Shown in pieces: positions 1-64,000 of a stretch of 64,000 nucleotides of DNA. Numbering within the stretch: position 1 is the first letter of the stretch; every line of letters starts with the position of its first letter. The DNA is from an uncultured Actinomycetes bacterium (GTDB lineage Bacteria > Actinomycetota > Acidimicrobiia > Spongiisociales > ZC4RG35): NCBI GenBank assembly GCA_937989945.1, contig CALKIG010000047.1:14637-78636 (forward strand). The letters are read 5' to 3'. The position numbers were made by a program, and so were the translations under genes. Below the pieces are notes generated by a model, which saw only the letters and a program-made list of their open reading frames with translations, ran no database searches and was not told the DNA's origin.

Positions 1-13
1 AGATGGCGCATTC

Positions 14-1288
14 TTGACTTTCAGCCAGAACCAAACGGGAAGCTTGTCCCTGTCTGCGTGCTGTCGTCTTGCCAGAGTCGAGATCGCGACAGGAGCGATC
101 ACCGCGCTCACCGGGGCAGTGGGCGCGATCAGACCTGCATTGTCTCCTGACGGTGCCCTTCTTTCCTATGACAACCCAACCGGATTGTGGACAATGCCGT
201 CGGGAGGGGGCAGCCCCGTGCTCCGCGTCTTGAATGGATATGACTCGAGTTTCTCCCCCGACGGCGAATCTCTTGTTTACGTGATCAACGTCAATGGCCT
301 TCGGCGCCTTCGGACTGTGGACATAGATTCGGGCGTGGTTAGAACGCTGTTCTCGACGTCGGGTCAGATCGAATCCCCGAAATGGCGAGGAGGTCGCATC
401 TACTTCGTACACCACACCGGCTCTGGCTACGACGGGCGATCTGACGTCGAGCTCCGATCCATAACGACTTCCGGCACGGCGCTGAGAGTCGAATCGAGCT
501 ATGCCGATCAGAGAGTTGGTTTTGACGTCTTCGACAACAACGAGATTCTGTTCTACAGGTCTTCGAATGGTGACTTCAGCTACTTCGATATTGCGCCCGA
601 TGCCGCGTTGGGGTCGGCAATGGCATCAGGCTCCTACTCGGTGGGTTGGGATTCGATAACCGCCATTGATCTTCACGGCGATGGTCACGACGAGGTGTTC
701 TTCTACCGGCCCACGGATGGTGTCTTCAAGTATTACGAGACGGAGGCAGACGGTTCGCTCGGACCGGCTCTAGCCGACGGGACCTACTCGCTCGGTTGGG
801 ACTCGATAACTGCTGTCGACGTCGACGGCGACAGCCACGACGAAGTCATGTTCTATCGGTCGGCGGATGGAGTGTTCAAGTATTACGAGACCAAGCCCAC
901 TGGAGCGCTGGGGGCACTGCTGAGCTCCGGGAACTACTCGTTGGGATGGGACTCCATAACGAGAGTCGATCTCAACAGTGACGGTCGTGACGAGCTGCTC
1001 TTCTACCGATCTTCGGATGGGGTGTTCAAGTACTACGAGACCAAGGCGAATGGTTCTCTCGGTACTCTGCTGAGCTCCGGCACCTACTCCCTTGGTTGGG
1101 ATTCGATCACGAAGGTCGACCTGAACGGCGACGGCCTCGATGAAATGCTCTTCTTCAGAGCGTCCGATGGGACCTTCAAGTACTACGAGACGAAGCCGAC
1201 GGGGGCTCTTGGAACTTTGGTGAGCTCTGGGACGTATCGATCGGGATGGGACTTGGTGACCGCTATCCAGCTCGACGACCTCGGCTGA
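14..1288 (+). CDS. Secreted beta-propeller repeat protein, probably 5' partial. N-terminal PD40/TolB-like repeats (SPDGxLxY motifs) are followed by five 48-aa FG-GAP/VCBS-like blades (DEvFFYRssDGvFKYYet...GxYSLGWDSITxVDLdGDG).
   Basis: Reading frame is open back to nt 2. No signal peptide at the called start, so the gene probably continues upstream of the window. Five tandem 48-aa repeats are read directly from the translation. The DxDGDGxDE motif is Ca-binding-like. Confidence 0.6.
   Translation: MTFSQNQTGSLSLSACCRLARVEIATGAITALTGAVGAIRPALSPDGALLSYDNPTGLWTMPSGGGSPVLRVLNGYDSSFSPDGESLVYVINVNGLRRLRTVDIDSGVVRTLFSTSGQIESPKWRGGRIYFVHHTGSGYDGRSDVELRSITTSGTALRVESSYADQRVGFDVFDNNEILFYRSSNGDFSYFDIAPDAALGSAMASGSYSVGWDSITAIDLHGDGHDEVFFYRPTDGVFKYYETEADGSLGPALADGTYSLGWDSITAVDVDGDSHDEVMFYRSADGVFKYYETKPTGALGALLSSGNYSLGWDSITRVDLNSDGRDELLFYRSSDGVFKYYETKANGSLGTLLSSGTYSLGWDSITKVDLNGDGLDEMLFFRASDGTFKYYETKPTGALGTLVSSGTYRSGWDLVTAIQLDDLG
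541..1285 (+). repeat. Intragenic tandem repeat with a 144-nt period (5 copies) that encodes the 48-aa propeller blade. It is paralogous to the repeat at 2690-3420.
   Basis: Periodic translation FYR..DG.FKYY...G.YS.GWDSIT.VDLDGDG. The 38-nt stretch 1001-1038 matches 2849-2886 at 37 of 38 positions. Confidence 0.75.
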
Positions 1289-1351
1289 CCTATCACGCGT
1301 AGTCTCGCGTCAGTATCTCAAGACCGGCGATATCGATCCGATAGCTACATC

Positions 1352-3427
1352 GTGACTGTTCTAGACCGCAAAGCATGGCTCTCCGTCAGAGCCATGCTCC
1401 AGTCTCTGCTTGCTGGCGTCGTGCTTCTCGGTCTCATCGTTCCAGGGACCGCAGCCGCCAGCGAGCCGCCCCCGGATATAACTTTCGATGGCGCCGGGTG
1501 GGGTCACGGGGTCGGGATGTCTCAGTACGGAGCATACGGGATGGCGGTCGAGGGGCACACTGCTGACGAGATCATCTCGCATTACTACGCAGGTGCGTCA
1601 GTTGGAAGCTACGCAGCATCGCCGATCTGGGTCAATCTAGAGCGCGACTTCGAAGTGTTGCAGTTGACAGTTGGCGATGTCGGCGAGGGCGTGGGTGCTC
1701 CGGTCACGGTCACCGATGGAGCCACCGAAGTTCTTGCTGTCTCGGGTTCCACTATCGACATCGCAGCTTCTGGCACCGGCTGTGTGCTGACGGTGACAGC
1801 TCCAGAGGCCGCACCTGTGGTCCTCGATGATCCGGACTGCAGCATCGACATGCAGTGGTACGACTGGTCGACTGCCGGCACCGTGCCTACTACGAAGGTG
1901 ACCATCGTCGGATGCCTCTTGGCCGATTGGAACGTCTCGCCGACTATCCATCGACCTTGTGAATACGCAAGGGGAATGCTGCATCTCAGAACTGGCCCCG
2001 GAGGGCTGGATCTGTCGGCAGAAATGCTGATCGAAGACTATGTCGTGGGAACGTCGGAGATGCCCTACTCGTGGGACCAAGATGCTCTTCAGGCCCAGGC
2101 CATCGCTTCTCGCTCCTATGCGATTGGAAGACAACTAGATCGCGGCGACCCTGCGACGAACTCGTGTGACGGCTGGTGTCACGTCAAAGACAGCATCTCG
2201 GACCAGCGCTACGTGGGTTGGGGTCATTCAAATACCGGGCCATGGATAGCTGCCGTCCAGGCCACTGCCGGGGAGATAGTCAGCCACCCGTCTGCCCCCA
2301 ATGGAGTGGTCACGGCCTACTTCTCGTCATCTTCCGGCGGCTTGACTGAAAACGTCGAAGAGAAGTTTGGAGGGTCCCCAAAGGCATACCTCGTTTCGGT
2401 TGACGACAGCGTGGCCGTGGACGGGACGGTCTTCAATCCGAAGGCGTCATGGGTCACACCAATCGCGCATGACACCGTGGCAGCGGCGCTCGGGCTCGAC
2501 CTTCTGCTCGACGTCTCAATCGTCGACGTGAGGACGTCCGGGAGCGCGGCGATGCTCGAATTCAGCGGGCTCGACTCGGAGGGCGCTTACAAAGTGGTCC
2601 AGCAGACCGGCACCTGGACGCGCACTACTTTCGGGCTGTTCTCAGAGTGGTTCACTGTCGGATACCAGGCTCCGTTGCTCGAGTCAGACGAGATCTTTTT
2701 CTATCGCTCGTCTGACGGCACCTTCAAGTATTACAACACGAGCCCTGCCGCGAAGCTGGGGTCGCTGCTCAAATCGGGCCTCTACTCGCAAGGATGGGAC
2801 TCGATCACGGCCGTCGATCTCGATGGCGACTCTCAGGACGAGGTCTTCTTCTACCGGTCTTCGGATGGGGTGTTCAAGTACTACGACGTGAAGAGCGACG
2901 GAACCCTCGGCGCCCCGATCAAAACAGGCGTCTACTCGTTGGGCTGGGACTCGATTACCGCGGTGGATCTGGATGGGGACGCTCAGGACGAGCTCTTCTT
3001 CTACCGGTCGTCTGACGGCACGTTCAAGTATTACGACGTCAAGTCCACCGGAGCTCTGGGTGCGCCGATCAAGCAAGGCGTCTACTCGTTGGGCTGGGAC
3101 TCGATCACACGGGTTGACGTAGACGGCGATGGCCAGGACGAGTTCTTCTTCTACCGATCCACAGATGGCACGTTCAAGTATTACGACGTGACGGCCTCTG
3201 GCTCACTTGGCAACCTATTGAGCTCAGGCACGTATTCAGTCGGCTGGAGTGCAATCACGGCCGTCGACCTCGATGGCGATGAGCAGGATGAGCTCTTTTT
3301 CTACCGGTCGAGTGATGGGACCTACAAGTACTACAACGTGAAGTCAAGCGGCTCACTCGGAGCTCTCTTGAGCTCGGGCTTCTACTCCGTGGGATGGGAT
3401 TCCATCACCGCTCTGCAACTCGACTGA
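1352..3427 (+). CDS. Secreted SpoIID/LytB-domain protein fused to five C-terminal 48-aa FG-GAP-like beta-propeller repeats.
   Basis: N-terminal signal/TM segment (LLAGVVLLGLIVPGTAAA; alternative start at 1394). Contains the SpoIID/LytB hallmark GHGVGMSQYGAYGMA. The C-terminal 240 aa are five tandem copies of the same repeat found in the upstream gene. Confidence 0.7.
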   Translation: MTVLDRKAWLSVRAMLQSLLAGVVLLGLIVPGTAAASEPPPDITFDGAGWGHGVGMSQYGAYGMAVEGHTADEIISHYYAGASVGSYAASPIWVNLERDFEVLQLTVGDVGEGVGAPVTVTDGATEVLAVSGSTIDIAASGTGCVLTVTAPEAAPVVLDDPDCSIDMQWYDWSTAGTVPTTKVTIVGCLLADWNVSPTIHRPCEYARGMLHLRTGPGGLDLSAEMLIEDYVVGTSEMPYSWDQDALQAQAIASRSYAIGRQLDRGDPATNSCDGWCHVKDSISDQRYVGWGHSNTGPWIAAVQATAGEIVSHPSAPNGVVTAYFSSSSGGLTENVEEKFGGSPKAYLVSVDDSVAVDGTVFNPKASWVTPIAHDTVAAALGLDLLLDVSIVDVRTSGSAAMLEFSGLDSEGAYKVVQQTGTWTRTTFGLFSEWFTVGYQAPLLESDEIFFYRSSDGTFKYYNTSPAAKLGSLLKSGLYSQGWDSITAVDLDGDSQDEVFFYRSSDGVFKYYDVKSDGTLGAPIKTGVYSLGWDSITAVDLDGDAQDELFFYRSSDGTFKYYDVKSTGALGAPIKQGVYSLGWDSITRVDVDGDGQDEFFFYRSTDGTFKYYDVTASGSLGNLLSSGTYSVGWSAITAVDLDGDEQDELFFYRSSDGTYKYYNVKSSGSLGALLSSGFYSVGWDSITALQLD
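2690..3420 (+). repeat. Intragenic tandem repeat with a 144-nt period (about 5 copies). It is paralogous to the repeat at 541-1285.
   Basis: The translation shows DE.FFYRSSDG.FKYY(D/N)V...LG.....G.YS.GWDSITAVDLDGD repeated five times. Confidence 0.75.
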
Positions 3428-3434
3428 TAGCCCT

Positions 3435-3905
3435 CTAGCGGACGAGAAGCCGGATCGCCGAGGTGCCTCTGAAGGCCAGCGCCGTTGGAAGGTCGAAGAC
3501 ATCGAACACCACCAACTCCTCGACACCTTCAGCCTCTTCGAGAACGGCCAGTCGGTCAATCAAATAACTGTTGAGGGGATGAGCCTGCGCTTCGCGCATG
3601 GTCTCGTCGGTCTGCCGCCACAGTGACCTCACCTTCCTGGCCACTCTTTCGGCCAGTCTGCCGACGCGCGTCCCACCCCGCATCCAGGCCAGCAGATGGC
3701 GGCGCGCCGCCTGGCTTGCTCGAGTCGGATCCATCACCGCTGGTGAAGCAGACGTCGCATTGACGAGAGTGGTGTCGGGAAGGTCGAATTGGGCGAAGGC
3801 TCCCGGGTCGCCGGTGAAGATGACGTAGTCGTGGGCATCGTCCGCGGCGATGTATGCGGCGCAGGCGTTGGCTCTCAATGTCTGCGTGATGAGGGCTACC
3901 TTCAT
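3435..3905 (-). CDS. Hypothetical protein, 156 aa, the last gene of the minus-strand glycan operon.
   Basis: Its start overlaps the stop of the upstream GT4 gene (ATGA-type coupling). I recognise no domain. Confidence 0.4.
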   Translation of the reverse strand: MKVALITQTLRANACAAYIAADDAHDYVIFTGDPGAFAQFDLPDTTLVNATSASPAVMDPTRASQAARRHLLAWMRGGTRVGRLAERVARKVRSLWRQTDETMREAQAHPLNSYLIDRLAVLEEAEGVEELVVFDVFDLPTALAFRGTSAIRLLVR

Positions 3906-5086
3906 TACTCGATGACCCGGCGGTAGACATCGATGATTTGGCTGGCCACGTTCTCGGCAGCGAAGCGTTCCTCGACCATCGCCCTACCGGCCTGTGGGTC
4001 CAGCCGGGAAATGTCATCTCGTAGCGCCGCAACGCTTTCAGCGATCGCCTCTGGGGGCGTGTCGTTGTCGAGGAGTAGCCCGCAAGCCCGCTCGAGATCA
4101 CCCCAGGTCGACTCGGCCCCGCCATTACGCAGAGACACAACCGGAAGGCCCGATCCGATCGCTTCGAGTGTCGCAATGCCAAATGTCTCGAACGGGCTCA
4201 AGTGAACCAGTACGTCGGCGCCCTCAAAGAAGCCGGTGAGCTCATCGTGGGATCTTGGACCTGCGATTGTGACAGAGCCGGCGATGCCCGCTTGCGACGA
4301 GAATCTCTCGATGGTGGGGCGCAGCGGACCATCCCCAACAACAGTCAGGGTCGCGTTGGGGTCGTAGCTCGTTCGGTACTCGGCGAAGCTGGCGAGGAGA
4401 GCGTCGATGCCCTTGTGGGGCATGAGGCCCCCAACGTAAATCCATGCACTCAGTTTCGTCGTTTTCTTACGTAGGAAAGGCAGATCGGAAAGGTCGACGA
4501 TGTTCGGGATCACCTCGATTTTGTCACGAGCCAGACTGCCGAACGCTTCGATCAGGAGGTCGCGCAGGAAGCTGGATACGCAGATGAATGCCGACGATGC
4601 TTCGAGCGCCTCGCGATATGCCGATCTCGACTCGGGATGGCGCAGGATCTCTTGGAGTGTCGATTGATGTTCGGTGATCACGAGAGGGCTATCACCAAGG
4701 CGCACTGCGGCCCACGCCGTAGGGACACCGAGGTGGGCATGCGTCAGCTCTCCTCTCGGCGGGAGTATGCGACGCTTCAACTCGATCGCCGTGGCGAATG
4801 CTCGGGCCCGTCCCATCTGTCCCGAGCGCGCCGGGACCGGTGCCGGGATCCAGCGCGCACCGTTCTGGTCGTCATAGACGGCTTCGGGGTCCTCGCGTCC
4901 CAGGAAGGCCATCGATTCGTGGATGTTCTCCGGTATGGGCCCGCCCGGTGCCGGGTAGATCGTCGGAACCTCCACGTCGACGATCACGCCTCGAGAGCGA
5001 ACAGCTTCGACGCTTTTCTGAACGAAGATTCCGGAGTAGACCGAGTGTCGGCCGGGATACCAAGGTGTCACGAGATTCACATGCAT
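3905..5086 (-). CDS. Glycosyltransferase family 4 (GT-B fold, retaining).
   Basis: C-terminal GT1/GT4 signature (FFEGADVLVHLSPFETFGIATLEAIGSGLPVV). I place the start at the internal Met of MHVNLVTPWYPG (5086) rather than the ORF-track start 5191, which would overlap the upstream gene. Confidence 0.8.
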   Translation of the reverse strand: MHVNLVTPWYPGRHSVYSGIFVQKSVEAVRSRGVIVDVEVPTIYPAPGGPIPENIHESMAFLGREDPEAVYDDQNGARWIPAPVPARSGQMGRARAFATAIELKRRILPPRGELTHAHLGVPTAWAAVRLGDSPLVITEHQSTLQEILRHPESRSAYREALEASSAFICVSSFLRDLLIEAFGSLARDKIEVIPNIVDLSDLPFLRKKTTKLSAWIYVGGLMPHKGIDALLASFAEYRTSYDPNATLTVVGDGPLRPTIERFSSQAGIAGSVTIAGPRSHDELTGFFEGADVLVHLSPFETFGIATLEAIGSGLPVVSLRNGGAESTWGDLERACGLLLDNDTPPEAIAESVAALRDDISRLDPQAGRAMVEERFAAENVASQIIDVYRRVIE

Positions 5087-5090
5087 CTGG

Positions 5091-5582
5091 TCACGCCCTT
5101 GCGATTGGAGCATTCGGCCAGATCCGGGCAGCGTGCCAGGCCGCGGTTGCCGCGTGGTCATCGCAGTAGACAACCATGCCGGGCTCGACAAGAGACTGGA
5201 GGGCTCGGACCTGGCCCGATATGAGCCGCCAACTGAAGTAGCCTCGTGTCGCCGTGTTCAGCTTGCGGATCATCCTCGCCCAGAACGCCCATGGGTCCCC
5301 GCGGCTGGCTGAACGATTCTCGGCTTTGACCTGCGCCCGGACAGGCAGTCGATTCCTCTCGGCTGCGCTGTACCGAACCACGATCAACCCTTGTTCCATC
5401 AGTATTGGTCCGTTGGCTCCAGGTGACCATCCGTCGAACCAGATGACCTTCTCTCCTGAGCTGCTCCAAGTTTTGGCTCGGCCGACTGCGGAGTCGTAGC
5501 CCTTCTCGGTCACTCCACCAAGGAGTATGAATGCGCGGTCGAAGCCGGGCGTCGACGTGACCAGATCTTCGAGCGAGCTCAT
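5091..5582 (-). CDS. Hypothetical protein, 163 aa, lying between two GT4 genes.
   Basis: It fills the gap between the GT4 genes exactly, with 4-nt start/stop overlaps on both sides. I recognise no domain. Confidence 0.4.
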   Translation of the reverse strand: MSSLEDLVTSTPGFDRAFILLGGVTEKGYDSAVGRAKTWSSSGEKVIWFDGWSPGANGPILMEQGLIVVRYSAAERNRLPVRAQVKAENRSASRGDPWAFWARMIRKLNTATRGYFSWRLISGQVRALQSLVEPGMVVYCDDHAATAAWHAARIWPNAPIARA

Positions 5583-6886
5583 CGGCTCTCTTCGATCAGC
5601 TGAACCATTCTTGCCATTGTCACCTGACGGTCGAAGCTGCGCATAGCCTGTCTCACGAACTGAATGTCGTCGGAGCCCTGCTCCTTGCGGGCTCGCTCAG
5701 CGGCCCTCAAGGCGTTGGCAACGGATTGAACATTCGGGTTGGCCATTTGGGCCAGTGGATGGTCACCAGAGACACGCCGGGCGTCGCCGCCCTCTGCCTG
5801 GACGCACACCAATGGAATCCCGACTGCCATGGCTTCGTAGATCTTGCCACTGGTGACCAGCGGAGAGCCAGGGACCGGCACTATCACTACGTCGAGGGAG
5901 GCGTAGAACGCCGCCACTTCAGACTTCGAGACGGCGCCGATGAACTCGAAACCGTCTGCCTCACCCGGGAGGACGCGCTCAAGGGGCTCGGCGCTCTTGG
6001 CGAAGTATCCGAGGTGGCCACCCAGGATGAGCTTGCTTCCAACAGGTAGCTCATTCCGTACCACTCTCCAGGCCTGAAGAATCGGCTCCAGCGGCCATCT
6101 GTCATTCACGGTTCCGAGGATTCCAAAACGAAGCGGGCCGCCCGCGTATGTCGCTGGAGTGATGTGGACACTGTCTTGGTCGAATCCATTGAGAACGACG
6201 TGTTGTTTGTCGGCAGCGTCTGGATACTTCGTTGCGTAGGCCTCGGCGATGGCATCGTTCACGTGGATGCAGGAGGAGGCGCCGTCGACTATTCGCTTCT
6301 CGACCAGCTCGGTGCCGGCGGGCAGCCTCGCCCGATTGCCTGTGAATACGTCGATCGTCCACGGATCGCGAAAATCAACTGCGTACGGAATATCGAGCTC
6401 ATCGGCTATCCGTCTGGCGGCTTCAAAGGAGGAGAACGGGTTCCCCGTGGCTAGAACGTGGTCGAACTTCTCGCCGCGCTCGGCGATCGCGGCCACTACG
6501 GGGTCGATCCATGAGGAGTAGCTCTCCTCGAGTTCGGGCATCCGGGATGTGATTGGAGCCAGAAGGGAGTCTTTGATCGGTCCCATGAGGCTTCTCCAGG
6601 CCTGCCACATGACCGGGAAGTTGCCGCGAAAATGGCCCACCTCCCTCAGGTCCGGGTCGAAACTGAACGGCACCCGTTCGACTCTCGCAGCTGCGGGTAT
6701 CTCGGATAGCAGGGAGCGGTCGAGAGAGCCTATCTCGTTCTCCAGGAATCGTTCCGTCGTCGTCACAACGGTGACTTCCCACCCGGCCTCGACGAACGCT
6801 CGAGTCGTTGCGAGCGCACGATAGACCCCCGAAGCTCTCGACGGCGGGTACCAGAAAGCTATGTACAGAAGGCGTCGCGAGGTCAT
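5579..6886 (-). CDS. Glycosyltransferase family 4.
   Basis: N-terminal GT4 domain (LLYIAFWYPPSRASGVYR) and a C-terminal E..E motif region (SGKIYEAMAVGIPLV). There is a 4-nt overlap with the ABC ATPase gene. Confidence 0.8.
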   Translation of the reverse strand: MTSRRLLYIAFWYPPSRASGVYRALATTRAFVEAGWEVTVVTTTERFLENEIGSLDRSLLSEIPAAARVERVPFSFDPDLREVGHFRGNFPVMWQAWRSLMGPIKDSLLAPITSRMPELEESYSSWIDPVVAAIAERGEKFDHVLATGNPFSSFEAARRIADELDIPYAVDFRDPWTIDVFTGNRARLPAGTELVEKRIVDGASSCIHVNDAIAEAYATKYPDAADKQHVVLNGFDQDSVHITPATYAGGPLRFGILGTVNDRWPLEPILQAWRVVRNELPVGSKLILGGHLGYFAKSAEPLERVLPGEADGFEFIGAVSKSEVAAFYASLDVVIVPVPGSPLVTSGKIYEAMAVGIPLVCVQAEGGDARRVSGDHPLAQMANPNVQSVANALRAAERARKEQGSDDIQFVRQAMRSFDRQVTMARMVQLIEESR

Positions 6887-7680
6887 CCCTCGGCGATCAT
6901 GCGGTCAAGCTGTGCCCGCTCCTTCGCGGTTTTTTGGAAGTCCTCGTAGGCGGCCGTGACCTCGTTGACCTCACCGGTCATCCGGATCTGGCCTTGGTGT
7001 AGCCAGATTGCTTCGGTAGCCATCTCGGCCACGAGCGAAGAAGAGTGAGATACCACCACGATGGTCTGCGCCTCATTGCACATGTCTTTGACCTTCTGAA
7101 CTGCCTTGCTCCGGAAGGAGGCATCACCAGCGGATAGTGCTTCGTCGATCAGCAAGATCTCCGGGTCCACATGCGTTGCCACGGCAAAAGCCAGCCGTCC
7201 GAACATTCCGGAGCTGTACGTTGTGGTCGGGAGGTCTATGAACCCGCCGATGTCGGCGAACTCGATTATCGACTCTTGCTTGTCGCGTACTTCGTCCATG
7301 CTCATTCCCGCCGCCAGACCGCCCAAGATGACGTTCTCGCGTCCGGAGAGCTTTCTGTTGAAGCCCATCCCCGGGGCAAGGAGATGCGGACGGCCCCAAA
7401 GGTCGATTTGTCCCTGTGAAGGCTTCAAAACCCCTGCAATCGTCTTGAGCAGCGTGGACTTGCCCGCCCCATTGCCCCCCACGAGACCGACGGCACTTCC
7501 GGACTTCACGTTGAAAGAGACATCCTTAACAGCTTCGATGTCTCGTTTACGGGTGTGCTTCTTGAAGGGCGACGTGCGCTGGTGTCGCGGTATCTCGACG
7601 ACTGCCGAGTAGGAGACGGACAGGTCGGTTACGCGTATCGCGTCAGTTCCGGACTGCAAAATCATCCTCCCTCGCAACAA
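6883..7680 (-). CDS. ABC transporter ATP-binding protein of the polysaccharide/teichoic-acid export type (Wzt/TagH/KpsT-like).
   Basis: Walker A GGNGAGKST, ABC signature YSSGM, Walker B LLIDEALSAGD. It is adjacent to an ABC-2 permease. Confidence 0.85.
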   Translation of the reverse strand: MLRGRMILQSGTDAIRVTDLSVSYSAVVEIPRHQRTSPFKKHTRKRDIEAVKDVSFNVKSGSAVGLVGGNGAGKSTLLKTIAGVLKPSQGQIDLWGRPHLLAPGMGFNRKLSGRENVILGGLAAGMSMDEVRDKQESIIEFADIGGFIDLPTTTYSSGMFGRLAFAVATHVDPEILLIDEALSAGDASFRSKAVQKVKDMCNEAQTIVVVSHSSSLVAEMATEAIWLHQGQIRMTGEVNEVTAAYEDFQKTAKERAQLDRMIAEG

Positions 7681-8587
7681 AAATCAGGAATCCGACTATC
7701 ACGGCGCCAATAGCCCATGCCGTGAAGACACCTATCTGACCGACGATGCTCGGCCCACCAGCTTCCAGCGGGCCGCCAAAAGCAATCGTCCAGGCGGTCA
7801 TCCCTGAAAACATCGGATTCCATCTCGCGATCATTTCGAGCGTCGAGGGCCCAAGCACCTGGGTGTACTCCCAGATGGCGGGCGATAGATAGAGCCACAG
7901 CCTCAGGGCGTGGGGCAGTAGCCGTGAGATGTCTCGGATGTAGACGTTGAGCACGGCGAACAGAAGAGACAATCCAAATCCGAAGAGCGACGTGATGACT
8001 ATCAGGACGGGAATCCAGAGCATCTCTATGTGGATCCCTCGCTGTGCGAGGAAGTGGATCGGAACGTAGGCAATCAACGAACGGAGAAAGAGGTTCACGG
8101 AACTGATCGCAGACGCGAACGGAAGCACCACCCTCGGTATGGCTGACTGTGAGAGCAGACCCGCAGCTGCGTTCTGGATCGTGCCGACCCCCGTTGTGAT
8201 CGTCCCTGAGAAGAACATCCAGACGTAGAGGTTCCCGACGATCAGGGCAAGGCGCTCGGCGTCGCCGAGGCCGCCGGCCAGTATCCCGACGAAAATGAAG
8301 TAGATAACTCCAAAGAGGAGCGGGTTGAGCACGTGCCACGCTCGCCCCAGGACCGTCTCGAAATTCCGGGCCTTTATGTCCGCTTTGGACCAGTACCACG
8401 CAAACGTCCGATACCGGAACGCTTCCGAGAGGTAATCGCCGAGGGGAGGCAACCCGAGGGCGGTGGTCCGGCGCGAAATAGGGGGATTGGTGTCTTCGGT
8501 AGTTGCAGCGTCCACTAGTCGTCGATTGTGGGAACGGCCGCATGTTAGCGGTCCCCCGGACGCATGCTCAGGTGAGCCGCCGAGCAA
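7643..8587 (-). CDS. ABC-2 type transporter permease (Wzm/TagG-like). The start is uncertain.
   Basis: N-terminal ABC-2 motif region (FRYRTFAWYWSKADIKARNFETVLGRAWHVLNPLL) followed by six hydrophobic segments. A GTG alternative start lies near 8515. Confidence 0.75.
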   Translation of the reverse strand: MLGGSPEHASGGPLTCGRSHNRRLVDAATTEDTNPPISRRTTALGLPPLGDYLSEAFRYRTFAWYWSKADIKARNFETVLGRAWHVLNPLLFGVIYFIFVGILAGGLGDAERLALIVGNLYVWMFFSGTITTGVGTIQNAAAGLLSQSAIPRVVLPFASAISSVNLFLRSLIAYVPIHFLAQRGIHIEMLWIPVLIVITSLFGFGLSLLFAVLNVYIRDISRLLPHALRLWLYLSPAIWEYTQVLGPSTLEMIARWNPMFSGMTAWTIAFGGPLEAGGPSIVGQIGVFTAWAIGAVIVGFLIFVAREDDFAVRN

Positions 8588-8594
8588 CCCTTGG

Positions 8595-9641
8595 CTATGA
8601 GATGTGCCCCGCTACCGCTTCGACGATCGCCTCGGCTGCCTTGCCTTCGCCGTAGGGATTACCTCTGTCGCCCTCCGGCATCCGGATGACCAGTTCTGCA
8701 AGGCGACTCAGCTCTGAGCCCGCAAGCACGTTCCAACCGCCCTCGAGAGTTTCTGGCCATTCGGTCTCGTCACGAAGCGTCGTGCACCGAGTTCCGAGAA
8801 TGAAGGCCTCCTTCTGCAAGCCACCTGAGTCAGTGATCAGCCCCTCGCTATCGCTGACGACCTTGAGCATCTTGGAGTACGGCAAGGGGTCGCGCACGAA
8901 GACATTCGCAGGAACCGGCACCTGGTGGCGATCGAGGTAACCAGCCAACCTGGGGTGAGCCAAGAGATGAACCGGCGAGCCGATCTCTCCCAATGCGGAC
9001 ATTATCGAGCCGAGTCTCTCCGGGTCGTCGGTGTTTGATGGCCGGTGAATGGTTGCCACGTGGTATTCGCCTCGGGCCCATTCCGGTTGTGCAACATCGT
9101 CGAGGTTGACGGAGATCAAGGCGTCGACCATCACATCCCCGGTCAGGGTCGATCGGTCCGACAAGCCTTCGTTTCCGAGATGCGCCATGGCCAGTTCTGT
9201 TGGAGCTAGAAGCAAGTCGCTCAGATGGTCGGTTGCGACGCGATTGAGTTCCTCCGGCATCTCGCGGTTGAACGAACGCAAGCCTGCTTCGACGTGCGCT
9301 GTGAACACATGTAGCTTGGTCGCCGCAAGGGCGGCTGCCACGGTCGAGTTGGTATCTCCATAGGTGAGAACCGCATCCGGACGCCGATCGAGGATGAGGT
9401 CTTCGATTCCTTCGAGCATCCTTGCCGTCTGTGCACCATGCCTGTCTGAGCCGACGCCGAGATTCACGTCAGGGTCTCGAAGGCCAACGTCTCTCATGAT
9501 GGCGTCGGACATGAGGTCGTCGTAATGCTGACCCGTGTGGACGAGGGTCTCGTCGATACCCGCTCGCTGCAAGGCTCGGCTCACCGGTCCTGCCTTGATG
9601 AATTGGGGGCGAGCTCCTACGACGTTCATGACTGACGGCAT
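8595..9641 (-). CDS. wecB: UDP-N-acetylglucosamine 2-epimerase, non-hydrolysing (WecB/MnaA/WbpI family).
   Basis: N-terminal VVGARPQFIK and the HVEAGLRSFN...PEELNR motif typical of the family. It is the first gene of the minus-strand operon. Confidence 0.8.
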   Translation of the reverse strand: MPSVMNVVGARPQFIKAGPVSRALQRAGIDETLVHTGQHYDDLMSDAIMRDVGLRDPDVNLGVGSDRHGAQTARMLEGIEDLILDRRPDAVLTYGDTNSTVAAALAATKLHVFTAHVEAGLRSFNREMPEELNRVATDHLSDLLLAPTELAMAHLGNEGLSDRSTLTGDVMVDALISVNLDDVAQPEWARGEYHVATIHRPSNTDDPERLGSIMSALGEIGSPVHLLAHPRLAGYLDRHQVPVPANVFVRDPLPYSKMLKVVSDSEGLITDSGGLQKEAFILGTRCTTLRDETEWPETLEGGWNVLAGSELSRLAELVIRMPEGDRGNPYGEGKAAEAIVEAVAGHIS

Positions 9642-9774
9642 CCCGGCAATCTATTTCCGCCCGGCTGACTCGCCAAGTTTTGCAACCTAGGGTTCACTGT
9701 CACACATTGGCGGTGCTCTACCGGTATCCTCCGGCTGCCGACCAGGCTTCGTCGCCTACGATCCAGGTGAGCCA
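9642..9774. promoter_or_regulatory. Divergent intergenic region that probably holds promoters for the wecB-ABC-GT operon (minus strand) and the wbpDEBA-like operon (plus strand).
   Basis: 133-nt non-coding gap between the divergently oriented first genes of two multi-gene operons. I could not pick out specific -35/-10 boxes with confidence. Confidence 0.3.
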
Positions 9775-10353
9775 ATGAGGGCCGACACAGCAGATATCGA
9801 CACGCGCGCCCAGGTCGCCGACTCTGCGCGCATATGGCATCTCGCCCAGGTACGGGAAGGTGCCGTCGTCGGCGAGAATTGCATCGTCGGCCGAGGCGCG
9901 TACATCGACGCCGGCGTAGAAGTCGGCGACAACTGCAAGATTCAAAACAACGCACTCATTTACGCTCCGGCGGTACTCGAGGACGGTGTCTTTGTGGGGC
10001 CTGCTGTCGTCTTTACCAACGACACTTTTCCTCGGGCCATAAATCCGGATGGGTCTCTCAAGGCCGCCGCCGATTGGGAGGCGAGAGGCGTCACGGTGCG
10101 CCGCGGTGCCGCGATCGGGGCCCGCTCTGTGGTACTCGGCGGCGTTGAGGTGGGAGAGTGGTCGCTCGTTGCTGCCGGCTCGGTAGTCACCAAAGACGTT
10201 CCCGCACATGCTCTCGTGCGAGGTGTGCCGGCGCGGCAGGTGGCATGGGTTGGGTTCAGCGGACGCGTCCTCGAAGTCGATGGCAGCGATTTGGTCGACC
10301 CTGCTGACGGCACGAGGTTCTTTGAGAATGGAGAGAGGTTGAGCAAGAGATGA
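9775..10353 (+). CDS. Left-handed beta-helix (hexapeptide-repeat) sugar N-acetyltransferase, WbpD/WlbB-like.
   Basis: Hexapeptide repeats (NCIVGRGAYIDAGVEVGDNCKIQNNALI). It is translationally coupled (ATGA) to the downstream aminotransferase. Confidence 0.75.
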   Translation: MRADTADIDTRAQVADSARIWHLAQVREGAVVGENCIVGRGAYIDAGVEVGDNCKIQNNALIYAPAVLEDGVFVGPAVVFTNDTFPRAINPDGSLKAAADWEARGVTVRRGAAIGARSVVLGGVEVGEWSLVAAGSVVTKDVPAHALVRGVPARQVAWVGFSGRVLEVDGSDLVDPADGTRFFENGERLSKR

Positions 10354-11417
10354 TCATTCTGTCCAAGCCGTCGATCGGCCAAGAGGAGATCGATGCGGTG
10401 ACCGAGGTCTTGCGGAGTGGCATGCTCGCCGGGGGAAGGAGGGTGATCGAGTTCGAGTCTCGCTTCGCCGACATGGTCGGGGTGGCTCATGGCGTTGCGC
10501 TGGGAAGCGGCACCGCGGCTCTCCACATCGGGCTTCTTGCGGCTGGAATAGGCCCCGGTGACGAGGTCATCGTGCCGTCCTTCACCTTCGCTGCTACAGG
10601 CAACTCCGTCCGAATGGTGGGGGCGGAGCCGGTTTTCGTCGATGTCGATCCGGTTGACTTCACGATTCATGCAGATGCGATCAAGCCTGCGATAACCGAC
10701 AAGACCCGGGCGGTGATGCCTGTCCACCTTTACGGGCAGATGGCTCCGACGGACGGGATCATCGAGCTTGCAGACACACACGGCATCGATGTCATCGAAG
10801 ATGCCGCACAGGCCCATCTCGCCAGAAGCGGAAGCCTCACGGCGGGCGCGGCAGGTCGGTTTGGGGCTTTTTCCTTCTACCCGACCAAGAACATGACCAC
10901 GGGCGAGGGTGGAATGATCACGACCGACGACACCGAATTGGCCGAACGGGCGAAGATGCTGCGCAACCAGGGGATGTCAGAGCGATACGTACATCCGATG
11001 GTTGGGCTCAACGAGAGAATGACGGAGATCGAGGGGGCAATCGGACTCGTCCAGCTCGGCAAGGTGGAGGAGTGGACCGACCGACGACGCGAAATCGCGT
11101 CGACTTACGATGACAGGCTCGACCCGGCCCTGGGCCTCCCGACGGAGCGTGCCGACGCCTACCACGTCTATCACCAATACACGCTGTGCCCGCCCGATCG
11201 GAAACCGATCGCTGCAGCTCTCGAAAACGCCGGGATCGGCTTTGGCGTCTACTACCCGGCAGGAACGCACGAGCAGGCACCCTACCGCGGTCCTGACTAC
11301 CAGCTGCCGGTGACCGAGGATCTCGCCCGCCGGGTGATTTCGATCCCGGTTCGACAAGATCTCACCGATTCCGAGATCGACCTGATCGTCGAGACCCTGA
11401 ACGCCGCGGTGGCATGA
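10350..11417 (+). CDS. DegT/DnrJ/EryC1/StrS-family PLP-dependent sugar aminotransferase, WbpE-like.
   Basis: Family motifs FSFYPTKNMTTGEGGMITTDD and the Lys-containing region. ATGA overlaps on both sides. Confidence 0.85.
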   Translation: MIILSKPSIGQEEIDAVTEVLRSGMLAGGRRVIEFESRFADMVGVAHGVALGSGTAALHIGLLAAGIGPGDEVIVPSFTFAATGNSVRMVGAEPVFVDVDPVDFTIHADAIKPAITDKTRAVMPVHLYGQMAPTDGIIELADTHGIDVIEDAAQAHLARSGSLTAGAAGRFGAFSFYPTKNMTTGEGGMITTDDTELAERAKMLRNQGMSERYVHPMVGLNERMTEIEGAIGLVQLGKVEEWTDRRREIASTYDDRLDPALGLPTERADAYHVYHQYTLCPPDRKPIAAALENAGIGFGVYYPAGTHEQAPYRGPDYQLPVTEDLARRVISIPVRQDLTDSEIDLIVETLNAAVA

Positions 11418-12379
11418 TGCGTTTCGGTCTTGTTGGTCTTGGTCAGATGGGTCGTCACCATGCCCGGATCCTCTCGACGTCTGATGACGTCGAATTCGTA
11501 GGGGCTGTCGATCCGATGGGCGATCGCCACAATGCGATGCGGTCGGGTGAGGTCTTCGAGACGGTGGATCAGCTCCTCGAACGTGGGCTCGACTGCGCCG
11601 TCGTGGCAGTGCCAACGGCTCAGCACCACGAAGTGGCCATGAGGTTCGCCGCCGAAGGCATTCACACTCTCATTGAGAAGCCGCTCGCAGAGTCTGTGGC
11701 CTCGGCCAAGGAGATCAGCAGCGCATTTGCCCACAGCGGACTGCTCGGCGCCGTAGGCCATGTGGAGCGTTTCAACTCAGGTCTTCAGGAGATGAAGAGG
11801 AGGCTTGCCGGCGGTCAACTGGGTCGGGTCATTTCCATCGCCACCGAGCGCGTCGGTCCTTTCCCCAAGCGAATCAGCGATGTCGGAGTAGTAAAAGACC
11901 TTGCCACACACGACATCGATATCGTGACATGGATCGGGGGTGCCCCGTTTGCGACGGTCTCAGGTCAAACCGCGCACAAGATGGGGCGTCCACATGAGGA
12001 CCTGGTCGTCGCAACCGGTCGTCTCGAAAACGACGTGGTCGCCTCGATGACGGTCAATTGGCTGAGCCCGGTCAAGAAGCGGAACGTCACGGTCCTCGGT
12101 GAGAAGGGGGCCTTTGTTGCTGACCTCCTCACCGGAGAGCTCAAATTTCATTCGAATGCCGAGGTAGTGGACAGTGAGTGGGATCAGCTTGCGATCATGC
12201 GCGGCGTCAGTGAGGGCGACACCATCGTCTACGCCTTTCCGAAACGAGAGCCACTTCAGGTCGAGCACGAGGCCTTTCGCGAGGCTCTGGACAAGGGTCA
12301 CGCCGAAGGGGTCGTGACGCTCGATGAGGGAGTTGCGATTCTTGAGGTGGCTCAGGCGATAATCGGAGACGCGAAATGA
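11414..12379 (+). CDS. Gfo/Idh/MocA-family NAD-dependent sugar oxidoreductase, WbpB-like.
   Basis: N-terminal Rossmann motif GLVGLGQMGRHH and the EKPLA motif. It is coupled to its neighbours. Confidence 0.8.
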   Translation: MMRFGLVGLGQMGRHHARILSTSDDVEFVGAVDPMGDRHNAMRSGEVFETVDQLLERGLDCAVVAVPTAQHHEVAMRFAAEGIHTLIEKPLAESVASAKEISSAFAHSGLLGAVGHVERFNSGLQEMKRRLAGGQLGRVISIATERVGPFPKRISDVGVVKDLATHDIDIVTWIGGAPFATVSGQTAHKMGRPHEDLVVATGRLENDVVASMTVNWLSPVKKRNVTVLGEKGAFVADLLTGELKFHSNAEVVDSEWDQLAIMRGVSEGDTIVYAFPKREPLQVEHEAFREALDKGHAEGVVTLDEGVAILEVAQAIIGDAK

Positions 12380-13680
12380 ACGTCTCAGTAATTGCACTTG
12401 GCAAGATCGGGCTGCCACTTGCGGTGCAGATTGCGTCGAAAGGCCACCACGTATTGGGTGCCGACATCTCGCCAAAGACCGTGGCTCTGGTGAATTCAGG
12501 TGAGGTCCCGTTCCCTGGAGAAGCTGATCTCGACACCAGGCTGTCTCAGGTCGTGGACAACGGGTTCCTGGTCGCGACCACCGACACAGTCGAGGCGGTC
12601 TCTCAGTCCGAGGCCGTTGTGGTCGTCGTCCCCCTGATGACCGATGAGAACGGCGAGCCCGACTTCGGTGCCATGGATGCAGCCACTAAAAGCATCGCGG
12701 CCGGGCTGAAGCCTGGGACCCTCGTCTCATATGAGACGACTCTGCCTGTCGGGACGACACGCGATCGGTTCGGCCCGGCACTGGAGCAGCACTCAGGTCT
12801 CGAAGCAGGGCGTGACTTCTACCTGGTGCACTCACCGGAACGCGTTTTCAGCGGCCGGATATTTGCCGACCTGAGAAGGTACCCCAAGCTCGTCGGGGGA
12901 ATCGACGAGGAGTCCACCAAACGTGGCGTCGAGTTCTATGAGGCGATCCTCGACTTCGACGACCGGCCGGACCTCGTGCGAAGGAACGGTGTTTGGGCGA
13001 TGAACTCCGCCGAGGCAGCCGAGCTGGCGAAGCTTGCTGAGACGACATACCGCGATGTCAACATCGCTTTGGCCAACGAGTTCGCCCGGTTTGCGGAGTC
13101 GGCCGGCATCGACATCGGTGATGTCATCGAGGCCTCCAACAGTCAACCTTTCTCTCACATTCACCGACCGGGAGTGGCAGTTGGCGGTCATTGCATTCCG
13201 GTTTACCCGAGGTTCTACCTGGCTGGTGATGAAAACGCGCGTCTCGTGGAAACGGCTCGAGAGGTCAACCTCGACGTGCCGAGACGTGTTGTCGAGAGCG
13301 TTGCCAAAGAGCTGGGCGGCCTCGACGGAAGCCGTGTTCTGGTGCTTGGAGCGGCCTATAGAGGTGGTGTCAAAGAGACTGCCTACTCAGGCGTCTTCCC
13401 TCTCGTCGCGGAGATCAAGGGTAGTGGTGGGGTGCCAATGGTCTCGGATCCCCTCTACACAGATGAAGAGCTCTCGGCACTGGGTCTGGAGTCGTGGGAC
13501 GGCGAAGAGATCGACGCCGTGATCGTTCAAACCGACCATGCGGATTATGGGAGTTTGGTCGCTGACGACCTGCCCGGAGCGAGGATTGTCTATGACGGAA
13601 GAGGGATCCTCGACCCCGCTCATTTCGGGGACGAGTCGCCACGTCTGCGAGTCATCGGACGGGGAGCAAACACACGTTGA
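12376..13680 (+). CDS. UDP-N-acetyl-D-hexosamine 6-dehydrogenase (UDP-glucose/GDP-mannose dehydrogenase family; WbpA/WecC-like).
   Basis: N-terminal NAD-binding VIALGKIGLPLAV and a catalytic-Cys region (GGHCIPVYP). It is the last gene of the coupled four-gene operon. Confidence 0.85.
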   Translation: MNVSVIALGKIGLPLAVQIASKGHHVLGADISPKTVALVNSGEVPFPGEADLDTRLSQVVDNGFLVATTDTVEAVSQSEAVVVVVPLMTDENGEPDFGAMDAATKSIAAGLKPGTLVSYETTLPVGTTRDRFGPALEQHSGLEAGRDFYLVHSPERVFSGRIFADLRRYPKLVGGIDEESTKRGVEFYEAILDFDDRPDLVRRNGVWAMNSAEAAELAKLAETTYRDVNIALANEFARFAESAGIDIGDVIEASNSQPFSHIHRPGVAVGGHCIPVYPRFYLAGDENARLVETAREVNLDVPRRVVESVAKELGGLDGSRVLVLGAAYRGGVKETAYSGVFPLVAEIKGSGGVPMVSDPLYTDEELSALGLESWDGEEIDAVIVQTDHADYGSLVADDLPGARIVYDGRGILDPAHFGDESPRLRVIGRGANTR

Positions 13681-14666
13681 ACCGCCAGGTCAGGCCTGTG
13701 TCTTTCCCATTCCTCCTCGGCGAGTTGTCTCGAACGGGAACGTAGTTCTTCGGACCAGCTGCGATCGCCAGCGAGACGCTCCAAGACCGACCGTGCTTCA
13801 TTCATGTCACGCACGATCAAATCGCTTGATAGTTTCTCCAAGAACCGGCTCTGGCCGGGCAAGTCACTTCCAACCGGTGGAATTCCTGCGGCACAGTATT
13901 CCCACAGCTTTGTGGCGACTGCCTCGCGATAGGCGGGAAGTGGCTGTAGGAGAGACAGGCCCGCCAACGCACCGCTGATCATTGTCCAGGCCTCGGCATG
14001 CGGACGACGGCCCGCTAGCTCGAGATTGTCGGGGGCAATCGACTCCATCCGTGATCTCACGTCAGCATCAACCCTCCCAACGATCAGAAAGCGGAAGTCC
14101 GGCATGCTCGCGGCAAGCTCGGCCATCGCCACAGCGCCCCGGGCGATCGTCACATCGCCGACGTAGGCGACCATTGCCGGGAGTGCCGGAGGGTGCTGTT
14201 CGAACTCCGACGGGTCGGGAATGTTCAGGACAACATTGGAGGTGCGCCCGGCGAGCTCCGGTGCGGCGACAAGGTTTGCGTGGGCAACCCGGCGAGCGAC
14301 GCGATCATTGAGCCAAGCAAAGGCGGCGACCAGGGGTTTCAGCAACGTTGGAATCCAATCCCTCCCCGAAGCGGCTCGTGCGTAGTCCTCATGTACGTCG
14401 ATCACCGTCCTCACTCCCCGGAAACGACCGATCAACGAGCCGACCACGAATAGTTCAGGATCGGGGAGAAGCACGGCATGTGCCCTTCGCCTCCAAATGA
14501 GACCGAACGCACTGATCGCGTTCCTGATGCGGCCAGTGCCGCCGTCCCCCATGAGCGCGATGATGCTGGCGTCCTGCCCGGCGTTCTTCAGATAAGCCAG
14601 GTGTCTGTTGAGCCTCGGATCGCCTTCCCAATGGGCTGTGGTCAGGATCAGGACGCTCTCACTCAT
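13620..14666 (-). CDS. Glycosyltransferase, GT4-like.
   Basis: C-terminal EAVATKLWEYCAAGIPPVGSD motif. The preferred start is MSESVLILT (14666); the ORF track extends to 14717. Confidence 0.65.
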   Translation of the reverse strand: MSESVLILTTAHWEGDPRLNRHLAYLKNAGQDASIIALMGDGGTGRIRNAISAFGLIWRRRAHAVLLPDPELFVVGSLIGRFRGVRTVIDVHEDYARAASGRDWIPTLLKPLVAAFAWLNDRVARRVAHANLVAAPELAGRTSNVVLNIPDPSEFEQHPPALPAMVAYVGDVTIARGAVAMAELAASMPDFRFLIVGRVDADVRSRMESIAPDNLELAGRRPHAEAWTMISGALAGLSLLQPLPAYREAVATKLWEYCAAGIPPVGSDLPGQSRFLEKLSSDLIVRDMNEARSVLERLAGDRSWSEELRSRSRQLAEEEWERHRPDLAVQRVFAPRPMTRRRGDSSPK

Positions 14667-15597
14667 CTTCAGCACCGTTGAGGAATCCGAGACCCCAGGC
14701 GAGATGCATGGTGGCAAGCGCTGGAATCGTCCCGAGGTTCGGACGGAGGCGCCTTGGCATCACCAGGACACCTACGAGCAGGGCAATCGGATACAAGGCC
14801 CACAACGTGAGTGCCCACGGCCAAACGATGGCGGCAAGAGCGCTGAGTACGAGGACCATCACCAAGAATGGGGGAGCGAGCTGGCGCCATCTAAGGCTGC
14901 CCGGGTGTCGGCGCATGAACTTCTTCTTTGCCTGTCCGTACTGGAAGTACTGCGACCAGAGCTCCTTCAGAGATCCACGTGGCTTGTATTGCACTTCGAG
15001 GCGGGGATCGAACCAGACGACACCACCCGCTTCGATGATGCGATGATTCAGCTCATAGTCCTGGGTGCGAACGAAGTCCTCGTCGTATCCCCCCACTTGC
15101 TCGAGCACCGCCCTGTCGAACACTCCCAGATAGACGGTCTCGACGGGCCCCTCTTCACCTCCCGTTCGGTAGCGCGCGTCGCCGGCTCCGAGTGGCGAAG
15201 ACATGGCTGCAGCGATCGCCCTCTCCCAAAACGTGTCTCCGGCAGGCACCTGCATTCCTCCGACGTTGGCGGCGCCGGTCCGCCTCATCGTCTCGACTGC
15301 CTTCGACACGTATTGGGTAGGAAGGATCGACTGTGCGTCACAACGAACGATGACGTCGCCGGTGGCCAGTGCAATTGCGAGGTTGAGGCCCGCCGGCGTC
15401 TTGCCAGATGGATTGTCGACGGTGATTGCCCCCTTATCGGCGGCGGCCCTCTTTGTGGCATCATCGCCGGCGGCCACAATGACTTCCAAGATGTGGGGGT
15501 AGTCCTGTCCCATGATCGACTCGATGGCCTTCCCGACCTGACTCTCTGCATTGAGCGCCGGCATGACGACCGATACAGATGGCTGGGATGCTTCCAT
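14659..15597 (-). CDS. Glycosyltransferase family 2 with C-terminal transmembrane helices.
   Basis: GT-A N-terminus VSVVMPALNAE, a DxD-like motif (GDVIVRCDAQ) and two C-terminal hydrophobic helices. Confidence 0.8.
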   Translation of the reverse strand: MEASQPSVSVVMPALNAESQVGKAIESIMGQDYPHILEVIVAAGDDATKRAAADKGAITVDNPSGKTPAGLNLAIALATGDVIVRCDAQSILPTQYVSKAVETMRRTGAANVGGMQVPAGDTFWERAIAAAMSSPLGAGDARYRTGGEEGPVETVYLGVFDRAVLEQVGGYDEDFVRTQDYELNHRIIEAGGVVWFDPRLEVQYKPRGSLKELWSQYFQYGQAKKKFMRRHPGSLRWRQLAPPFLVMVLVLSALAAIVWPWALTLWALYPIALLVGVLVMPRRLRPNLGTIPALATMHLAWGLGFLNGAEDE

Positions 15598-15618
15598 GGG
15601 AACATATGATGCCTCGTC

Positions 15619-16308
15619 GTGCCCTCTGATCTGACGACCATCGCCGATCCGGCGTTCATTCTCCTGGCCTGGAGCGCCGGGCTCGTGCTTGTCGTGTCTT
15701 TCGTTTCATTCGCACGGATCGTCGGACCCGGCTTCACATGGCTGGCTGCCGGCTTCTCTCTCCTGATAGCGCTTCCGGCGCTGTTTGCAGTCGGAGCATG
15801 GTGGGCGCGGGCGGGTGGTCTTGCCGTCGTGCTCGCCCTCGTATGGGCACGAAATCATGCGTTCGCAGGGCTACTCATGTTGGTCGGGGGGCTGGCTCTG
15901 GCGGTCGAAGGCTCGCTCCTTGCGGGGTCGCTCCCCACAGCTTCGGCGGCTTTGGCCTTGGGCGGGGTCACAGGCGAGATGGCGTTGGGTCATTGGTATC
16001 TGGTCGATCCCAGGCTTCCCCGGTGGGCGTTGAATGGCCTTGCTGCGACCGCAATCATCGGACTGATTGGAGACAGCCTGGTTCTGTGGCTGGGCGTCGG
16101 CTTCCCGTCGGGTGGAGGCCAGCTGGCGTATTGGGTCCTGGGCGCGACTTCCATCCTGTTGATGGCTGGGGTGTTGGGGTCGCTGCGATATCCGGCCTAT
16201 TCCGGGGTGATGGCTGCCACGGGTTTGTCTTATCTGGCCGTGCTGACCACCCTCGGTGTGATTTTCTTGGGGCGGGCCCTGGCGATTGGCTTGGGCCCAT
16301 TTGCCTGA
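15619..16308 (+). CDS. Polytopic membrane protein of unknown function.
   Basis: About six hydrophobic segments and no recognised motif. It lies between the GT2 gene and pepA. Confidence 0.5.
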   Translation: MPSDLTTIADPAFILLAWSAGLVLVVSFVSFARIVGPGFTWLAAGFSLLIALPALFAVGAWWARAGGLAVVLALVWARNHAFAGLLMLVGGLALAVEGSLLAGSLPTASAALALGGVTGEMALGHWYLVDPRLPRWALNGLAATAIIGLIGDSLVLWLGVGFPSGGGQLAYWVLGATSILLMAGVLGSLRYPAYSGVMAATGLSYLAVLTTLGVIFLGRALAIGLGPFA

Positions 16309-16311
16309 AGC

Positions 16312-17769
16312 GTGGTCCGAGGAGGGAGATTTCACATGGAAATGAAGGTGGTCGAGCACGACGTTGTGCCGGGGGGATCCACTGTGATCGCCGGCGTCCT
16401 GAGTGAGCTCAATCCGTTGCCAGGCTCTGAGACCGTGCTCGATTCCGTCGATGAGGCGCTCTTGAAGGCTTCCGGATTCGAGGGCAAGCCCGGTCAGGTG
16501 CTAACGCTTCCGAGGGGTGATGGAATCGCAGTCCTCGTTGGTATCGGGGACGAGGCAAGCTTTGAGTCGCTTCGCACTGCCGCCGGGAATGCGATCAGGG
16601 CGGTGAAGACGCCCGGTGCCATTTGTCTCCTGGCTCAAGCTCCGGTTGATGGGGCCACCCGCGCTGTGGCCGAGGGACTCGGGCTCGGGGCCTACCAATA
16701 TCGCAACTACAAGACCAAGTCGGACGACGAGTTGACGGTCGAGGTTGTCGAGATCCCCGGGGGGTCAGGGGAAGAGCTGGACAGAGCTCTGGCGGGAATC
16801 GATGCGACCAACCTCGCTCGGGACCTCACGAACACGCCTGCTGCAGATACCGCGCCCAGCGAGGTGGCTGCAGTTCTCGAGAGGGCGGCCGCAGACCTGC
16901 CGGTTGAAGTCGAGGTCTGGGACGAAGCCCGGATTCGCGAAGAGTCCCTTGGTGCGTTGCTGGGTGTCGCAGCCGGCTCGGACCGTCCTCCCGTTCTCGT
17001 CGTGATGTCTTACCAGCCGGAGTCTTCACACAAGCATCTCGGCCTGGTGGGCAAGGGGATCACGTTCGATTCTGGCGGGCTCTCTCTCAAGACTGCATCG
17101 TTGATGGAAGAGATGAAAGACGACATGACGGGGGCCGCCGTGGTTGGGGCTGCAACGATAGGCATTGCCCGTCTCGGCCTACCTGTTCGCGTCACGACGG
17201 TCATCCCGCTCACTGACAACGCTGTGGGCGGAAATGCGATGCGCCCCGGTGATGTGTTGCGCCCGGTTGCCGGACCAACAATCGAGGTCCTCAACACCGA
17301 CGCGGAAGGCCGGCTGATTCTCGCCGACGGGCTCGGTGTGGTTCGCCGTTATGAGCCGGACATGATCGTTGATGTCGCAACCTTGACCGGGGCCTCCAAG
17401 GTCGCTCTCGGCGAGAAAATCGCTGCCGTCTTTGGTTCTACGAGCAATGTTGCATCTCTCGTTCTCGAGGCCGCCTCCCGTGCCGGCGAGTTCTTCTGGG
17501 AGCTGCCCCTCTTCCGCCACTATCGAACGAACCTCGACTCGAACATCGCCGATATCAAGAACATCACAGGCGGCCGGTACGGTGGGGCGATAGCGGCTGC
17601 GCTCTTTCTCAGCGAATACGCCGGGGAAGGTGATTGGGCGCATCTCGACATCGCCGGCCCGGCTCGGTGGCGGGAGACGGCCGGCGAGCAAGTCAAGGGC
17701 GGTTCGGGCGTTGGGGTCCGTACGCTGATCGAGCTTGCTGCGACGCTTGGGGATCGCGCCCCCAAATAA
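16312..17769 (+). CDS. pepA: Leucyl aminopeptidase (M17 family).
   Basis: M17 signature NTDAEGRLILADGL and the GKGITFDSGG motif. The start may be the internal Met at 16336. Confidence 0.85.
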   Translation: MVRGGRFHMEMKVVEHDVVPGGSTVIAGVLSELNPLPGSETVLDSVDEALLKASGFEGKPGQVLTLPRGDGIAVLVGIGDEASFESLRTAAGNAIRAVKTPGAICLLAQAPVDGATRAVAEGLGLGAYQYRNYKTKSDDELTVEVVEIPGGSGEELDRALAGIDATNLARDLTNTPAADTAPSEVAAVLERAAADLPVEVEVWDEARIREESLGALLGVAAGSDRPPVLVVMSYQPESSHKHLGLVGKGITFDSGGLSLKTASLMEEMKDDMTGAAVVGAATIGIARLGLPVRVTTVIPLTDNAVGGNAMRPGDVLRPVAGPTIEVLNTDAEGRLILADGLGVVRRYEPDMIVDVATLTGASKVALGEKIAAVFGSTSNVASLVLEAASRAGEFFWELPLFRHYRTNLDSNIADIKNITGGRYGGAIAAALFLSEYAGEGDWAHLDIAGPARWRETAGEQVKGGSGVGVRTLIELAATLGDRAPK

Positions 17770-17795
17770 GCGTTCGGAGCCCTAGCATCTTCGTG

Positions 17796-19079
17796 ATGCG
17801 CTCTCGGTTCCTGTTTTCGGTCGCGCTGGGAGACCTCGCCGCCCTGGCGCTGTCGATCGTCGTCAGCTCGGCCTACGTGTTCGGGGCTTTTCTGCCCTGG
17901 AACGGGCAGCCCGGAGAACGCGTCTACCCCCTTCTTCTCTTGTTGGCGGGGTCCATGGCTCTCGCCTCTTGGTTGACCGAGTCGATGTCCCCCCACGGCG
18001 TCCCCCGGCCTACCTACGGTCGGATGCTCTCGATTTGGCTCATAACCATTGCCACCACTGCGGTCGGTTTGGTGCTATTTCGTGAGATCTACTTCTCCCG
18101 CCGCCTCATCATCGGTGTCACTCTCTTGTGGCTCCTGTTCGCCTCACTGCACCGTCTGTTGCGCAGGCGCAAACCGTGGCAGGAGCGTCTCGGACTGATC
18201 ACCAGAGAGAAAGAGCTCGTGAAGCATCTCGAAGACGCCGACCACACAGATGTCGTTTGGGTCCTCGATCCTCAGTCGGAAGGACAGATCGAGCTTCCAG
18301 ACAGAAACGTCACGCTCGCCGTCGACCTCAGAGCTGTCCTATCCGAGAGAGTGGCCCAGTTCATCTCGTCCTGCGATGTGGCGGGCTACACGATCAAGCC
18401 ATTCACGTCGGTATACGAGGAGCACGTCGGTCGCGTCCCGCTCGTGCATCTGGCAGAGGGCTGGGAGATATCGGCCCCGTTGTTGGAGGTGGCTCGATGG
18501 CTACCTGGCAAGCGTGTCTTCGATGTTGTGGTCGCAGCCGTCACTGCCCCCTTGTGGTTGGTCGTCGGCCTCGGAGTGGGCATCTATGTGAAACTGACCT
18601 CGCCCGGACCCGCGATATTCCGGCAACGGCGAATCGGGCATGGGGGTAAGCCGTTCACGATGCTCAAGTTCCGCACTATGAATGCAGATGCTGAACAATC
18701 AGGGCCGAGATTCGCTACGGAGAACGACACGAGGATCTTCAAGGGCGGAAACTTCATCCGGAAGGCGCATCTCGACGAGATCCCACAGTTGGTCAACGTG
18801 CTCACTGGTGACATGAGCCTGGTAGGGCCAAGGGCTGAGCAAATTCCCTTCGTGCGTGCATTCCGAAAGCAGATCCCCTTCTATGACCACCGTCATCTGG
18901 TGAGGCCCGGCATCACTGGCTGGGCTCAGGTCAGCTACGGATATGCCGATGATTCAGCAGACACGATTGAGAAGCTGACATACGACCTCTACTACATAAA
19001 GCACATGTCTCCGGTGTTCGACCTGAAGGTGCTGGCACGCTCGTTCCTGATAGTGCTGACGGGTCGGGGAGCCAGATGA
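17796..19079 (+). CDS. Polyprenyl glycosyl-phosphotransferase (bacterial sugar transferase family, WbaP/WcaJ-like initiating enzyme).
   Basis: N-terminal TM helices and the C-terminal conserved block PGPAIFRQRRIGHGGKPFTMLKFRTM...GDMSLVGPR. I chose the start after the pepA stop; the ORF-track start 17634 overlaps pepA. Confidence 0.85.
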   Translation: MRSRFLFSVALGDLAALALSIVVSSAYVFGAFLPWNGQPGERVYPLLLLLAGSMALASWLTESMSPHGVPRPTYGRMLSIWLITIATTAVGLVLFREIYFSRRLIIGVTLLWLLFASLHRLLRRRKPWQERLGLITREKELVKHLEDADHTDVVWVLDPQSEGQIELPDRNVTLAVDLRAVLSERVAQFISSCDVAGYTIKPFTSVYEEHVGRVPLVHLAEGWEISAPLLEVARWLPGKRVFDVVVAAVTAPLWLVVGLGVGIYVKLTSPGPAIFRQRRIGHGGKPFTMLKFRTMNADAEQSGPRFATENDTRIFKGGNFIRKAHLDEIPQLVNVLTGDMSLVGPRAEQIPFVRAFRKQIPFYDHRHLVRPGITGWAQVSYGYADDSADTIEKLTYDLYYIKHMSPVFDLKVLARSFLIVLTGRGAR

Positions 19080-20296
19080 CCGAAGCCATGATCGAGACCC
19101 AGCCTCGAGGATTCCGCGCGCCCGGAACCACATTCATGGTCACGGGCGGGCTCTTGGGTGCTGTGGGCGCCTACCTCTTCCAGGTCATCGGCGCGAACGC
19201 AATCGGCTCGGAGGCATTCGCACCGATCAGCCTGTTGTGGACGGCGTTCTTCATCCTCGCCACGGTCGCTCTCGTGCCCATTGAACAATACGTGACTCGG
19301 GAGGTGGCCTCGGGTCGCAAGGCAATACCTAGCGCGGCGAAGGCAACCTACTGGTTCGTTGTCGCAGCCGCAGTCGTCGCAGGCTTGTTCGTGACAGTGA
19401 CCAGGGACTCGCTCTTCGAGGGCAGCTGGCAATACGTGATCCAAGCCGTGCTTCTCGTCATCGGATACGCGCTTCTTTTCTTCGGTAAAGGCGTCCTCGC
19501 GGGTAGACGGCGCTTCGCCGATGTGGGATGGGTTCTCATCATCGAAACCGCCGTGAGGCTGCTTGCCGGCATCGTGGCCATCCAACTGTTCACTGATGCC
19601 GAGTCATTGGGTTGGGCGATGGTGTTGGGCGGATTCTCTGTGCTGGGCTTGCGTTGGTGGAGACGCGATGTCGGCGACGATGATGCCGAACCGGCTCCGG
19701 CCAGTCGCTTCCTGAGCGGGTATGTCGGTGGGTCTGCTTCGTCCCAACTCTTGCTCGGTGGAGCCCCCCTAGCGGCTGCTGCATTCGGTGCCTCGCCGTC
19801 GCTCGTCTCCGTGATCTTTGTCACGTTCACGCTGTACAGAGCCCCCCTGACCTTGATCTTTGCCTTGCAGGGCCGGATCCTTCCCTATCTGGTAGGGCTT
19901 TCGGGAGGCGCCGATCGAGCCAGACTTGCACGCATCGCTGGTGTGGTCGTCGTCTCTGGCGTTGGCCTCGCAGCGCTCGGAGCTCTGGTTGGCTGGCTCG
20001 TGGGCCCCGAGGTAGTGGGATTGCTCTACAACGAGGAGTTCATCCCCGGTCGTGGCGTCGCCGCACTCGCGGCGGGTGGAGTGATGGCTGCCGCTGCGGC
20101 TCAGATTGCGGGCCAGGTCCTCGTTGCCGAGGGCAGAACGACGCGCCTCGCGATCGCTTGGTTCCTTGGCCTTCTGGTCGGTGTCGTCACGATGCTCATC
20201 TACAGGCCCGAGCCGGCCTTGAGAGTGGCCACCGGCTTCGCCACTGGAGAAGCAGTCGCGCTGTTCGTCATGTGGGCTCTCGCCGCGCGGAGCTAG
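19076..20296 (+). CDS. Multi-pass membrane protein, a putative polysaccharide biosynthesis/flippase (Wzx/MOP-like) protein.
   Basis: More than ten hydrophobic segments. It is coupled to the phosphotransferase gene by an ATGA overlap. The family assignment is tentative. Confidence 0.5.
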   Translation: MTEAMIETQPRGFRAPGTTFMVTGGLLGAVGAYLFQVIGANAIGSEAFAPISLLWTAFFILATVALVPIEQYVTREVASGRKAIPSAAKATYWFVVAAAVVAGLFVTVTRDSLFEGSWQYVIQAVLLVIGYALLFFGKGVLAGRRRFADVGWVLIIETAVRLLAGIVAIQLFTDAESLGWAMVLGGFSVLGLRWWRRDVGDDDAEPAPASRFLSGYVGGSASSQLLLGGAPLAAAAFGASPSLVSVIFVTFTLYRAPLTLIFALQGRILPYLVGLSGGADRARLARIAGVVVVSGVGLAALGALVGWLVGPEVVGLLYNEEFIPGRGVAALAAGGVMAAAAAQIAGQVLVAEGRTTRLAIAWFLGLLVGVVTMLIYRPEPALRVATGFATGEAVALFVMWALAARS

Positions 20297-20590
20297 GCAG
20301 GTCCCTCAACCATCGCACGTGCTCCCCAGCGAGCGACGGTGGAAATCTCCATCGCAGCTCGCGGGGAACAGCGGGAATCCGGTTGCTCACTCGAATGCCG
20401 GCAGAAGTGATCGAAACGAGGTCGGCTCTCAAGAGCTGAGGCAGATGTCTGGGTAGCCGCACTTCCTCCCCCTTCTCGGCAGCGCGGACCAAGCGGAGCA
20501 GCTCTGCGATGGCGCCTGAGCCAAGTGCCGCTACCCAGAACCTTCGGACATACGGATGGGAGGCCGGGAACGGGTCGTCGGTGGGCATCA
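20268..20590 (-). CDS. Hypothetical protein of about 107 aa.
   Basis: The only plausible ORF in the 510-nt gap between the flippase-like gene and ponA. I recognise no motif. Codon bias was not checked. Confidence 0.3.
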
Positions 20591-20808
20591 ATTCCACCGG
20601 AACGTAGGGGCGAACCCGGGCCGTAGCCCGGACAGAAGTGCCTCCGGCCGACACAGCGTCTTTGACTGGAGGACGAGCAACACCGTTGACCGAAGGCACT
20701 TCTGTCTGCATAGGTAGAGTTCTACAAGAGAACGTAAAACAACGTCAAGAGATGCCAAGAAGAGCGCGAAAAGAAAAGTGCCTGAATGGTCCGGGCGAGA
20801 GCGAGGAC

Positions 20809-23367
20809 CTAGCCGGACTCGGGGTCGAGCTCCCCGAGGAAGAGAGTCACCGTTGCCTGCCCGGTCACGGTGATACCTGCCTTGGGTGTCTGTGAAATGA
20901 CGCGATCGACGAAGTTGGGGTCCGTTGTAGTGACGGTGTCGAAGAAGAGGCTGAGTTTCACACCGGTCACATCTTCGTAGGCCCGGGCGGCCTCAGTCGC
21001 CTCCTCCGCCGTCATCCCCCCGAAAGAAGGCATTGCGCCAGTTGGGATCTCGCCGTTGGAGACATTGATTGTTATCGCCGTTCCCTCGGGCACACTTGCA
21101 CCTGGTGGTTGAGACTGCGCAACGACCATGCCGGCCGGTTCGAGGGAGGGGATGTCGACGACATTCACGTTCAGCTTCGCATCCTTGAGACGCTCGACCG
21201 CCTCGCTCTCCGGCAAGCCAACGACGGATGGGACCGTCGTCTTTGGCGGTATCAGGTAATCCTCGATGTTCCCTGGATCGTCAGGGAAGGGCACTTCGGG
21301 CAGGCCGTCGAGGACATATGACATGAACTCGGCCCAAATGGGTGCGGGTACGGACCCACCAAACACCCTGCTGTATCGCTGCCCATTGATGACGACATCC
21401 TCGAGGGGAACCTGCTTCGACTCGTAGCCCACCCAGACGGCCGTGCTGTACTCGGGCGTGAACCCGACGTACCAGGCATCGAGATAGCTCTGGTGGGTTC
21501 CGGTCTTGCCGCCTTGGGGCCGTCCGATATCTGCCCTAGCCGCGGTGCCCTGCGAGGTGGGGACCTTTTCCAGTGCGCGACGAGCGGCGGCGAAGATTGC
21601 TGGATCGGAGACTTGAACCTGGGTCTCCTCAGCCTCGTAGACCACGTTCCCATTGGCATCGACGATCTTCTCGATGAGATAGTCATCGGCGTGGAGGCCG
21701 TTGGTAGCGAAGTTGGAGTATGCGTTTGCCATCTCCAGCGTCGACACCTCTGAAGTGCCGAGCACGATCGAGAGGACGGGATTCAGGGAAGACTCTGTCA
21801 CGCCCATCCGTCTGGCCACATCGACGATGTTCGACGGCCCGACCTCGTTCGAGACCTGGGCATAGACCGCGTTGACCGAGTTGTACGTCGCCTGCTCCAA
21901 CGTGATCACGCCGTATGAGGCACCGGCGTTGGTCACCGTCCAGATGTTCGTCCCATCAGGCGAGCAGACGAACTCGCATTCGATCTTGATCGGGCTCTTG
22001 CCGCTCCATGAGTGGCCGAGCGTGTAACCCTGCTCCAGGGCTGCCACGAGACCGAAAGGCTTGAACGAGGACCCCGGGTTACGGCGTCCCTGCACCGCCA
22101 GGTCGAACTGTGAGAACTCGAACGGCAACCCCGAGGCCATGACCTTCACCGCACCGGTGTGATTGTCGACCATGGTCAGCGCTCCCGTAGGGACGCAGGA
22201 ATGCGTCTGCGAATAGGTGGCCAGGAACTCATCGGTCTCCCCGGGGAAGATCGCCCGGCATGCCTCGACATTCGCCTCGTACGACGGCAGTGGCATCCAC
22301 GTTTGGAGGATCTCGTTGGCCTTCTTCTGCAGCTCGAGATCGATCGTCGTGAAGATCTGATAGCCCCCACCGCCCTCACAGGCGACGTCGTCGGCGGGGC
22401 ATCCGAAGATGGAGATCTTGCGCTCTTCCCGGGTGTCGCCCAGGAAGGAGAACTCAGGGTCGCTGAGCAGCTGTCGTTTCGCCTCCGCCACAACATGGTC
22501 GGCCTCGCCGCGTCGGAGAGGCGTGTCGACGACGTCGAGGGAACTCGCCTTGGCTATCTCGGCCTCTTCGGGCGTGATCCAGCCGTTCTCAGCCATCTCG
22601 TCGATCACATCGTCGCGGCGCTCGAGGGTGATCTCGGGCCTGGTCCGGGGGTTGTACAGAGACGGATTACGCACGAGCACGGCCAGGGTGGCCGCTTCGT
22701 GGATCTCGATGTCGGCGAGATCCTTGTTGTAGAACTCCTCGGCGGCCGTCTTGACCCCGTAGGCACCGCCACCGAAATACACCGAGTTCATGTAGAACTC
22801 GAGGATCCTCTCCTTGGAGAAGCGGCGCTCGACCTCCGCCGACACGAATGCCTCGGTGATCTTTCTCGAAAGAGTGTTCTCCGAACCGACAAAGGCATTC
22901 TTGACGACCTGCTGGGTGATGGTCGACCCACCCCTCGTGGTGTCGTATATGAGATTGTCGATGGCCGCCGAGAAAATCGCCGAGAAGTCGACGCCGTCGT
23001 GTTCAAAGAACTCGGCGTCCTCCGCAGCGAGCATCGCATGGACCATCACTTCGGGAATCTGTGAGTAGGGAATGGGCTCGGAGTTCCTCCCATCATGCAA
23101 CTCTGCAAGGAGCTCACCTGACGCGGCATATATCTGACTTGTCCTGCTCAGGTCGGGGAGGGTCAGTTCCATCGAACGCGTGTCGGGTATCCACTCGCTG
23201 GTCACATCCTCGAACGTGCCATATGCCGAGTTCGCACCCAGGAACGCGAACAAGCCAACCCATCCCGATAGGAGGAGAGACATAGAAAGAAGAGTCGCCA
23301 GAGCGCCGAACCATCGTCCGCGTCGCTCGCGCGCCTCTATCTGGTGAATGAGGGACTTGTTTGCCAT
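20809..23367 (-). CDS. ponA: Class A penicillin-binding protein (bifunctional transglycosylase/transpeptidase) with a C-terminal PASTA-like domain.
   Basis: N-terminal TM anchor, GT51 motif (GGSTITQQVVKNAF) and the transpeptidase SxxK/SxN/KTG motifs. The C-terminal approximately 150 aa is a PASTA-like region. Confidence 0.9.
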   Translation of the reverse strand: MANKSLIHQIEARERRGRWFGALATLLSMSLLLSGWVGLFAFLGANSAYGTFEDVTSEWIPDTRSMELTLPDLSRTSQIYAASGELLAELHDGRNSEPIPYSQIPEVMVHAMLAAEDAEFFEHDGVDFSAIFSAAIDNLIYDTTRGGSTITQQVVKNAFVGSENTLSRKITEAFVSAEVERRFSKERILEFYMNSVYFGGGAYGVKTAAEEFYNKDLADIEIHEAATLAVLVRNPSLYNPRTRPEITLERRDDVIDEMAENGWITPEEAEIAKASSLDVVDTPLRRGEADHVVAEAKRQLLSDPEFSFLGDTREERKISIFGCPADDVACEGGGGYQIFTTIDLELQKKANEILQTWMPLPSYEANVEACRAIFPGETDEFLATYSQTHSCVPTGALTMVDNHTGAVKVMASGLPFEFSQFDLAVQGRRNPGSSFKPFGLVAALEQGYTLGHSWSGKSPIKIECEFVCSPDGTNIWTVTNAGASYGVITLEQATYNSVNAVYAQVSNEVGPSNIVDVARRMGVTESSLNPVLSIVLGTSEVSTLEMANAYSNFATNGLHADDYLIEKIVDANGNVVYEAEETQVQVSDPAIFAAARRALEKVPTSQGTAARADIGRPQGGKTGTHQSYLDAWYVGFTPEYSTAVWVGYESKQVPLEDVVINGQRYSRVFGGSVPAPIWAEFMSYVLDGLPEVPFPDDPGNIEDYLIPPKTTVPSVVGLPESEAVERLKDAKLNVNVVDIPSLEPAGMVVAQSQPPGASVPEGTAITINVSNGEIPTGAMPSFGGMTAEEATEAARAYEDVTGVKLSLFFDTVTTTDPNFVDRVISQTPKAGITVTGQATVTLFLGELDPESG

Positions 23368-23445
23368 CTGAGGGATCTGACGTCATTGGCCGACGGAGAA
23401 GTTCCCGCCACGGCCAACGTGACATCTGTCAGGATAGGGCCATAA

Positions 23446-25005
23446 ATGGATAAAACCCGTATCACGACCAGCGATATCGAGATCGACGAGGTGTACTCGA
23501 ACCTGCCTGATGGATATGCCTTGGAGGCCCCCGGCGAATTCCCGTTCACTCGTGGTCCCTATCCCTCGATGTACCGGGGGAGGCTGTGGACGATGCGCCA
23601 GTACGCCGGGTTCGGCACTGCCGAGGACACCAACCGACGCTTCCGATCGCTGCTCGAAGCGGGGCAGACCGGCCTGAGTGTGGCCTTCGACCTCCCGACC
23701 CAGATGGGCCTCGATTCAGATCATGAGTTGGCGGCGGGAGAGGTCGGCAAGGTCGGCGTCGCGATCGACACTCTCGCAGACATGCAGCGCCTTTTCGACG
23801 GGATCCCCCTCGATGAGGTGTCAACCTCGATGACGATCAATGCAACCGCCCCCATCCTCCTTCTGCTCTATGAGCTCGTGGCCGAAGAGCAAGGCGTGCC
23901 GGCAGACCAACTGCGTGGCACCGTTCAGAACGACATCCTCAAGGAGTACGTTGCGCGGGGCACCTACATCTATCCGCCCCGCCCCTCCATGAGGCTCATC
24001 ACCGACCTCTTCGGCTACGCAAACCGGGAAATCCCAAATTGGAACACGATCTCGATAAGCGGATATCACATAAGAGAGGCAGGAGCGACGGCCGCGCAGG
24101 AGCTTGCTTTCACGATTGCCAACGGACTGGCCTATGTGCACGCCGGCATGGAGGCAGGGATGGGAATCGATGAGTTCGGGCCGCGCCTCTCCTTCTTCTG
24201 GAACGGACACAACAACCTCTTCGAGGAGGTCGCGAAATTCCGGGCGGCCCGCCGGATATGGGCGAAGCAGATGCGCTCTCTCGGCGCCACTGACCCCAAA
24301 GCCGAGGCCATGAGATTTCATGTGCAGACGGCGGGCTCGACTCTCACGGCACAGCAACCGCTGAACAATGTGGCTCGGACCACGATCCAGGCCCTCGCGG
24401 CGATATTGGGAGGTACTCAGTCTTTGCACACGAATGCCTTTGACGAGGCACTTGGCCTGCCCACCGACGAGTCGGCTCTCGTCGCGCTGAGAACTCAGCA
24501 GATCCTCGCTCATGAGTCGGGAGTCGCCGACACGGTCGACCCGCTGGCGGGCTCCTTCTTCGTGGAGAACCTGACCGAGGAGCTCGAAGCTCAGGCGACC
24601 TCCCTCATCGCTCGAATCGAGGAGATGGGCGGCGCCGTCCGGGCGATCGAGGACGGTTGGATGCAGGCCCAAATCGAGGAGTCTGCCTACGCCGAAGCTC
24701 GGCGTCAGTCGGACGGCTCGAGTGTCGTGGTCGGGATGAATCGCTTCACCGTCGACGAGGAGCGCCCGATTCCAGTCCTCGAGGTCGATCCTGCGCTCGA
24801 AGAGGCTCAGGTGAAGCGCACCGTCGAGTGGCGAAGCTCTCGCGACAATGACGCCGTGCAAGGCGCTCTTTCGCAATTGGGTACGAAGGCGGCGACCGAT
24901 GCCAACCTATTGCCCCCGATGAAGGATGCGCTGCGGGCGGGTGCGACGGTGGGCGAGATCTCCGATGCGCTCCGCGAAGTCTTCGGCATCTATCGCCCTT
25001 CCTGA
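23446..25005 (+). CDS. Methylmalonyl-CoA mutase family protein, the catalytic (N-terminal TIM-barrel) domain only.
   Basis: Strong MCM motifs ([32 protein letters not shown]). It is 519 aa and has no C-terminal B12-binding domain. Confidence 0.85.
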
Positions 25006-25047
25006 GTACGGCATTCGCACTCCACTCCAATTAGCGTCGAACTCGAA

Positions 25048-26409
25048 ATGGCAAAGACGCGCACTCATCTCCTGGTCGTCGGCGGGGGACCAGCCGGCAC
25101 TCAGGCTGCCACCACGGCGGCCGCCAAAGGAGCGACGGTCACGCTCATCGAGAAGAACATCGTCGGCGGCGCCGCCCACCTCTGGGATTGCATCCCATCG
25201 AAGACGATGGCCGCCAGCGCCCTCCGTCACTCCTCGGTTAGAAACGCAGCGAAGCTCGGCCTGGTAACCGACGCAGGCCAGGTCGACATGGACGTGTTGG
25301 CGTCCCGCATCAAGGACATCACCGGCGATATCAATCGAAACTGGGTCACCCTGCTCGAGTCACAGGGAGTCCGCATGCTCCCCGGCACCGGGCGTTTCAC
25401 GGGCCCCAATTCGGCCGTAGCGACAGATTCGGAAGGCTTGGAGACAACGGTCGTCTTCGACAAGGCCCTCATCTCGACCGGCTCCTATCCGAGGATCCCG
25501 GATTGGGCGCCGGTGGACGGTGAGCGCGTCCTGACGACCCGGGACTGCTACGACCTCGAGACAGTGCCCGAGCACATCGTGATCATCGGCTCAGGCGTCA
25601 CAGGAGTCGAGTTCGTTCACATCTTTGAGAGCCTGGGGGCGCAGGTGAGCCTGGTCGTCTCACGCCAACAGATCCTGCCTCACCGCGATGCCGAGGTGGC
25701 CGCCGAGCTCGAGGAGGACTTCCTGGAAAGGGGAGTCCGCCTGATCATCGGAGCGCGGGCCGAGAAGATCGACGTTGCCGACGATGGCGTGGTCGTGTTC
25801 TGCGACGACGGACGAGTGATCAGGGGGTCACACGCCCTTCTCGCCGTCGGATCGGTCCCCTTGAGCGATGGTCTCGGCCTCGACGAAGCAGGGATCGCCA
25901 CCGACAACGGTTATGTGACCGTCGACGAGTATCAGCGGACCAGTCAGCCTCACATCTATGCCGCGGGCGATGTGACAGGCCAGATGCCGCTCAGCTCGGT
26001 GGCATCCATGCAGGGAAGGAAAATCGCCCATCATGCCCTGGACCTTCCGGTGGAGCCGATCGACTACTCCAAGGTCTCGGAGGCCATCTTCACCGTGCCG
26101 GAGATCGCCTCGGTCGGGCTGGCTGAAGTCGAGGCTGCAGCCGAGGGGCGCAAGGTCCGCACGACCAAGGTTCCCTTTGCAGCAAACGCCAGGTCGGTGC
26201 TGCAGCACTACACGCGTGGTTTCGTGAAAGTGATCTCGGACCCTGCCACCGGTGTCGTGTTGGGCGGCACGATCGTGGGTCACCGCGCTTCCGAGCTCAT
26301 CGGAGTCATCGCGCTGGCGGTTCAGGCCCGAGTCACCGCCGCCACCCTGGTCGAGACCCTGATGGTTCACCCTTCGATGACAGAGGCGATTTCGGACGCG
26401 GCCGAATAG
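25048..26409 (+). CDS. Flavoprotein disulfide-reductase family protein that lacks the redox-active disulfide (mycobacterial LpdA/NAD(P)H-quinone-reductase-like).
   Basis: FAD motif VVGGGPAG. The active-site region reads HLWDCIPSK with a single Cys in place of CxxxxC. The C-terminal dimerisation domain is present. Confidence 0.75.
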   Translation: MAKTRTHLLVVGGGPAGTQAATTAAAKGATVTLIEKNIVGGAAHLWDCIPSKTMAASALRHSSVRNAAKLGLVTDAGQVDMDVLASRIKDITGDINRNWVTLLESQGVRMLPGTGRFTGPNSAVATDSEGLETTVVFDKALISTGSYPRIPDWAPVDGERVLTTRDCYDLETVPEHIVIIGSGVTGVEFVHIFESLGAQVSLVVSRQQILPHRDAEVAAELEEDFLERGVRLIIGARAEKIDVADDGVVVFCDDGRVIRGSHALLAVGSVPLSDGLGLDEAGIATDNGYVTVDEYQRTSQPHIYAAGDVTGQMPLSSVASMQGRKIAHHALDLPVEPIDYSKVSEAIFTVPEIASVGLAEVEAAAEGRKVRTTKVPFAANARSVLQHYTRGFVKVISDPATGVVLGGTIVGHRASELIGVIALAVQARVTAATLVETLMVHPSMTEAISDAAE

Positions 26410-26416
26410 CCGTTCC

Positions 26417-26435
26417 AAGCCCGGGACCAGGGCTT
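26417..26435 (+). terminator. Candidate intrinsic terminator hairpin downstream of the LpdA-like gene.
   Basis: AAGCCC-gggacca-GGGCTT gives a 6-bp stem and a 7-nt loop, followed by an A/T-rich tract. Confidence 0.35.
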
Positions 26436-26515
26436 TAACAAACCTTGATTGTCTGCTGAAGCGCTCTTGACCCTCCTCGCGCGACATTGGAGATGTACCA
26501 AAGGAGGTATCTCAG

Positions 26516-27106
26516 ATGTTCAAGAAGATGGCAGGAGTGTTCACAGCGGTGGTCGCAGGGCTGGCGGTTGTCGGAGTTGCCTGGGCCTCCGGGGATTCGG
26601 CCACCTCGACGACCCTCGATGGCGCCGCCGATGGCTCGGTGACCTCTGACGTCCAAGTGACGTCGACGGTGGATGGCTCTACGTCGACTTCGGCCGATGG
26701 GTCGACATCGACTTCATTCGCAGGCTCGACCTCGTCCACGAGCGCTACAACGCCTTCAACCACCGTTCCTGACAGCACATCGACGACGATGGACGACGAT
26801 TCGACCTCGACCTCGACAACGGTTCCCGGGTCCACTTCCACGACGCTCGACGACCATGACGATCCGGTCCCGGACGGGACGTATGCGTACAGCGTTGGCA
26901 CCGCAGGTGTCGTGACTGTCGTGGTCAACGACGGGAAGCTGTCGCTCAGTTCGGTTGCAGTGAATCTCGGTTGGACCTACATCGTCGAGAAGGATGAGGA
27001 CGATGATGTCGAAGTCGAATTCATCAAGGGTGAGGCTGAGGCAAGCATCAGAATCGAAACCGGTGACGGCGAGCTCGAGATAGAGATCGAGACAAAGAGC
27101 AGCTGA
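26516..27106 (+). CDS. Secreted protein with a Ser/Thr-rich low-complexity region, 196 aa.
   Basis: Signal peptide (VVAGLAVVGVAWA) and STSTS/TTVP repeats. A strong SD (AAAGGAGGT) lies 7 nt upstream. Confidence 0.6.
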   Translation: MFKKMAGVFTAVVAGLAVVGVAWASGDSATSTTLDGAADGSVTSDVQVTSTVDGSTSTSADGSTSTSFAGSTSSTSATTPSTTVPDSTSTTMDDDSTSTSTTVPGSTSTTLDDHDDPVPDGTYAYSVGTAGVVTVVVNDGKLSLSSVAVNLGWTYIVEKDEDDDVEVEFIKGEAEASIRIETGDGELEIEIETKSS

Positions 27107-27128
27107 GCACCGACTTGCTCGACACGCG

Positions 27129-27157
27129 CGGCATCCCCCGGAGTTTCTGGGGGATGC
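27129..27157. terminator. Bidirectional intrinsic terminator hairpin between two convergent genes.
   Basis: Perfect inverted repeat GGCATCCCCC-ggagtttct-GGGGGATGCC, with a 10-bp stem and a 9-nt loop. Confidence 0.55.
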
Positions 27158-27169
27158 CGTCGGTGGCGG

Positions 27170-27934
27170 TCAGACGCAGAGCCCGTCGTCGTCGACGCCG
27201 CGGACCGGCTGGCACAGCGCGGTCATCTCCACGGTTCGTAAGCTGAAGCCCCCAGTGGTCGGCTCGCCGAAGATGTGCAGCCGGACCCCGGCGACCGAGT
27301 CGTCGCCTAGCCCGATCACGTCGTAGGTGATCTCGCCCAAGTCGCCGACGGTCTCGTCGACCACGACAACGATGTCCGAGGGCGGATCATCGGAGGCCGC
27401 CGCCGCAGCAACCTCGGCTCCCAGCTCTGTCATCGTCGCCGCTTCCAGGCTTCCCCCGAGCTGGTCGAGGATCGCAGCCGTCACGTCGGACGTGGCACCG
27501 ATAAATGCGAGGAACGAGAGATTGACCCACCCGACCGTGTCTTCGTAGACGACTTTCACCCACCAGGCTGGCAACGAGCGGGTCTCGCCGAGTGCGACGA
27601 TCTCCTCGTATGTGGGTGGGATGCCGGCGAGGATTGGCTGGTCTGCTCCGGGTGCAGCTCTCAGGTTGAGCACGTCGTCGTGAGCGACACCGACTACGGC
27701 GAGGACGGCCCCCCGCTGAGGGCCTCCTTCGACCGGATTGCCCCGCAGCTCGGTGGTCGTGGTTGGCAGTGAGGTCGTCGTTGAAGTCGGTGGGATGGTC
27801 GTGGTCGTTTCTACGACCGAGGTGGTGGAACTCGAAGTTGATGTCGACGGGGCTGAGGTCTCCACTGCACAAGCGGCTGCGACCAAGGACAACATGATCA
27901 TCGCGATTGGAAGCCGGCCGAAGCGTCTTCTCAT
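27170..27934 (-). CDS. Secreted or lipoprotein with a Thr/Ser-rich linker and an SH3b-like domain.
   Basis: Signal peptide with a lipobox-like VAAAC, a TTTxxPT linker, and DVLNLRAAPG...WWVKVVYEDTVGWVNLSFL that resembles bacterial SH3. Confidence 0.55.
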   Translation of the reverse strand: MRRRFGRLPIAMIMLSLVAAACAVETSAPSTSTSSSTTSVVETTTTIPPTSTTTSLPTTTTELRGNPVEGGPQRGAVLAVVGVAHDDVLNLRAAPGADQPILAGIPPTYEEIVALGETRSLPAWWVKVVYEDTVGWVNLSFLAFIGATSDVTAAILDQLGGSLEAATMTELGAEVAAAAASDDPPSDIVVVVDETVGDLGEITYDVIGLGDDSVAGVRLHIFGEPTTGGFSLRTVEMTALCQPVRGVDDDGLCV

Positions 27935-28005
27935 GGAGTTCAGATTACGGGTCGAGATTTTTCCCGGAAAGGGCCAGAGGTCAGGTTCTCGCAGGATTTG
28001 CCTGG

Positions 28006-29736
28006 CTATTTGACGATCGCGATGACCTGGCCCGAGGCAACGGTGTCGCCAGGCTCGACGCGAAGATCCACGATTTCGCCACCTTCGGGTGTGGTGACCT
28101 CGTTCTCCATCTTCATCGCCTCGAGGACGCAGATGGCGTCACCGGCCTTCACCGACGCACCGGCCTTGACATGGACCTTGACAATCGTTCCTTGCATCGG
28201 AGCAGCGATCACCCCGTCGGCGCTGCCCGATGATCGGTTCTCGGAGAGTTGTGGTCGGCGCCTCTTGACAGTGCCGGCACCTGTCGTCTCCGGAGCCCAA
28301 TAGGCGACGGAAAAGCGGCGCCCTCCAACTTCTACGGTGATGTCCCTCCGGGTCTGAGCCTCCTCTTCGGGCAGCGCCGGCACCGACCCGATGTCGGTCT
28401 CCGGCACCTCCACGGTCTCTTCCATCCACTTGGTGTGGTGCTCTCCAGCGAGAAAGTCAGGGTGGTCGAGCACGGCCAGGTGAGCCGGGATCGTGGTGGC
28501 CACGCCTCGCACCTTGAACTCGCGGAGCGCCCGCTTGCCTCGGTTGATGGCTGCAGTGCGATCTGACCCCCAGACGACGAGCTTCGCCATCAGGTTGTCG
28601 TAATACTGACTGACTGCTGTCTCGGGCTTGATCCACGAGTCGACCCTCACTCCGGGGCCCGAGGGCTCGTCCCACTCGACGACCTGTCCCGGACTGGGCA
28701 GGTAGTTGTTGTAAGGGTCCTCGGCGTTGATGCGGAACTCGATGGCATGGCCACGCGGCTGTACCTCTCCGATGCTCAACTCTTCCCCTCGAGCGATTCG
28801 GAGCTGCCATTCCACGAGGTCGATGCCCGTGACCATCTCTGTGACCGTGTGCTCGACTTGCAACCTCGTGTTCATCTCGAGGAAGTAGAAGTCGCCGTTC
28901 TTGTCCATGAGGAACTCGACGGTGCCTGCGTTCACGTACTCACATGAGCGCCCAGCGGCGAGGGCGGCCTTTCCGAGGGCCTTGCGTTGCTTCTCCGTCA
29001 TCCCCGGTGATGGCGTCTCCTCGATGAGCTTCTGGTGCCGGCGCTGCACCGAGCAGTCTCGCTCTCCGAGGAACACGCCTTTGCCGTGGGTGTCGAAGAG
29101 GATCTGGCCCTCGACATGGCGGGGCTTCTCGAGATACTTCTCGACGTAGACCTCGGGGTTACCGAAGTACGCGTCCGCTTCGCGGCGAGCTCCTTCGAAG
29201 CCGTCCTCCACGCCGGCTTCGTCTTTCACCACGCGGAGGCCTTTGCCGCCGCCGCCGTGGGCTGCCTTGATTGCGACCGGGTACCCGAACTCAGCGGCGA
29301 GCTTGCGAACCTCCTCGACGCTCGTCACCGGCTCGGTGATCCCGGGCACTGTGGGTACCCCGAATGCCTCTGCGTTGCGCCTGGACGTGATCTTGTCGCC
29401 CATCGCCTCGATCGCCGAAGCGGGGGGCCCTACCCAAATGAGGCCCGCGTCGGCGACGGCTTGGGCAAATTTCGCGTTCTCAGACAGGAATCCATATCCG
29501 GGATGCACTGCCTCTGCCCCAGACTCGTGGGCGATCTGGAGGATCCGAGATTGATTGAGATAACTCTCCGAGGCCGGGGCAGCGCCCGCATTCCAGGCCT
29601 CGTCGGCGAGCTTCACATGTAGGGCATCTCGGTCGAGCTCGGAGTAGATCGCGATGGCCCGCATCCCCATCTCCTGGATGGTGCGGATGACGCGCACGGC
29701 GATTTCCCCCCGATTTGCGACGAGAACGGATTTCAT
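28006..29736 (-). CDS. accA: Acyl-CoA carboxylase alpha subunit (biotin carboxylase plus biotin carboxyl carrier domain).
   Basis: Biotin carboxylase N-terminus MKSVLVANRGEIAVRVIRT and a C-terminal biotinyl-Lys motif EAMKME. The start is taken at 29736 rather than 29763. Confidence 0.9.
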   Translation of the reverse strand: MKSVLVANRGEIAVRVIRTIQEMGMRAIAIYSELDRDALHVKLADEAWNAGAAPASESYLNQSRILQIAHESGAEAVHPGYGFLSENAKFAQAVADAGLIWVGPPASAIEAMGDKITSRRNAEAFGVPTVPGITEPVTSVEEVRKLAAEFGYPVAIKAAHGGGGKGLRVVKDEAGVEDGFEGARREADAYFGNPEVYVEKYLEKPRHVEGQILFDTHGKGVFLGERDCSVQRRHQKLIEETPSPGMTEKQRKALGKAALAAGRSCEYVNAGTVEFLMDKNGDFYFLEMNTRLQVEHTVTEMVTGIDLVEWQLRIARGEELSIGEVQPRGHAIEFRINAEDPYNNYLPSPGQVVEWDEPSGPGVRVDSWIKPETAVSQYYDNLMAKLVVWGSDRTAAINRGKRALREFKVRGVATTIPAHLAVLDHPDFLAGEHHTKWMEETVEVPETDIGSVPALPEEEAQTRRDITVEVGGRRFSVAYWAPETTGAGTVKRRRPQLSENRSSGSADGVIAAPMQGTIVKVHVKAGASVKAGDAICVLEAMKMENEVTTPEGGEIVDLRVEPGDTVASGQVIAIVK

Positions 29737-29743
29737 CCGACGC

Positions 29744-31294
29744 TCATTGGGGGCCATTCCCATGCTTCTTGGGCGGGAGGGATTCCCGCTTGGTCCTCAG
29801 AACGTTCATCGCCTTGATCAATTTGGCTCTCGTCTCCCTTGGTTCAATCACCTCGTCGACGAGCCCGAGCTCTGAAGCGACGTAAGGGTTGTTGAATCTA
29901 GTCTCGTAGTCCGCAACCAACTCTGTCCGCTTGGCATCGGGATCCTCGGCGTCGGCCAACTCTCTTCGGTGGATGATGTTGACCGCGCCCTGTGCGCCCA
30001 TGACCGCGATCTCTGCGGACGGCCATGCATAGACGAGGTCGGCCCGGATACCTCGAGCATTCATGACGAGGTAGGCCCCACCGTAGGCCTTCCGCGTTAT
30101 CACCGAGATTCGAGGGACGGTGGCCTCGCAGTACGCATACAGCAGCTTGGCTCCGTGCCGGATGATGCCGCCATGCTCCTGATCGACTCCCGGTAGAAAG
30201 CCGGGGACGTCTACGAAAGTGAGCAGTGGGATGTTGAAAGCGTCACAGAATCGCACGAAGCGCGCCGCTTTCTCAGATGCGGAGATGTCCAAGGTTCCAG
30301 CAAGCACGGCCGGCTGGTTGGCCACCAGTCCCACCGTGTGACCATCGAGGCGACCAAATCCGACGATGATGTTCTTCGCCCAATGCTCATGCACCTCGTA
30401 GAACTCGCCGTCATCGAGGATCGTCTCTAAGACCTCGAGCATGTCATAAGGCTGGTTTGACGAGTCAGGGATGATTCGGTCGAGGGAGTCGTCTATGCGG
30501 TCGGGGCGATCGGTGGGGGTGAAATAGGGCGGTGTCTCCTGGTTGTTCTGGGGCAGGTAGGAGAGCAGATAACGCGCCGCATCGAGAGCGTCTTCGCCGG
30601 TGGGGTATACGAAATGGGTCACGCCCGACTTGGAAGCGTGGGCGTAGGCGCCACCAAGATCCTCCATGGTCACCTCCTCGCCGGTCACTGTCTTGATGAC
30701 GTCGGGCCCGGTGATGAACATGTGGCTGGTCTCTTCGACCTGGAAGACGAAGTCGGTGAGAGCCGGTGAGTAAACCGCCCCGCCGGCGCAGGGCCCCATG
30801 ATCAGTGAGATCTGGGGGATGACGCCTGACGCCCTCACGTTCCTCTCGAAGATGCGGCCATAGCCATCGAGCGCGCTGACTCCTTCCTGGATCCTGGCGC
30901 CGCCGGAGTCTTTGATTCCGATGACCGGTGTGCCTGTATCGAGGGCCATGTCGAGGACTTTGCAGATCTTGTCCGCGACGACCTTCCCGAGACTTCCGCC
31001 GAACACCGTGAAGTCCTCGGCGAATATGAAGACCGGTCTCCCATCGATCGTGCCGTGGCCTGTGATCACTGCGTCGCCAAGCGGTCGCTTCGACTCGATC
31101 CCGAATCCTTGAGACTGATGGCGGACGAACTGATCGATCTCCTGGAAGGAGTCCTTGTCGAGCAAAGCCTCGACGCGCTCGCGTGCCGTTAGCTTCCCCT
31201 GTTCGTGCTGCCTGGCGATCGCACGCTGTGAGCCTGCGTGGAGGGCTTCGTCCCTCAGCTCTCTGAGTTGTTCGATGCGCGCCTCAGTGCCCAC
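29744..31294 (-). CDS. pccB: Acyl-CoA carboxylase carboxyltransferase (beta) subunit, propionyl-CoA carboxylase-like.
   Basis: Carboxyltransferase N- and C-terminal domains. It sits upstream of the alpha subunit in the same operon. Confidence 0.9.
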   Translation of the reverse strand: MGTEARIEQLRELRDEALHAGSQRAIARQHEQGKLTARERVEALLDKDSFQEIDQFVRHQSQGFGIESKRPLGDAVITGHGTIDGRPVFIFAEDFTVFGGSLGKVVADKICKVLDMALDTGTPVIGIKDSGGARIQEGVSALDGYGRIFERNVRASGVIPQISLIMGPCAGGAVYSPALTDFVFQVEETSHMFITGPDVIKTVTGEEVTMEDLGGAYAHASKSGVTHFVYPTGEDALDAARYLLSYLPQNNQETPPYFTPTDRPDRIDDSLDRIIPDSSNQPYDMLEVLETILDDGEFYEVHEHWAKNIIVGFGRLDGHTVGLVANQPAVLAGTLDISASEKAARFVRFCDAFNIPLLTFVDVPGFLPGVDQEHGGIIRHGAKLLYAYCEATVPRISVITRKAYGGAYLVMNARGIRADLVYAWPSAEIAVMGAQGAVNIIHRRELADAEDPDAKRTELVADYETRFNNPYVASELGLVDEVIEPRETRAKLIKAMNVLRTKRESLPPKKHGNGPQ

Positions 31295-31334
31295 GACTCC
31301 TCCGTATCCTTATTCAGACTTCGCAAAGGTCAAT

Positions 31335-31991
31335 ATGGCTACACCCTATTTCCAGTTCTTCACGGGCGAGGTCCCATCTACCCAAGATTTCGCACGTGAA
31401 CACCTCGACGGCTTGCCCGTCGTCGTGGTCGCGCCGGGTCAAAGTGAGGGCAGGGGTCGGACGGGTACGAGATGGGAGAACGCCGACGAGTCTCTTGCGG
31501 TCTCTGTGGCATGGCGGCCGGACGACTCCGATCGCCGGCCTTTCTCTCTGATCGCCGGTGTTGCCGCGGTTCGCGTTCTGGGCAGCGACCTCGATCTCAA
31601 ATGGCCGAACGACGTGATGATGGACGACCTCAAGGTTGGTGGAATACTCGTGGAGCGAAGTCATGGCGTGGCGGCAGCGGGACTCGGCCTCAACCTGTAT
31701 TGGGCTGATCCTCCGGCCGGGGCGTCAGGAATCTCGCCGAACCCCCGGTTCTTCTCCCACCGGGTGCTTGGCGCTCGGTGGGCCGCCGAGTTCCTCCGCC
31801 TGGTCGACGATGAGGGTTGGCCGATAGAGGAGTATCGCGAGATGTGCACCACGCTGGGCAGGACCGTCGTCTGGGAGCCGAATGGCTCCGGAATCGCAGC
31901 CGGGATCAACGATCAGGGCGCGCTGCTGGTGAAGACGACGGCTGGAGTAGAGGAGGTCCACGCCGGTGCTGTCCGACATGTGAGGGGTTGA
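31335..31991 (+). CDS. birA: Biotin-protein ligase of the class I type (no N-terminal DNA-binding domain).
   Basis: BPL catalytic motif (GQSEGRGRTGTRWEN...KWPNDVMMDDLKVGGILVE). The start is chosen at MATPYF (31335), because the ORF-track start 31155 overlaps pccB. Confidence 0.8.
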   Translation: MATPYFQFFTGEVPSTQDFAREHLDGLPVVVVAPGQSEGRGRTGTRWENADESLAVSVAWRPDDSDRRPFSLIAGVAAVRVLGSDLDLKWPNDVMMDDLKVGGILVERSHGVAAAGLGLNLYWADPPAGASGISPNPRFFSHRVLGARWAAEFLRLVDDEGWPIEEYREMCTTLGRTVVWEPNGSGIAAGINDQGALLVKTTAGVEEVHAGAVRHVRG

Positions 31992-32020
31992 CCCCGTCGA
32001 GGTCGGTCAGTCGAGGCCGG

Positions 32021-32833
32021 TCAGCCGAGGTCGATGTCGTCGGCTTTGGGGAGCGTTGCCTGAAAGAAGGCGAGGAACCGTGCCCACGCGTCGTCCGCCG
32101 ACGCAGCGTCGTAGTTCTCGTCTTCGATGTCGAGAAACCCGTGGCCGGCTCCTTCGTAGAGGAGCCATTGGCCATGCTCGTTCCGGCGTTGGGCTTCGTC
32201 GACCGAGGTCGCCTCGATGAGATCGTCGTCGGCCCCATATACCCCGAGCACCGGAATCGGGAGGTTTCCCAGAGAGTCGGCCACCTGGAACTCGCGATGC
32301 TCGTCTCCAGTCAACGGGCAGTAGGCCACAGCAACCGCCTTGACCCAATCTCGCCTAGCACCGGCCATCAGGGCGAATCTCCCTCCGACATCGATCCCGA
32401 TCAGTCCGACACCCCCGGGTTTGGCCCAGTCGACATCGTCACTGACGATGAACTCGTGGACCTCGTCGAGATCGGTGAGCGCGCGACGATCGCTCAACTG
32501 CTCGTACGCCTCGAGGGGGGTGGCACCTGAGCGGTAGAAGTCGACCGCTATCCCAGCAATGCCGTGTCGCGCCAAACGGCGGCACAGATCCTTCTCGAAG
32601 CTCGTCAAGCCGTCGAGCGAGGGCAAGACGAGCACGACGGGGAACTTGCCCGCCTTGTCCGGGCGCGAGATGTAGCCCTTGCGGTGGCCGGCACCAATCG
32701 GTAACGGCCACGTGCCGTAGAGAATGGGATACGTGCCCTCATGAGAGAGAACAGCCAAGTAAACCTCCAAGAACGGTCGGGGCGTGATCGAGAGGATAAC
32801 CAGACACATGCGATTGACCTCTCTTAGATCCAC
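32021..32833 (-). CDS. Dienelactone hydrolase-family alpha/beta hydrolase.
   Basis: DLH-like layout (PVVLVLPSLDGLTS...GIDVGGRFAL...GAGHGF). Confidence 0.65.
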   Translation of the reverse strand: MDLREVNRMCLVILSITPRPFLEVYLAVLSHEGTYPILYGTWPLPIGAGHRKGYISRPDKAGKFPVVLVLPSLDGLTSFEKDLCRRLARHGIAGIAVDFYRSGATPLEAYEQLSDRRALTDLDEVHEFIVSDDVDWAKPGGVGLIGIDVGGRFALMAGARRDWVKAVAVAYCPLTGDEHREFQVADSLGNLPIPVLGVYGADDDLIEATSVDEAQRRNEHGQWLLYEGAGHGFLDIEDENYDAASADDAWARFLAFFQATLPKADDIDLG

Positions 32834-32890
32834 CGTTCTGGGAAACTGTCGGTCGGCGGGAACCTCACACGCCTCTCACGCGTCGGATCA

Positions 32891-34141
32891 ATGATGTCCA
32901 CTCAAGAAACTCAGCCAAAGCGCGGCCTGCCCCGCTGGTTCAAAGCTCTGACCATCACGCTCTTGGTCCTGGCCAATATCGCCGTTCTCGGGCTTCTCTG
33001 GATCTTCAACGTGGGCCAGGGCGCTCTTGCGGAGGCCGATCGGGACGACGAAGTGACGGATGTGCTCGACCAATCGACTGGCGATCTGACTTTTCTCGTC
33101 ATCGGAAGTGACACTCGCGAAGGTCTCGAGGATCTCAAGAATTTCGGCAGCGCCGGCGGTGAGCGAGGCGACGTGATCATGCTCGTCAAGGCGAACCGCG
33201 ATGGCTCGATGCAAATGCTGAGCATCCCACGCGATCTGTGGGTTGATATCCCCGGTCGAGGCAAAGACAAGATCAACGCGGCCTACGCCTATGGCGGGTC
33301 GACGCTGATGGTGCAGACGATCAAGCAGAATCTGGGCCTGGAGATCAATCATTACGTCGAGGTCGACTTCGTTGGGTTCATGGAGATGATCGACGAGATC
33401 GGCGGCATCGAGATGTACTTCCCGTATGCGGCGCGCGACTCTTCGTCGGGACTCAACGTCGAGGCCGGGGAGCAGGTGCTCGATGGTGAGACCGCGCTCG
33501 CCTACGCCAGGTCGAGGAAGTACCAGGAGTATCAAAACGGATCATGGGTCAGCGTCGATGCTGATGACATCGGGAGGACTCAGCGTCAGCAGGAAGTCGT
33601 CAGGGCCATCATGAGCGCTCTGAAAACCCCTGGGTCGATCACAGAGGCCGGCGACATAGCTAACTCCCTGGCCCGCCATATGACGATCGACGGGTTCCTG
33701 GCTGAGGCATCCGTCGCTCAACTGGCCTGGGACTTCAGGGGGATCATCGGCGGAAACATCGACGGGGCGACTCTTCCCGTTGTCGGAGGCACCGAGGGGG
33801 GCGCGTCCGTCGTGTACCGGAACGACCCCGCCGCGGCCACCATGATTCAGAACTTCAACACCGGTCAGCCGCTAGCCCAGGAAGCGGTCAGAGTCCAGGT
33901 TCTCAACGGGAACGGCATCCCTGGAGCCGCAGCCGACATGGCGCAGGAGTTGGAGTCCCTGGGGTTCGTGGTCGTTTCCCTGGGGGATGCCGACCAGAGT
34001 TATGCCACGACCACGGTGCTCGTCGGGGATCCCGATGCCGGTTCATTGATCGTGTCACAGCTCGGATTCGGTGAAGTCGTAGCCGGATCTGTCGATAACA
34101 GTGTGGACGCAGTAGTGATCGTCGGGGGCGACGCCGCCTAA
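32891..34141 (+). CDS. LytR-CpsA-Psr (LCP) family cell-wall glycopolymer ligase with a C-terminal LytR_C domain.
   Basis: N-terminal TM anchor, LCP core (LVIGSDTREG...DVIMLVKANRDGSMQMLSIPRDLWVDIPG) and a C-terminal LytR_C-like domain. Confidence 0.85.
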   Translation: MMSTQETQPKRGLPRWFKALTITLLVLANIAVLGLLWIFNVGQGALAEADRDDEVTDVLDQSTGDLTFLVIGSDTREGLEDLKNFGSAGGERGDVIMLVKANRDGSMQMLSIPRDLWVDIPGRGKDKINAAYAYGGSTLMVQTIKQNLGLEINHYVEVDFVGFMEMIDEIGGIEMYFPYAARDSSSGLNVEAGEQVLDGETALAYARSRKYQEYQNGSWVSVDADDIGRTQRQQEVVRAIMSALKTPGSITEAGDIANSLARHMTIDGFLAEASVAQLAWDFRGIIGGNIDGATLPVVGGTEGGASVVYRNDPAAATMIQNFNTGQPLAQEAVRVQVLNGNGIPGAAADMAQELESLGFVVVSLGDADQSYATTTVLVGDPDAGSLIVSQLGFGEVVAGSVDNSVDAVVIVGGDAA

Positions 34142-34175
34142 CCTGAAGCTCCAACCTGCTGCGTCGAGAGGGGTT

Positions 34176-35450
34176 ATGAACGTATCGATAATCGGCGCCG
34201 GCTACGTAGGGCTGGTGACAGCCGCCGGTCTGGCGCGGCTCGGGCATCGCATCCGTTTGGGTGAGGCGAACGCGAACCGCGTGGCTCAGCTGAGCAGTGG
34301 CGAAGTGCCGATCTACGAGGAGGGATTGGAGGAGCTGCTCTCCGAAGCGCGCTCCAAGGAGATGATCACCTTCCATTCCTCGAACGTCGAGGCCGTTGAA
34401 GAGTCCGAGCTCGTTTTCCTCTGCCTCCCCACACCTGAGGGCGAGGACGGCCGGGCTGACCTGACCTTCGTGCTGACGGTCGTCGATGAGCTCGCGGGCG
34501 AAGTTGCGGATGACACTCTCTTTGTCGTGAAGTCGACCGTGCCACCTGGCACCGTGGCCACGTTGCGCAAGCGGTTGGCCGACCTCGGTAGCGCTGCTCG
34601 GGTTGCCTCCCATCCAGAGTTCTTACGCGAAGGCAGGGCCGTCCGTGACTTCATGGAGCCCGATCGGATCGTCGTTGGAGCTTGGGATCCCGACGACGCC
34701 GAGAAGGTCGCGTCGCTGTACGAAGCACTGGGTACCAAGGTGATCAAGACCGACCCGACATCGGCTGAGATGATCAAGTACGCAAACAATGCCTACCTGG
34801 CTGCTCGTCTCACCTTCGTCAATACGTTGGCGAACGTCTGCGAGGCAGTTGGCGCGGACATCATGGACGTGATTGACGGTATCGGCAGCGACCACCGCAT
34901 CGGGCCGCACTTCCTTCAACCTGGCCCGGGCTATGGCGGCTCTTGCTTCCCCAAGGACACTTCGGCGTTGATTGGGGTGGCCGAAGACGCCGGATACGAC
35001 TTCCAGCTCCTGCGAGCTGTCATCGCCGCCGATGACGAGCAGAGGCGCAGAGTCGCCGAGAAGGTCCGTCTCGCCGCCGGCGGTGGCCTACGCGGGCGAA
35101 AGGTCGCCATGTGGGGTATCGCGTTCAAGGCCGGCACCGACGATGTGCGGGAGTCGCCGGCGCTACGCATCGCAGCATTGCTGCAGCGCGACGGGGCCGA
35201 GGTCGTGGCATACGACCCGGAGGCGAATTCTCCTGCGGTCGCCAACGCCGACTCTGCACTCGAGGCCGTGGATGGCGCCGACGTGCTCCTCGTCGCCACC
35301 GAGTGGCCCGAGTTTGGGGAGGTCGACCTCGAACAGGTCTCCAGACGGATGAGAGGTCACCGGGTGGTCGACGCACGCAACCTCCTGGACCCCAAGCGTG
35401 TCCGCCAGGTCGGACTCGACTATTGGGGGCTGGGTCGGCCCGGAGTCTGA
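34176..35450 (+). CDS. ugd: UDP-glucose 6-dehydrogenase.
   Basis: N-terminal NAD fold IIGAGYVGLVTAAGLA and a catalytic region GGSCFPKD. Confidence 0.85.
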   Translation: MNVSIIGAGYVGLVTAAGLARLGHRIRLGEANANRVAQLSSGEVPIYEEGLEELLSEARSKEMITFHSSNVEAVEESELVFLCLPTPEGEDGRADLTFVLTVVDELAGEVADDTLFVVKSTVPPGTVATLRKRLADLGSAARVASHPEFLREGRAVRDFMEPDRIVVGAWDPDDAEKVASLYEALGTKVIKTDPTSAEMIKYANNAYLAARLTFVNTLANVCEAVGADIMDVIDGIGSDHRIGPHFLQPGPGYGGSCFPKDTSALIGVAEDAGYDFQLLRAVIAADDEQRRRVAEKVRLAAGGGLRGRKVAMWGIAFKAGTDDVRESPALRIAALLQRDGAEVVAYDPEANSPAVANADSALEAVDGADVLLVATEWPEFGEVDLEQVSRRMRGHRVVDARNLLDPKRVRQVGLDYWGLGRPGV

Positions 35451-35466
35451 CCCAGGAATCGACGCC

Positions 35467-36165
35467 TCAGCGGAAGAGGTCCTCGTCGACAGGCCGGACT
35501 AGCTCGCTTGCCGTACCTTCACCGGGCTCGAAGTCGTAGCCGCGTACGAGCGCGGCAGGTATGCCGCTTGCTTTGCCCATCACGAGATCTGCGGCGCTCG
35601 CCAGCTCATCGACGACAGCTATCTCGGTGACGTCGAGCTGATACCCGCTCCAGTCCCTGGTCCCTTTCAAGTCCTGGATCGGCCTGATGCCGGCCACGCC
35701 GATCGCGACGTCGGTCAGCCCGCGGCGCCAGGGTCGGCCGAATGTGTCGGAGATGATCACGGCCAGATTGCATCCGAATTCATGGTCGAGGCGACCCTTC
35801 AGCCTTCTTGCCGAGCGATCGGGATCCTCGGGGAGGAGGATCATGGTGCCCGACTGCGCGTTGGAACGATCCACGCCGGCATTGGCGCAAATGAAGCCGT
35901 GTCTTGTCTCGGCAATGATCAGGTCACCCCTTCTCCGCACGATCGAGACTGCCTCTGACTCGACGAGCTTCTCCTTGAAGGCCTCAGGATCTCCCTCGAT
36001 CTCGACAACGCGGCCTTCGGCTTTGGAGATGACTTTGTGCGTCACGACCAGCACATCGCCGGTTCTGGGCTGCAATGGTCTCAGGGCGTCGGCCACCATC
36101 GACAGCAGGTCGTCACCAGGCTCGATGGCGCCGAGCCCTGCCACCGGATGCACTTCGAGCGTCAT
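35467..36165 (-). CDS. cofE: Coenzyme F420-0:L-glutamate ligase (CofE domain only; no nitroreductase-like C-terminal domain).
   Basis: CofE motifs (VVTHKVISKAEGRVVE, ICANAGVD). It is coupled to cofD by an ATGA overlap. Confidence 0.75.
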   Translation of the reverse strand: MTLEVHPVAGLGAIEPGDDLLSMVADALRPLQPRTGDVLVVTHKVISKAEGRVVEIEGDPEAFKEKLVESEAVSIVRRRGDLIIAETRHGFICANAGVDRSNAQSGTMILLPEDPDRSARRLKGRLDHEFGCNLAVIISDTFGRPWRRGLTDVAIGVAGIRPIQDLKGTRDWSGYQLDVTEIAVVDELASAADLVMGKASGIPAALVRGYDFEPGEGTASELVRPVDEDLFR

Positions 36166-37067
36166 CCCCGGAGTATTTCCTCGCCGAGTCTTCGTGCCGC
36201 GGCCGCTTCGACGATGCGCGTGTCGTGCGGCTCAACCGCTACCGAGCCCGAGTGAGACGCAGGGTCGCCGGCATCGGCAACATCGATGATCAGTCGATCG
36301 ATCAGCCCCTCGTAGGCCTCGAGCACTCCGCGTGTGCCTGGGGATAGACCGAGCGAGCGCATGACCCTGTCGGCCGGGCCTTTCAGCGCCTTGCCTCCAA
36401 ACAGCGGACTGATGGCGACGACGTTCGGGTGGCGTCTCACCTCCTCCCTCACGCCCTGAACCGAGAGGATGGGCCAGATCGAGAGAGGTGGGTTGGAGGG
36501 TCCAATGATGACTGTATCGGCTTCCCTGATCGCTTCGACCACGCCCGGTGCGGGCGTCGCTGAGCCGGTGAACTCCAACCCTACGACGGTCTCGCGATGT
36601 TGGCGGATCACGAAGTAGTCCTGGAAGCTGAGCACTTCACCGGACTCGATCTGCACCAGCGTCCGCAGCGAATCATCAGTGACCGGGATGACAGCGCAGC
36701 CGATGCCGAGTCGGTCGACGATCTCGCTGGTGAATTTGCTCAGCGAGACTCCCGACCTCAGTGCCGCCGTGCGCAGGATGTTGATAGCCAGGTCCTTGTC
36801 TCCGAGCTGAAAGCGGTTATCCACGCCGAACCTCTCGAGCTCCGTATTGGTCACGAAGGAGTCGTCCGCCCTGCCCCAACCCTGTGTGCCTTCGAGGCCG
36901 GCCATCGTATAGACGACGGTGTCCAGATCCGGCGAGACGTGGAGACCGTGAATAACGTCATCGTCGCCAACATTGACGACAATGGTCAGGTCTATGCCCG
37001 GGATTTGGCTCAAACCCCTGGCCAGGCGGGCTCCTCCCACACCACCAGAAAGCTCGACGACTCTCAA
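36162..37067 (-). CDS. cofD: 2-phospho-L-lactate transferase (F420 biosynthesis, CofD/FbiA).
   Basis: N-terminal LSGGVGGARL motif and CofD family features. Confidence 0.85.
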   Translation of the reverse strand: MRVVELSGGVGGARLARGLSQIPGIDLTIVVNVGDDDVIHGLHVSPDLDTVVYTMAGLEGTQGWGRADDSFVTNTELERFGVDNRFQLGDKDLAINILRTAALRSGVSLSKFTSEIVDRLGIGCAVIPVTDDSLRTLVQIESGEVLSFQDYFVIRQHRETVVGLEFTGSATPAPGVVEAIREADTVIIGPSNPPLSIWPILSVQGVREEVRRHPNVVAISPLFGGKALKGPADRVMRSLGLSPGTRGVLEAYEGLIDRLIIDVADAGDPASHSGSVAVEPHDTRIVEAAAARRLGEEILRG

Positions 37068-37109
37068 GATGCTCCTTCGATATTGCTCAGCAAACCGCTC
37101 CGGTTAACA

Positions 37110-39869
37110 ATGACGGACCGCATGACCGATGTCAGCCGAGTCTCACCTGATTCCGACTCAGGGCCTACCACCGCCGTGGCACTCCCGGCGGTCCGCGTCG
37201 TCGTGACCGCGGTCGAAGGTGCGGATATCTCTGCAGCGCTCGCTTCCATCAGGCGCCAAGCATATGACGGCAGGGTCGAGGTGGCTGTCGTCGGCGATCA
37301 TGACCTTGCCGCCGACGAGGCGACATTGGTCGAATCGCTCGAATCTGCAGTGTCGGGGACGGATGCCGACTTCGACTACCTCTGGATCCTCCACGCCGAC
37401 GCCCGACCTCGCCCCGACGCTCTCGTATCGCTGGTGCGGGAGGTCGAGAGGGCCGATGCCGGGTTGGGCGCCTCCAAGCTCCTGAAGGCGGGGACAACCG
37501 ATGTGCTCGAGTCGATAGGGAGCGCAACGGACGTGTTCGGTGAGCCATACACGGGTCTGGACGAGTCGGAAATAGATCTCCAGCAATACGACGTCGTTCG
37601 CGAAGTCTCCTACGTGACATCCGTTTCGATGCTTGTCCGCCGAGATCTGGCGCGTGGGCTTGGAGGGCTCGACAAGCTGATGCCACCTGACGCCGCCGGT
37701 CTCGACTTCTCACAGCGAGCCCGCATAGCGGGGGCCCAAGTGATCATCGTCCCCTCGTCGGAGGTGTATCACCAGGGCCGGTGCCGGGCCCAGGAAGGTT
37801 GGAGAGAAAGGGCTGGACGCCTCCGGGCCATGCTCATCGCGTACAGGCCTCTCACGCTCGTCTGGGTCGTCCCGCTCTCTCTGATGGTCGGCTTGCTCGA
37901 CTCGATCCTCAATCTGCTTCTCCTCCGATGGCAGCACCTGGCGAGCTATATCGCCACATGGGCATGGAATCTCCTTCATCTTCCCTCCACCTGGGGAGCC
38001 CGCCGAAGGGCCAATGCGATCCGAAGCGGAGGAGACGAGGAGCTCTTCAGATTTCAGACATCGGGCTCGGTTCGCCTCCGCACCGTTGGAGCTGAGATCA
38101 GCGCACGTGTCCTCTCGATGTTCGACGAGGATCAGGCGATAACGCGGGGAGCGAAGCGAATGTGGTCCAGCCCCGGGATCGTTGGCGCCCTCGTCGCTGT
38201 CGTAGTCGCCCTTCTCGCCTCCAGAAGCGTGATCTTCTCCGGAGTTCCCAATGCCGGCATGAGCTTTCCGTTCGAGCCCCCCACTCTCTCGTTGCAGCGC
38301 TTCGTCGGCGGGTGGAATGAGGCGGGGCTCGGGTCGCCGGCGCCAGTGCATCCCTCTGTCGGTTTCACCGGCCTGATCAGCCTCCTGTGGTTTGGAGCCG
38401 AAGGGGCCGCCCGTACCTTGCTCACAATCGGAGCAGGAGTCATCGCGATTCTCGGGATGGGCAGGCTGATGGGCCGTCTCGGGTTGCGCGGGTCAGGCAG
38501 GTATGTCGCCGGTCTCGTTGCCATCGCCGGTCCGGGCACGGCCGCACTCACTGGCGCTGGGTCCTGGACCGCTCTCATCGGGGCTGCTCTTCTCCCTTGG
38601 GCTCTGCGGGCGGTGTTCGTGCACCCCACTGAAGAGGGTCGGAGTCGCCTTTCGGCTCTCGGATGGGCCCTGATCATCGGGTGGATCACGGCGGCAGTCT
38701 CGCCTCTTCTCGTAATCGTTCCTGTGCTGGCTGCGGTCATCTGGGCGATACAGGGAGGACGGCGATCTCGACTGCTTCTCGCGCTGGCGACCCTCGTTGG
38801 GGGAGTGGCAGCTGCCAACTTCATCTCCGGTGACCCTGGATGGGTGCTCGATGCCGGCCGTCGCCTCGGCCTAGACGTGCCTTTGATCTGGCCTGGGTTG
38901 ATTCTCGTGGCAGCGCTGCCCTTGTTTCTCGACGAGAGCAGACACAGGCGCGCCGCCGCCTTTGGGGGCCTTCTCGCACTAGGTGGCCTGGTCGCCTTCC
39001 TAATGGGCTATGGCGGGCCCGGCTTCGAGGAGGCGACACTCGTCACTGCTTCGGTCGGAACAGCCATCGTCGTCGGCGTGTCACTCGACCGCGTGAAGCT
39101 GGATGTGCTGCCCATAGCGTCGGCGCTCGCTTCGGTCGCGATCCTCATTCTCTCGATCGGCTCGATCTTCAACGGGTCCATGGGGCTACCCCAGGGTGAT
39201 GTGAATGACGAGTTGTCTTTCTCAGAGTCGCTCGCCGAAGACGAATCGCCCCGGCGCATTCTCTTCGTCTCAACAGAACGCGATCTGGTGCCGGGTGCAT
39301 CTCGTTCCGGTCCCGGTGTCTGGTACCGGGTCTTGGACGGGAAAGGCACGACAAACGACGAGGTCTGGCTCCCTCCCGAGCGCCTTGGAGATCGGGCACT
39401 CGCTGACACACTCGAGGACATTGCCACGGGCGGCGTCCTCCGTCCGGGTGAGGCGCTCTCCGAGTTTGCTATCGGCTGGATTGTCGTCGACGGTGAACCG
39501 TCGTCGATCGACGCGGCGTTGGACAGCCAGCTCGATGTCATTCCGTTGCCCTTCGACCAGGTGGCTCGGGTGTATGAGAACCCGACGGCCGCACCCATCG
39601 CTCTTGGCGAGGAGGGAGACATCTGGACACGCGACGGCCTCGATTGGGTCGGTCCCGAGTCGGACGGTCGAGTCGCGCTGTCAATCAACTACACAACTGG
39701 ATGGGAGCCCGACGGCGAACGAGTGCAATGGCACCCGACCGTCTCCGCCGCAAATGGTGTCGCCTCTTATCAACCTCATCCCACCAACGCTCTTCTCGGC
39801 TGGGTGTCGTTGGGCACATTGGCCGCCGGGCTAGTGCTCGTGTTGATCGGACGGGGGAGGCGAACGTGA
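37110..39869 (+). CDS. Fusion protein with an N-terminal GT2-like (GT-A) domain and a C-terminal polytopic membrane domain of about 600 aa.
   Basis: GT-A region with DxD (TDADFDYLWILHAD) followed by many hydrophobic helices. The start is at MTDRMTD; the ORF-track start 36597 overlaps cofD in antisense. Confidence 0.7.
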   Translation: MTDRMTDVSRVSPDSDSGPTTAVALPAVRVVVTAVEGADISAALASIRRQAYDGRVEVAVVGDHDLAADEATLVESLESAVSGTDADFDYLWILHADARPRPDALVSLVREVERADAGLGASKLLKAGTTDVLESIGSATDVFGEPYTGLDESEIDLQQYDVVREVSYVTSVSMLVRRDLARGLGGLDKLMPPDAAGLDFSQRARIAGAQVIIVPSSEVYHQGRCRAQEGWRERAGRLRAMLIAYRPLTLVWVVPLSLMVGLLDSILNLLLLRWQHLASYIATWAWNLLHLPSTWGARRRANAIRSGGDEELFRFQTSGSVRLRTVGAEISARVLSMFDEDQAITRGAKRMWSSPGIVGALVAVVVALLASRSVIFSGVPNAGMSFPFEPPTLSLQRFVGGWNEAGLGSPAPVHPSVGFTGLISLLWFGAEGAARTLLTIGAGVIAILGMGRLMGRLGLRGSGRYVAGLVAIAGPGTAALTGAGSWTALIGAALLPWALRAVFVHPTEEGRSRLSALGWALIIGWITAAVSPLLVIVPVLAAVIWAIQGGRRSRLLLALATLVGGVAAANFISGDPGWVLDAGRRLGLDVPLIWPGLILVAALPLFLDESRHRRAAAFGGLLALGGLVAFLMGYGGPGFEEATLVTASVGTAIVVGVSLDRVKLDVLPIASALASVAILILSIGSIFNGSMGLPQGDVNDELSFSESLAEDESPRRILFVSTERDLVPGASRSGPGVWYRVLDGKGTTNDEVWLPPERLGDRALADTLEDIATGGVLRPGEALSEFAIGWIVVDGEPSSIDAALDSQLDVIPLPFDQVARVYENPTAAPIALGEEGDIWTRDGLDWVGPESDGRVALSINYTTGWEPDGERVQWHPTVSAANGVASYQPHPTNALLGWVSLGTLAAGLVLVLIGRGRRT

Positions 39870-41152
39870 AGTGGATCTCGCCAATCGTCGTTCTGGCCCT
39901 CGGGGCGGCCGCCATCTTGCTGCCTCCTCCAGCTGAGCCTCAACCTGACGCAGTGCCAGGCACGGTCTCACCCCCACTTGCGATTTGCCCCACGGAGGAG
40001 GGGGGAACGAGGAGCTCCGAGCTCGATGTCGTCTCCACCGCGGCTGGCTCTGGTCGCATCTCGATTTTTTCCGGCGGTGGCTCGGTTGGATCGACCACCT
40101 TTGAGACCGGGGCTTCGGGGTCGGTGGCCGTGCCAGTTGGAGGCATCGCGGCCGTAGGCGAGGCAGCCGGCCTCGTCGAGTTCCCCGTGTCCGAGTCGGC
40201 AGCCGCCTCGATCACGAGAGGCAACGGGCTTCTCTCGGCCGAGCTCTGTTCGAGGATCCCCGATCGACAGGTGGTAGTTGGTGGTGGCACGACCACCGAA
40301 GACCGCATCTTTCAGATCAACCTCATGAACCCGTATTCGGCGGGCGCTGTGGTCGACATCACCGCGTTCTCGGAGTCGGGGCGGGAGTCGGCTGACACAC
40401 TCCGCTCGATCGTGGTCCCGGCGAGATCTTCGGTGATGGTTGATGTCGGCTCGCTGCTGCCCGGCCGCGAGAGTCTCAACCTCGTCGTCGATGTCACCGC
40501 GGGCAGCGTCGTGACCAGCGCCAGCCTGGAGGCAAACGGTGATCAGGCCACTTGGCGCGCAGCTGCACCGCAAGAGATCTGGTACGCACCGCTACCTGTA
40601 TATGCGGGATCCCGCGAGCTGGTCATTGCTTCTGCAACCCCGTCGGACGTAGCGTTCCAGGTGGATGTGTTTGGGCCGAACGGTTTAGAAGAGGCCGCCC
40701 TCGAGGGAACAGTTGCGGCCGGGGGCCAAGAGATAGTCGATTTGGGCAGTTTGTCGCCGGCAGCCATCGCAGTTCGAGTCGTGGCGACGGCTCCGGTCGG
40801 GGTGTTCGCCAGGTTGAGTGGTGAGGGGGGCATCGCTCTGGCGACCGCTTTGGATTCGTCTGCTGCCGAGTGGCTCATGCCCGGAGCAGGCTCGAGTCGG
40901 ACTGCCGGGCGGCTCGTATTGGTGAACGTGGGCGTGGAGCCGGCGCAAGTGACGGTCACCGAACTACGCGAAGACTCGAGATCGCGCGTGGTCGAGCTGC
41001 CGCCGAATGCCGTGGTCGAGGTGACCCTGGACGAGGTGCCCTCACACGGAGTGGCAGTGATCGCCGACAGCCAGGTGATCCCGATGTGGGTCGGCCAATC
41101 GGCCAATGCCATCGCCCTCAGCGGTGGGCACCCGATTCAACCCGAGCAGTGA
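39866..41152 (+). CDS. Membrane-anchored or secreted protein, DUF5719-like, of unknown function.
   Basis: GTG start overlaps the stop of the upstream gene (GTGA). It has an N-terminal hydrophobic anchor and a Gly/Ala/Val-rich beta-rich domain. The DUF assignment is from memory. Confidence 0.5.
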   Translation: MKWISPIVVLALGAAAILLPPPAEPQPDAVPGTVSPPLAICPTEEGGTRSSELDVVSTAAGSGRISIFSGGGSVGSTTFETGASGSVAVPVGGIAAVGEAAGLVEFPVSESAAASITRGNGLLSAELCSRIPDRQVVVGGGTTTEDRIFQINLMNPYSAGAVVDITAFSESGRESADTLRSIVVPARSSVMVDVGSLLPGRESLNLVVDVTAGSVVTSASLEANGDQATWRAAAPQEIWYAPLPVYAGSRELVIASATPSDVAFQVDVFGPNGLEEAALEGTVAAGGQEIVDLGSLSPAAIAVRVVATAPVGVFARLSGEGGIALATALDSSAAEWLMPGAGSSRTAGRLVLVNVGVEPAQVTVTELREDSRSRVVELPPNAVVEVTLDEVPSHGVAVIADSQVIPMWVGQSANAIALSGGHPIQPEQ

Positions 41153-41155
41153 GCG

Positions 41156-41518
41156 ATGCCGGAAACCGTCGTCCGGCTCATTCTCGTGATCGCGGTCCTG
41201 GGAGTCGTGGCCGTGGCCGTGACGGTGATGCGGATCAGGGCGCGCTCTTCGTCCCGGCGTGTCTTCCAGCCTGATCTGGAAGCCGGCGTATACCTCTTCA
41301 CCTCAGCCACCTGCCTCGATTGCGAAAGGGCCCGGGAAGTCATGTTGACCCGATTCGGGCCGAGCGGTTTCACTGAACTCGCGTGGGAGCAGAGCCCCGA
41401 AATCTTCGCAAGGCTCTCCATCGACAGGGTGCCATCGACTCTCCTTGTGGAAGAGAGAGGTTCGGCGAGGCTCTGGGAAGGTCAGCCCGACGAAATGATT
41501 TCGGCCGTTGATCCTTGA
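41156..41518 (+). CDS. Small membrane-anchored thioredoxin/glutaredoxin-like protein with a CxxC motif.
   Basis: N-terminal TM helix and a CLDC motif in an about 80-aa thioredoxin-fold-sized domain. It starts 3 nt after the upstream stop. Confidence 0.5.
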   Translation: MPETVVRLILVIAVLGVVAVAVTVMRIRARSSSRRVFQPDLEAGVYLFTSATCLDCERAREVMLTRFGPSGFTELAWEQSPEIFARLSIDRVPSTLLVEERGSARLWEGQPDEMISAVDP

Positions 41519-41772
41519 ATGGGGAACTAGCGACTCCTACCGTCTGCGCCATGCTTGTGAGCTGTACCCGCTGCAATTCTCCTGCCGCGGTGATGATGAC
41601 ATTCAATTACACGGACAGCGCGGTATGGCTCGATGACATGACCACCGCCAGTGAGCCATACGGCTACCCCCTCTGTGCCAATCACGGCGACCGGATGACG
41701 CCGCCCCACGGGTGGACCCTCACCGACCGCCGTACGACGACGAGGCTGTTCGCACCACTCTCAGTGGCCTGA
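41515..41772 (+). CDS. DUF3499-family protein (the conserved actinobacterial Rv3258c-like family).
   Basis: Zinc-ribbon-like C..C..A....TFNYTD.AVWLD.....EPYGYPLCANH.......PPHGW matches the DUF3499 pattern. ATGA overlap with the upstream gene. Confidence 0.6.
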   Translation: MNGELATPTVCAMLVSCTRCNSPAAVMMTFNYTDSAVWLDDMTTASEPYGYPLCANHGDRMTPPHGWTLTDRRTTTRLFAPLSVA

Positions 41773-42050
41773 TGGCTCTGGATCGCGATCTGCTCGATGC
41801 GGTCCGCGATCTGGACGACCATGAGTTGCGTCGTCTTCTCATACTCACCCGGTCTCAGCTGGAGCGCTCGGGCGCGATCGAGCCGGACAACGAGCCCGAG
41901 GTCAGTCTTCGCCAGCAGGAAGTGCGTTGCGGGAAGCGGGGGTGCACCAAGTGCCCTCACGGGCCGTATTGGTACGCCTATTGGACCGAGAACGGCCGAC
42001 GCCGCAGTCGCTACATAGGGCGTCTACTCGACGAGGAAACGTTGTTGTAA
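41772..42050 (+). CDS. Hypothetical small protein of 92 aa with a CGKRGCTKCPHGPYWYAYW motif.
   Basis: Its start overlaps the upstream stop (TGATG). The C-terminus is Cys/aromatic-rich. Confidence 0.4.
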   Translation: MALDRDLLDAVRDLDDHELRRLLILTRSQLERSGAIEPDNEPEVSLRQQEVRCGKRGCTKCPHGPYWYAYWTENGRRRSRYIGRLLDEETLL

Positions 42051-42106
42051 ACAGTGTGCACATTTACAGTGTCACCCACCACACCCCCAAGACATGGACG
42101 GAGCCG

Positions 42107-42283
42107 ATGGACTGCCCCCAGTGCTCAACACCTGATGTGATTGAAATCGACCAGACTTTGCCCGACGGCCAGCAAGTCCGTTTCTTCTCATGCCATCACT
42201 GTGAGGAGAAGTGGTGGACCCAGGGCGACAAGGAGGTCGACCTGAGTCAGATCCTGGAGATGGTCCGCGAACACAAGGCGTGA
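42107..42283 (+). CDS. Small zinc-ribbon protein of 58 aa (CPQC...CHHC).
   Basis: Two CxxC pairs separated by 25 aa. The start could lie upstream, because the ORF is open from 41927. Confidence 0.4.
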   Translation: MDCPQCSTPDVIEIDQTLPDGQQVRFFSCHHCEEKWWTQGDKEVDLSQILEMVREHKA

Positions 42284-42309
42284 GCCTGCTCAGCCGTTTG
42301 AGGCCCAAC

Positions 42310-44640
42310 ATGGGGTGGCCGGCGGTGATCGCCATCGCCGGCGTCTCGCTGATCATCTTCATCATCCTGAACCCGTGGCTGCTGCTCACTTCGACCACGC
42401 CCACCGGTGGAGACATGGGAGCGCACGTGTTTGGCCCGGCCTTCCTCAGGGACACACTCCTGCCCGAGGGACGAATCCTCGGGTGGTCCGATGACTGGTT
42501 TGCCGGCTTTCCCGCCTTCTACTTCTACTTCCCTCTCCCATCGCTGACCATCGTCCTGCTCGATCTCATCCTTCCCTATGGGGTGGCTTTCAAGCTCGTC
42601 ACCGTGCTGGGGTTGATCGGGCTGCCGTTCGCCGCGTACTTCCACGCTCGCTGCATAGGGCTCTCCAGATCGGTCTCGGTGGTTGCCGCCACATCCGGCG
42701 CCATCTTCGCCTTCATGGAGAGCTTCAACATTTTCGGGGGCAACATCGCATCGTCCCTTGCCGGCGAGTTCTCCTACTCATGGTCGTTTGCCTTGTCGCT
42801 TGTGTACCTCGGGCTCCTCATCAGGGGCGTCCGGGACGACCGGCGCTATCTGAAGTGGGCGGCGCTCGCACTTGCCCTGACTGCTCTATCCCATATCCTC
42901 ACCACGCTCGTAATCGTCTTTGCGTCGCTTTTCGTGCTCGGCTGGAAGAAGGGCGTGACCCGTGCACCGCTGGTGTGGGTTTGGGGCTTCGCAATCGCTG
43001 CGTTCTGGGCTCTGCCACTGCTGGCGCGGATCGGGCTGACGTCGGACATGGCGTGGACGCCCTTGAGCCGTCTCGAGGAGATCTTCCCTGTGGAGCTCTG
43101 GCTCTTGCTGCCGCTCGCTATCGCAGGAGCGGTCTGGGCGGTTCGGCGATCTACCAGCGCTGTCCCACTGATCGCCGCGACGCTTCTACCGGTGATCTAC
43201 TACCCGCTCCCGAATGTGCTCCCCGAGCTTCTGCCGGAGATCTTTGACGGGCAACGCTGGAAGCTTTGGAACGGGAGACTCTTGCCTTACTGGTATTTCG
43301 GCGTGGCCTTCTTCGCCGCGGTCGCGGTTGGGGCTGCTGTCGTCTGGGCGAGCCGTCGTCTCCCCTCGCGAGCGTCGATCGCATGGGTCAGAGGCCTGAT
43401 CGTGCTTGTCACGGCTGTTGGTGCAGGTCTTGCCGCCGATGCCGCGGAGTTCCCTGACTGGGTTTGGACCCTGTTCGTCGCGGGCGGGATGCTCTTGCTC
43501 GTCGCATCGCTGTGGTGGGGTGAGTCGGTGGGCACTCGTGACTACCTGGTCAGCTTCGCCGTGGTCGTTCTCGCCCTCGGTGCCCTTTCGGGTGTGACCT
43601 TTGTGGACGGTTGGGCCAAGTGGAACTACGAGGGCTACGAAGCCAAAGGGCCCTGGCCCGAATACGAGGCCCTCATGATCGAAATCGACAGCCTCCCGGA
43701 TGGTCGTGTCCAGTGGGAGGGGAACAGCGAGTGGAATCAATACGGGACGCCCATGTCACCAATGCTGATCCCGTATTGGACCCAAGACTCTCACGAATCG
43801 ATGGAAGGCCTCTATTTCGAGTCGTCGCTCACTACGCCCTTTCACTTCATCAACTCCTCGGAGATGTCCCTCAACGCTTCCAACCCCATCCCCGGTCTCC
43901 GCTACAACAACTTCCAACTGGAGCGCGGCCTGAAACACCTCGACCTCTACGGTGTCTCGTACTACGTCAACATCACCCCGGAAGCAGGCCAGGCCGCCGA
44001 CGAGCTCGAATCCATGACGAAGATCGCCGAATCCGGGCCGTTCGGGATCTTCGCCCTTCCCGAAACGCAACTGGTCGAGGCTGCCGAGTTCGTGCCCTCG
44101 GTGTACGAGGTTCCCGAGAGGGGGCCGCTTGCGGCTTTGATCGGCTCGGAGACTGTCATCGGCGCCGACGGCGAGCCGCTGCCGAGCTTTCACGATATGG
44201 CACTCCAATGGTACGACGATGTGGACAACCTGGATCTGTGGGTGGTTGCCGACGGACCGGAGTCGTGGCCGAGGATCGAGTCCCTCGACGAGCGTGAAGC
44301 CGTGCCCACGGGCGCTCCCGAAGACGCTGTCTCCGACATCTCATTCGACGACCACCGGATCTCCTTTCGCACCGAGGCCGTCGGTGTGCCACACCTGGTG
44401 AAGATGTCCTACTTCCCGAACTGGGAGGCAACTGGCGCCGACGGCCCGTTTCGCGCTACGCCGTCCCTCATGGTTGTGGTCCCCACCGCCGAGGATGTGG
44501 TGATCGAGTTCAACGACACGTGGGCCGAGACGGGAGGGAAGGTCCTGACCGTCCTTGGAGTGCTCGCACTCGTGGCAGTAGTGGTCGCTATCGAGGTCCG
44601 CCGCCGAAGGGGCCAGCGGACGGACGGAGCAAGTTCCTGA
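42310..44640 (+). CDS. Large polytopic membrane protein of 776 aa, a putative GT-C-like glycosyltransferase.
   Basis: About 13 N-terminal TM helices with a conserved loop (GGDMGAHVFGPAFLRD) and a soluble C-terminal domain of about 300 aa. The final C-terminal TM anchor is followed by a basic tail. Confidence 0.6.
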   Translation: MGWPAVIAIAGVSLIIFIILNPWLLLTSTTPTGGDMGAHVFGPAFLRDTLLPEGRILGWSDDWFAGFPAFYFYFPLPSLTIVLLDLILPYGVAFKLVTVLGLIGLPFAAYFHARCIGLSRSVSVVAATSGAIFAFMESFNIFGGNIASSLAGEFSYSWSFALSLVYLGLLIRGVRDDRRYLKWAALALALTALSHILTTLVIVFASLFVLGWKKGVTRAPLVWVWGFAIAAFWALPLLARIGLTSDMAWTPLSRLEEIFPVELWLLLPLAIAGAVWAVRRSTSAVPLIAATLLPVIYYPLPNVLPELLPEIFDGQRWKLWNGRLLPYWYFGVAFFAAVAVGAAVVWASRRLPSRASIAWVRGLIVLVTAVGAGLAADAAEFPDWVWTLFVAGGMLLLVASLWWGESVGTRDYLVSFAVVVLALGALSGVTFVDGWAKWNYEGYEAKGPWPEYEALMIEIDSLPDGRVQWEGNSEWNQYGTPMSPMLIPYWTQDSHESMEGLYFESSLTTPFHFINSSEMSLNASNPIPGLRYNNFQLERGLKHLDLYGVSYYVNITPEAGQAADELESMTKIAESGPFGIFALPETQLVEAAEFVPSVYEVPERGPLAALIGSETVIGADGEPLPSFHDMALQWYDDVDNLDLWVVADGPESWPRIESLDEREAVPTGAPEDAVSDISFDDHRISFRTEAVGVPHLVKMSYFPNWEATGADGPFRATPSLMVVVPTAEDVVIEFNDTWAETGGKVLTVLGVLALVAVVVAIEVRRRRGQRTDGASS

Positions 44641-45307
44641 TTCGGAAGAGCCCTAGGACGGTACGGGGCACACGTTTCACCAGCGAGGAACGGGCGGAAC
44701 GCATCTCCTCTACCACCACGGGCACCTCGACGATCCGGTAGCCGGCGCGCTCAGCCCGAATCACCAGCTCGGTGTCGAACAGGTCCTGTCGGCTGACGAC
44801 CTCATCGTTGAGGTCGTCGATGAGGGCCCGGCTGAATGCCTTCATACCGTGCGTGTCCGACACGCGGGAGCGCAGGATGGTGCGGAGGAGGAGATTGAAG
44901 ACTCTTGTCGCGATGCGACGGATCAAAGGACGGCGGTCCTCTGATCCTGGATCACGCTTGGACCCGATGACCAGATCGACGTCTTCGAGTGCGACCACCC
45001 TCCGCAGGAAGTCTGCTGAGAAATAGTCGATGTCGAAATTGACCACCCACTCGCCTTTCGATGCTTTGAAGCCTTGATACATGGCGTTGCCGTAATCCGC
45101 GCTGTCCAGCGACTGGACTTCTACGGGAGCGTCAGCGGCCGCGTCCCGTGCCGCTTGGGCGGAGTCGTCAGAGGAGCCGTTCTCCACGATGATCACCTCG
45201 TAGGCATCGCCGAGCGATTCCATTTCAGCGACCAATGCAGGGAGCGCCTTTGGGATGAACGAGGCCTCGTTGTACACGGGCACGACGACGGAGAATTTCG
45301 GGGCCAT
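44588..45307 (-). CDS. GT2 polyprenol-phosphate glycosyltransferase (dolichol/polyprenol-phosphate mannose synthase-like).
   Basis: N-terminus FSVVVPVYNEA, motifs VIIVENGSSDDS and VNFDIDY, about 240 aa and soluble, typical of the Ppm1/DPM1 family. Confidence 0.7.
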   Translation of the reverse strand: MAPKFSVVVPVYNEASFIPKALPALVAEMESLGDAYEVIIVENGSSDDSAQAARDAAADAPVEVQSLDSADYGNAMYQGFKASKGEWVVNFDIDYFSADFLRRVVALEDVDLVIGSKRDPGSEDRRPLIRRIATRVFNLLLRTILRSRVSDTHGMKAFSRALIDDLNDEVVSRQDLFDTELVIRAERAGYRIVEVPVVVEEMRSARSSLVKRVPRTVLGLFRIRNLLRPSAGPFGGGPR

Positions 45308-45375
45308 GGGAGGCGCGAAGTGTAGATATCGGGAGGACTTAGGCCACCACGCCAGCCGCCTTAGTATCTACGACG

Positions 45376-46716
45376 ATGAACCCCGATGCGGTCTTCAAAG
45401 CTTATGACATAAGGGGTCGGACTGATACGGGAGACATCGACAGTGAGCTGTACTTCCGGATCGGCGTTGCCCTCGTCGAAGCTCTCGACGCAGACAGATG
45501 TGCCGTCGGTCGCGACTGTCGGGCCTCCTCTGAGGAGCTCGCGCTGTCCTTGATGGATGGTCTCATGGCCGCCGGTGCCAACGTCGTCGACCTCGGTGAG
45601 ATCCCAACCGATGTCCTCTACTACTACTCAGGGGCACGGGAGATAGCGGGCGCAGTAGTGACGGCATCACACAACCCCGCCGAGTACAACGGCCTCAAGA
45701 TCTGCAAGCCCGGTGCGGTGCCCGTCGGTGAGGATTCGGGTCTTGCCGACATCAAGGCCATGGTCACCGGGTTCTCCCCACCGGATGTCGAGATGCGAGG
45801 AAGCGTTATCCAGTTCGACCCGGTCCCGGGGTATCTCGATCACATCTTCAACGTGGTCGACCCTGGGACAATCGGGCAACTCCGAGTTGCCGTCGACGGC
45901 GGCAACGGGATGGCCGGGGTCGTCCTCGAACAGGTCTTCGATCGGATGGCCGCAGAGCTCACCGGCATCTACCTGGAGCCGGACGGGTCATTCCCCAATC
46001 ATCCGGCAGATCCGCTGCAGGAGGAGAACCTCGCCGACCTCATAGCGGAGATGGGGCGTGGCGACTACGACCTGGGAGTTGCCTTCGACGGTGACGCAGA
46101 CCGCGCATTCTTCATCGACGATGCAGGACGGCCGGTTTCCGGGAGCACAGTGACCTCCCTCGTTGCGCGTTACATGCTTGCGCGGAACCATGGCGCATCG
46201 ATCGTCCACAATCTCATCACCAGCCGGGCGGTTCCCGAGATCGTCAGCGAGTCGGGCGGCACGCCCATCCGGACCCGGGTCGGCCACTCTTTCATCAAGA
46301 AGGTCATGGCGGACACTGGCGCGGTGTTCGGCGGCGAGCACTCCGGCCACTACTACTTCGCCGACAACTACCGCGCCGACTCGGGGATCCTGGCCATGTT
46401 GGTGATGCTCAGCGTCATGAGCGAAGCGGGCGAGCCGCTATCCGCGTTGCGTCGGGAAGTCGAGCGGTACCACTCCTCTGGCGAGATCAACTTCGCCGTT
46501 GCCGACCAGGACCTTGCGATGGAAAAGGTCGTATCGTCCTTCCGGGACGCCGGGATCGATCGTCTCGATGGTTTGTCGGTCGACACGGGTGACACTTGGT
46601 TCAACCTGAGGGCTTCGAACACCGAGCCCTTGCTACGGCTCAATGTCGAGGGACACGATTCCGAGGACGTCGCATCGATGGTGGAACGTGTGAGGGAAAT
46701 CGTGACGGAGGCGTGA
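45376..46716 (+). CDS. manB: Phosphomannomutase/phosphoglucomutase.
   Basis: Active-site TASHNPAEYNG plus Mg and sugar-binding loops. Confidence 0.85.
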   Translation: MNPDAVFKAYDIRGRTDTGDIDSELYFRIGVALVEALDADRCAVGRDCRASSEELALSLMDGLMAAGANVVDLGEIPTDVLYYYSGAREIAGAVVTASHNPAEYNGLKICKPGAVPVGEDSGLADIKAMVTGFSPPDVEMRGSVIQFDPVPGYLDHIFNVVDPGTIGQLRVAVDGGNGMAGVVLEQVFDRMAAELTGIYLEPDGSFPNHPADPLQEENLADLIAEMGRGDYDLGVAFDGDADRAFFIDDAGRPVSGSTVTSLVARYMLARNHGASIVHNLITSRAVPEIVSESGGTPIRTRVGHSFIKKVMADTGAVFGGEHSGHYYFADNYRADSGILAMLVMLSVMSEAGEPLSALRREVERYHSSGEINFAVADQDLAMEKVVSSFRDAGIDRLDGLSVDTGDTWFNLRASNTEPLLRLNVEGHDSEDVASMVERVREIVTEA

Positions 46717-46898
46717 TGGGACTCATCGATCCAATACTCTCAGAGATCCTCGTATGCCCGGCAGATCACGGCGAGCTGACCGAGGACGTCGCGGAGTCGC
46801 GCCTCATCTGTGATAGCTGTGGGCGCTCCTACCCGGTCAGGGAAGGGATCCCGGTGATGCTGCTCCCGAACAGCGAGGGGAGCTCCGACGATGACTGA
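46716..46898 (+). CDS. Trm112-like small zinc-finger protein (DUF343 family).
   Basis: LVCPADHGEL...CDSCGRSYPVREGIPVML. Its start overlaps the manB stop (TGATG). Confidence 0.55.
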   Translation: MGLIDPILSEILVCPADHGELTEDVAESRLICDSCGRSYPVREGIPVMLLPNSEGSSDDD

Positions 46899-47898
46899 CA
46901 TGCTGGAGATGATCCGGTCTTTGGGATCCCAGCTCCGTTGGGCCGCCGACGTCGAAATACCGGATGTGGCTCCGAATCTCGATTTCGTGGTGGCGGGTAT
47001 GGGTGGCTCCGGAATCGGCGGCGACTTCGCAGAGGCAATCTTCCACGACACTCCCGTCGGGATCTATGGGCACAAGGGGTACCCACCCTTGCCGGGATGG
47101 GTGGAGCGGGTGCGACCCACTCTCTTGGGCGTCAGCTATTCGGGGAACACCGAAGAAACCCTAGGAGTCGTCGACCACGCACACTCCGGCGGCCTCGACG
47201 TCGTCTCGGTCACGACCGGCGGGGCATTGCGATCGAGGAGCCACGACAACGGATGGCCGACGATCGAGGTGCCGGGCGGCCTCCAGCCGCGGGCGGCTCT
47301 CGGATACCTATTCGGGTCGGTGCTCCGGCTCATCGGAGAGGCTTCCGGCATCAGTGACTTCCGAAGAGACCTTCATGAGGCCGCCAACCTGGCAGATGAA
47401 GTCACCGCTGAGGGATCTGAGGGATGGGCCCGAGCAGAGCGCATCGCCGAGCAACTAGCCGGGAGAGTCGTTGTCGTATACGGCGGCGGTGCCCTCTCGG
47501 GAGCAGCGGCTCAGCGCTGGAAGACTCAGATCAACGAGAATGCGAAGGTGCCGGCGTGGTGGTCGGTCCTCCCCGAGCTCGATCACAACGAGATCGTGGG
47601 TTGGGAGACTCTCTCAGGTGTGACGAGCGAGAATGTAGGCATCGTTGGCCTGGTTGACGAAGGTGACCATGAGCGCGTGTTCGATCGCTATCGCCACACC
47701 AGACGTTTGACCGAGGAGGCAGTGCCCTGGGTTGACATCGTCGATTCGACCGGAAGCTCTGCGGTGGCCAGACTTATCGGGCTCACCGTCCTCGGAGATC
47801 TCGTGTCCTGGATGCTGGCGATGAACGCCGGAGTGGACCCCGTGCCGGTTGGGACCATCGAAGAATTGAAAGAACTACTAGTCGAGGAAGACAGATGA
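46891..47898 (+). CDS. SIS-domain bifunctional phosphoglucose/phosphomannose isomerase-like protein.
   Basis: Two SIS-like halves (GMGGSGIGGD; GGGALSGAA). It lies between manB and ahcY. Confidence 0.65.
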   Translation: MTDMLEMIRSLGSQLRWAADVEIPDVAPNLDFVVAGMGGSGIGGDFAEAIFHDTPVGIYGHKGYPPLPGWVERVRPTLLGVSYSGNTEETLGVVDHAHSGGLDVVSVTTGGALRSRSHDNGWPTIEVPGGLQPRAALGYLFGSVLRLIGEASGISDFRRDLHEAANLADEVTAEGSEGWARAERIAEQLAGRVVVVYGGGALSGAAAQRWKTQINENAKVPAWWSVLPELDHNEIVGWETLSGVTSENVGIVGLVDEGDHERVFDRYRHTRRLTEEAVPWVDIVDSTGSSAVARLIGLTVLGDLVSWMLAMNAGVDPVPVGTIEELKELLVEEDR

Positions 47899-49142
47899 AC
47901 TACGACATTGCCGAACCCGCGCTCGCCGAGGCCGGTGCGCGCCGGATCGCCTGGGCCGGACGACGAATGCAGGTGCTGGCAACCATTCGAGAACGGTTCG
48001 AGAAGGAGAAGCCGCTGGACGGCACCGTCGTCGCAGCATGCCTGCATGTGACGGCGGAGACGGCGAATTTGATGCTTGCCTTGCGTGACGGGGGAGCGGA
48101 GCCGATTCTCTGCGCCTCCAACCCCCTCTCGACCCAGGACGACGTGGCTGCAGCGCTGGTGGCCGAGGGGATATCGGTATTTGCGATCCGCGGGATCGAC
48201 AACGACGGCTACTACAAGCACATCAACGCAGCTCTGGATCATGCTCCCGCCATAACAATGGACGACGGTGCCGACCTGGCGACTCTCCTTCACACGGAAC
48301 GGCGTGACCTCGAAGTGATCGGCTCCACGGAGGAGACGACAACCGGGGTGATTCGCCTCCGGGCGATGGCCGCTGACGGCACCCTCCGCGTTCCCGTCGT
48401 GGCCGTGAACGATTCTGCGACCAAGCACCTCTTCGACAATCGTTACGGCACGGGCCAATCGGTGATGGACGGTCTGCTCCGAGCGTCGAACATCTTGATA
48501 GCCGGTCAGAACGTTGTCGTCATCGGCTATGGCGACTGTGGGCGCGGTGTCGCCGACCGTGCCGACGGTTTGGGGGCACACGTAATCGTGGTGGAAGTCG
48601 ACCCGGTGCGTGCCCTCTCCGCGGCCATGGACGGATACCGGGTGCTGACCGCTGCCGACGCCGCTCGTGCTGGCGATGTCTTCGTCACCGTGACCGGAAA
48701 CAAGCATGTGCTCCGCCAAGAGCACTTCGACGTGATGAAGGACGGGGTGCTGCTCGCCAATGCCGGCCACTTCGACGTCGAGATCGACTTGCCGAGTCTT
48801 CGCTCTGCGGCAGTGGAGAGACGTCAGGTCCGCGACAACCTGGAGGAGTTCGAGATGTCCGACGGGCGTCGCATCCTCCTCGCGGCCGAGGGACGACTCG
48901 TCAATCTGGGTGCGGCGGAAGGCCACCCTGCCGATGTGATGGACATGTCGTTCTCCAATCAGGCTCTGGCTGCCGAGCATCTCAAGAAGAACGAGGGGAA
49001 GTTGGAGATCGCCATCCACACGCTCCCGCCCGAGATCGACGATGAGGTCGCCTCCATCAAACTTCAGAGCCTGGGTGGTGGCCTCGAGACGCTCACACAG
49101 TCTCAGCGTGACTATCTGAGCGGCTGGCAAGAGGGCACCTGA
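47895..49142 (+). CDS. ahcY: Adenosylhomocysteinase.
   Basis: S-adenosyl-L-homocysteine hydrolase family. An NAD-binding domain is present, at the expected length. Confidence 0.9.
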   Translation: MNYDIAEPALAEAGARRIAWAGRRMQVLATIRERFEKEKPLDGTVVAACLHVTAETANLMLALRDGGAEPILCASNPLSTQDDVAAALVAEGISVFAIRGIDNDGYYKHINAALDHAPAITMDDGADLATLLHTERRDLEVIGSTEETTTGVIRLRAMAADGTLRVPVVAVNDSATKHLFDNRYGTGQSVMDGLLRASNILIAGQNVVVIGYGDCGRGVADRADGLGAHVIVVEVDPVRALSAAMDGYRVLTAADAARAGDVFVTVTGNKHVLRQEHFDVMKDGVLLANAGHFDVEIDLPSLRSAAVERRQVRDNLEEFEMSDGRRILLAAEGRLVNLGAAEGHPADVMDMSFSNQALAAEHLKKNEGKLEIAIHTLPPEIDDEVASIKLQSLGGGLETLTQSQRDYLSGWQEGT

Positions 49143-49175
49143 TCTTCTCTCCGTAGCGAGCCAACATCAATCCAT

Positions 49176-49859
49176 GTGGGTCGACCAGTAGGTCGGTTCC
49201 TTCTGCTCCTATTACCCCGTACGTTCGAGGACGTGATCTGCCAGGGATGTTTCCGGGCCTCGGCGCGGCCGCTCTGCAAGGCGTGTTTCGCCGACCTCAG
49301 GCCTGCACCCGATCGGTTACTCGGCGGCAGAGTCCGCGCCATTGCAGCCTTCGACCACACCGGTGTTGCCGCGAGCTTGATGCACGGCATGAAGTATCGG
49401 GGGCTGCGGACGATTCTCGACCTGGCAATTCCCCTGGTTGCTGCCCGGTTGGAGCCGGGGCTCACTTTCGTATCGGTTCCCCGGGTGTGGTCGCGGTATC
49501 TGCGCTATGGGATAGATCCGGCAGAAGAGACCGCTCGGTCGCTAGCTGCGGCCACATCGGGCCGGGTGGCCCGGCTGATCAAGCGTCCGATACACGCCTC
49601 GAGGCGGGCCGGGGCGGAGCGGCGTCCTGGGCCGGGGCGTTTCCACGCACGATCAGGGCTTCAGGGTTCCTATGTCATTGTCGATGATGTACTGACAACG
49701 GGTGCAACCGTCATTGCGGCGATGCAAGCCCTGCTACCAGGTAGAACGGCGATGGTCGTGACAGTGACGTCGGCCAGACAGGTGTCTAGTCTGTTTATGC
49801 GTGGTGCGGGTGGTCACAATGAGCACTCGAGAAGCGACCTTTCTGGAGATGGTGGATGA
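49176..49859 (+). CDS. ComF-family phosphoribosyltransferase-domain protein.
   Basis: N-terminal Zn-finger CQGC...CKAC and a C-terminal PRTase motif VIVDDVLTTGAT. Confidence 0.65.
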   Translation: MGRPVGRFLLLLLPRTFEDVICQGCFRASARPLCKACFADLRPAPDRLLGGRVRAIAAFDHTGVAASLMHGMKYRGLRTILDLAIPLVAARLEPGLTFVSVPRVWSRYLRYGIDPAEETARSLAAATSGRVARLIKRPIHASRRAGAERRPGPGRFHARSGLQGSYVIVDDVLTTGATVIAAMQALLPGRTAMVVTVTSARQVSSLFMRGAGGHNEHSRSDLSGDGG

Positions 49860-50506
49860 ATACGGTCCTGATAGTCGATGACGCTGAGCTGTTCAGGGAG
49901 GCTCTGCGTGTCGCCTTCGAGGGCGAGGGCTTCGAGGTAGTTGGAGCGGCCGGTGGTGCCATGCAGGGGATAGACCTTGCACGTGAGCATCAACCCGACC
50001 TCGTGATGCTCGATGTTCTCATGCCGGGGATGTCGGGTCTCGAGGTCGTCGGTTCGATAGTCAAGGCAAGTCCAACCTCGAAAGTGGTGCTTCTCACATC
50101 GAGCGAATCTGCCGATGATCTTCTCGAGGCAGTACGGGTGGGAGCCGCCGGCTACATGACCAAAGACACCCCCCTCCCACGGCTCGTTGACGCCATGAGG
50201 GATGTGTTGAACGGGGGCGCCGCTGTGAGCCCTGCCATGAGTGGAAAGCTCTTCTCGGCGACGCGTGACCTACTGCGTCACCACGGTGCAGCGATGGCGC
50301 GCCGGCCCGAGCTGACGGGTCGCGAGTTGGAAGTTCTCTCTCTGGTCTCTGACGGGAACACTTCGAAGGAGATCGCCGACAAGCTCTACATCTCCGAGAA
50401 CACAGTCCGGAACCACGTGCGCAACATTCTCGACAAACTCGGAATGAAGTCGAGGTTCGAGGCGGTTGGATGGGCCCAGCGGGAGGGGCTGCTCAAGAAC
50501 CGCTGA
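49856..50506 (+). CDS. Two-component response regulator of the NarL/FixJ (LuxR HTH) family.
   Basis: REC domain (LIVDDAELFRE...PDLVMLDVLMPGMSG) and a LuxR HTH (TGRELEVLSLVSDGNTSKEIA). No sensor kinase is adjacent. Confidence 0.85.
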   Translation: MNTVLIVDDAELFREALRVAFEGEGFEVVGAAGGAMQGIDLAREHQPDLVMLDVLMPGMSGLEVVGSIVKASPTSKVVLLTSSESADDLLEAVRVGAAGYMTKDTPLPRLVDAMRDVLNGGAAVSPAMSGKLFSATRDLLRHHGAAMARRPELTGRELEVLSLVSDGNTSKEIADKLYISENTVRNHVRNILDKLGMKSRFEAVGWAQREGLLKNR

Positions 50507-50580
50507 CCTGGCCGCGACAGTGGTCTGGAAATCACGTCCGGTATGGGTGTAATTAGGTATGCCAGTACCATGGAGTCTCA

Positions 50581-53199
<2,619 letters not shown>

Positions 53200-53217
53200 C
53201 TCGTCTCCCGTGTCGCT

Positions 53218-54342
53218 ATGACCGTCGAAATCACAGATCCCAAGGCGTTCGTCTCGGAGCTGCGCAAAAGGCTCCAGGATGCCCGCGGCTTTCTCGATCT
53301 CGACACGAAGGCCGCTGAGCTCGACGAGCTGCGGGAGCAGGCAGGATCGCCAGACCTCTGGGATGATCCGGATCGCGCCCGCCATGTGTCGCAGCGCCTG
53401 GCACGCTACGAGTCACTGTTCGAGAAAGTCGATCGTCTCGGCTCGGCGATCGATGACGCCGAGGTTTTGCTCGAGCTGGCCAACGAGGTGGGAGACGAGG
53501 ACTCACGGAACGAGGCCCTCGACCAGCTTGCCGAGGTGTCGGGGGATCTCGACGGGCTCGAGCTCGAGTCGCTCTTCTTCGACGAGTACGACGACGCAGA
53601 CGCAATCCTCAGCGTCCATGCCGGCGCCGGCGGAGTCGATGCTCAGGACTGGGCTGAGATCCTTGCCAGGATGTATCAGAGGTTTCTCTCAGGGTCCGGA
53701 TTCCAGGTCACGGTGGAAGAGGTGACCGAAGGGGAAGAGGCGGGGATCAAGTCTGCGACTCTGTCAGTGAAGGGCGATCGTGCTTACGGGACGCTGGAGT
53801 CTGAGCGCGGGGTTCACCGGCTCGTAAGGATCAGCCCGTTCGACGCGAATGCACGTCGCCAAACATCGTTTGCGGGGGTTGACGTGGTGCCGGACCTCGG
53901 CGACGAGGCCGACGTGGAGATAAGTGATGAAGACTTGCGTGTCGACACGTACCGGTCTCAGGGCGCCGGTGGACAACATGTCAACACCACCGACTCGGCC
54001 GTGCGAATCACACACATCCCGACCGGCATCGTGGTGCAGTGCCAAAACGAGCGGTCCCAGCTCCAGAACAAGGCGCGTGCCATGGCGATGCTCCAGTCCA
54101 AGCTCGCGGAGAGGCAGCGACTCGAACGGCTGGCTCATCTCGAAGAGATCCGTGGAGACCAGGGTGAGGCCGCGTGGGGACGTCAGATCCGCAGCTACGT
54201 GATGCAGCCCTATCAGATGGTCAAGGACCTACGCACCGATCACGAAGTAGGGAATATCCAGGGCGTGCTCGATGGCGATGTCATGCCGTTCGTCGAGTCG
54301 TATCTGCGCTGGCGAAGAGCCCGTCATGAGGCGTCTGAATAA
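53218..54342 (+). CDS. prfB: Peptide chain release factor 2, a contiguous ORF.
   Basis: SPF and GGQ motifs (SQGAGGQHVNTTDSAVRITH). There is no internal frameshift site. Confidence 0.9.
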   Translation: MTVEITDPKAFVSELRKRLQDARGFLDLDTKAAELDELREQAGSPDLWDDPDRARHVSQRLARYESLFEKVDRLGSAIDDAEVLLELANEVGDEDSRNEALDQLAEVSGDLDGLELESLFFDEYDDADAILSVHAGAGGVDAQDWAEILARMYQRFLSGSGFQVTVEEVTEGEEAGIKSATLSVKGDRAYGTLESERGVHRLVRISPFDANARRQTSFAGVDVVPDLGDEADVEISDEDLRVDTYRSQGAGGQHVNTTDSAVRITHIPTGIVVQCQNERSQLQNKARAMAMLQSKLAERQRLERLAHLEEIRGDQGEAAWGRQIRSYVMQPYQMVKDLRTDHEVGNIQGVLDGDVMPFVESYLRWRRARHEASE

Positions 54343-54356
54343 TTCCAGTTAGCGGT

Positions 54357-54383
54357 CTGATCGCGATTAGCGTTCCCGATCAG
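54357..54383 (+). terminator. Candidate hairpin downstream of prfB.
   Basis: CTGATCG-13 nt-CGATCAG, a 7-bp stem with no obvious U-tract. Confidence 0.25.
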
Positions 54384-54430
54384 GTCCGCGGATACGAATA
54401 TGGCTTCTGCGAGACTTTCCCCCTGATCTT

Positions 54431-55123
54431 ATGATCCGACTCGAAAACGTTACGAAGGTCTACGAGGGCGGCACCATCGCTGCCAACGACGTCACTCTGG
54501 AGATCCAGAAGGGCGAATTCGTGTTCCTCGTCGGAGCCTCCGGATCGGGCAAGTCGACTCTCATTCGTCTGATGCTGCGCGACGAGCCGGTGACACGTGG
54601 GCGAATCTGGGTTGCGGGAAAGGACATCACGACACTCCCGAAATGGAAGATCCCCTACCTGAGAAGAAGTGTTGGAACGGTTTTCCAGGACTACAAGCTC
54701 CTCCCCAACAAGACGGTCTCGGAGAACGTGGCTTTCGCCCTCGAGGTGCTGGGACGCCCCTCTTCAGCCATCAAGCCCCAGGTCGAGCAGGTCCTGGACC
54801 TCGTCGGCCTGAGCGACAAGGGTGATCGCTATCCCCGTCAGCTGTCGGGTGGGGAGCAACAGAGAGTGTCGGTCGCCCGCGCATTCGTGAATCGCCCGCC
54901 GATCATGCTGTGTGACGAGCCCACCGGGAACCTCGATCCGAAGACATCGGTCGGCATCATGAAGCTTCTCGATCGCATCAATCGAACCGGGACGACCATC
55001 GTCATGGCCACTCACGACCACGCCATCGTCGATGCGATGAAACGAAGGGTTGTGGCCCTGGAGGAAGGCTTGGTCACCCGGGACGAGCTTGCGGCGGGAT
55101 ATGAGCAGAGGGTCCCGGAGTGA
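54431..55123 (+). CDS. ftsE: Cell-division ABC ATPase FtsE.
   Basis: Walker A GASGSGKST, signature LSGGEQQR. It is coupled to ftsX. Confidence 0.9.
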   Translation: MIRLENVTKVYEGGTIAANDVTLEIQKGEFVFLVGASGSGKSTLIRLMLRDEPVTRGRIWVAGKDITTLPKWKIPYLRRSVGTVFQDYKLLPNKTVSENVAFALEVLGRPSSAIKPQVEQVLDLVGLSDKGDRYPRQLSGGEQQRVSVARAFVNRPPIMLCDEPTGNLDPKTSVGIMKLLDRINRTGTTIVMATHDHAIVDAMKRRVVALEEGLVTRDELAAGYEQRVPE

Positions 55124-56043
55124 GCCGCTTCTTCTTCCTGGTCAAAGAGGCCCTCACCAACCTGAGGCGAAACGCCTTGGTGGTCGCCGGCGCCGTGTTG
55201 GCAGTGTTCATCAGTCTCTCGCTTGCTTTCGGCGCACTCGTCGTGAACGAGGTTCTTCGCGTCAACACGATTGCCTGGCAAGACGGCGTCCATGTGATCG
55301 CCTTCCTCAACGACGAAGGGACTGCAGGCGTCCCTCCCGGATCACATCAAACGCTGATCGGAGCCGTCGAGACATGGGATGAGGTCGAGAGGGTCGACTA
55401 CTACGACAAGAACGATGCCTGGATCGAATACCAGCAGATCTTTGAAGGTCAGGATGATCTCCTCGATATCGATCCGACGATCTTGCCGGCATCTGTTCGC
55501 ATCGAGCTCGTGGAGATCGAGTTTCACCAGTCGGTCCAATTCCGGCTGGAGCAGCAGACGCCCGTCGTGAGGCAGGTGAACACGGCAGCCGAAGAGATCG
55601 AGCAGCTCGAGAACCTGTCGAGTGTCCTCAACGTCCTCGGCTTGGGAATGGCGATCGTCCTGGGTATGTCGGCTGTCGTCCTGATCGCCAACACGATTCG
55701 GCTCGCGATCTATGCGCGCCGTGACGAAGTCGCTGTCATGAAACTGGTGGGAGCGTCCAACTGGTTCATCCGTGTTCCGTTCCTTCTCGAGGGGATGATC
55801 GAAGGGATGTTGGGCGCTGCACTCGCTGTCTTCACGGTCTGGCTTGGGTCGTCACGCCTTGCCGAGGCCACGCAGAGCTTTGCTCTGTTCCGATTGGATG
55901 TCGCAAATCAGTTCTTCTTCCGCTGGGGCTTGTTGTTCCTGCTCTTCGGAGCAGCCGCTGGTGTCATCGGCTCGCTTCTCGGATTGAGCCGCTACCTGCG
56001 TGACGCCGAAGGCGTAGGAGAAGACGTTCCGGCGGGGGTCTGA
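55120..56043 (+). CDS. ftsX: Cell-division permease-like protein FtsX.
   Basis: N-terminal TM segment, a periplasmic domain and three C-terminal TM helices. It directly follows ftsE. Confidence 0.85.
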   Translation: MSRFFFLVKEALTNLRRNALVVAGAVLAVFISLSLAFGALVVNEVLRVNTIAWQDGVHVIAFLNDEGTAGVPPGSHQTLIGAVETWDEVERVDYYDKNDAWIEYQQIFEGQDDLLDIDPTILPASVRIELVEIEFHQSVQFRLEQQTPVVRQVNTAAEEIEQLENLSSVLNVLGLGMAIVLGMSAVVLIANTIRLAIYARRDEVAVMKLVGASNWFIRVPFLLEGMIEGMLGAALAVFTVWLGSSRLAEATQSFALFRLDVANQFFFRWGLLFLLFGAAAGVIGSLLGLSRYLRDAEGVGEDVPAGV

Positions 56044-56045
56044 CG

Positions 56046-56519
56046 GTGGCCAAATCTGGCGGCACCGAGAAGGTCAAGGTCGTCGCCACCAACCGGAAAG
56101 CACGCCGCAACTACACGGTCGTCGACACGCTCGAGGCGGGGCTCTCTCTCGTCGGATCCGAAGTCAAGTCCCTCCGTGAGGGGCGGGTCGATCTCAAAGA
56201 CTCATATGCACATGTCGACCGGGGGGAGGTCTTCCTACTCGGCTGCTACATCGGACCGTATGAGTTCGCTCGTGAAGGCGGCCACGATCCGGAGCGGGAG
56301 CGCAAGCTCCTCCTTCATCGGCGGGAAATCGACCGTGTGGCGGGTCAGGTGGCGGAGAAAGGCCTGACGCTCATCCCGCTGCAGATCTATTTCAAGAATG
56401 GCAAGGCCAAGGTCGAGTTGGGCGTGGCCAAAGGTCGAAGCACCGTGGACAAGCGTCAGGTGATGAAGGATCGGGAACACGAGCGAGAAATCCAGCGTTC
56501 ACTGGGTAGGCGGCGCTGA
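56046..56519 (+). CDS. smpB: SsrA-binding protein SmpB.
   Basis: N-terminal SmpB motif (NRKARRNYTV...GSEVKSLR) and a C-terminal basic tail. Confidence 0.9.
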   Translation: MAKSGGTEKVKVVATNRKARRNYTVVDTLEAGLSLVGSEVKSLREGRVDLKDSYAHVDRGEVFLLGCYIGPYEFAREGGHDPERERKLLLHRREIDRVAGQVAEKGLTLIPLQIYFKNGKAKVELGVAKGRSTVDKRQVMKDREHEREIQRSLGRRR

Positions 56520-56533
56520 ACGCCCGCTGTACT

Positions 56534-56561
56534 TCGCAACGCGGTGCAATTACCGTATAGG
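56534..56561 (+). promoter_or_regulatory. Candidate sigma-70-type promoter for the tmRNA.
   Basis: TTCGCA, a 16-nt spacer, then TATAGG. It ends about 13 nt upstream of the mature tmRNA 5' end. Confidence 0.3.
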
Positions 56562-56573
56562 TACAACCCTTTT

Positions 56574-56924
56574 GGGGGTGAAACGGTTTCGACGTTGAGT
56601 GTTGATGCGTTGGAAGCGAGCCGAGGTCTCCGGGGCCTCGTTAACAAACCGGAAAAACCAATAAGTGCCGAAGACAATTTCGCACTGGCTGCTTAATTAA
56701 GTAGCTCGTCCGCCCGGTCGGCTCCCGCACGATCGGGGTCGGGCGTCGTTTAGCGGGATGCGTCGCACAGGGTCCGGGACTGTGCGGCAAAGATCAAGTC
56801 CGGATAGGTGCAGGAGAACTTGTTGTCAGAGTTCCTGTTCCCGAAAGCTCGCTGACAACTGCGCTCGGAGATGCCAACGCAGATGGCTCAGCGGACCGGG
56901 GTTCGACTCCCCGCACCTCCACCA
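56574..56924 (+). ncRNA. ssrA: Transfer-messenger RNA (tmRNA, SsrA).
   Basis: The 5' GGGGGUG pairs with the 3' CACCUCC-ACCA to form an acceptor stem with the G3-U70 alanine identity pair. A T-arm GGGGTTCGACTCCCC is present. An internal tag ORF at 56667-56696 encodes AEDNFALAA followed by a stop, with the expected ALAA ending. The gene directly follows smpB. Confidence 0.85.
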
Positions 56925-56927
56925 ATC

Positions 56928-57848
56928 ATGCAAGACACCCCTCTCCCCACGGAAGAGCAATTGGTGCGCGTTCGCGAAGCGATAGGCGCCAACTCTCTGC
57001 TGCACTCCGAGCGAATGACTGGAGGGCTCGGCTGCACAATGGACCTTCTCTCCGAACCAGGCGGAAGGCTGGTGCTCCGCCGTTACGGTCCCTGGTATGC
57101 CGAGCGAGGAGAGGACGCTGCCGCAAGGGAGATGCGTGCCCTCGAACTGCTACAACGGGCCAACATCCCTGCGCCGGCACCTATCTGGATCGACCGGGAC
57201 GGCGTTTTCGATGAGCAGGCGATTGTCATCTCCTACGTCGACGGCAAGCCCGACCTCACTCCTTCCAACCCGTTCGATTGGGCTGAGCGCCTCGCTCTGA
57301 CGCTGATCAAGATCCACGAGGTCAGGCTCAGTGACGAGGATCGTGATCTCTTCAAGCCCGGGGCCGGCGAAGACATCGAAAAGATCACGCAGAACCCGGA
57401 GCTGGTCCTGCAGCACCCGCTGGGCGAGCGCCTGCTCCGTCGCCGCGTCGCGCTCGGCCAGGAGTTCTCAGAGTCCGCTTCTGTGTTCAGCCATACCGAC
57501 TATTGGCCGGGAAACACGCTGTGGAGCGACGGCGACTTGAATGCTGTTATCGATTGGGAGTCGCCGGGCACTTCTTCCCGTGCGATGGATGTGGCCTATT
57601 GCTCGATGGATATTCGCTACTTGGGTCTCGATAAGATCGCGGATCGCTTCATCGCCACTTATCGGGAAGCCAGTGGCGAGGACCTGAAAGACCTGGTGCA
57701 CTGGGAATCGGTCGCGTTGTGCCGGCCTATGCCTGACATCGCCGAATGGGTCCCGGCATGGAACGCATTCGGACGCAACATCACGGTGGACGACGCCCGC
57801 TCCCGATACACAGAGGTCCTCGAGGAGTTTCTTGAACGCACCGGCTGA
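56928..57848 (+). CDS. Aminoglycoside-phosphotransferase (APH)/choline-kinase-like small-molecule kinase family protein.
   Basis: Brenner motif HTDYWPGNTLW and the Mg-binding IDWES motif. It starts 4 nt after the tmRNA 3' end. Confidence 0.7.
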   Translation: MQDTPLPTEEQLVRVREAIGANSLLHSERMTGGLGCTMDLLSEPGGRLVLRRYGPWYAERGEDAAAREMRALELLQRANIPAPAPIWIDRDGVFDEQAIVISYVDGKPDLTPSNPFDWAERLALTLIKIHEVRLSDEDRDLFKPGAGEDIEKITQNPELVLQHPLGERLLRRRVALGQEFSESASVFSHTDYWPGNTLWSDGDLNAVIDWESPGTSSRAMDVAYCSMDIRYLGLDKIADRFIATYREASGEDLKDLVHWESVALCRPMPDIAEWVPAWNAFGRNITVDDARSRYTEVLEEFLERTG

Positions 57849-58326
57849 GCACATCGTGGTCTTGGGCCAGATGGGTGTGGGCAAGACCACGGTGGGAAGT
57901 CTGCTAGCCGCGGCTCTCGGTCGCAGCTTCTTCGACTCCGATGAGCAAATCGAGGCGATGACCGGATCGAGTGGCCGCGAGGTTGCTGAGGCCGAAGGGG
58001 TGGGCCGGTTGCACGAGTTGGAGCTAGACGCACTGCTTCGCGCTCTACAGACCAGTGAAGATTCGGTGGTGGCGGCCGCAGCTTCGGTGGTCGACTTCGA
58101 AGAGGGTCGACACGCGCTTGCCGACGTCCTTTGCATTTGGGTCGATCGTGACGCCAGCGGGATAGGTGAAAGCGAACACCGCCGCATCGTTGGTGAGGGG
58201 GAGGAATTGGGGAGAAGGCGTCCGCTGTTCGAGAGGTTGGCGGACTGCACCCTTTCCGGCCCGGGTGGACCGGAAGAATACGTAGCGAGAGCTCTTGCCT
58301 TTTTGGAGGAGCGACAAGGCGCCTGA
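57832..58326 (+). CDS. Shikimate-kinase-like P-loop kinase (AroK/GntK fold).
   Basis: P-loop GQMGVGKTT followed by DSD, 164 aa. It overlaps the upstream APH-like gene by 17 nt. Confidence 0.6.
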   Translation: MNAPAEHIVVLGQMGVGKTTVGSLLAAALGRSFFDSDEQIEAMTGSSGREVAEAEGVGRLHELELDALLRALQTSEDSVVAAAASVVDFEEGRHALADVLCIWVDRDASGIGESEHRRIVGEGEELGRRRPLFERLADCTLSGPGGPEEYVARALAFLEERQGA

Positions 58327-58415
58327 GCATCCAGATGTTTGTCACTCGGTCGCTACGGGTACGCCCCCATTAGCGTGGGGACTACCCCCTGCGCTCAATA
58401 CGAGGTGATTTCGAA

Positions 58416-58721
58416 ATGGCCGATAAGACCAAACTGATGGTTTGGATCGATCAGGATCTGTGTACAGGCGACGGGATCTGTGAGGAGATCACGCCAGACG
58501 TGTTCGTGGGCAGGGACGACGGCCTCTGGGTTGTCAAAGAGGACGCGAAGCACTTTGGCGAGAACATCGTCTTTGACGGTGAGGAGGCGCCCGACGGCGC
58601 CGAAGGGATGGCCCGTGTCCCCGAGCCACTGACCGAAGACATGATCGAGTCCGCCGAGGAGTGCCCTGGCGAGTGCATAATGATCGAGCCCTTCAATGAG
58701 GAGGCCGTCCATGCCGCGTGA
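58416..58721 (+). CDS. Single-cluster ferredoxin ([3Fe-4S]/[4Fe-4S] type).
   Basis: Actinobacterial ferredoxin pattern CTGDGICEEITP...ECPGEC. Confidence 0.7.
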   Translation: MADKTKLMVWIDQDLCTGDGICEEITPDVFVGRDDGLWVVKEDAKHFGENIVFDGEEAPDGAEGMARVPEPLTEDMIESAEECPGECIMIEPFNEEAVHAA

Positions 58722-59031
58722 CAGGGAGAACTTGAGACCAATCGAATCGGTCATCCTGCGCATGCGCGAACAGGGTCTGCGGTCGGTCGAGATCGGAAAG
58801 CGGATCGGCAAGAAGCCGGGGACCGTCGACCGGATCATCGAGATGATCGACTACAAGGAGGGCATCGATTCAACGCCCTCAGACCGCTCCGGGCCAACAC
58901 CCCTGGAGCGCACCATTGCCCGACTCCGAGATCAGGGAGAGAGCTACGGCGTCATCGGGAACCGTCTCGGGCGGAGTGGAAGAAACATCCGCCGCATCGA
59001 GAACATGGCGAACATGCGTTCCGAGGCCTGA
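58711..59031 (+). CDS. Small protein made of two tandem sigma-70 region-4/LuxR-like helix-turn-helix repeats.
   Basis: Internal duplication (ESVILRMREQGLRSVEIGKRIGKKPGTVDRIIEM and ERTIARLRDQGESYGVIGNRLGRSGRNIRRIENM). Its start overlaps the ferredoxin 3' end by 11 nt. Confidence 0.45.
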   Translation: MPRDRENLRPIESVILRMREQGLRSVEIGKRIGKKPGTVDRIIEMIDYKEGIDSTPSDRSGPTPLERTIARLRDQGESYGVIGNRLGRSGRNIRRIENMANMRSEA

Positions 59032-59051
59032 GCTCAAAGCAGGGAGCAGCC

Positions 59052-59507
59052 TCAGTCCGCGGGCGCGACATTCTCGCTCCGCAGATCGACCGCCATGTTG
59101 GTGGCAGTCATCGTCGCCACCAGCTTTCCATTCACGTCATACAGGCGGCCCTCCGAGACGACGATCACACGTCCCGGCTTGACCACTTTGGCGACGATCC
59201 TGAAAGGGCCGTTCTGAGCCGGGCGCAGCAAGTTGATCTTGTTTTCAACGGTTAGAACTGATGCGTCCATGGGCATGAGGGTGTAGGCAGAGAAGCCACA
59301 CGCCGTGTCGAGCGCAGTACCAAGGACGCCTGCGTGCAGGTAACCATTCTGCTGGGTCAGATCCTCACGAAAGGGGAGCTGTAGCTGGACTTCGCCTGGG
59401 TCAACCGATTCGAGGGTGATGCCCATGGTCTTCATCACTCGCTGATCGGCAAAACCTTTGATCACTCGCTCCCGGAATTTCGGGTTGGGGGTGTCGAATT
59501 CGATCAA
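59052..59507 (-). CDS. PaaI/4HBT-family hotdog-fold thioesterase.
   Basis: Hotdog-fold motif NGYLHAGVLGTALDTACG, 151 aa. Confidence 0.7.
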   Translation of the reverse strand: MIEFDTPNPKFRERVIKGFADQRVMKTMGITLESVDPGEVQLQLPFREDLTQQNGYLHAGVLGTALDTACGFSAYTLMPMDASVLTVENKINLLRPAQNGPFRIVAKVVKPGRVIVVSEGRLYDVNGKLVATMTATNMAVDLRSENVAPAD

Positions 59508-59701
59508 AGATGCCCCCTCCTCTTCAGAATTAGCTCGAGTTCCGCCAGGCGGGCGTTTTCGCTCGAGGTGCGGTCAGCCACTGAGGGGTAGTCGGCGGCA
59601 CCAGTCTCCTTCTTGCGTCGGAGCCTCTTCAACTCAGCTATCAGCTCGGACGAAGGGCGCTTCTCGTCGGGCAACGTGTTCGAGGGTTCTGTCATGGCCA
59701 T
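59504..59701 (-). CDS. Hypothetical small charged protein of about 65 aa.
   Basis: Its stop overlaps the start of the thioesterase by 4 nt. The sequence has a charged, coiled-coil-like character and its start is uncertain. Confidence 0.3.
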   Translation of the reverse strand: MAMTEPSNTLPDEKRPSSELIAELKRLRRKKETGAADYPSVADRTSSENARLAELELILKRRGHL

Positions 59702-59733
59702 TTCACCGCCCAGGCAAGTATTACCGTGGCGCC

Positions 59734-60645
59734 GTGAGCCGTGTTCCCTCCAAGGTACTAGTAACCGAGTCCTCATCCAGAGATGGGTTGCAGAGCCTGG
59801 GGGCGTTCGTGCCGACGGCGGCGAAGGTTGGTCTCATCGAGAACCTGGCCAGCGCGGGGATCAGGACCTTCGACGCGGTGTCTTTCGTCAACCCCAAGGC
59901 GGTCCCACAGATGGCCGACGGCGCAGAAGTCATCGCCGGCATCACGAATCGAGGTGATCTGGAGCTTGGGGGCCTCGTCCCGAATATGAAAGGCTTTGAA
60001 GCGGCTCTGGCTGCCGGCGTCGACACAATCGGGCTGTTGACGGCTGCATCAGACGAGTTCAACGAGCGAAACATAAATGCAACGGTGGACGAGGCCATGC
60101 ATCGAATCCGGCGCATCCTCCTCGAGATCCCTCGCGGCGTGTCGACCCGCTCCTACATCTCGACGGCCACTCACTGCCCATTCGAAGGTGAACAGGATCC
60201 TGATTGGGTCGCTCATCTCGCCGAGACGCTCATCGAGTGGGGCTCCGACACGGTGTATCTGGGCGAGACGATCGGGAAGGCAACCCCATTCCACATCGAG
60301 GCTCTGCTCGACCACGTCCTCGAGGTCGTGCCCGCCGATCGGGTCGGCATTCACCTCCATGACACTTATGGCCAGGCACTTGCCAACACGACTGTGGCAC
60401 TGGAACGCGGCGTGGCAAGGATGGACAGTTCGGCTGGGGGGCTTGGAGGCTGTCCGTATGCCCCCGGAGCGACAGGCAACATCGCCACCGAGGACCTCGT
60501 GTACATGCTCGATGGGATGGGCATCGAGACCGGGATCGACCTCGGCGGCGTCGCCAACGTTGCGAACGATTTCTGCTCGGCTCACAATCTCAGTTACAAC
60601 AGTCGTGCCGGCAGAGCGTGGCTGGCGTCACAGGACAGAGAATGA
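59734..60645 (+). CDS. Hydroxymethylglutaryl-CoA lyase (HMGL-like TIM-barrel).
   Basis: ESSSRDGLQS and DTxG... family motifs, HLHDTYG and GLGGCPYA. A GTG start at 59734 is proposed; the ORF-track start 59458 overlaps the thioesterase region. Confidence 0.8.
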   Translation: MSRVPSKVLVTESSSRDGLQSLGAFVPTAAKVGLIENLASAGIRTFDAVSFVNPKAVPQMADGAEVIAGITNRGDLELGGLVPNMKGFEAALAAGVDTIGLLTAASDEFNERNINATVDEAMHRIRRILLEIPRGVSTRSYISTATHCPFEGEQDPDWVAHLAETLIEWGSDTVYLGETIGKATPFHIEALLDHVLEVVPADRVGIHLHDTYGQALANTTVALERGVARMDSSAGGLGGCPYAPGATGNIATEDLVYMLDGMGIETGIDLGGVANVANDFCSAHNLSYNSRAGRAWLASQDRE

Positions 60646-61784
60646 GCTCGATCTACATCAACGAGGATCTGGAAGCGATCCGTCTCGGCGTGCGAGAGTA
60701 CGTCGAGAAGGAGATCGTGCCACGAGCAGATCAATGGGAGGCGGATCGTGCCGTGCCCCCCGAAATCCTCGACCAGATGGGCAAGCTCGGCTTCTTTGGC
60801 TTGAGGATCCCCGAGGAGTACGGGGGGCTTGGGTTGGGGACAATCGCATCGGTCGTATTCGGTGAGGAGCTCGGTCGTTCCACATATGGCGGATTCAGCA
60901 TCACCGTCCTGGTCCACACCGATCTCGCCAGCCCCTACGTGACCAACTTCGGCACCGAGGCGCAGAAGGAGAAATACCTCCCCAAATTCGCGACCGGAGA
61001 GTTGATCACGGCCATCGGTGTGACCGAGCCGGATGCCGGTTCGGATGTGGCCGCGATGCGGACGACGGCGCGACGCGACGGCGATGGGTTCCGCATCAAC
61101 GGCACCAAGATGTTCATAACGAACGGGGGGATCGCCGACGTGGTGTTCGTGGCGGCCAAGACCAATCCCGACGTGAAGGGGTCGCGCGGAATCTCCATCT
61201 TTGCGGTCGAGCAGGGAACCGATGGATTCAAGACGAGCCGGTCGCTCGAGAAGATGGGATGGCACTCGTCGAACACCGCAGAGCTCGTTCTCGACGATGT
61301 CTGGGTTCCAGAGGACGCCCTGATCGGCGAGGAGAACCGCGGCTTCTACTACATCATGGAGAACTTTCAGAATGAACGGCTCGCCATCATCGGTCAGGGA
61401 ATCGGCGAGGCGCAGCGAGCGATCGAGCTCACGGTCGACTACGTGAAAGAGCGGAAGGCCTTTGGTGCGTCTCTTTGGAGCAAGCAAGCCATCCGGCAGC
61501 GGCTCGCGATGCGCCAGGCCGAGCTCGACGCCGCCAGGGAGTTGGCCTACGGAGCTGCCTGGCTCACCGACCAGGGCGAGGACACCGTGCGTCAGGTATC
61601 AGAGGTCAAGGCCTTCGCCGCAGAGACGACGAACCGCACGATCTACGATTGCGTGCAGTTCCACGGGGGGATGGGGTTCATCGCCGAGACCGCCGTCGAG
61701 CGGCTCTACCGGGACATGCGGATTCACTCGATCGGAGGGGGGGCGACGGAGGTCATGCTCGAAGAGGTCGCCAAGCGAATGTGA
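60642..61784 (+). CDS. Acyl-CoA dehydrogenase (isovaleryl-CoA dehydrogenase-like).
   Basis: ACAD N-terminal, middle and C-terminal domains with a catalytic-Glu region. Its start overlaps the HMGL stop (ATGA). Confidence 0.85.
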   Translation: MSSIYINEDLEAIRLGVREYVEKEIVPRADQWEADRAVPPEILDQMGKLGFFGLRIPEEYGGLGLGTIASVVFGEELGRSTYGGFSITVLVHTDLASPYVTNFGTEAQKEKYLPKFATGELITAIGVTEPDAGSDVAAMRTTARRDGDGFRINGTKMFITNGGIADVVFVAAKTNPDVKGSRGISIFAVEQGTDGFKTSRSLEKMGWHSSNTAELVLDDVWVPEDALIGEENRGFYYIMENFQNERLAIIGQGIGEAQRAIELTVDYVKERKAFGASLWSKQAIRQRLAMRQAELDAARELAYGAAWLTDQGEDTVRQVSEVKAFAAETTNRTIYDCVQFHGGMGFIAETAVERLYRDMRIHSIGGGATEVMLEEVAKRM

Positions 61785-62141
61785 TCAGGAGGCTCGCCGG
61801 TCGGCGGCTTCTATCTCTGCAGGCTCGAGCGGGTGCCAACCCATTTCCAGTGCCGACCACAGCGTCTTCGACTGCGGGTACAGCAAAACCGGGACTGTGC
61901 CATTGACGACCACCAGAAAGACGAGCAGCCCGACCCAGGGCACATCGGGCCACGTGACGAGCAGTCCCGCTCCGAAGGAGACGAGGAACGTTGCGAACAC
62001 GATGGTCGTGTTGATGATCATCGCGCCGACCCAATAGCCGGGCTCCCGCTCGAATCTGAGCCCGCATCTGGAGCAGTCCTCTTTCATCGTGAAGTAAGTC
62101 TCGAAAGCGGGCTCGCCGCATCGGGGACAGCGACGGCTCAT
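61785..62141 (-). CDS. DUF983-like small membrane protein with an N-terminal zinc-ribbon.
   Basis: CPRCGEP...CSRCG followed by two TM helices. Only this C-terminal part of the long ORF-track entry (61785..62792) is credible, because the rest lies antisense to pdxH. Confidence 0.5.
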   Translation of the reverse strand: MSRRCPRCGEPAFETYFTMKEDCSRCGLRFEREPGYWVGAMIINTTIVFATFLVSFGAGLLVTWPDVPWVGLLVFLVVVNGTVPVLLYPQSKTLWSALEMGWHPLEPAEIEAADRRAS

Positions 62142-62210
62142 GGCACGGGCGATCCTCGTCGCCGCAGGTGCCGATGGGTCCGATTTCATTCCGCCAGTAT
62201 CGTGGCCGAC

Positions 62211-62852
62211 ATGAATCAAGAGGAAAGCAGCCGGCTGCGCAGGGAGTACGAGCTGGCCGGTCTTGGCGTCGAGGACCTGGCCGCCACGCCGATGGCTCAG
62301 TTCGAAGTGTGGTTCGCAGGCGCACTTGCTGCTGACCTCTACGAGGCGAATGCATTCGTTCTGTCCACCACCGGCAGGGAGGGTTTTCCCTCGGCTCGTG
62401 CTGTGCTCCTCAAAGAGACCACGGAGAGGTCCCTCATCTTCTATACCAACCTCGAGAGCCGGAAGAGTCAGGAGATCAAGGAAAACCCACATGTCGCCGC
62501 GACCTTCATGTGGCTGCCTCTTCATCGGCAGGTCCGCTTCGAAGGCGAGGCGAGACTCGTTGCTGACGAAGTCGCCGACGCCTACTTCGAGACGAGGCCG
62601 CGTGGAGCGAAGATCGCCGCCCATTCGTCGCGACAGAGTCGACCGGCCGCAAATCGTGAAGAGCTCGAGAGTGTCTTCGCCGAGCGGGATGCGAGTTTCG
62701 GGGATGAGATCCCACGGCCGGAGTGGTGGGGTGGATGGGAGATCTTTCCCCACACCGCCGAGTTCTGGCAAGGGAGATTCAATCGCTTCCATGACCGGCT
62801 GCGATACGTGCAGAAAGGTGACGACTGGATCGTTGAGAGGCTCCAGCCATGA
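62211..62852 (+). CDS. pdxH: Pyridoxamine 5'-phosphate oxidase.
   Basis: PNPOx motifs (RAVLLKE...FYTN..SRK..E; the C-terminal WGGW..P..EFWQGR..R.HDRL.Y). The start is at 62211. Confidence 0.85.
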   Translation: MNQEESSRLRREYELAGLGVEDLAATPMAQFEVWFAGALAADLYEANAFVLSTTGREGFPSARAVLLKETTERSLIFYTNLESRKSQEIKENPHVAATFMWLPLHRQVRFEGEARLVADEVADAYFETRPRGAKIAAHSSRQSRPAANREELESVFAERDASFGDEIPRPEWWGGWEIFPHTAEFWQGRFNRFHDRLRYVQKGDDWIVERLQP

Positions 62853-63589
62853 AGGTGCGCGTCATTGGGTCGTCTGGCACGTTCCCGACCCCCACCAATC
62901 CCGGCTCCGGCTACCTCATAGAGAGTGGCGGCACGCGAGTCTGGTGCGACGCCGGACCCGGCACCTTCACCTCTATGCCGGTGGACGGCGATCTCGTCGA
63001 TGCGGTGTTCATCTCCCACCGCCATCCCGACCACTGCACTGATCTGTTCACTGCCTACCACGCATGGACCTTTCGACCTGAGCCGAGGTCGCAGGTGCCG
63101 CTCTACGCCAGTAACGATGTGCTCGATCATCTCGCTGCGTTCACAAGTAAGAGACGACAGGATGCTTTCGGCGATACGTTCGAGCTCCACCCGGTAGAAG
63201 GAGGAGACACGGCTCAGATTGGCGATCTGGGGGTCTCCTTCGTCGAGATGAGCCACTCTGTCCCTGCTCTTGGGACCAGGTGGGAGTCGAATGGGCGCAC
63301 ACTCTTCTTCACAGGCGACACCGGACCAGGGGATTGGTCTGAGACGCTCGGTGGCGTCGATGTCCTGCTGAGCGAGGCCGCGCTCCCCGAGCCCCGGGCC
63401 GCCAACGAGTCGATCAAACATCTCACCCCGTCGGAAGCCGGTCAGATCGCACGAAATGCGGGTGTGGGCTCGCTCGTATTGACCCACATACCCCCATATA
63501 TCGACGCCGAGGCCTCAGTCGCTGCTGCGGAATCGGTGTTCGACCGCCCCGTCCGCCTGGCTGCTCCAGGAGCAGAGTTGAAGGTCTGA
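62849..63589 (+). CDS. MBL-fold metallo-hydrolase (Rv1339-like).
   Basis: HxHxDH motif (HRHPDHCTD). It lies immediately upstream of rph, as in mycobacteria. Confidence 0.7.
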   Translation: MKVRVIGSSGTFPTPTNPGSGYLIESGGTRVWCDAGPGTFTSMPVDGDLVDAVFISHRHPDHCTDLFTAYHAWTFRPEPRSQVPLYASNDVLDHLAAFTSKRRQDAFGDTFELHPVEGGDTAQIGDLGVSFVEMSHSVPALGTRWESNGRTLFFTGDTGPGDWSETLGGVDVLLSEAALPEPRAANESIKHLTPSEAGQIARNAGVGSLVLTHIPPYIDAEASVAAAESVFDRPVRLAAPGAELKV

Positions 63590-63654
63590 GCTTGGGCTCA
63601 TTGCCGATCTGGACCCGGAATCTGCGTCCCTGGCAGGCGTTACCGTAGATCGAT

Positions 63655-64000
63655 ATGACCGATCGACCTCCCAATCAGACCCGCCCCGTGCGTCTCGAAG
63701 TCGGATACACCGACGCAACGCCGGGATCTGTCCTCATCTCGATGGGTGAGACTCGTGTGCTCTGCACAGCGTCCGTAGAGAGCGAGGTGCCTCGTTGGAT
63801 GAAGGACAGCGGCAAGGGGTGGGTGACAGCCGAGTACGGGATGCTGCCCGGCTCGTCTCCGCAAAGAGTGCGTCGCGACCATGTCTCTGGTGGTCGGGCC
63901 AAGGAGATCTCCCGCCTCATCGGAAGGTCGCTCCGCGCCGCCGTCAACCTCTCGAAGATGCCCGACATCATGATCCGCGTCGACTGCGACGTGATACAGG
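63655..64000 (+). CDS. rph: Ribonuclease PH, 3' partial (runs off the window).
   Basis: N-terminal RNase PH motifs (RPVRLEVGYT...GSVLISMGETRVLCTASVE...GWVTAEYGMLP). There is no stop before the window end. Confidence 0.8.
   Translation, partial: MTDRPPNQTRPVRLEVGYTDATPGSVLISMGETRVLCTASVESEVPRWMKDSGKGWVTAEYGMLPGSSPQRVRRDHVSGGRAKEISRLIGRSLRAAVNLSKMPDIMIRVDCDVIQ

Follow-up and report, generated by a model that had tools for sequence, protein, structure and literature searches.

The first genes of a 64,000-nucleotide stretch of DNA from an uncultured acidimicrobiian bacterium (contig CALKIG010000047.1; the whole stretch is called the window in the following) encode two secreted proteins, which carry different N-terminal domains, a PD40 β-propeller and a SpoIID/LytB-family enzyme, and the same C-terminal module of five tandem repeats. 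This raises the question of what such a module does on these proteins. We consider it moderately probable that it is a five-bladed, FG-GAP-like propeller that serves in one lineage for the lectin-type, non-covalent retention of enzymes on the cell's own wall.

The repeat module and the genes that carry it

Both genes lie on the forward strand, with the following features:

2–1288, + strand: gene 1, secreted PD40 β-propeller protein with a C-terminal module of five 50-residue repeats, 5'-truncated by the window edge
539–1285, + strand: repeat array of gene 1 (TRF period 150 nt), with 50-residue blades at 539–688, 689–838, 839–988, 989–1138 and 1139–1285
1001–1038, + strand: DNA tract in gene 1 shared with gene 2, encoding FYRSSDGVFKYY
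1352–3427, + strand: gene 2, secreted SpoIID/LytB-family enzyme of 691 residues with a C-terminal module of five 50-residue repeats (Pfam/NCBIfam profiles)
1352–1465, + strand: predicted signal peptide of gene 2 (residues 1–38), read from the sequence (basic n-region, LLAGVVLLGLIV core, AAA/SE cleavage region)
1478–2686, + strand: SpoIID/LytB catalytic region, a circular permutation of the order in Firmicute SpoIID (phmmer against PDB 4rwr)
2687–3424, + strand: repeat array of gene 2 (TRF), a predicted five-bladed β-propeller, with 50-residue blades at 2687–2836, 2837–2986, 2987–3136, 3137–3286 and 3287–3424
2849–2886, + strand: partner of the shared tract, in repeat 2 of gene 2

The reading frame of gene 1 is open to base 2, and since there is no stop codon upstream of position 14, the gene is truncated at the window edge. 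Its full-length form was obtained from contig L001, which is 99.86% identical to the window across 13.4 kb and encodes, at 8270–9895, a protein of 541 residues with a signal peptide. This protein matches PD40 (E 5.2e-13) and FG-GAP_3 (E 6e-11). Of the label 'PD40/TolB-like' in the earlier note, the PD40 propeller thus stands, whereas a TolB orthologue is ruled out (TIGR02800, 23 bits; cutoff 343). The same contig extends the proposed pair of module-bearing genes to three consecutive ones, the third being an Amidase_2 gene just left of the window.

The product of gene 2 is 100% identical to the public cluster P0001. Its SpoIID domain, as proposed earlier, is recognized by PF08486 (E 1.9e-13) and TIGR02669 (143.6 bits, cutoff 83.3), and it stays below the spore_II_D equivalog cutoff (108 vs 235); its host lineage is not known to sporulate. 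In the permuted catalytic region, a GHGVGMSQ/HYY segment (residues 45–84) is followed by a β-rich insert of about 140 residues and the PF08486 core (residues 218–393). Accordingly, residues 45–84 align with positions 278–317 of the 4rwr chain and residues 226–393 with positions 67–232. Within the core, an S-E-M-P motif contains the candidate catalytic glutamate E236, which is invariant in the 24 orthologues compared; in Bacillus subtilis SpoIID, E88 is essential (PMC6635528). The AF2 model of the full-length protein has a pLDDT of 83, with values below 50 at residues 1–7 and 17–37 and a lone helix at residues 6–22, which is compatible with the predicted signal peptide.

TRF finds the five tandem repeats at the end of each gene (period 150 nt, scores 382–632), and their consensus is the one written out in the earlier note. 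Their length, however, is 50 rather than 48 residues, and with pairwise identities of 47–84% in protein and 54–77% in DNA, they are not near-identical. The suspected FG-GAP/VCBS character was borne out: FG-GAP_3 (PF13517), albeit a Pfam family without a single assigned role, covers the repeats with 44.1 and 42.4 bits in the two genes (cutoff 26.9), and the array of ~250 residues contains four integrin-type calcium loops. With the sequence D-L-D-G-D-G-Q-D-E, the loop conforms to D-x-[DN]-x-[DN]-G-x-x-[DE], the calcium motif of integrins, and the loops of gene 1 read DLHGDGHDE, DVDGDSHDE, DLNSDGRDE and DLNGDGLDE. Across 150 blades, D44, D48 and E2 are conserved at 84–100%, which suggests that the module binds calcium. 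Furthermore, R7, D10, Y33 and W37 are near-invariant in each blade and have the most variable positions (8–9 and 34–35) next to them, a pattern that would be expected of five equivalent sugar sites.

The 38-nt tract shared by the two genes, which does match at 37 of 38 nt, had been taken as a sign of gene conversion or recent duplication between them. Its similarity is greater than expected by synonymous-codon resampling (P ~0.0015 for the most similar 38-nt window of the 25 in-register repeat pairs), and the same tract is also found in the repeats of the upstream amidase gene, with an exact run of 35 nt against repeat 2 of gene 2. At identical residues, however, genes 1 and 2 use the same codon in 47% of cases, against 43% expected from codon usage, and there was consequently no broad recent conversion, but at most that of a short tract. 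What is truly recent is a duplication within the amidase gene upstream, whose repeats 2 and 3 have 100% DNA identity.

Fold, fusion partners and genomic neighbourhood

AF2 models the module (gene 2, residues 437–691) with high confidence as an all-β structure (pLDDT 93.1, pTM 0.88) of 20 strands, four per repeat, in agreement with the five blades proposed earlier. From this topology, the blades are predicted to close into a propeller ring that would place the conserved residues on its top face. Four-repeat variants of the module exist as well, and these are left unexplained by a closed five-bladed model. In a Foldseek search against the PDB, all 442 significant matches among those listed are β-propellers. 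The best one is 9oee_A (E 1.8e-8, TMq 0.59), the structure of UmbA4 with Streptomyces griseus teichuronic acid, at 21% sequence identity, compared to 8–17% for other fold matches; by E-value, it is barely ahead of generic seven-bladed propellers (3.5e-8). No sequence homology to UmbA4 was detected with five-blade and single-blade profiles, and tachylectin-2 is absent from the top 50 fold matches. The UmbA4 propeller has calcium-type loops and acts as a lectin, with a [ManNAc3NAcA-GalNAc]n polymer as its ligand (PMC13274773).

In Acidimicrobiia, the module is fused to SpoIID, Amidase_2, M23, VanY, VanW, trypsin, PD40 and GSDH domains, C-terminally in most cases and N-terminally in the VanW fusions. 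The SpoIID fusion, which the earlier note considered unusual, is so across bacteria, but it is common within Acidimicrobiia, with ~40 instances among the 90%-identity clusters listed; these bear generic annotation only, and we did not find the fusion described in the literature searched. Among representatives further away, the partners include CAP, subtilase and other domains unrelated to the wall, and the module may therefore be no more than an extracellular binding domain of general use. In sister lineages, the module is replaced by SLH domains: among SpoIID proteins that lack the repeats, the closest relatives have C-terminal SLH domains (30.9–44.7 bits, cutoff 20.8), and in one sister-lineage locus (L041), GSDH, M15 peptidase and SpoIID genes lie side by side next to sugar-polymer genes, with SLH domains on each product. 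SLH domains bind secondary wall polymers, not peptidoglycan.

Module genes, too, are found next to polymer genes. The gene pair had been placed at the edge of a glycopolymer locus, but it is really inside, with a GT4 gene upstream as well as a conserved gene of 636 aa. Downstream follow two gene sets (Pfam on called genes, NCBIfam):

3435–8587, − strand: conserved glycopolymer assembly and export block
3435–3905, − strand: 156-aa ORF in this block
3905–5086, − strand: GT4 in this block
5091–5582, − strand: 163-aa ORF in this block
5579–6886, − strand: GT4 in this block
6883–7680, − strand: Wzt/TagH-like ABC ATPase in this block
7643–8587, − strand: Wzm-like permease in this block
8595–13680: putative UDP-ManNAc3NAcA-type nucleotide-sugar gene set, five enzyme types, adjoining the export block
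8595–9641, − strand: WecB-type 2-epimerase in this set
9775–10353: hexapeptide N-acetyltransferase in this set
10350–11417: DegT aminotransferase in this set
11414–12379: GFO/IDH/MocA 3-dehydrogenase in this set
12376–13680: UDP-sugar 6-dehydrogenase in this set

Wherever the downstream flank is present (7/7 loci), GT4-Wzt-Wzm comes after the SpoIID-module gene, at 47–65% identity of the catalytic domains, and the amidase, PD40 and SpoIID genes consistently lie next to one another across loci. The nucleotide-sugar set includes matches to TIGR00236 (262 bits, cutoff 210), TIGR03026 (301 bits, cutoff 190) and NF040723 (E 3e-62, yet below cutoff). The teichuronic acid cluster of S. griseus encodes the same five enzyme types, as utrH/J/A/B/D (PMC13274773), and we infer that the set constitutes a UDP-ManNAc3NAcA pathway. 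In other genomes, the block is not consistently accompanied by these precursor genes (L005 and L006 differ).

Wall retention and its alternatives

The spread of partners, the replacement by SLH domains, the synteny and the fold match to UmbA4 make the reading of the earlier note, in which the module directs peptidoglycan remodelling to an envelope ligand, the best-supported one. After Sec export, the propeller would bind a repeating wall glycan and thereby keep the enzymes to which it is fused at the cell's own wall, for the remodelling of peptidoglycan. In this locus, these would be the Amidase_2 enzyme, the PD40-propeller protein and the SpoIID-type glycan-strand cleaver, and elsewhere in the lineage M23, VanY, VanW, GSDH and trypsin-like proteins. 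The most likely ligand would be the product of the neighbouring GT4/GT4/Wzm-Wzt synthesis and export genes, for which a teichuronic-acid-like polymer with ManNAc3NAcA is predicted in this strain. As SpoIID digests glycan strands after an amidase takes the peptides off (PMC6635528), the amidase would probably strip stem peptides before SpoIID cuts the denuded strands.

The propeller could instead bind peptidoglycan strands (GlcNAc/MurNAc) directly, with the proximity to the polymer locus being no more than a consequence of the tendency of envelope genes to cluster. Most of the close fusion partners have peptidoglycan as their substrate, PropLec7B and the five-bladed tachylectin-2 bind GlcNAc (PMC11186620), the recurrence of the same candidate residues in all five blades suits a uniform repeating glycan, and many module genes (M23, VanY, GSDH, VanW) are distant from any polymer locus. 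Still, we regard this as unlikely, given that a binder of secondary polymers takes the place of the module in sister lineages, that the SpoIID gene adjoins the Wzm/Wzt block in 7/7 loci and that no Pfam Tachylectin or peptidoglycan-binding domain was matched by the gene products at E up to 1.

It appears even less probable that the module is a platform for protein-protein contacts or self-association, or a calcium-stabilized structural domain, which gathers the amidase, the PD40 protein and SpoIID without binding a glycan. β-propellers often serve as protein scaffolds, and WD40-like scaffolding proteins make up most of the fold neighbours; the three genes stay together, and modules are homogenized to some extent within genomes, as in L005, where that of the amidase is 69% identical to that of SpoIID and 55% to the amidase module of the present genome. 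Yet an address tag better fits a module that is found at either terminus of unlinked M23, VanY, VanW, GSDH and trypsin proteins, its interchange with SLH domains points to wall anchoring, and the Tyr, Trp, Arg and Asp residues conserved per blade are typical of sugar sites. Finally, secreted lysins aimed at the wall polymer of competitors, like lysostaphin-type bacteriocins or umbrella-toxin lectins, are very improbable: while the best fold match is a lectin for interbacterial targeting and the fusions to M23, amidase and trypsin domains are reminiscent of bacteriolytic enzymes and the UmbA architecture, neither UmbB, UmbC nor immunity-like genes were found in the locus, partners such as PD40, VanW, VanY and GSDH are of the housekeeping type, and the genes are conserved inside the cell's own polymer synthesis locus, amid ordinary chromosomal genes (PBP1, SecA, acyl-CoA carboxylase).

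Comparison with known systems

UmbA4, from the umbrella toxins of Streptomyces coelicolor, is like the module a secreted actinobacterial propeller with conserved calcium-type loops, and genes for the sugar type of its ligand, a ManNAc3NAcA/GalNAc teichuronic acid, adjoin the module genes. However, the blades of UmbA4 number six, their pockets have diverged, and the protein is part of a toxin particle directed against other species, whereas the module has five near-uniform blades and is attached to the cell's own wall enzymes. PropLec7B, to which the Psathyrella velutina lectin belongs, is an established class of FG-GAP-type propeller lectins that bind GlcNAc and calcium (PMC11186620). Its DxDxDGxxD/E loop between strands (FG-GAP_3) is also present in the module, which differs in having five rather than seven blades, a strict 50-residue period, an unusually conserved signature (FFYR..DG.F(K/R)YY and GY..GWD.IT) and bacterial wall enzymes as fusion partners. 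Tachylectin-2 (PropLec5A; 5 × 47 residues, GlcNAc/GalNAc) resembles the module in its five short tandem blades and in the multivalent lectin role that we propose, but it has a different repeat signature, and the module has calcium loops.

On the enzymatic side, a SpoIID-family enzyme is likewise encoded with an amidase in the SpoIID-SpoIIP (DMP) system of endospore formers, and a septal SpoIID is found in Chlamydiales. The DMP amidase, though, is SpoIIP, while that of the present locus is of the Amidase_2 type; moreover, the SpoIID of gene 2 is circularly permuted, and the enzymes of the locus would be held by a propeller instead of a membrane scaffold.

A 2019 review of wall hydrolases lists no FG-GAP domain or propeller among its catalogued wall-binding domains (PMC6403190). 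SLH, CWB2, choline-binding repeats and LysM are, like the module, repeat-built non-catalytic domains on varied secreted wall enzymes of one organism. SLH is interchangeable with the module on orthologous SpoIID, GSDH and M15/VanY enzymes; as with SLH-like modules, the propeller-module genes adjoin genes for wall-polymer synthesis. The folds are unrelated, since SLH is a three-helix-based, trimer-like structure and the module a predicted β-propeller with calcium-loop motifs and a putative binding function. If our reading is true, this propeller does the job that SLH domains do in related bacteria.

A five-bladed module shared by neighbouring genes

Positions 2 to 3427 of the window are occupied by two genes on the forward strand, gene 1 and gene 2, both of which end in an array of tandem repeats. 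Tandem Repeats Finder places arrays with a 150-nt period at 689-1253 and 2777-3408 (matches of 72-74%), and splitting the encoded proteins yields five repeats per gene, at 539-1285 in gene 1 and 2687-3424 in gene 2, with a period of 50 aa in both rather than the 48 aa that an earlier note had given. The same note called the repeats near-identical, which is too strong for identities of 47-84% at the protein and 54-77% at the DNA level. It was right, however, in assigning them to the FG-GAP type: the whole proteins score 44.1 (gene 1) and 42.4 bits (gene 2) against FG-GAP_3 (PF13517, gathering cutoff 26.9), and gene 1 also scores 32.3 bits against FG-GAP (PF01839, cutoff 22.1). In the following, we refer to the five-repeat array as the module and to its repeats as blades. 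Partial matches to LysM_OapA (PF04225) at 539-1285 and 2687-3424 (43.7 and 46.6 bits, cutoff 22.3) are an artefact, with only the final 25-40 or so positions of the profile (about 45-83) matching, repeatedly, inside the repeats; they are a likely source of false 'LysM-like' annotation.

The propeller fold proposed for the C-terminal part is well supported by structure prediction. The AlphaFold2 model of residues 437-691 of gene 2, built with an alignment of 30 modules from different fusion proteins (150 blades), reaches a pLDDT of 93.1 and a pTM of 0.88. Each repeat contributes four of its 20 strands, and every strong match that Foldseek finds for it in the PDB is a beta-propeller. From the topology of FG-GAP proteins, we infer that the ring is closed by pairing of the final SITAL strand with the first blade and that the conserved R, D, Y and W residues lie on one face. 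Five repeats are present in both genes and in about 50 of the 120 homologues, as against seven blades in integrin alpha chains and PVL-type lectins; the few homologues with four include the public protein clusters P0008, P0056 and P0081 and the amidases of the related loci L009 and L010.

Across the 150 blades, E2, Y6 and G11 are invariant, conservation is 93% or higher at Y16, G31, Y33, W37, I40 and D48, and variation is greatest at positions 8-9, 17-23 and 32-35. The D-L-D-G-D-G-Q-D-E segment between repeats matches the pattern D-x-[DN]-x-[DN]-G-x-x-[DE] of integrin calcium loops and is a putative calcium-binding loop. In each gene, it comes after every repeat but the fifth, which stops just before it, and some copies show single deviations.

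At the DNA level, the tract described earlier is exactly as claimed, with 37 of 38 nt shared between 1001-1038 and 2849-2886. When synonymous codons were resampled with the proteins held fixed, an equally good 38-nt window appeared among the 25 in-register repeat pairs in 0.15% of the trials, and the tract may stem from conversion over a short length or have been retained from an ancestor. The shared tracts left between repeats are short (29-35 nt). Codons for identical residues agree between the two genes in 47% of cases; codon usage would lead one to expect 43%, and comparisons within each gene give 46-51%. This argues against broad recent exchange. Hence, of the gene conversion or recent duplication that had been suggested, a short tract is possible, and some homogenisation within genomes appears among modules elsewhere, but broad recent conversion between the two genes of the window is rejected. 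No further module copies were found in the 64-kb window with tblastn.

Three secreted proteins within a glycopolymer locus

The reading frame of gene 1 stays open to base 2 of the window, and its left flank is revealed by contigs that carry gene 2 and match the window at 99.80-99.86% identity along 13.4 kb. In one of these, L001, full-length gene 1 encodes a 541-aa protein that has a signal peptide and contains a PD40 propeller (E 5e-13); it scores 49 bits against PF07676 (PD40, cutoff 20.9), compared with 16 bits for the truncated copy in the window. The earlier description as 'TolB-like' holds for the PD40 repeats but not for TolB itself, whose equivalog TIGR02800 gives 23.1 bits against a cutoff of 343.15; the protein is a propeller of the PD40/Tricorn_N type. 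Immediately upstream, a 713-aa secreted protein combines Rv3811_N, Amidase_2 and RTX-like repeats with the same five repeats. The module genes, which had been thought to be two, are therefore three (amidase, PD40 and SpoIID), and they lie inside the glycopolymer locus rather than at its edge, with a GT4 gene and a conserved gene for a 636-aa protein further upstream.

Features of the locus and the remaining window (window position = L001 position minus 8607)
L001 2732-4642, forward strand: gene for a 636-aa protein, no Pfam family, conserved in related loci
L001 6086-8227: amidase gene, left of the window
L001 7478-8224: repeats of the amidase gene
1478-2686: permuted SpoIID region, residues 43-445 of gene 2
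3435-3905, reverse strand: 156-aa ORF, no Pfam family, conserved in related loci
5091-5582, reverse strand: 163-aa ORF, no Pfam family, conserved in related loci
20809-23367: class A PBP with PASTA
36597-39869, forward strand: large ORF (1090 aa), no Pfam family
39644-41152, forward strand: DUF5719 protein, beside the two large ORFs
42211-44640, forward strand: large ORF (809 aa), no Pfam family
50581-53199: SecA

Repeats 2 and 3 of the amidase gene do not differ at any of their 150 nt (100% identity), and repeat 4 shows 91% identity. The amidase of the sister assembly L002 has four repeats instead of five (663 versus 713 aa). Either repeats were recently duplicated within the gene and vary in copy number, or the assembly has collapsed them. 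Between Amidase_2 and the propeller, at residues 411-442 and nearby, lie RTX-type calcium-binding nonapeptide repeats (HemolysinCabind, E 9e-12), so that this one secreted enzyme is predicted to carry two different calcium-dependent elements.

Gene 2, which is identical to the public protein cluster P0001, retains its assignment to SpoIID/LytB (PF08486, 51.3 bits against 23; TIGR02669, 143.6 against 83.3). An orthologue of the sporulation protein SpoIID it is not, given 108.1 bits against a cutoff of 234.75 for the equivalog TIGR02870 and a non-canonical order of segments. Compared with Bacillus anthracis SpoIID (4rwr), the GHGVGMSQ/HYY segment comes first in gene 2 (residues 45-84) and the core lies at residues 226-393; this segment is C-terminal in 4rwr and 5i1t and here precedes the PF08486 core. 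Judged from this order, the domain is a circular permutation relative to the Firmicute SpoIID structures. A beta-rich insert of about 140 aa with four invariant cysteines lies between the segment and the core. E236, in an S-E-M-P motif, is invariant in 24 orthologues and aligns with the glutamate of the A-S-E-M motif in 4rwr, which we take to be the equivalent of Bacillus subtilis E88. The latter has been reported as essential, and SpoIID enzymes cut glycan strands once an amidase has taken off the peptides (PMC6635528), a sequence of events that would fit the presence of an amidase gene in the same cluster. In a fold search with the full-length model of gene 2, the propeller dominates and nothing further on SpoIID was obtained.

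On the 3' side of gene 2 follow, in this order, the 156-aa ORF, a GT4 gene, the 163-aa ORF, a second GT4 gene, a TagH/Wzt-like ATPase, a Wzm-like permease and a WecB-type 2-epimerase, and then an N-acetyltransferase, a DegT aminotransferase, a GFO/IDH/MocA 3-dehydrogenase, a UDP-sugar 6-dehydrogenase and one more glycosyltransferase. The five types of nucleotide-sugar enzymes are those assigned to UDP-ManNAc3NAcA synthesis in the teichuronic acid cluster of Streptomyces griseus (PMC13274773). The GT4-Wzt-Wzm block follows the SpoIID-module gene in all seven loci with a downstream flank, at catalytic-domain identities of 47-65%, while the precursor genes beyond it vary between genomes and other module genes are located elsewhere. 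What has been conserved is thus linkage to the export and assembly block rather than to any single sugar.

The 156-aa, 163-aa and 636-aa proteins are 27-52% identical to their counterparts in related loci, and the corresponding gene in L004 and L009 is annotated with a Methyltransf_21 domain. Upstream of module genes in several genomes (among them the flanks of L004, L005 and L006), a MauE-like gene and four small genes without a Pfam match form a conserved block. Sulfate-activation genes (PAPS reductase, CysN-like GTPase, APS kinase) or a sulfatase gene occur near module genes in L005, L008 and L009, which might point to sulfation of wall polymers. Elsewhere in the window, the genes are ordinary chromosomal ones, such as those for the class A PBP, SecA, carboxylases and methylmalonyl-CoA mutase; among the ten large ORFs scanned there, none was an SLH, LCP or sortase gene.

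Fusion partners and exchange with SLH domains

Among the matches listed for gene 2, about 40 clusters have the architecture SpoIID plus FG-GAP_3; where named, these come from Acidimicrobiia MAGs and bear generic protein names. The module is also fused to Amidase_2, Peptidase_M23, VanY, VanW (with the module N-terminal), trypsin-like proteases, PD40 and GSDH, nearly always as five repeats of 49-51 aa. Single genomes can hold several carriers: amidase, PD40 and SpoIID genes in the source genome, M23, GSDH, amidase, PD40 and SpoIID genes in L009, and M23 and VanY genes in L008. In a scan of one genome per species, relatives with at least 40% identity were found almost only in Acidimicrobiia. For Ilumatobacter, the only match was 118 bp long. 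An HMM search of 1.84 billion representatives retrieved 156 proteins at E <=1e-30 and 10,575 at E <=1e-3, the latter figure reflecting the broad FG-GAP superfamily. Partners in the best 60 representatives were M23 (6), CAP (5), subtilase (3), trypsin (3), Amidase_2 (3) and SpoIID (2), along with VanW, VanY, GSDH and phage-type lysozyme.

The modules partly group by fusion partner, those of the amidases of two genomes being 80% identical, and partly by genome. In L005, the amidase and SpoIID modules share 69% identity, against 55% for the amidase modules of L005 and the source genome; likewise, in L006, the PD40 and amidase modules share 70% identity, against 61% for the PD40 modules of L006 and the source genome. 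Such identities suggest that modules have to some extent been homogenised within genomes, or have co-adapted to a ligand that they share.

The closest SpoIID relatives without the repeats (40-48% identity) instead carry a C-terminal SLH domain above the Pfam threshold. In L041, a 3.7-Mb genome, GSDH, M15 (VanY-like) peptidase and SpoIID genes lie next to each other, each with an SLH domain, and adjoin a UDP-sugar dehydrogenase and a GT4 gene. As SLH thus sits on orthologous SpoIID, GSDH and M15 proteins, the same enzymes take either SLH or the propeller. This apparent interchange is the strongest argument that the propeller would do the job of SLH, that is, non-covalent anchoring to a wall polymer. 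One M15 peptidase of L041 (7860-9995) has both an FG-GAP_3 (30.1 bits against 26.9) and an SLH domain, and may represent an intermediate in the swap.

Relation to known propeller lectins and wall-binding modules

The best PDB fold match of the module is 9oee_A (E 1.8e-8, TMq 0.59), which is UmbA4 of Streptomyces coelicolor solved with S. griseus teichuronic acid, and it again ranks first when the full-length model of gene 2 is used. UmbA4, a propeller lectin of six blades whose calcium-type loops are conserved, binds the [ManNAc3NAcA-GalNAc]n polymer, and UmbA lectins include twelve families of five-bladed propellers (PMC13274773). Identity to the module is 21% for 9oee_A and 8-17% for the other fold matches. 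Since generic seven-bladed propellers score nearly as well, and since HMM searches of the PDB find no link between the sequences of the module and 9oee, the match is suggestive but not decisive.

By PDB profile search, the nearest solved proteins are the 'secreted esterase' 8w20 (E 3.5e-6), on which we found no paper, and CRTAC1 (E 8e-6), both FG-GAP-like; neither 9oee nor PVL was recovered, a single-blade profile found nothing in the PDB, and phmmer with the module gave no significant match. GlcNAc- and calcium-binding propeller lectins of the FG-GAP type form a recognised class, PropLec7B (PMC11186620).

Taken together, sequence and model indicate a five-bladed, FG-GAP-like propeller that is specific to this lineage and is carried as a portable module by secreted wall enzymes. 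Its most likely role, by analogy and prediction, would be to anchor them to a wall glycopolymer as a calcium-dependent lectin. The main rival is that the module binds peptidoglycan directly: its partners include Amidase_2, M23 and SpoIID enzymes, while the recurrent export block and the exchange with SLH point to the polymer. If it were a generic extracellular FG-GAP domain, the finding would shrink to a lineage-specific domain shuffle. A five-bladed lectin of the tachylectin-2 type is rejected, since neither gene matches Tachylectin or any other lectin family of Pfam at E up to 1 and tachylectin-2 is not among the top 50 fold matches. The module has no phage lysin relative either, as a fold search against viral proteins gave only generic propellers (TM about 0.5).

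More speculatively, and on a reading that is rather less likely than not, we propose a wall-anchor class of Acidimicrobiia that has gone unrecognised, in which a five-bladed calcium-dependent FG-GAP propeller lectin would read the cell's own teichuronic-acid-like polymer and replace SLH on a whole range of surface enzymes. The conserved amidase-PD40-SpoIID trio would then be a polymer-addressed machine for splitting peptidoglycan, an analogue of SpoIID/SpoIIP in bacteria not known to sporulate.

Acidimicrobiia are abundant in soil and water and mostly uncultured, and to our knowledge almost nothing is known about their envelope. A defined module of 250 residues with a predicted ligand locus would offer a directly testable way into its chemistry. 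Wall-binding modules set where autolysins and surface enzymes act, and are reused widely in surface display, diagnostics and engineered lysins. Their known catalogue (LysM, SLH, CWB1/2, SH3b, SPOR, ChW, PGB) contains no propeller, and none is listed among the wall-binding domains in a review of wall hydrolases (PMC6403190). Our literature searches likewise found no description of a SpoIID-FG-GAP or amidase-FG-GAP pairing, and no relevant description of FG-GAP as a 'cell wall binding' domain on a peptidoglycan hydrolase. If the proposal is true, it would connect the anchoring of a cell's own proteins with the way in which, as newly described, propeller lectins of actinobacteria recognise teichuronic acid: the kind of glycan that serves the umbrella toxins of Streptomyces as a receptor would here be an address label for the cell's own proteins.

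Follow-up and report, generated by a model that had tools for sequence, protein, structure and literature searches.

Gene content and organization of the locus

Within the window, a stretch of 64,000 nucleotides from an uncultured Actinomycetes bacterium, ORF listing and Pfam/NCBIfam scans recovered every gene which the original prediction had named at positions 3435–20296, as well as the LCP and ugd genes it had placed nearby:

3435–3905, minus strand: hypothetical protein, small and soluble, 156 aa, at the end of the ABC operon (ORF without family match)
3905–5191, minus: GT4 glycosyltransferase, GT4a (Glycos_transf_1 6.7e-24, Glyco_transf_4 6.5e-16)
5091–5582, minus: small soluble hypothetical protein, 163 aa (ORF without family match)
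5579–6886, minus: GT4 glycosyltransferase, GT4b (Glyco_trans_1_4, Glyco_trans_4_4)
6883–7680, minus: ABC exporter ATPase, Wzt/TagH-like, 265 aa (ABC_tran 1.5e-21)
7643–8587, minus: ABC-2 type permease, Wzm/TagG-like (ABC2_membrane 4.5e-8)
8595–9641, minus: WecB-family 2-epimerase, first gene of the ABC operon (best PDB match 8sxv)
9642–9774: divergent intergenic region of 133 bp between two operons (ORF coordinates and sequence)
9775–10353, plus: LbH N-acetyltransferase, WlbB/WbpD/UtrJ analogue (Hexapep 6.3e-22)
10350–11417, plus: PLP-dependent sugar aminotransferase, WbpE/UtrA analogue (DegT_DnrJ_EryC1 2e-116)
11414–12379, plus: Gfo/Idh/MocA oxidoreductase, functional analogue of WbpB/WlbA/UtrB (GFO_IDH_MocA N- and C-terminal domains)
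12376–13680, plus: UDP-N-acetylhexosamine 6-dehydrogenase, WbpA/UtrD analogue (three UDPG_MGDP_dh domains)
13620–14717, minus: GT-B glycosyltransferase, GT4c (Glyco_trans_1_2 7.9e-8)
14659–15597, minus: GT2 glycosyltransferase with C-terminal membrane helices (Glycos_transf_2 7.3e-14)
15619–16308, plus: 8-helix membrane protein, 229 aa (ORF without family match)
16312–17769 (called start 16336), plus: leucyl aminopeptidase PepA (Peptidase_M17 2.7e-110)
17796–19079, plus: polyprenyl-phosphate phosphoglycosyl transferase, WbaP/WcaJ-type, 427 aa (Bac_transf 1.3e-60)
19076–20296, plus: MOP-superfamily (Wzx-like) flippase candidate, 406 aa (fold match)
32891–34141, plus: LCP (LytR-CpsA-Psr) ligase (LytR_cpsA_psr 7.6e-43, LytR_C 7.7e-14)
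34176–35450, plus: UDP-glucose 6-dehydrogenase-type enzyme, ugd (three UDPG_MGDP_dh domains)

The four sugar genes on the plus strand share a 4-nt ATGA overlap at each junction, in agreement with the predicted translational coupling. The GT4 and GT2 genes, which had been described as following downstream, are present but run towards this operon from the minus strand, outside its transcription unit; GT4c and the 6-dehydrogenase gene share 61 nt at their 3' ends. The gene arrangement suggests a promoter function for 9642–9774. A scan for the sigma-70 consensus returned no promoters, this region included, and terminator counts were at the level of shuffled sequence.

GC3 exceeded GC1 and GC1 exceeded GC2 in every ORF of the locus, including both small hypotheticals (GC3 0.74 for the 156-aa and 0.71 for the 163-aa protein). 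The former had no Pfam or NCBIfam match even at E<=10, its first nucleotide is shared with the stop of GT4a (1 nt), and a counterpart with 39% identity occupies the same position in locus L005. The 163-aa protein, also without a family match in Pfam and NCBIfam, is 39% identical in L005 and 29% in L007; it overlaps the stop of GT4b by 4 nt. GT4a probably starts at an ATG at 5086 (393 aa) and GT4c at 14666 (348 aa, gene call on the source contig). For the phosphoglycosyl transferase the maximal ORF begins at 17634, gene callers and relatives placing the start at 17796.

Enzymes of the proposed nucleotide sugar pathway

The 2-epimerase found its best PDB match in the UDP-2,3-diacetamido-2,3-dideoxy-glucuronic acid 2-epimerase of T. 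thermophilus (8sxv, 1.8e-87, 297 bits), to our knowledge the sole UDP-GlcNAc3NAcA 2-epimerase with structural characterization. Against ordinary UDP-GlcNAc 2-epimerases in the PDB, E values mostly lay near 1e-37; 4neq, from M. jannaschii, was closer (5.5e-72). Substitutions to Ala18, Tyr96 and Trp307 have been reported to fit the epimerase to a substrate with 3-NAc and 6-carboxylate groups, the same positions being Leu/Met, His/Gln and Arg in UDP-GlcNAc enzymes (PMC10622841). In our alignment K16-A17, Y94-G-D96 and E295-W296 of the locus protein match these three residues. The Ala/Tyr/Trp signature is kept in all five Acidimicrobiia orthologues checked, and Streptomyces UtrH-like proteins also carry the Tyr and Trp. 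Judged by sequence, assignment of the 8595–9641 product as a UDP-GlcNAc3NAcA 2-epimerase analogous to WbpI, WlbD and UtrH is well supported.

The acetyltransferase matched WlbB best (3mqg, 3.3e-35, 28 bits above the next PDB match) and shares 52–61% identity with its LbH counterparts in actinomycete cassettes. Since 7b0d (4e-80) and perosamine synthase (1e-70) both outscore WbpE (3nu7, 2.8e-64), the regiochemistry of the aminotransferase is not fixed by sequence alone; it is 46–50% identical to the actinomycete-locus aminotransferase adjoining a 3-dehydrogenase. A 4-amino sugar route via a 4,6-dehydratase had been named as the competing pathway, and family scans detected no SDR 4,6-dehydratase among the ORFs of 3.4–20.3 kb.

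The oxidoreductase gave its best NCBIfam match to the archaeal UDP-GlcNAc 3-dehydrogenase (NF040723, 211 bits, under the cut-off of 450) and its best PDB matches to 7bvj (4.7e-19) and 3q2k (6.7e-15); alignment to 7bvj showed the EKP and DLxxHDxD motifs retained. It is only distantly related to 3q2k and 3q2i, which we take to be WlbA-type chains with solved structures. Homologues with 67–87% identity occur in many Acidimicrobiia metagenomes under the JGI name 'UDP-N-acetylglucosamine 3-dehydrogenase'. The 60 top PDB matches (E up to 5e-4) included no chain named WbpB; the enzyme is not an orthologue of Pseudomonas WbpB. The 6-dehydrogenase passed the generic TIGR03026 only (301 bits, cut-off 190); its best specific models were UDP-ManNAc dehydrogenases, which together with TviB all stayed below cut-off. 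The labels 'WbpB-like' and 'WbpA-like' hold as functional analogy and not as orthology. The ugd product (domain matches 1.7e-48, 1e-35 and 2.3e-29) is only about 25% identical to the locus 6-dehydrogenase.

The 6-dehydrogenase is 56–67% identical to those of actinomycete cassettes, which reach up to 97–99% identity when loci that have a 2-epimerase are compared with loci that lack one. Such near-identity argues for a gluco-configured substrate and for epimerization as the last step. Starting from UDP-GlcNAc, the Gfo/Idh/MocA enzyme would oxidize C3, the DegT enzyme would transaminate it and the LbH enzyme would N-acetylate the new amine, presumably in this order. Oxidation of C6 to the acid by the 6-dehydrogenase would give UDP-GlcNAc3NAcA as product of the four genes, which the 2-epimerase of the divergent operon would turn into the manno form, UDP-2,3-diacetamido-2,3-dideoxy-D-mannuronic acid (UDP-ManNAc3NAcA). 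The five-enzyme route originally proposed is borne out by the epimerase residues, the WlbB-like acetyltransferase, the C3 oxidoreductase and DegT aminotransferase, the 6-dehydrogenase and the lack of a 4,6-dehydratase, and the rare acidic sugar ManNAc3NAcA is a well supported assignment. We consider it likely that the locus converts UDP-GlcNAc to UDP-ManNAc3NAcA and incorporates it into a lipid-linked, exported anionic glycopolymer.

Proposed assembly and export of the polymer

As predicted, the ABC exporter operon carries the epimerase and two GT4s. The Wzt protein, which has no C-terminal carbohydrate-binding domain, scored highest against the NCBIfam models for the teichoic-acid export ATPase, with 216 bits, and for galactan Wzt, with 190 bits, both under their cut-offs, and is 75–83% identical across Acidimicrobiia loci; Wzm matched the galactan Wzm model (2.9e-9; 61–83% identity in these loci). 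Because the epimerase appears co-transcribed with the exporter and GT4s, the chain is expected to be built on undecaprenyl phosphate in the cytoplasm and then exported by the ABC transporter.

Export by another route is possible, given that the locus encodes a MOP flippase candidate beside the ABC exporter. The 406-aa protein itself had no Pfam match; some homologues match PF01943 and carry the JGI name 'O-antigen/teichoic acid export membrane protein'. A Foldseek search of its AF2 model (pLDDT 84.5) against the PDB returned MOP family members throughout, namely MATE (2.3e-7), WzxE (1.3e-5, TM 0.69/0.68) and MurJ. The modeled protein does have the MOP/Wzx fold, as 'Wzx-like' had implied, and may act as a flippase. 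Neither a Wzy, a chain-length regulator (PCP), a TagO/WecA-type initiator nor a TarS-like linker glycosyltransferase was found in the locus.

For cytoplasmic assembly with ABC export, the nearby phosphoglycosyl transferase (TIGR03025, 300 bits, cut-off 295.6) would probably prime the chain, and GT4c and GT2 possibly make the linkage region. GT4c is 41–52% identical at the same position in Acidimicrobiia loci; GT2, hydrophobic from residue 240 on, is 53–70% identical. GT4b is 44–57% identical in Acidimicrobiia loci; in Streptomyces loci of the utr type, the GT4 adjoining the 2-epimerase shares 32–39% identity with it. Addition of ManNAc3NAcA has been predicted for UtrG (PMC13274773), and by analogy GT4b is a likely candidate for this transferase. 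GT4a gave sub-threshold NCBIfam matches only, TuaC among them, and is 52% identical in L005 and about 30–33% identical to GTs in some actinomycete loci. We infer this division of labor among the glycosyltransferases.

Likeliest would be a teichuronic-acid-like polymer joined to peptidoglycan by an LCP ligase, a wall linkage which we likewise infer. The LCP gene lies 13 kb from the locus beside cofE/cofD, a large GT2, DUF5719, manB, pgi and sahH. Since cofD/cofE, manB, pgi and sahH presumably represent a conserved actinobacterial housekeeping block, proximity is weak evidence for a functional link, and the LCP protein is a candidate attachment ligase that is not locus-specific.

PepA (NF002073, 458 bits, cut-off 432) is found at the same position in four other loci (L001, L002, L004, L010); embedded in the locus, it probably stands outside the pathway. 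The 229-aa 8-helix protein had no Pfam or NCBIfam match, and its AF2 model (pLDDT 91.6) no significant PDB fold match. Among 120 listed of its 1238 homologues, the named ones belong to Acidimicrobiia or unclassified Actinobacteria, all 'hypothetical'. Synteny suggests that it belongs to the glycan system.

Comparison with other actinomycetes

The five sugar enzymes are clustered, at 47–67% identity, also in Streptomyces and other actinomycete genomes. Homologous cassettes were found in many Streptomyces, Actinomadura, Glycomyces, Nonomuraea, Kineosphaera, Knoellia, Nakamurella and Planktophila genomes, one of these loci showing the utrA-J architecture. The utrA-J cluster yields teichuronic-acid-like polymers of ManNAc3NAcA/GlcNAc3NAcA (Cell 2025), and such Streptomyces polymers are chemically established (PMC13274773): the S. 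griseus cluster yields [GalNAc-ManNAc3NAcA]n and the epimerase-less S. antibioticus cluster poly-GlcNAc3NAcA (PMC13274773). The view that such a locus is unusual for an actinobacterium-like genome is therefore wrong. With related gene sets and matching polymers already known in Streptomyces, the locus makes for a good prediction and not a new kind of system.

The locus adjoins PBP1A in a housekeeping region. The suggested comparative genomics showed it to be syntenic and conserved across the sampled Acidimicrobiia MAGs, a feature in which Streptomyces loci differ. Epimerase, Wzm, Wzt and GT4b occur together in Acidimicrobiia relatives even apart from the four-gene operon (L001, L007, L010), and in Pseudactinotalea (L051) an ABC exporter also lies beside the cassette.

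Gene layout of the glycopolymer locus

ORF listing and family scans reproduced the gene list originally predicted at 3435-20296, in a window whose G+C content was about 61% throughout (composition scan). The locus contains a minus-strand operon with an ABC exporter (9641 to 3435) and a plus-strand operon with four precursor genes (9775-13680). The LCP and ugd genes expected near the locus were both found.

Genes of the locus and the nearby LCP and ugd genes. The entries up to the 156-aa hypothetical protein form the ABC operon in gene order and come from ORF and family scans.
8595-9641, minus strand, first gene, starting at 9641: WecB-family 2-epimerase
After the epimerase, minus strand: ABC-2 permease
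After the permease, minus strand: ABC ATPase, 265 aa, without an extra C-terminal domain
5579-6886, minus strand, after the ATPase: GT4 glycosyltransferase (GT4b)
After GT4b, minus strand: 163-aa hypothetical protein
3905-5191, minus strand, probable start 5086: second GT4 glycosyltransferase (GT4a)
Last in the minus-strand series: 156-aa hypothetical protein
9775-13680, plus strand, four consecutive genes: LbH acetyltransferase, DegT aminotransferase, Gfo/Idh/MocA oxidoreductase (3-dehydrogenase), nucleotide-sugar 6-dehydrogenase
13620-14717, minus strand, probable start 14666: GT4-like glycosyltransferase (GT4c), convergent with the four-gene operon
14659-15597, minus strand: GT2 glycosyltransferase, convergent with the four-gene operon
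15619-16308, plus strand: 229-aa membrane protein
16312-17769, plus strand: leucyl aminopeptidase pepA
Most likely start 17796: phosphoglycosyl transferase, 427 aa (gene calls and relatives)
32891-34141: LCP (domain scan)
34176-35450: ugd (domain scan)

The majority of junctions in the ABC operon show overlaps of 1-4 nt, three ATGA overlaps join the acetyltransferase, aminotransferase, oxidoreductase and 6-dehydrogenase genes, and a gap of 133 bp separates the two operons. GT4c and the GT2 had been listed as following the four-gene set downstream; they actually lie on the minus strand and converge with it. The convergent 6-dehydrogenase and GT4c genes share 61 nt at their 3' ends (13620-13680; 17-22 nt in the Acidimicrobiia loci L001 and L002), leaving no space for terminators between both transcription units. 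Promoter and terminator consensus scans were uninformative. All ORFs showed the coding-type order GC3 > GC1 > GC2, small hypotheticals included. No family was detectable for the two small soluble proteins of the ABC operon, and a Pfam search with the four unknown proteins at E<=10 found nothing. A 147-aa ORF without family match (20268-20711, minus strand) is located between the genes for a 406-aa MOP-type protein and PBP1A and shares 29 nt with the 3' end of the former; at its position small unannotated genes are present in L001 (140 aa) and L002 (85 aa).

Identity of the sugar and order of the pathway steps

The activated sugar made by the locus is very probably UDP-ManNAc3NAcA, a well-supported prediction for which, at the level of sequence, the 2-epimerase is the strongest single test. 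Its best PDB match is the Thermus thermophilus UDP-2,3-diacetamido-2,3-dideoxy-glucuronic acid 2-epimerase 8sxv (E 1.8e-87, 297 bits), followed among solved relatives by the Methanocaldococcus jannaschii enzyme at an intermediate 5.5e-72, and ordinary UDP-GlcNAc 2-epimerases from Bacillus, E. coli, Staphylococcus and Neisseria match at about 1e-37. In the Thermus enzyme Trp307 substitutes the conserved Arg that binds the 3'-OH of UDP-GlcNAc, Ala18 substitutes Leu/Met and Tyr96 substitutes His/Gln near C6, changes that adapt it to a bulkier substrate (PMC10622841). Alignment of the window epimerase to 8sxv showed K16-A17, Y94-G-D96 and E295-W296, with A17, Y94 and W296 at the positions of Ala18, Tyr96 and Trp307, so that all three changes and the catalytic Asp are present. 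These and the catalytic residues are thus identical to those of the T. thermophilus HB27 2-epimerase (8sxv and related structures; PMC10622841), a likeness concerning one enzyme of the pathway only. The full Ala/Tyr/Trp signature occurs in all Acidimicrobiia epimerase orthologues checked (5/5), and Streptomyces orthologues keep Tyr and Trp with Leu at the Ala position.

The acetyltransferase fits the WlbB/WbpD type. Its top PDB match is WlbB, a UDP-GlcNAc3NA N-acetyltransferase (3mqg, 3.3e-35, 125 bits), with the next match 28 bits behind at 97 bits. The idea that all its top matches are 3-N-acetyltransferases was dropped, as Psychrobacter 7s43 is a 4-amino (bacillosamine-type) enzyme (PMC8040287). 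The aminotransferase belongs to the DegT family (2e-116) and matches WbpE strongly (2.8e-64); 7b0d and 4-aminotransferases of the perosamine synthase kind score higher, so the sequence does not decide regiochemistry and we infer action at C3 from the context.

In an alignment to 7bvj the oxidoreductase shows intact EKP and DLxxHDxD motifs, and its nearest NCBIfam model is the archaeal UDP-GlcNAc 3-dehydrogenase NF040723 (211 bits, against a cut-off of 450). Homologues 67-87% identical to it come from Acidimicrobiia MAGs and many metagenomes, those from Acidimicrobiia bearing the JGI name UDP-N-acetylglucosamine 3-dehydrogenase. It matches 3q2k at 6.7e-15 only, and no chain named WbpB or WlbA, from Thermus or elsewhere, is among its best 60 PDB matches (E up to 5e-4); hence it is no orthologue of P. 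aeruginosa WbpB. Of the likeness of the four enzymes to the Wbp set proposed in the original prediction, profile comparison bears out that of the acetyltransferase, and the label "WbpB-like" is lost as a statement of orthology; by its sequence the oxidoreductase is a Gfo/Idh/MocA enzyme and a functional analogue only of WbpB/WlbA.

The 6-dehydrogenase passes the generic TIGR03026 model only, and its best specific matches are UDP-ManNAc dehydrogenases (4r16, 4e-62; Cap5O, 2e-55; NF040825, 246 bits), although all models for such enzymes score far below cut-off. These matches, together with an oxidoreductase whose nearest family uses UDP-GlcNAc and not UDP-GlcNAcA as substrate (NF040723, JGI names), would suit a division of the enzymes between two products, in which the epimerase and 6-dehydrogenase form a WecB/WecC pair yielding UDP-ManNAcA and the other three make non-uronic UDP-GlcNAc3NAc (GnnA/GnnB-type plus acetylation). 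We consider this very unlikely, because besides the low UDP-ManNAc dehydrogenase scores the epimerase carries Trp for the 3'-OH-binding Arg as well as the Tyr/Ala pair and matches the diacetamido uronic acid epimerase far better, the four genes are translationally coupled, and orthologous Streptomyces cassettes lead to di-N-acetylated uronic acids, in the gluco form where the epimerase is missing (PMC13274773). The dehydrogenases are also nearly identical with or without a nearby epimerase.

For the single pathway to UDP-ManNAc3NAcA, a WecC-like 6-dehydrogenase acting after epimerisation (the "archaeal" order, 6-oxidation last) was rejected. Next to the low UDP-ManNAc dehydrogenase scores, Streptomyces dehydrogenases are up to 97-99% identical whether an epimerase is nearby or not, S. 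antibioticus without epimerase still yields a gluco-configured uronic acid (PMC13274773), and the Tyr/Ala pair of the window epimerase is associated with the C6 carboxylate. The dehydrogenase identities and the S. antibioticus product point to a gluco-configured substrate of the 6-dehydrogenase, and the 2-epimerase would take the final step as in the Wbp scheme. The C3 dehydrogenase may use UDP-GlcNAcA, as in the Pseudomonas order, or UDP-GlcNAc. The latter has reportedly been shown as substrate of the C3 dehydrogenase MMP0352 of Methanococcus maripaludis. A preprint mentions MMP0352 simply as a UDP-GlcNAc dehydrogenase (bioRxiv 10.1101/2023.03.18.533286).

The lack of an SDR-type 4,6-dehydratase, already remarked on in the original prediction, held across 3.4-20.3 kb and removes 4-amino-6-deoxy alternatives. 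It is extremely improbable that the aminotransferase/acetyltransferase pair makes a sugar aminated at C4 (bacillosamine or QuiNAc4NAc type) instead of C3. In favour of such a product, the aminotransferase is closer to perosamine synthase-type 4-aminotransferases than to WbpE, and the 4-amino N-acetyltransferase Pcryo_0637 (7s43; function PMC8040287) is among the acetyltransferase matches at 3.6e-23. Against it, no SDR gene of any kind was found in that interval, the aminotransferase gene is translationally coupled to that of a Gfo/Idh/MocA C3-type dehydrogenase, the acetyltransferase has WlbB as its clear best match and the epimerase signature suits a 3-NAc substrate.

Assembly, export and attachment of the polymer

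The permease and ATPase genes are adjacent and share their operon with glycosyltransferases (4-nt overlaps). The pair resembles teichoic-acid/galactan exporters and passes no equivalog cut-off: NCBIfam models for TagH and galactan Wzt and a third model gave 216, 190 and 167 bits (cut-offs 538, 400 and 320), and the Wzm model gave 37 bits (cut-off 380). As in TagGH teichoic-acid export and the mycobacterial galactan Wzm/Wzt system, an ABC-2 permease is combined with a short ATPase without carbohydrate-binding domain, with cytoplasmic glycosyltransferases in the exporter operon and with a genomic LCP ligase. In contrast to the TagGH systems, TagA/TagB/TagF-type genes are missing from the window and the nearby initiator is a Bac_transf phosphoglycosyl transferase, not TagO/WecA. 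Co-transcription of the ABC pair with the epimerase and GT4b points to a polymer that would be assembled in the cytoplasm and then exported via Wzm/Wzt, a model we regard as plausible. GT4b shares 32-39% identity with the GT4 that adjoins the epimerase in Streptomyces; in that genus UtrG has been predicted to transfer ManNAc3NAcA (PMC13274773).

An ABC exporter is also found beside the cassette of Pseudactinotalea suaedae (L051), a cultured member of the Micrococcales. At about 3-12 kb of this locus the acetyltransferase, aminotransferase, 3-dehydrogenase and 6-dehydrogenase genes occur in window order, adjoined by Wzm/Wzt and three GT4s, with no 2-epimerase within 10 kb. From this arrangement, a culturable organism would be expected to export a GlcNAc3NAcA polymer by the ABC route.

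The phosphoglycosyl transferase is of the large Bac_transf type (TIGR03025, 300 bits, cut-off 295.6). The 406-aa protein encoded after it has no Pfam match, and its homologues, 64-86% identical across Acidimicrobiia, bear the JGI name of O-antigen/teichoic acid export proteins. Foldseek matches of its AF2 model (pLDDT 84.5) down to E 2e-3 all belong to the MOP superfamily, among them MATE (2e-7), the lipid III flippase WzxE (1e-5, TM 0.69/0.68 over the full length) and MurJ, which bears out the earlier "Wzx-like" label at fold level. Conservation this high is atypical for O-antigen Wzx proteins. The ORFs scanned across the window included neither a Wzy polymerase nor a PCP/Wzz chain-length regulator, and the only unassigned membrane protein, the 229-aa one, has no fold match. 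A possible substrate of the MOP protein is a short, conserved unit on a lipid carrier, produced by the phosphoglycosyl transferase together with GT4c and the GT2; alternatively, the protein may serve another glycan. The convergence of two assembly routes suggested earlier is no more than a possibility.

Linkage of the polymer to the wall is something we infer. The LCP gene is part of a block (32891-49142) comprising LCP, ugd, cofE, cofD, a large GT2, DUF5719, a small GT2, a manB-type phosphomutase, pgi and sahH. We take this block to resemble the conserved actinobacterial region around mycobacterial Rv3248c-Rv3267, and the arrangement beside the LCP gene presumably recurs throughout Actinobacteria in the region of mycobacterial Lcp1. 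In such a housekeeping arrangement, proximity of the LCP gene says little about the locus specifically. The 1090-aa ORF of the large GT2 overlaps cofD by about 470 nt, placing its real start further downstream.

The polymer might instead be a protein or S-layer glycan, a lipoglycan or a released capsule/EPS not linked to peptidoglycan, or the locus might make two independent glycans, an ABC-exported polymer and a short one that the phosphoglycosyl transferase starts and the Wzx-like protein flips. The phosphoglycosyl transferase, GT4c, GT2 and MOP flippase form a conserved syntenic block of their own, the MOP fold is confirmed, and the LCP gene lies at a distance among housekeeping genes. The lack of a Wzy or PCP would suit a short flipped oligosaccharide. 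A precedent is given by the S-layer protein glycans of Geobacillus, which are initiated by a phosphoglycosyl transferase and then exported by an ABC transporter (WsaP, Wzm/Wzt). We nevertheless hold a polymer outside the wall, or two glycans, to be unlikely, as no O-oligosaccharyltransferase or Wzy_C-type ligase was found in the window, an LCP ligase is encoded there, and the polymers of the nearest characterised actinobacterial systems are associated with the wall (PMC13274773).

Among wall-linked readings, a more far-reaching one is quite unlikely, namely that a class-wide and possibly essential ManNAc3NAcA secondary wall polymer replaces teichoic acids in Acidimicrobiia and is made by hybrid assembly. 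Here the phosphoglycosyl transferase would prime a lipid-linked unit, the MOP flippase and ABC exporter would each handle one part, and the 8-helix protein at 15619-16308 would be a new ligase- or polymerase-like component.

Conservation and relation to characterised systems

We scanned species-representative genomes with the oxidoreductase, which yielded 69 loci, and compared all window proteins with these loci by tblastn. The whole arrangement keeps its synteny in the Acidimicrobiia MAGs (L001, L002/L009, L004, L005, L007, L010), at 41-84% identity. The shared order is acetyltransferase, aminotransferase, 3-dehydrogenase and 6-dehydrogenase, then the convergent GT4c and GT2, the 229-aa protein and pepA, then the phosphoglycosyl transferase, MOP protein and PBP1A. 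The unit of epimerase, Wzm, Wzt and GT4b stays intact; as in the window it directly adjoins the four-gene operon in L005, and it lies a few kb away in L001, L007 and L010. GT4a and the two hypotheticals, towards the distal end of the ABC operon, are much less conserved (29-52% identity). Among the sampled MAGs the locus appears, from these comparisons, conserved rather than diversifying.

The ABC operon of the window is flanked at 14-3427 (plus strand) by genes for two secreted-type proteins that combine FG-GAP repeats with LysM/OapA-like segments; a SpoIID domain is also present in one of the two. In L001 the gap between the epimerase-ABC unit and the sugar operon (5037-8266) holds FG-GAP and peptidase genes, one 56% identical to the first FG-GAP protein of the window, which means that the relative placement of the two operons has been rearranged.

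The precursor enzymes recur within about 12 kb in Streptomyces, Actinomadura, Glycomyces, Nonomuraea, Kineosphaera, Knoellia, Nakamurella, Pseudactinotalea and Planktophila. Aminotransferases there are roughly 47% identical to that of the window, 3-dehydrogenases roughly 52%, 6-dehydrogenases roughly 66%, epimerases 50-54% and acetyltransferases 52-61%. The remark that such a sugar is unusual for an actinobacterium fails, since cassettes recur in many Actinomycetes and ManNAc3NAcA and GlcNAc3NAcA polymers are chemically proven in Streptomyces, in the same phylum (PMC13274773). S. griseus makes [->3)GalNAc-alpha(1->4)-ManNAc3NAcA-beta(1->]n on a ribitol-phosphate teichoic acid, as determined by NMR, and an S. 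antibioticus cluster without 2-epimerase gives a GlcNAc3NAcA homopolymer; a 2011 review of actinomycete teichuronic acids is cited in the same work (PMC13274773).

These utr clusters for teichuronic-acid-like (TUA) polymers in Streptomyces are the nearest characterised relatives. The Streptomyces locus L012 shows, by Pfam, aminotransferase, oxidoreductase, GT2 with TarS linker, 6-dehydrogenase and SDR epimerase, and on the opposite strand two GT4s, 2-epimerase and LbH acetyltransferase, which is the architecture of S. griseus utrA-E/utrF-J (PMC13274773). The window has the same five precursor enzymes, 47-67% identical to those of utr-layout Streptomyces loci. In both, the aminotransferase and oxidoreductase genes are neighbours and a GT4 adjoins the 2-epimerase. 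The window differs in its dedicated ABC exporter, phosphoglycosyl transferase and MOP flippase. The TarS-like UtrC, TarM-like UtrF, 4-epimerase UtrE and O-acetyltransferase UtrI are missing, and, unlike in L012, no TarS_linker domain was found in the GT2 at 14659-15597 or elsewhere in the locus. With no teichoic-acid-grafting glycosyltransferase, nothing suggests grafting onto ribitol-phosphate teichoic acid. Streptomyces utr loci are described as diversifying between close species, whereas the Acidimicrobiia locus, placed beside PBP1A among housekeeping genes, is syntenic with 55-84% identity.

WbpA/B/E/D/I of Pseudomonas aeruginosa O5 and WlbA-D of Bordetella share the five chemical steps and the end product predicted here, with the epimerase acting last on the uronic acid, as proposed for the window. 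The gene order differs (D-E-B-A in the window), and the C3 dehydrogenase belongs to another Gfo/Idh/MocA subgroup; for WbpB, recycling of alpha-ketoglutarate is known. WbpA is represented by neither a solved structure nor a family model. The Wbp/Wlb product enters LPS O-antigen, whereas that of the window would enter a Gram-positive-type envelope polymer. The order acetyltransferase-aminotransferase-oxidoreductase-dehydrogenase is presumably that of M. maripaludis MMP0350-MMP0353 as well, whose product decorates N-glycans on dolichol carriers. The archaeal 3-dehydrogenase model is nearest for the oxidoreductase, but remains below its cut-off.

Acidimicrobiia occur in many environmental metagenomes and are mostly uncultured. 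A full-text literature search found no paper linking them with cell wall and teichuronic. The locus provides a concrete prediction for a major anionic surface polymer of this class and a likely phage or toxin receptor. It extends the ManNAc3NAcA cassette of five enzymes, which recent work connected with Streptomyces teichuronic acids, to a deep actinobacterial lineage, where the cassette is linked to a dedicated ABC exporter. As the biochemistry is already established, the value of the locus lies in annotation and comparison and not in any new mechanism.

Elsewhere the window consists of core chromosome, with SecA, PrfB, FtsEX, methylmalonyl-CoA mutase and acyl-CoA carboxylase. The 229-aa membrane protein has 8 helices and is confidently modelled (pLDDT 91.6), belongs to no Pfam or NCBIfam family and has no significant PDB fold match (best E 0.024, TM ~0.5, to CydB/PsrC-type subunits). 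It has 1238 homologues; among 120 listed, those with a taxon label belong to Acidimicrobiia or unclassified Actinobacteria, and every named one is called "hypothetical". Its motif GGVTGEMxLGHWYLVDPRLPRW is near-invariant. The gene is always located between GT2 and pepA, 21 bp from the divergent GT2 start. The housekeeping-type pepA is itself set among glycan genes, in the same position in all Acidimicrobiia loci that extend far enough (L001, L002, L004 and L010).
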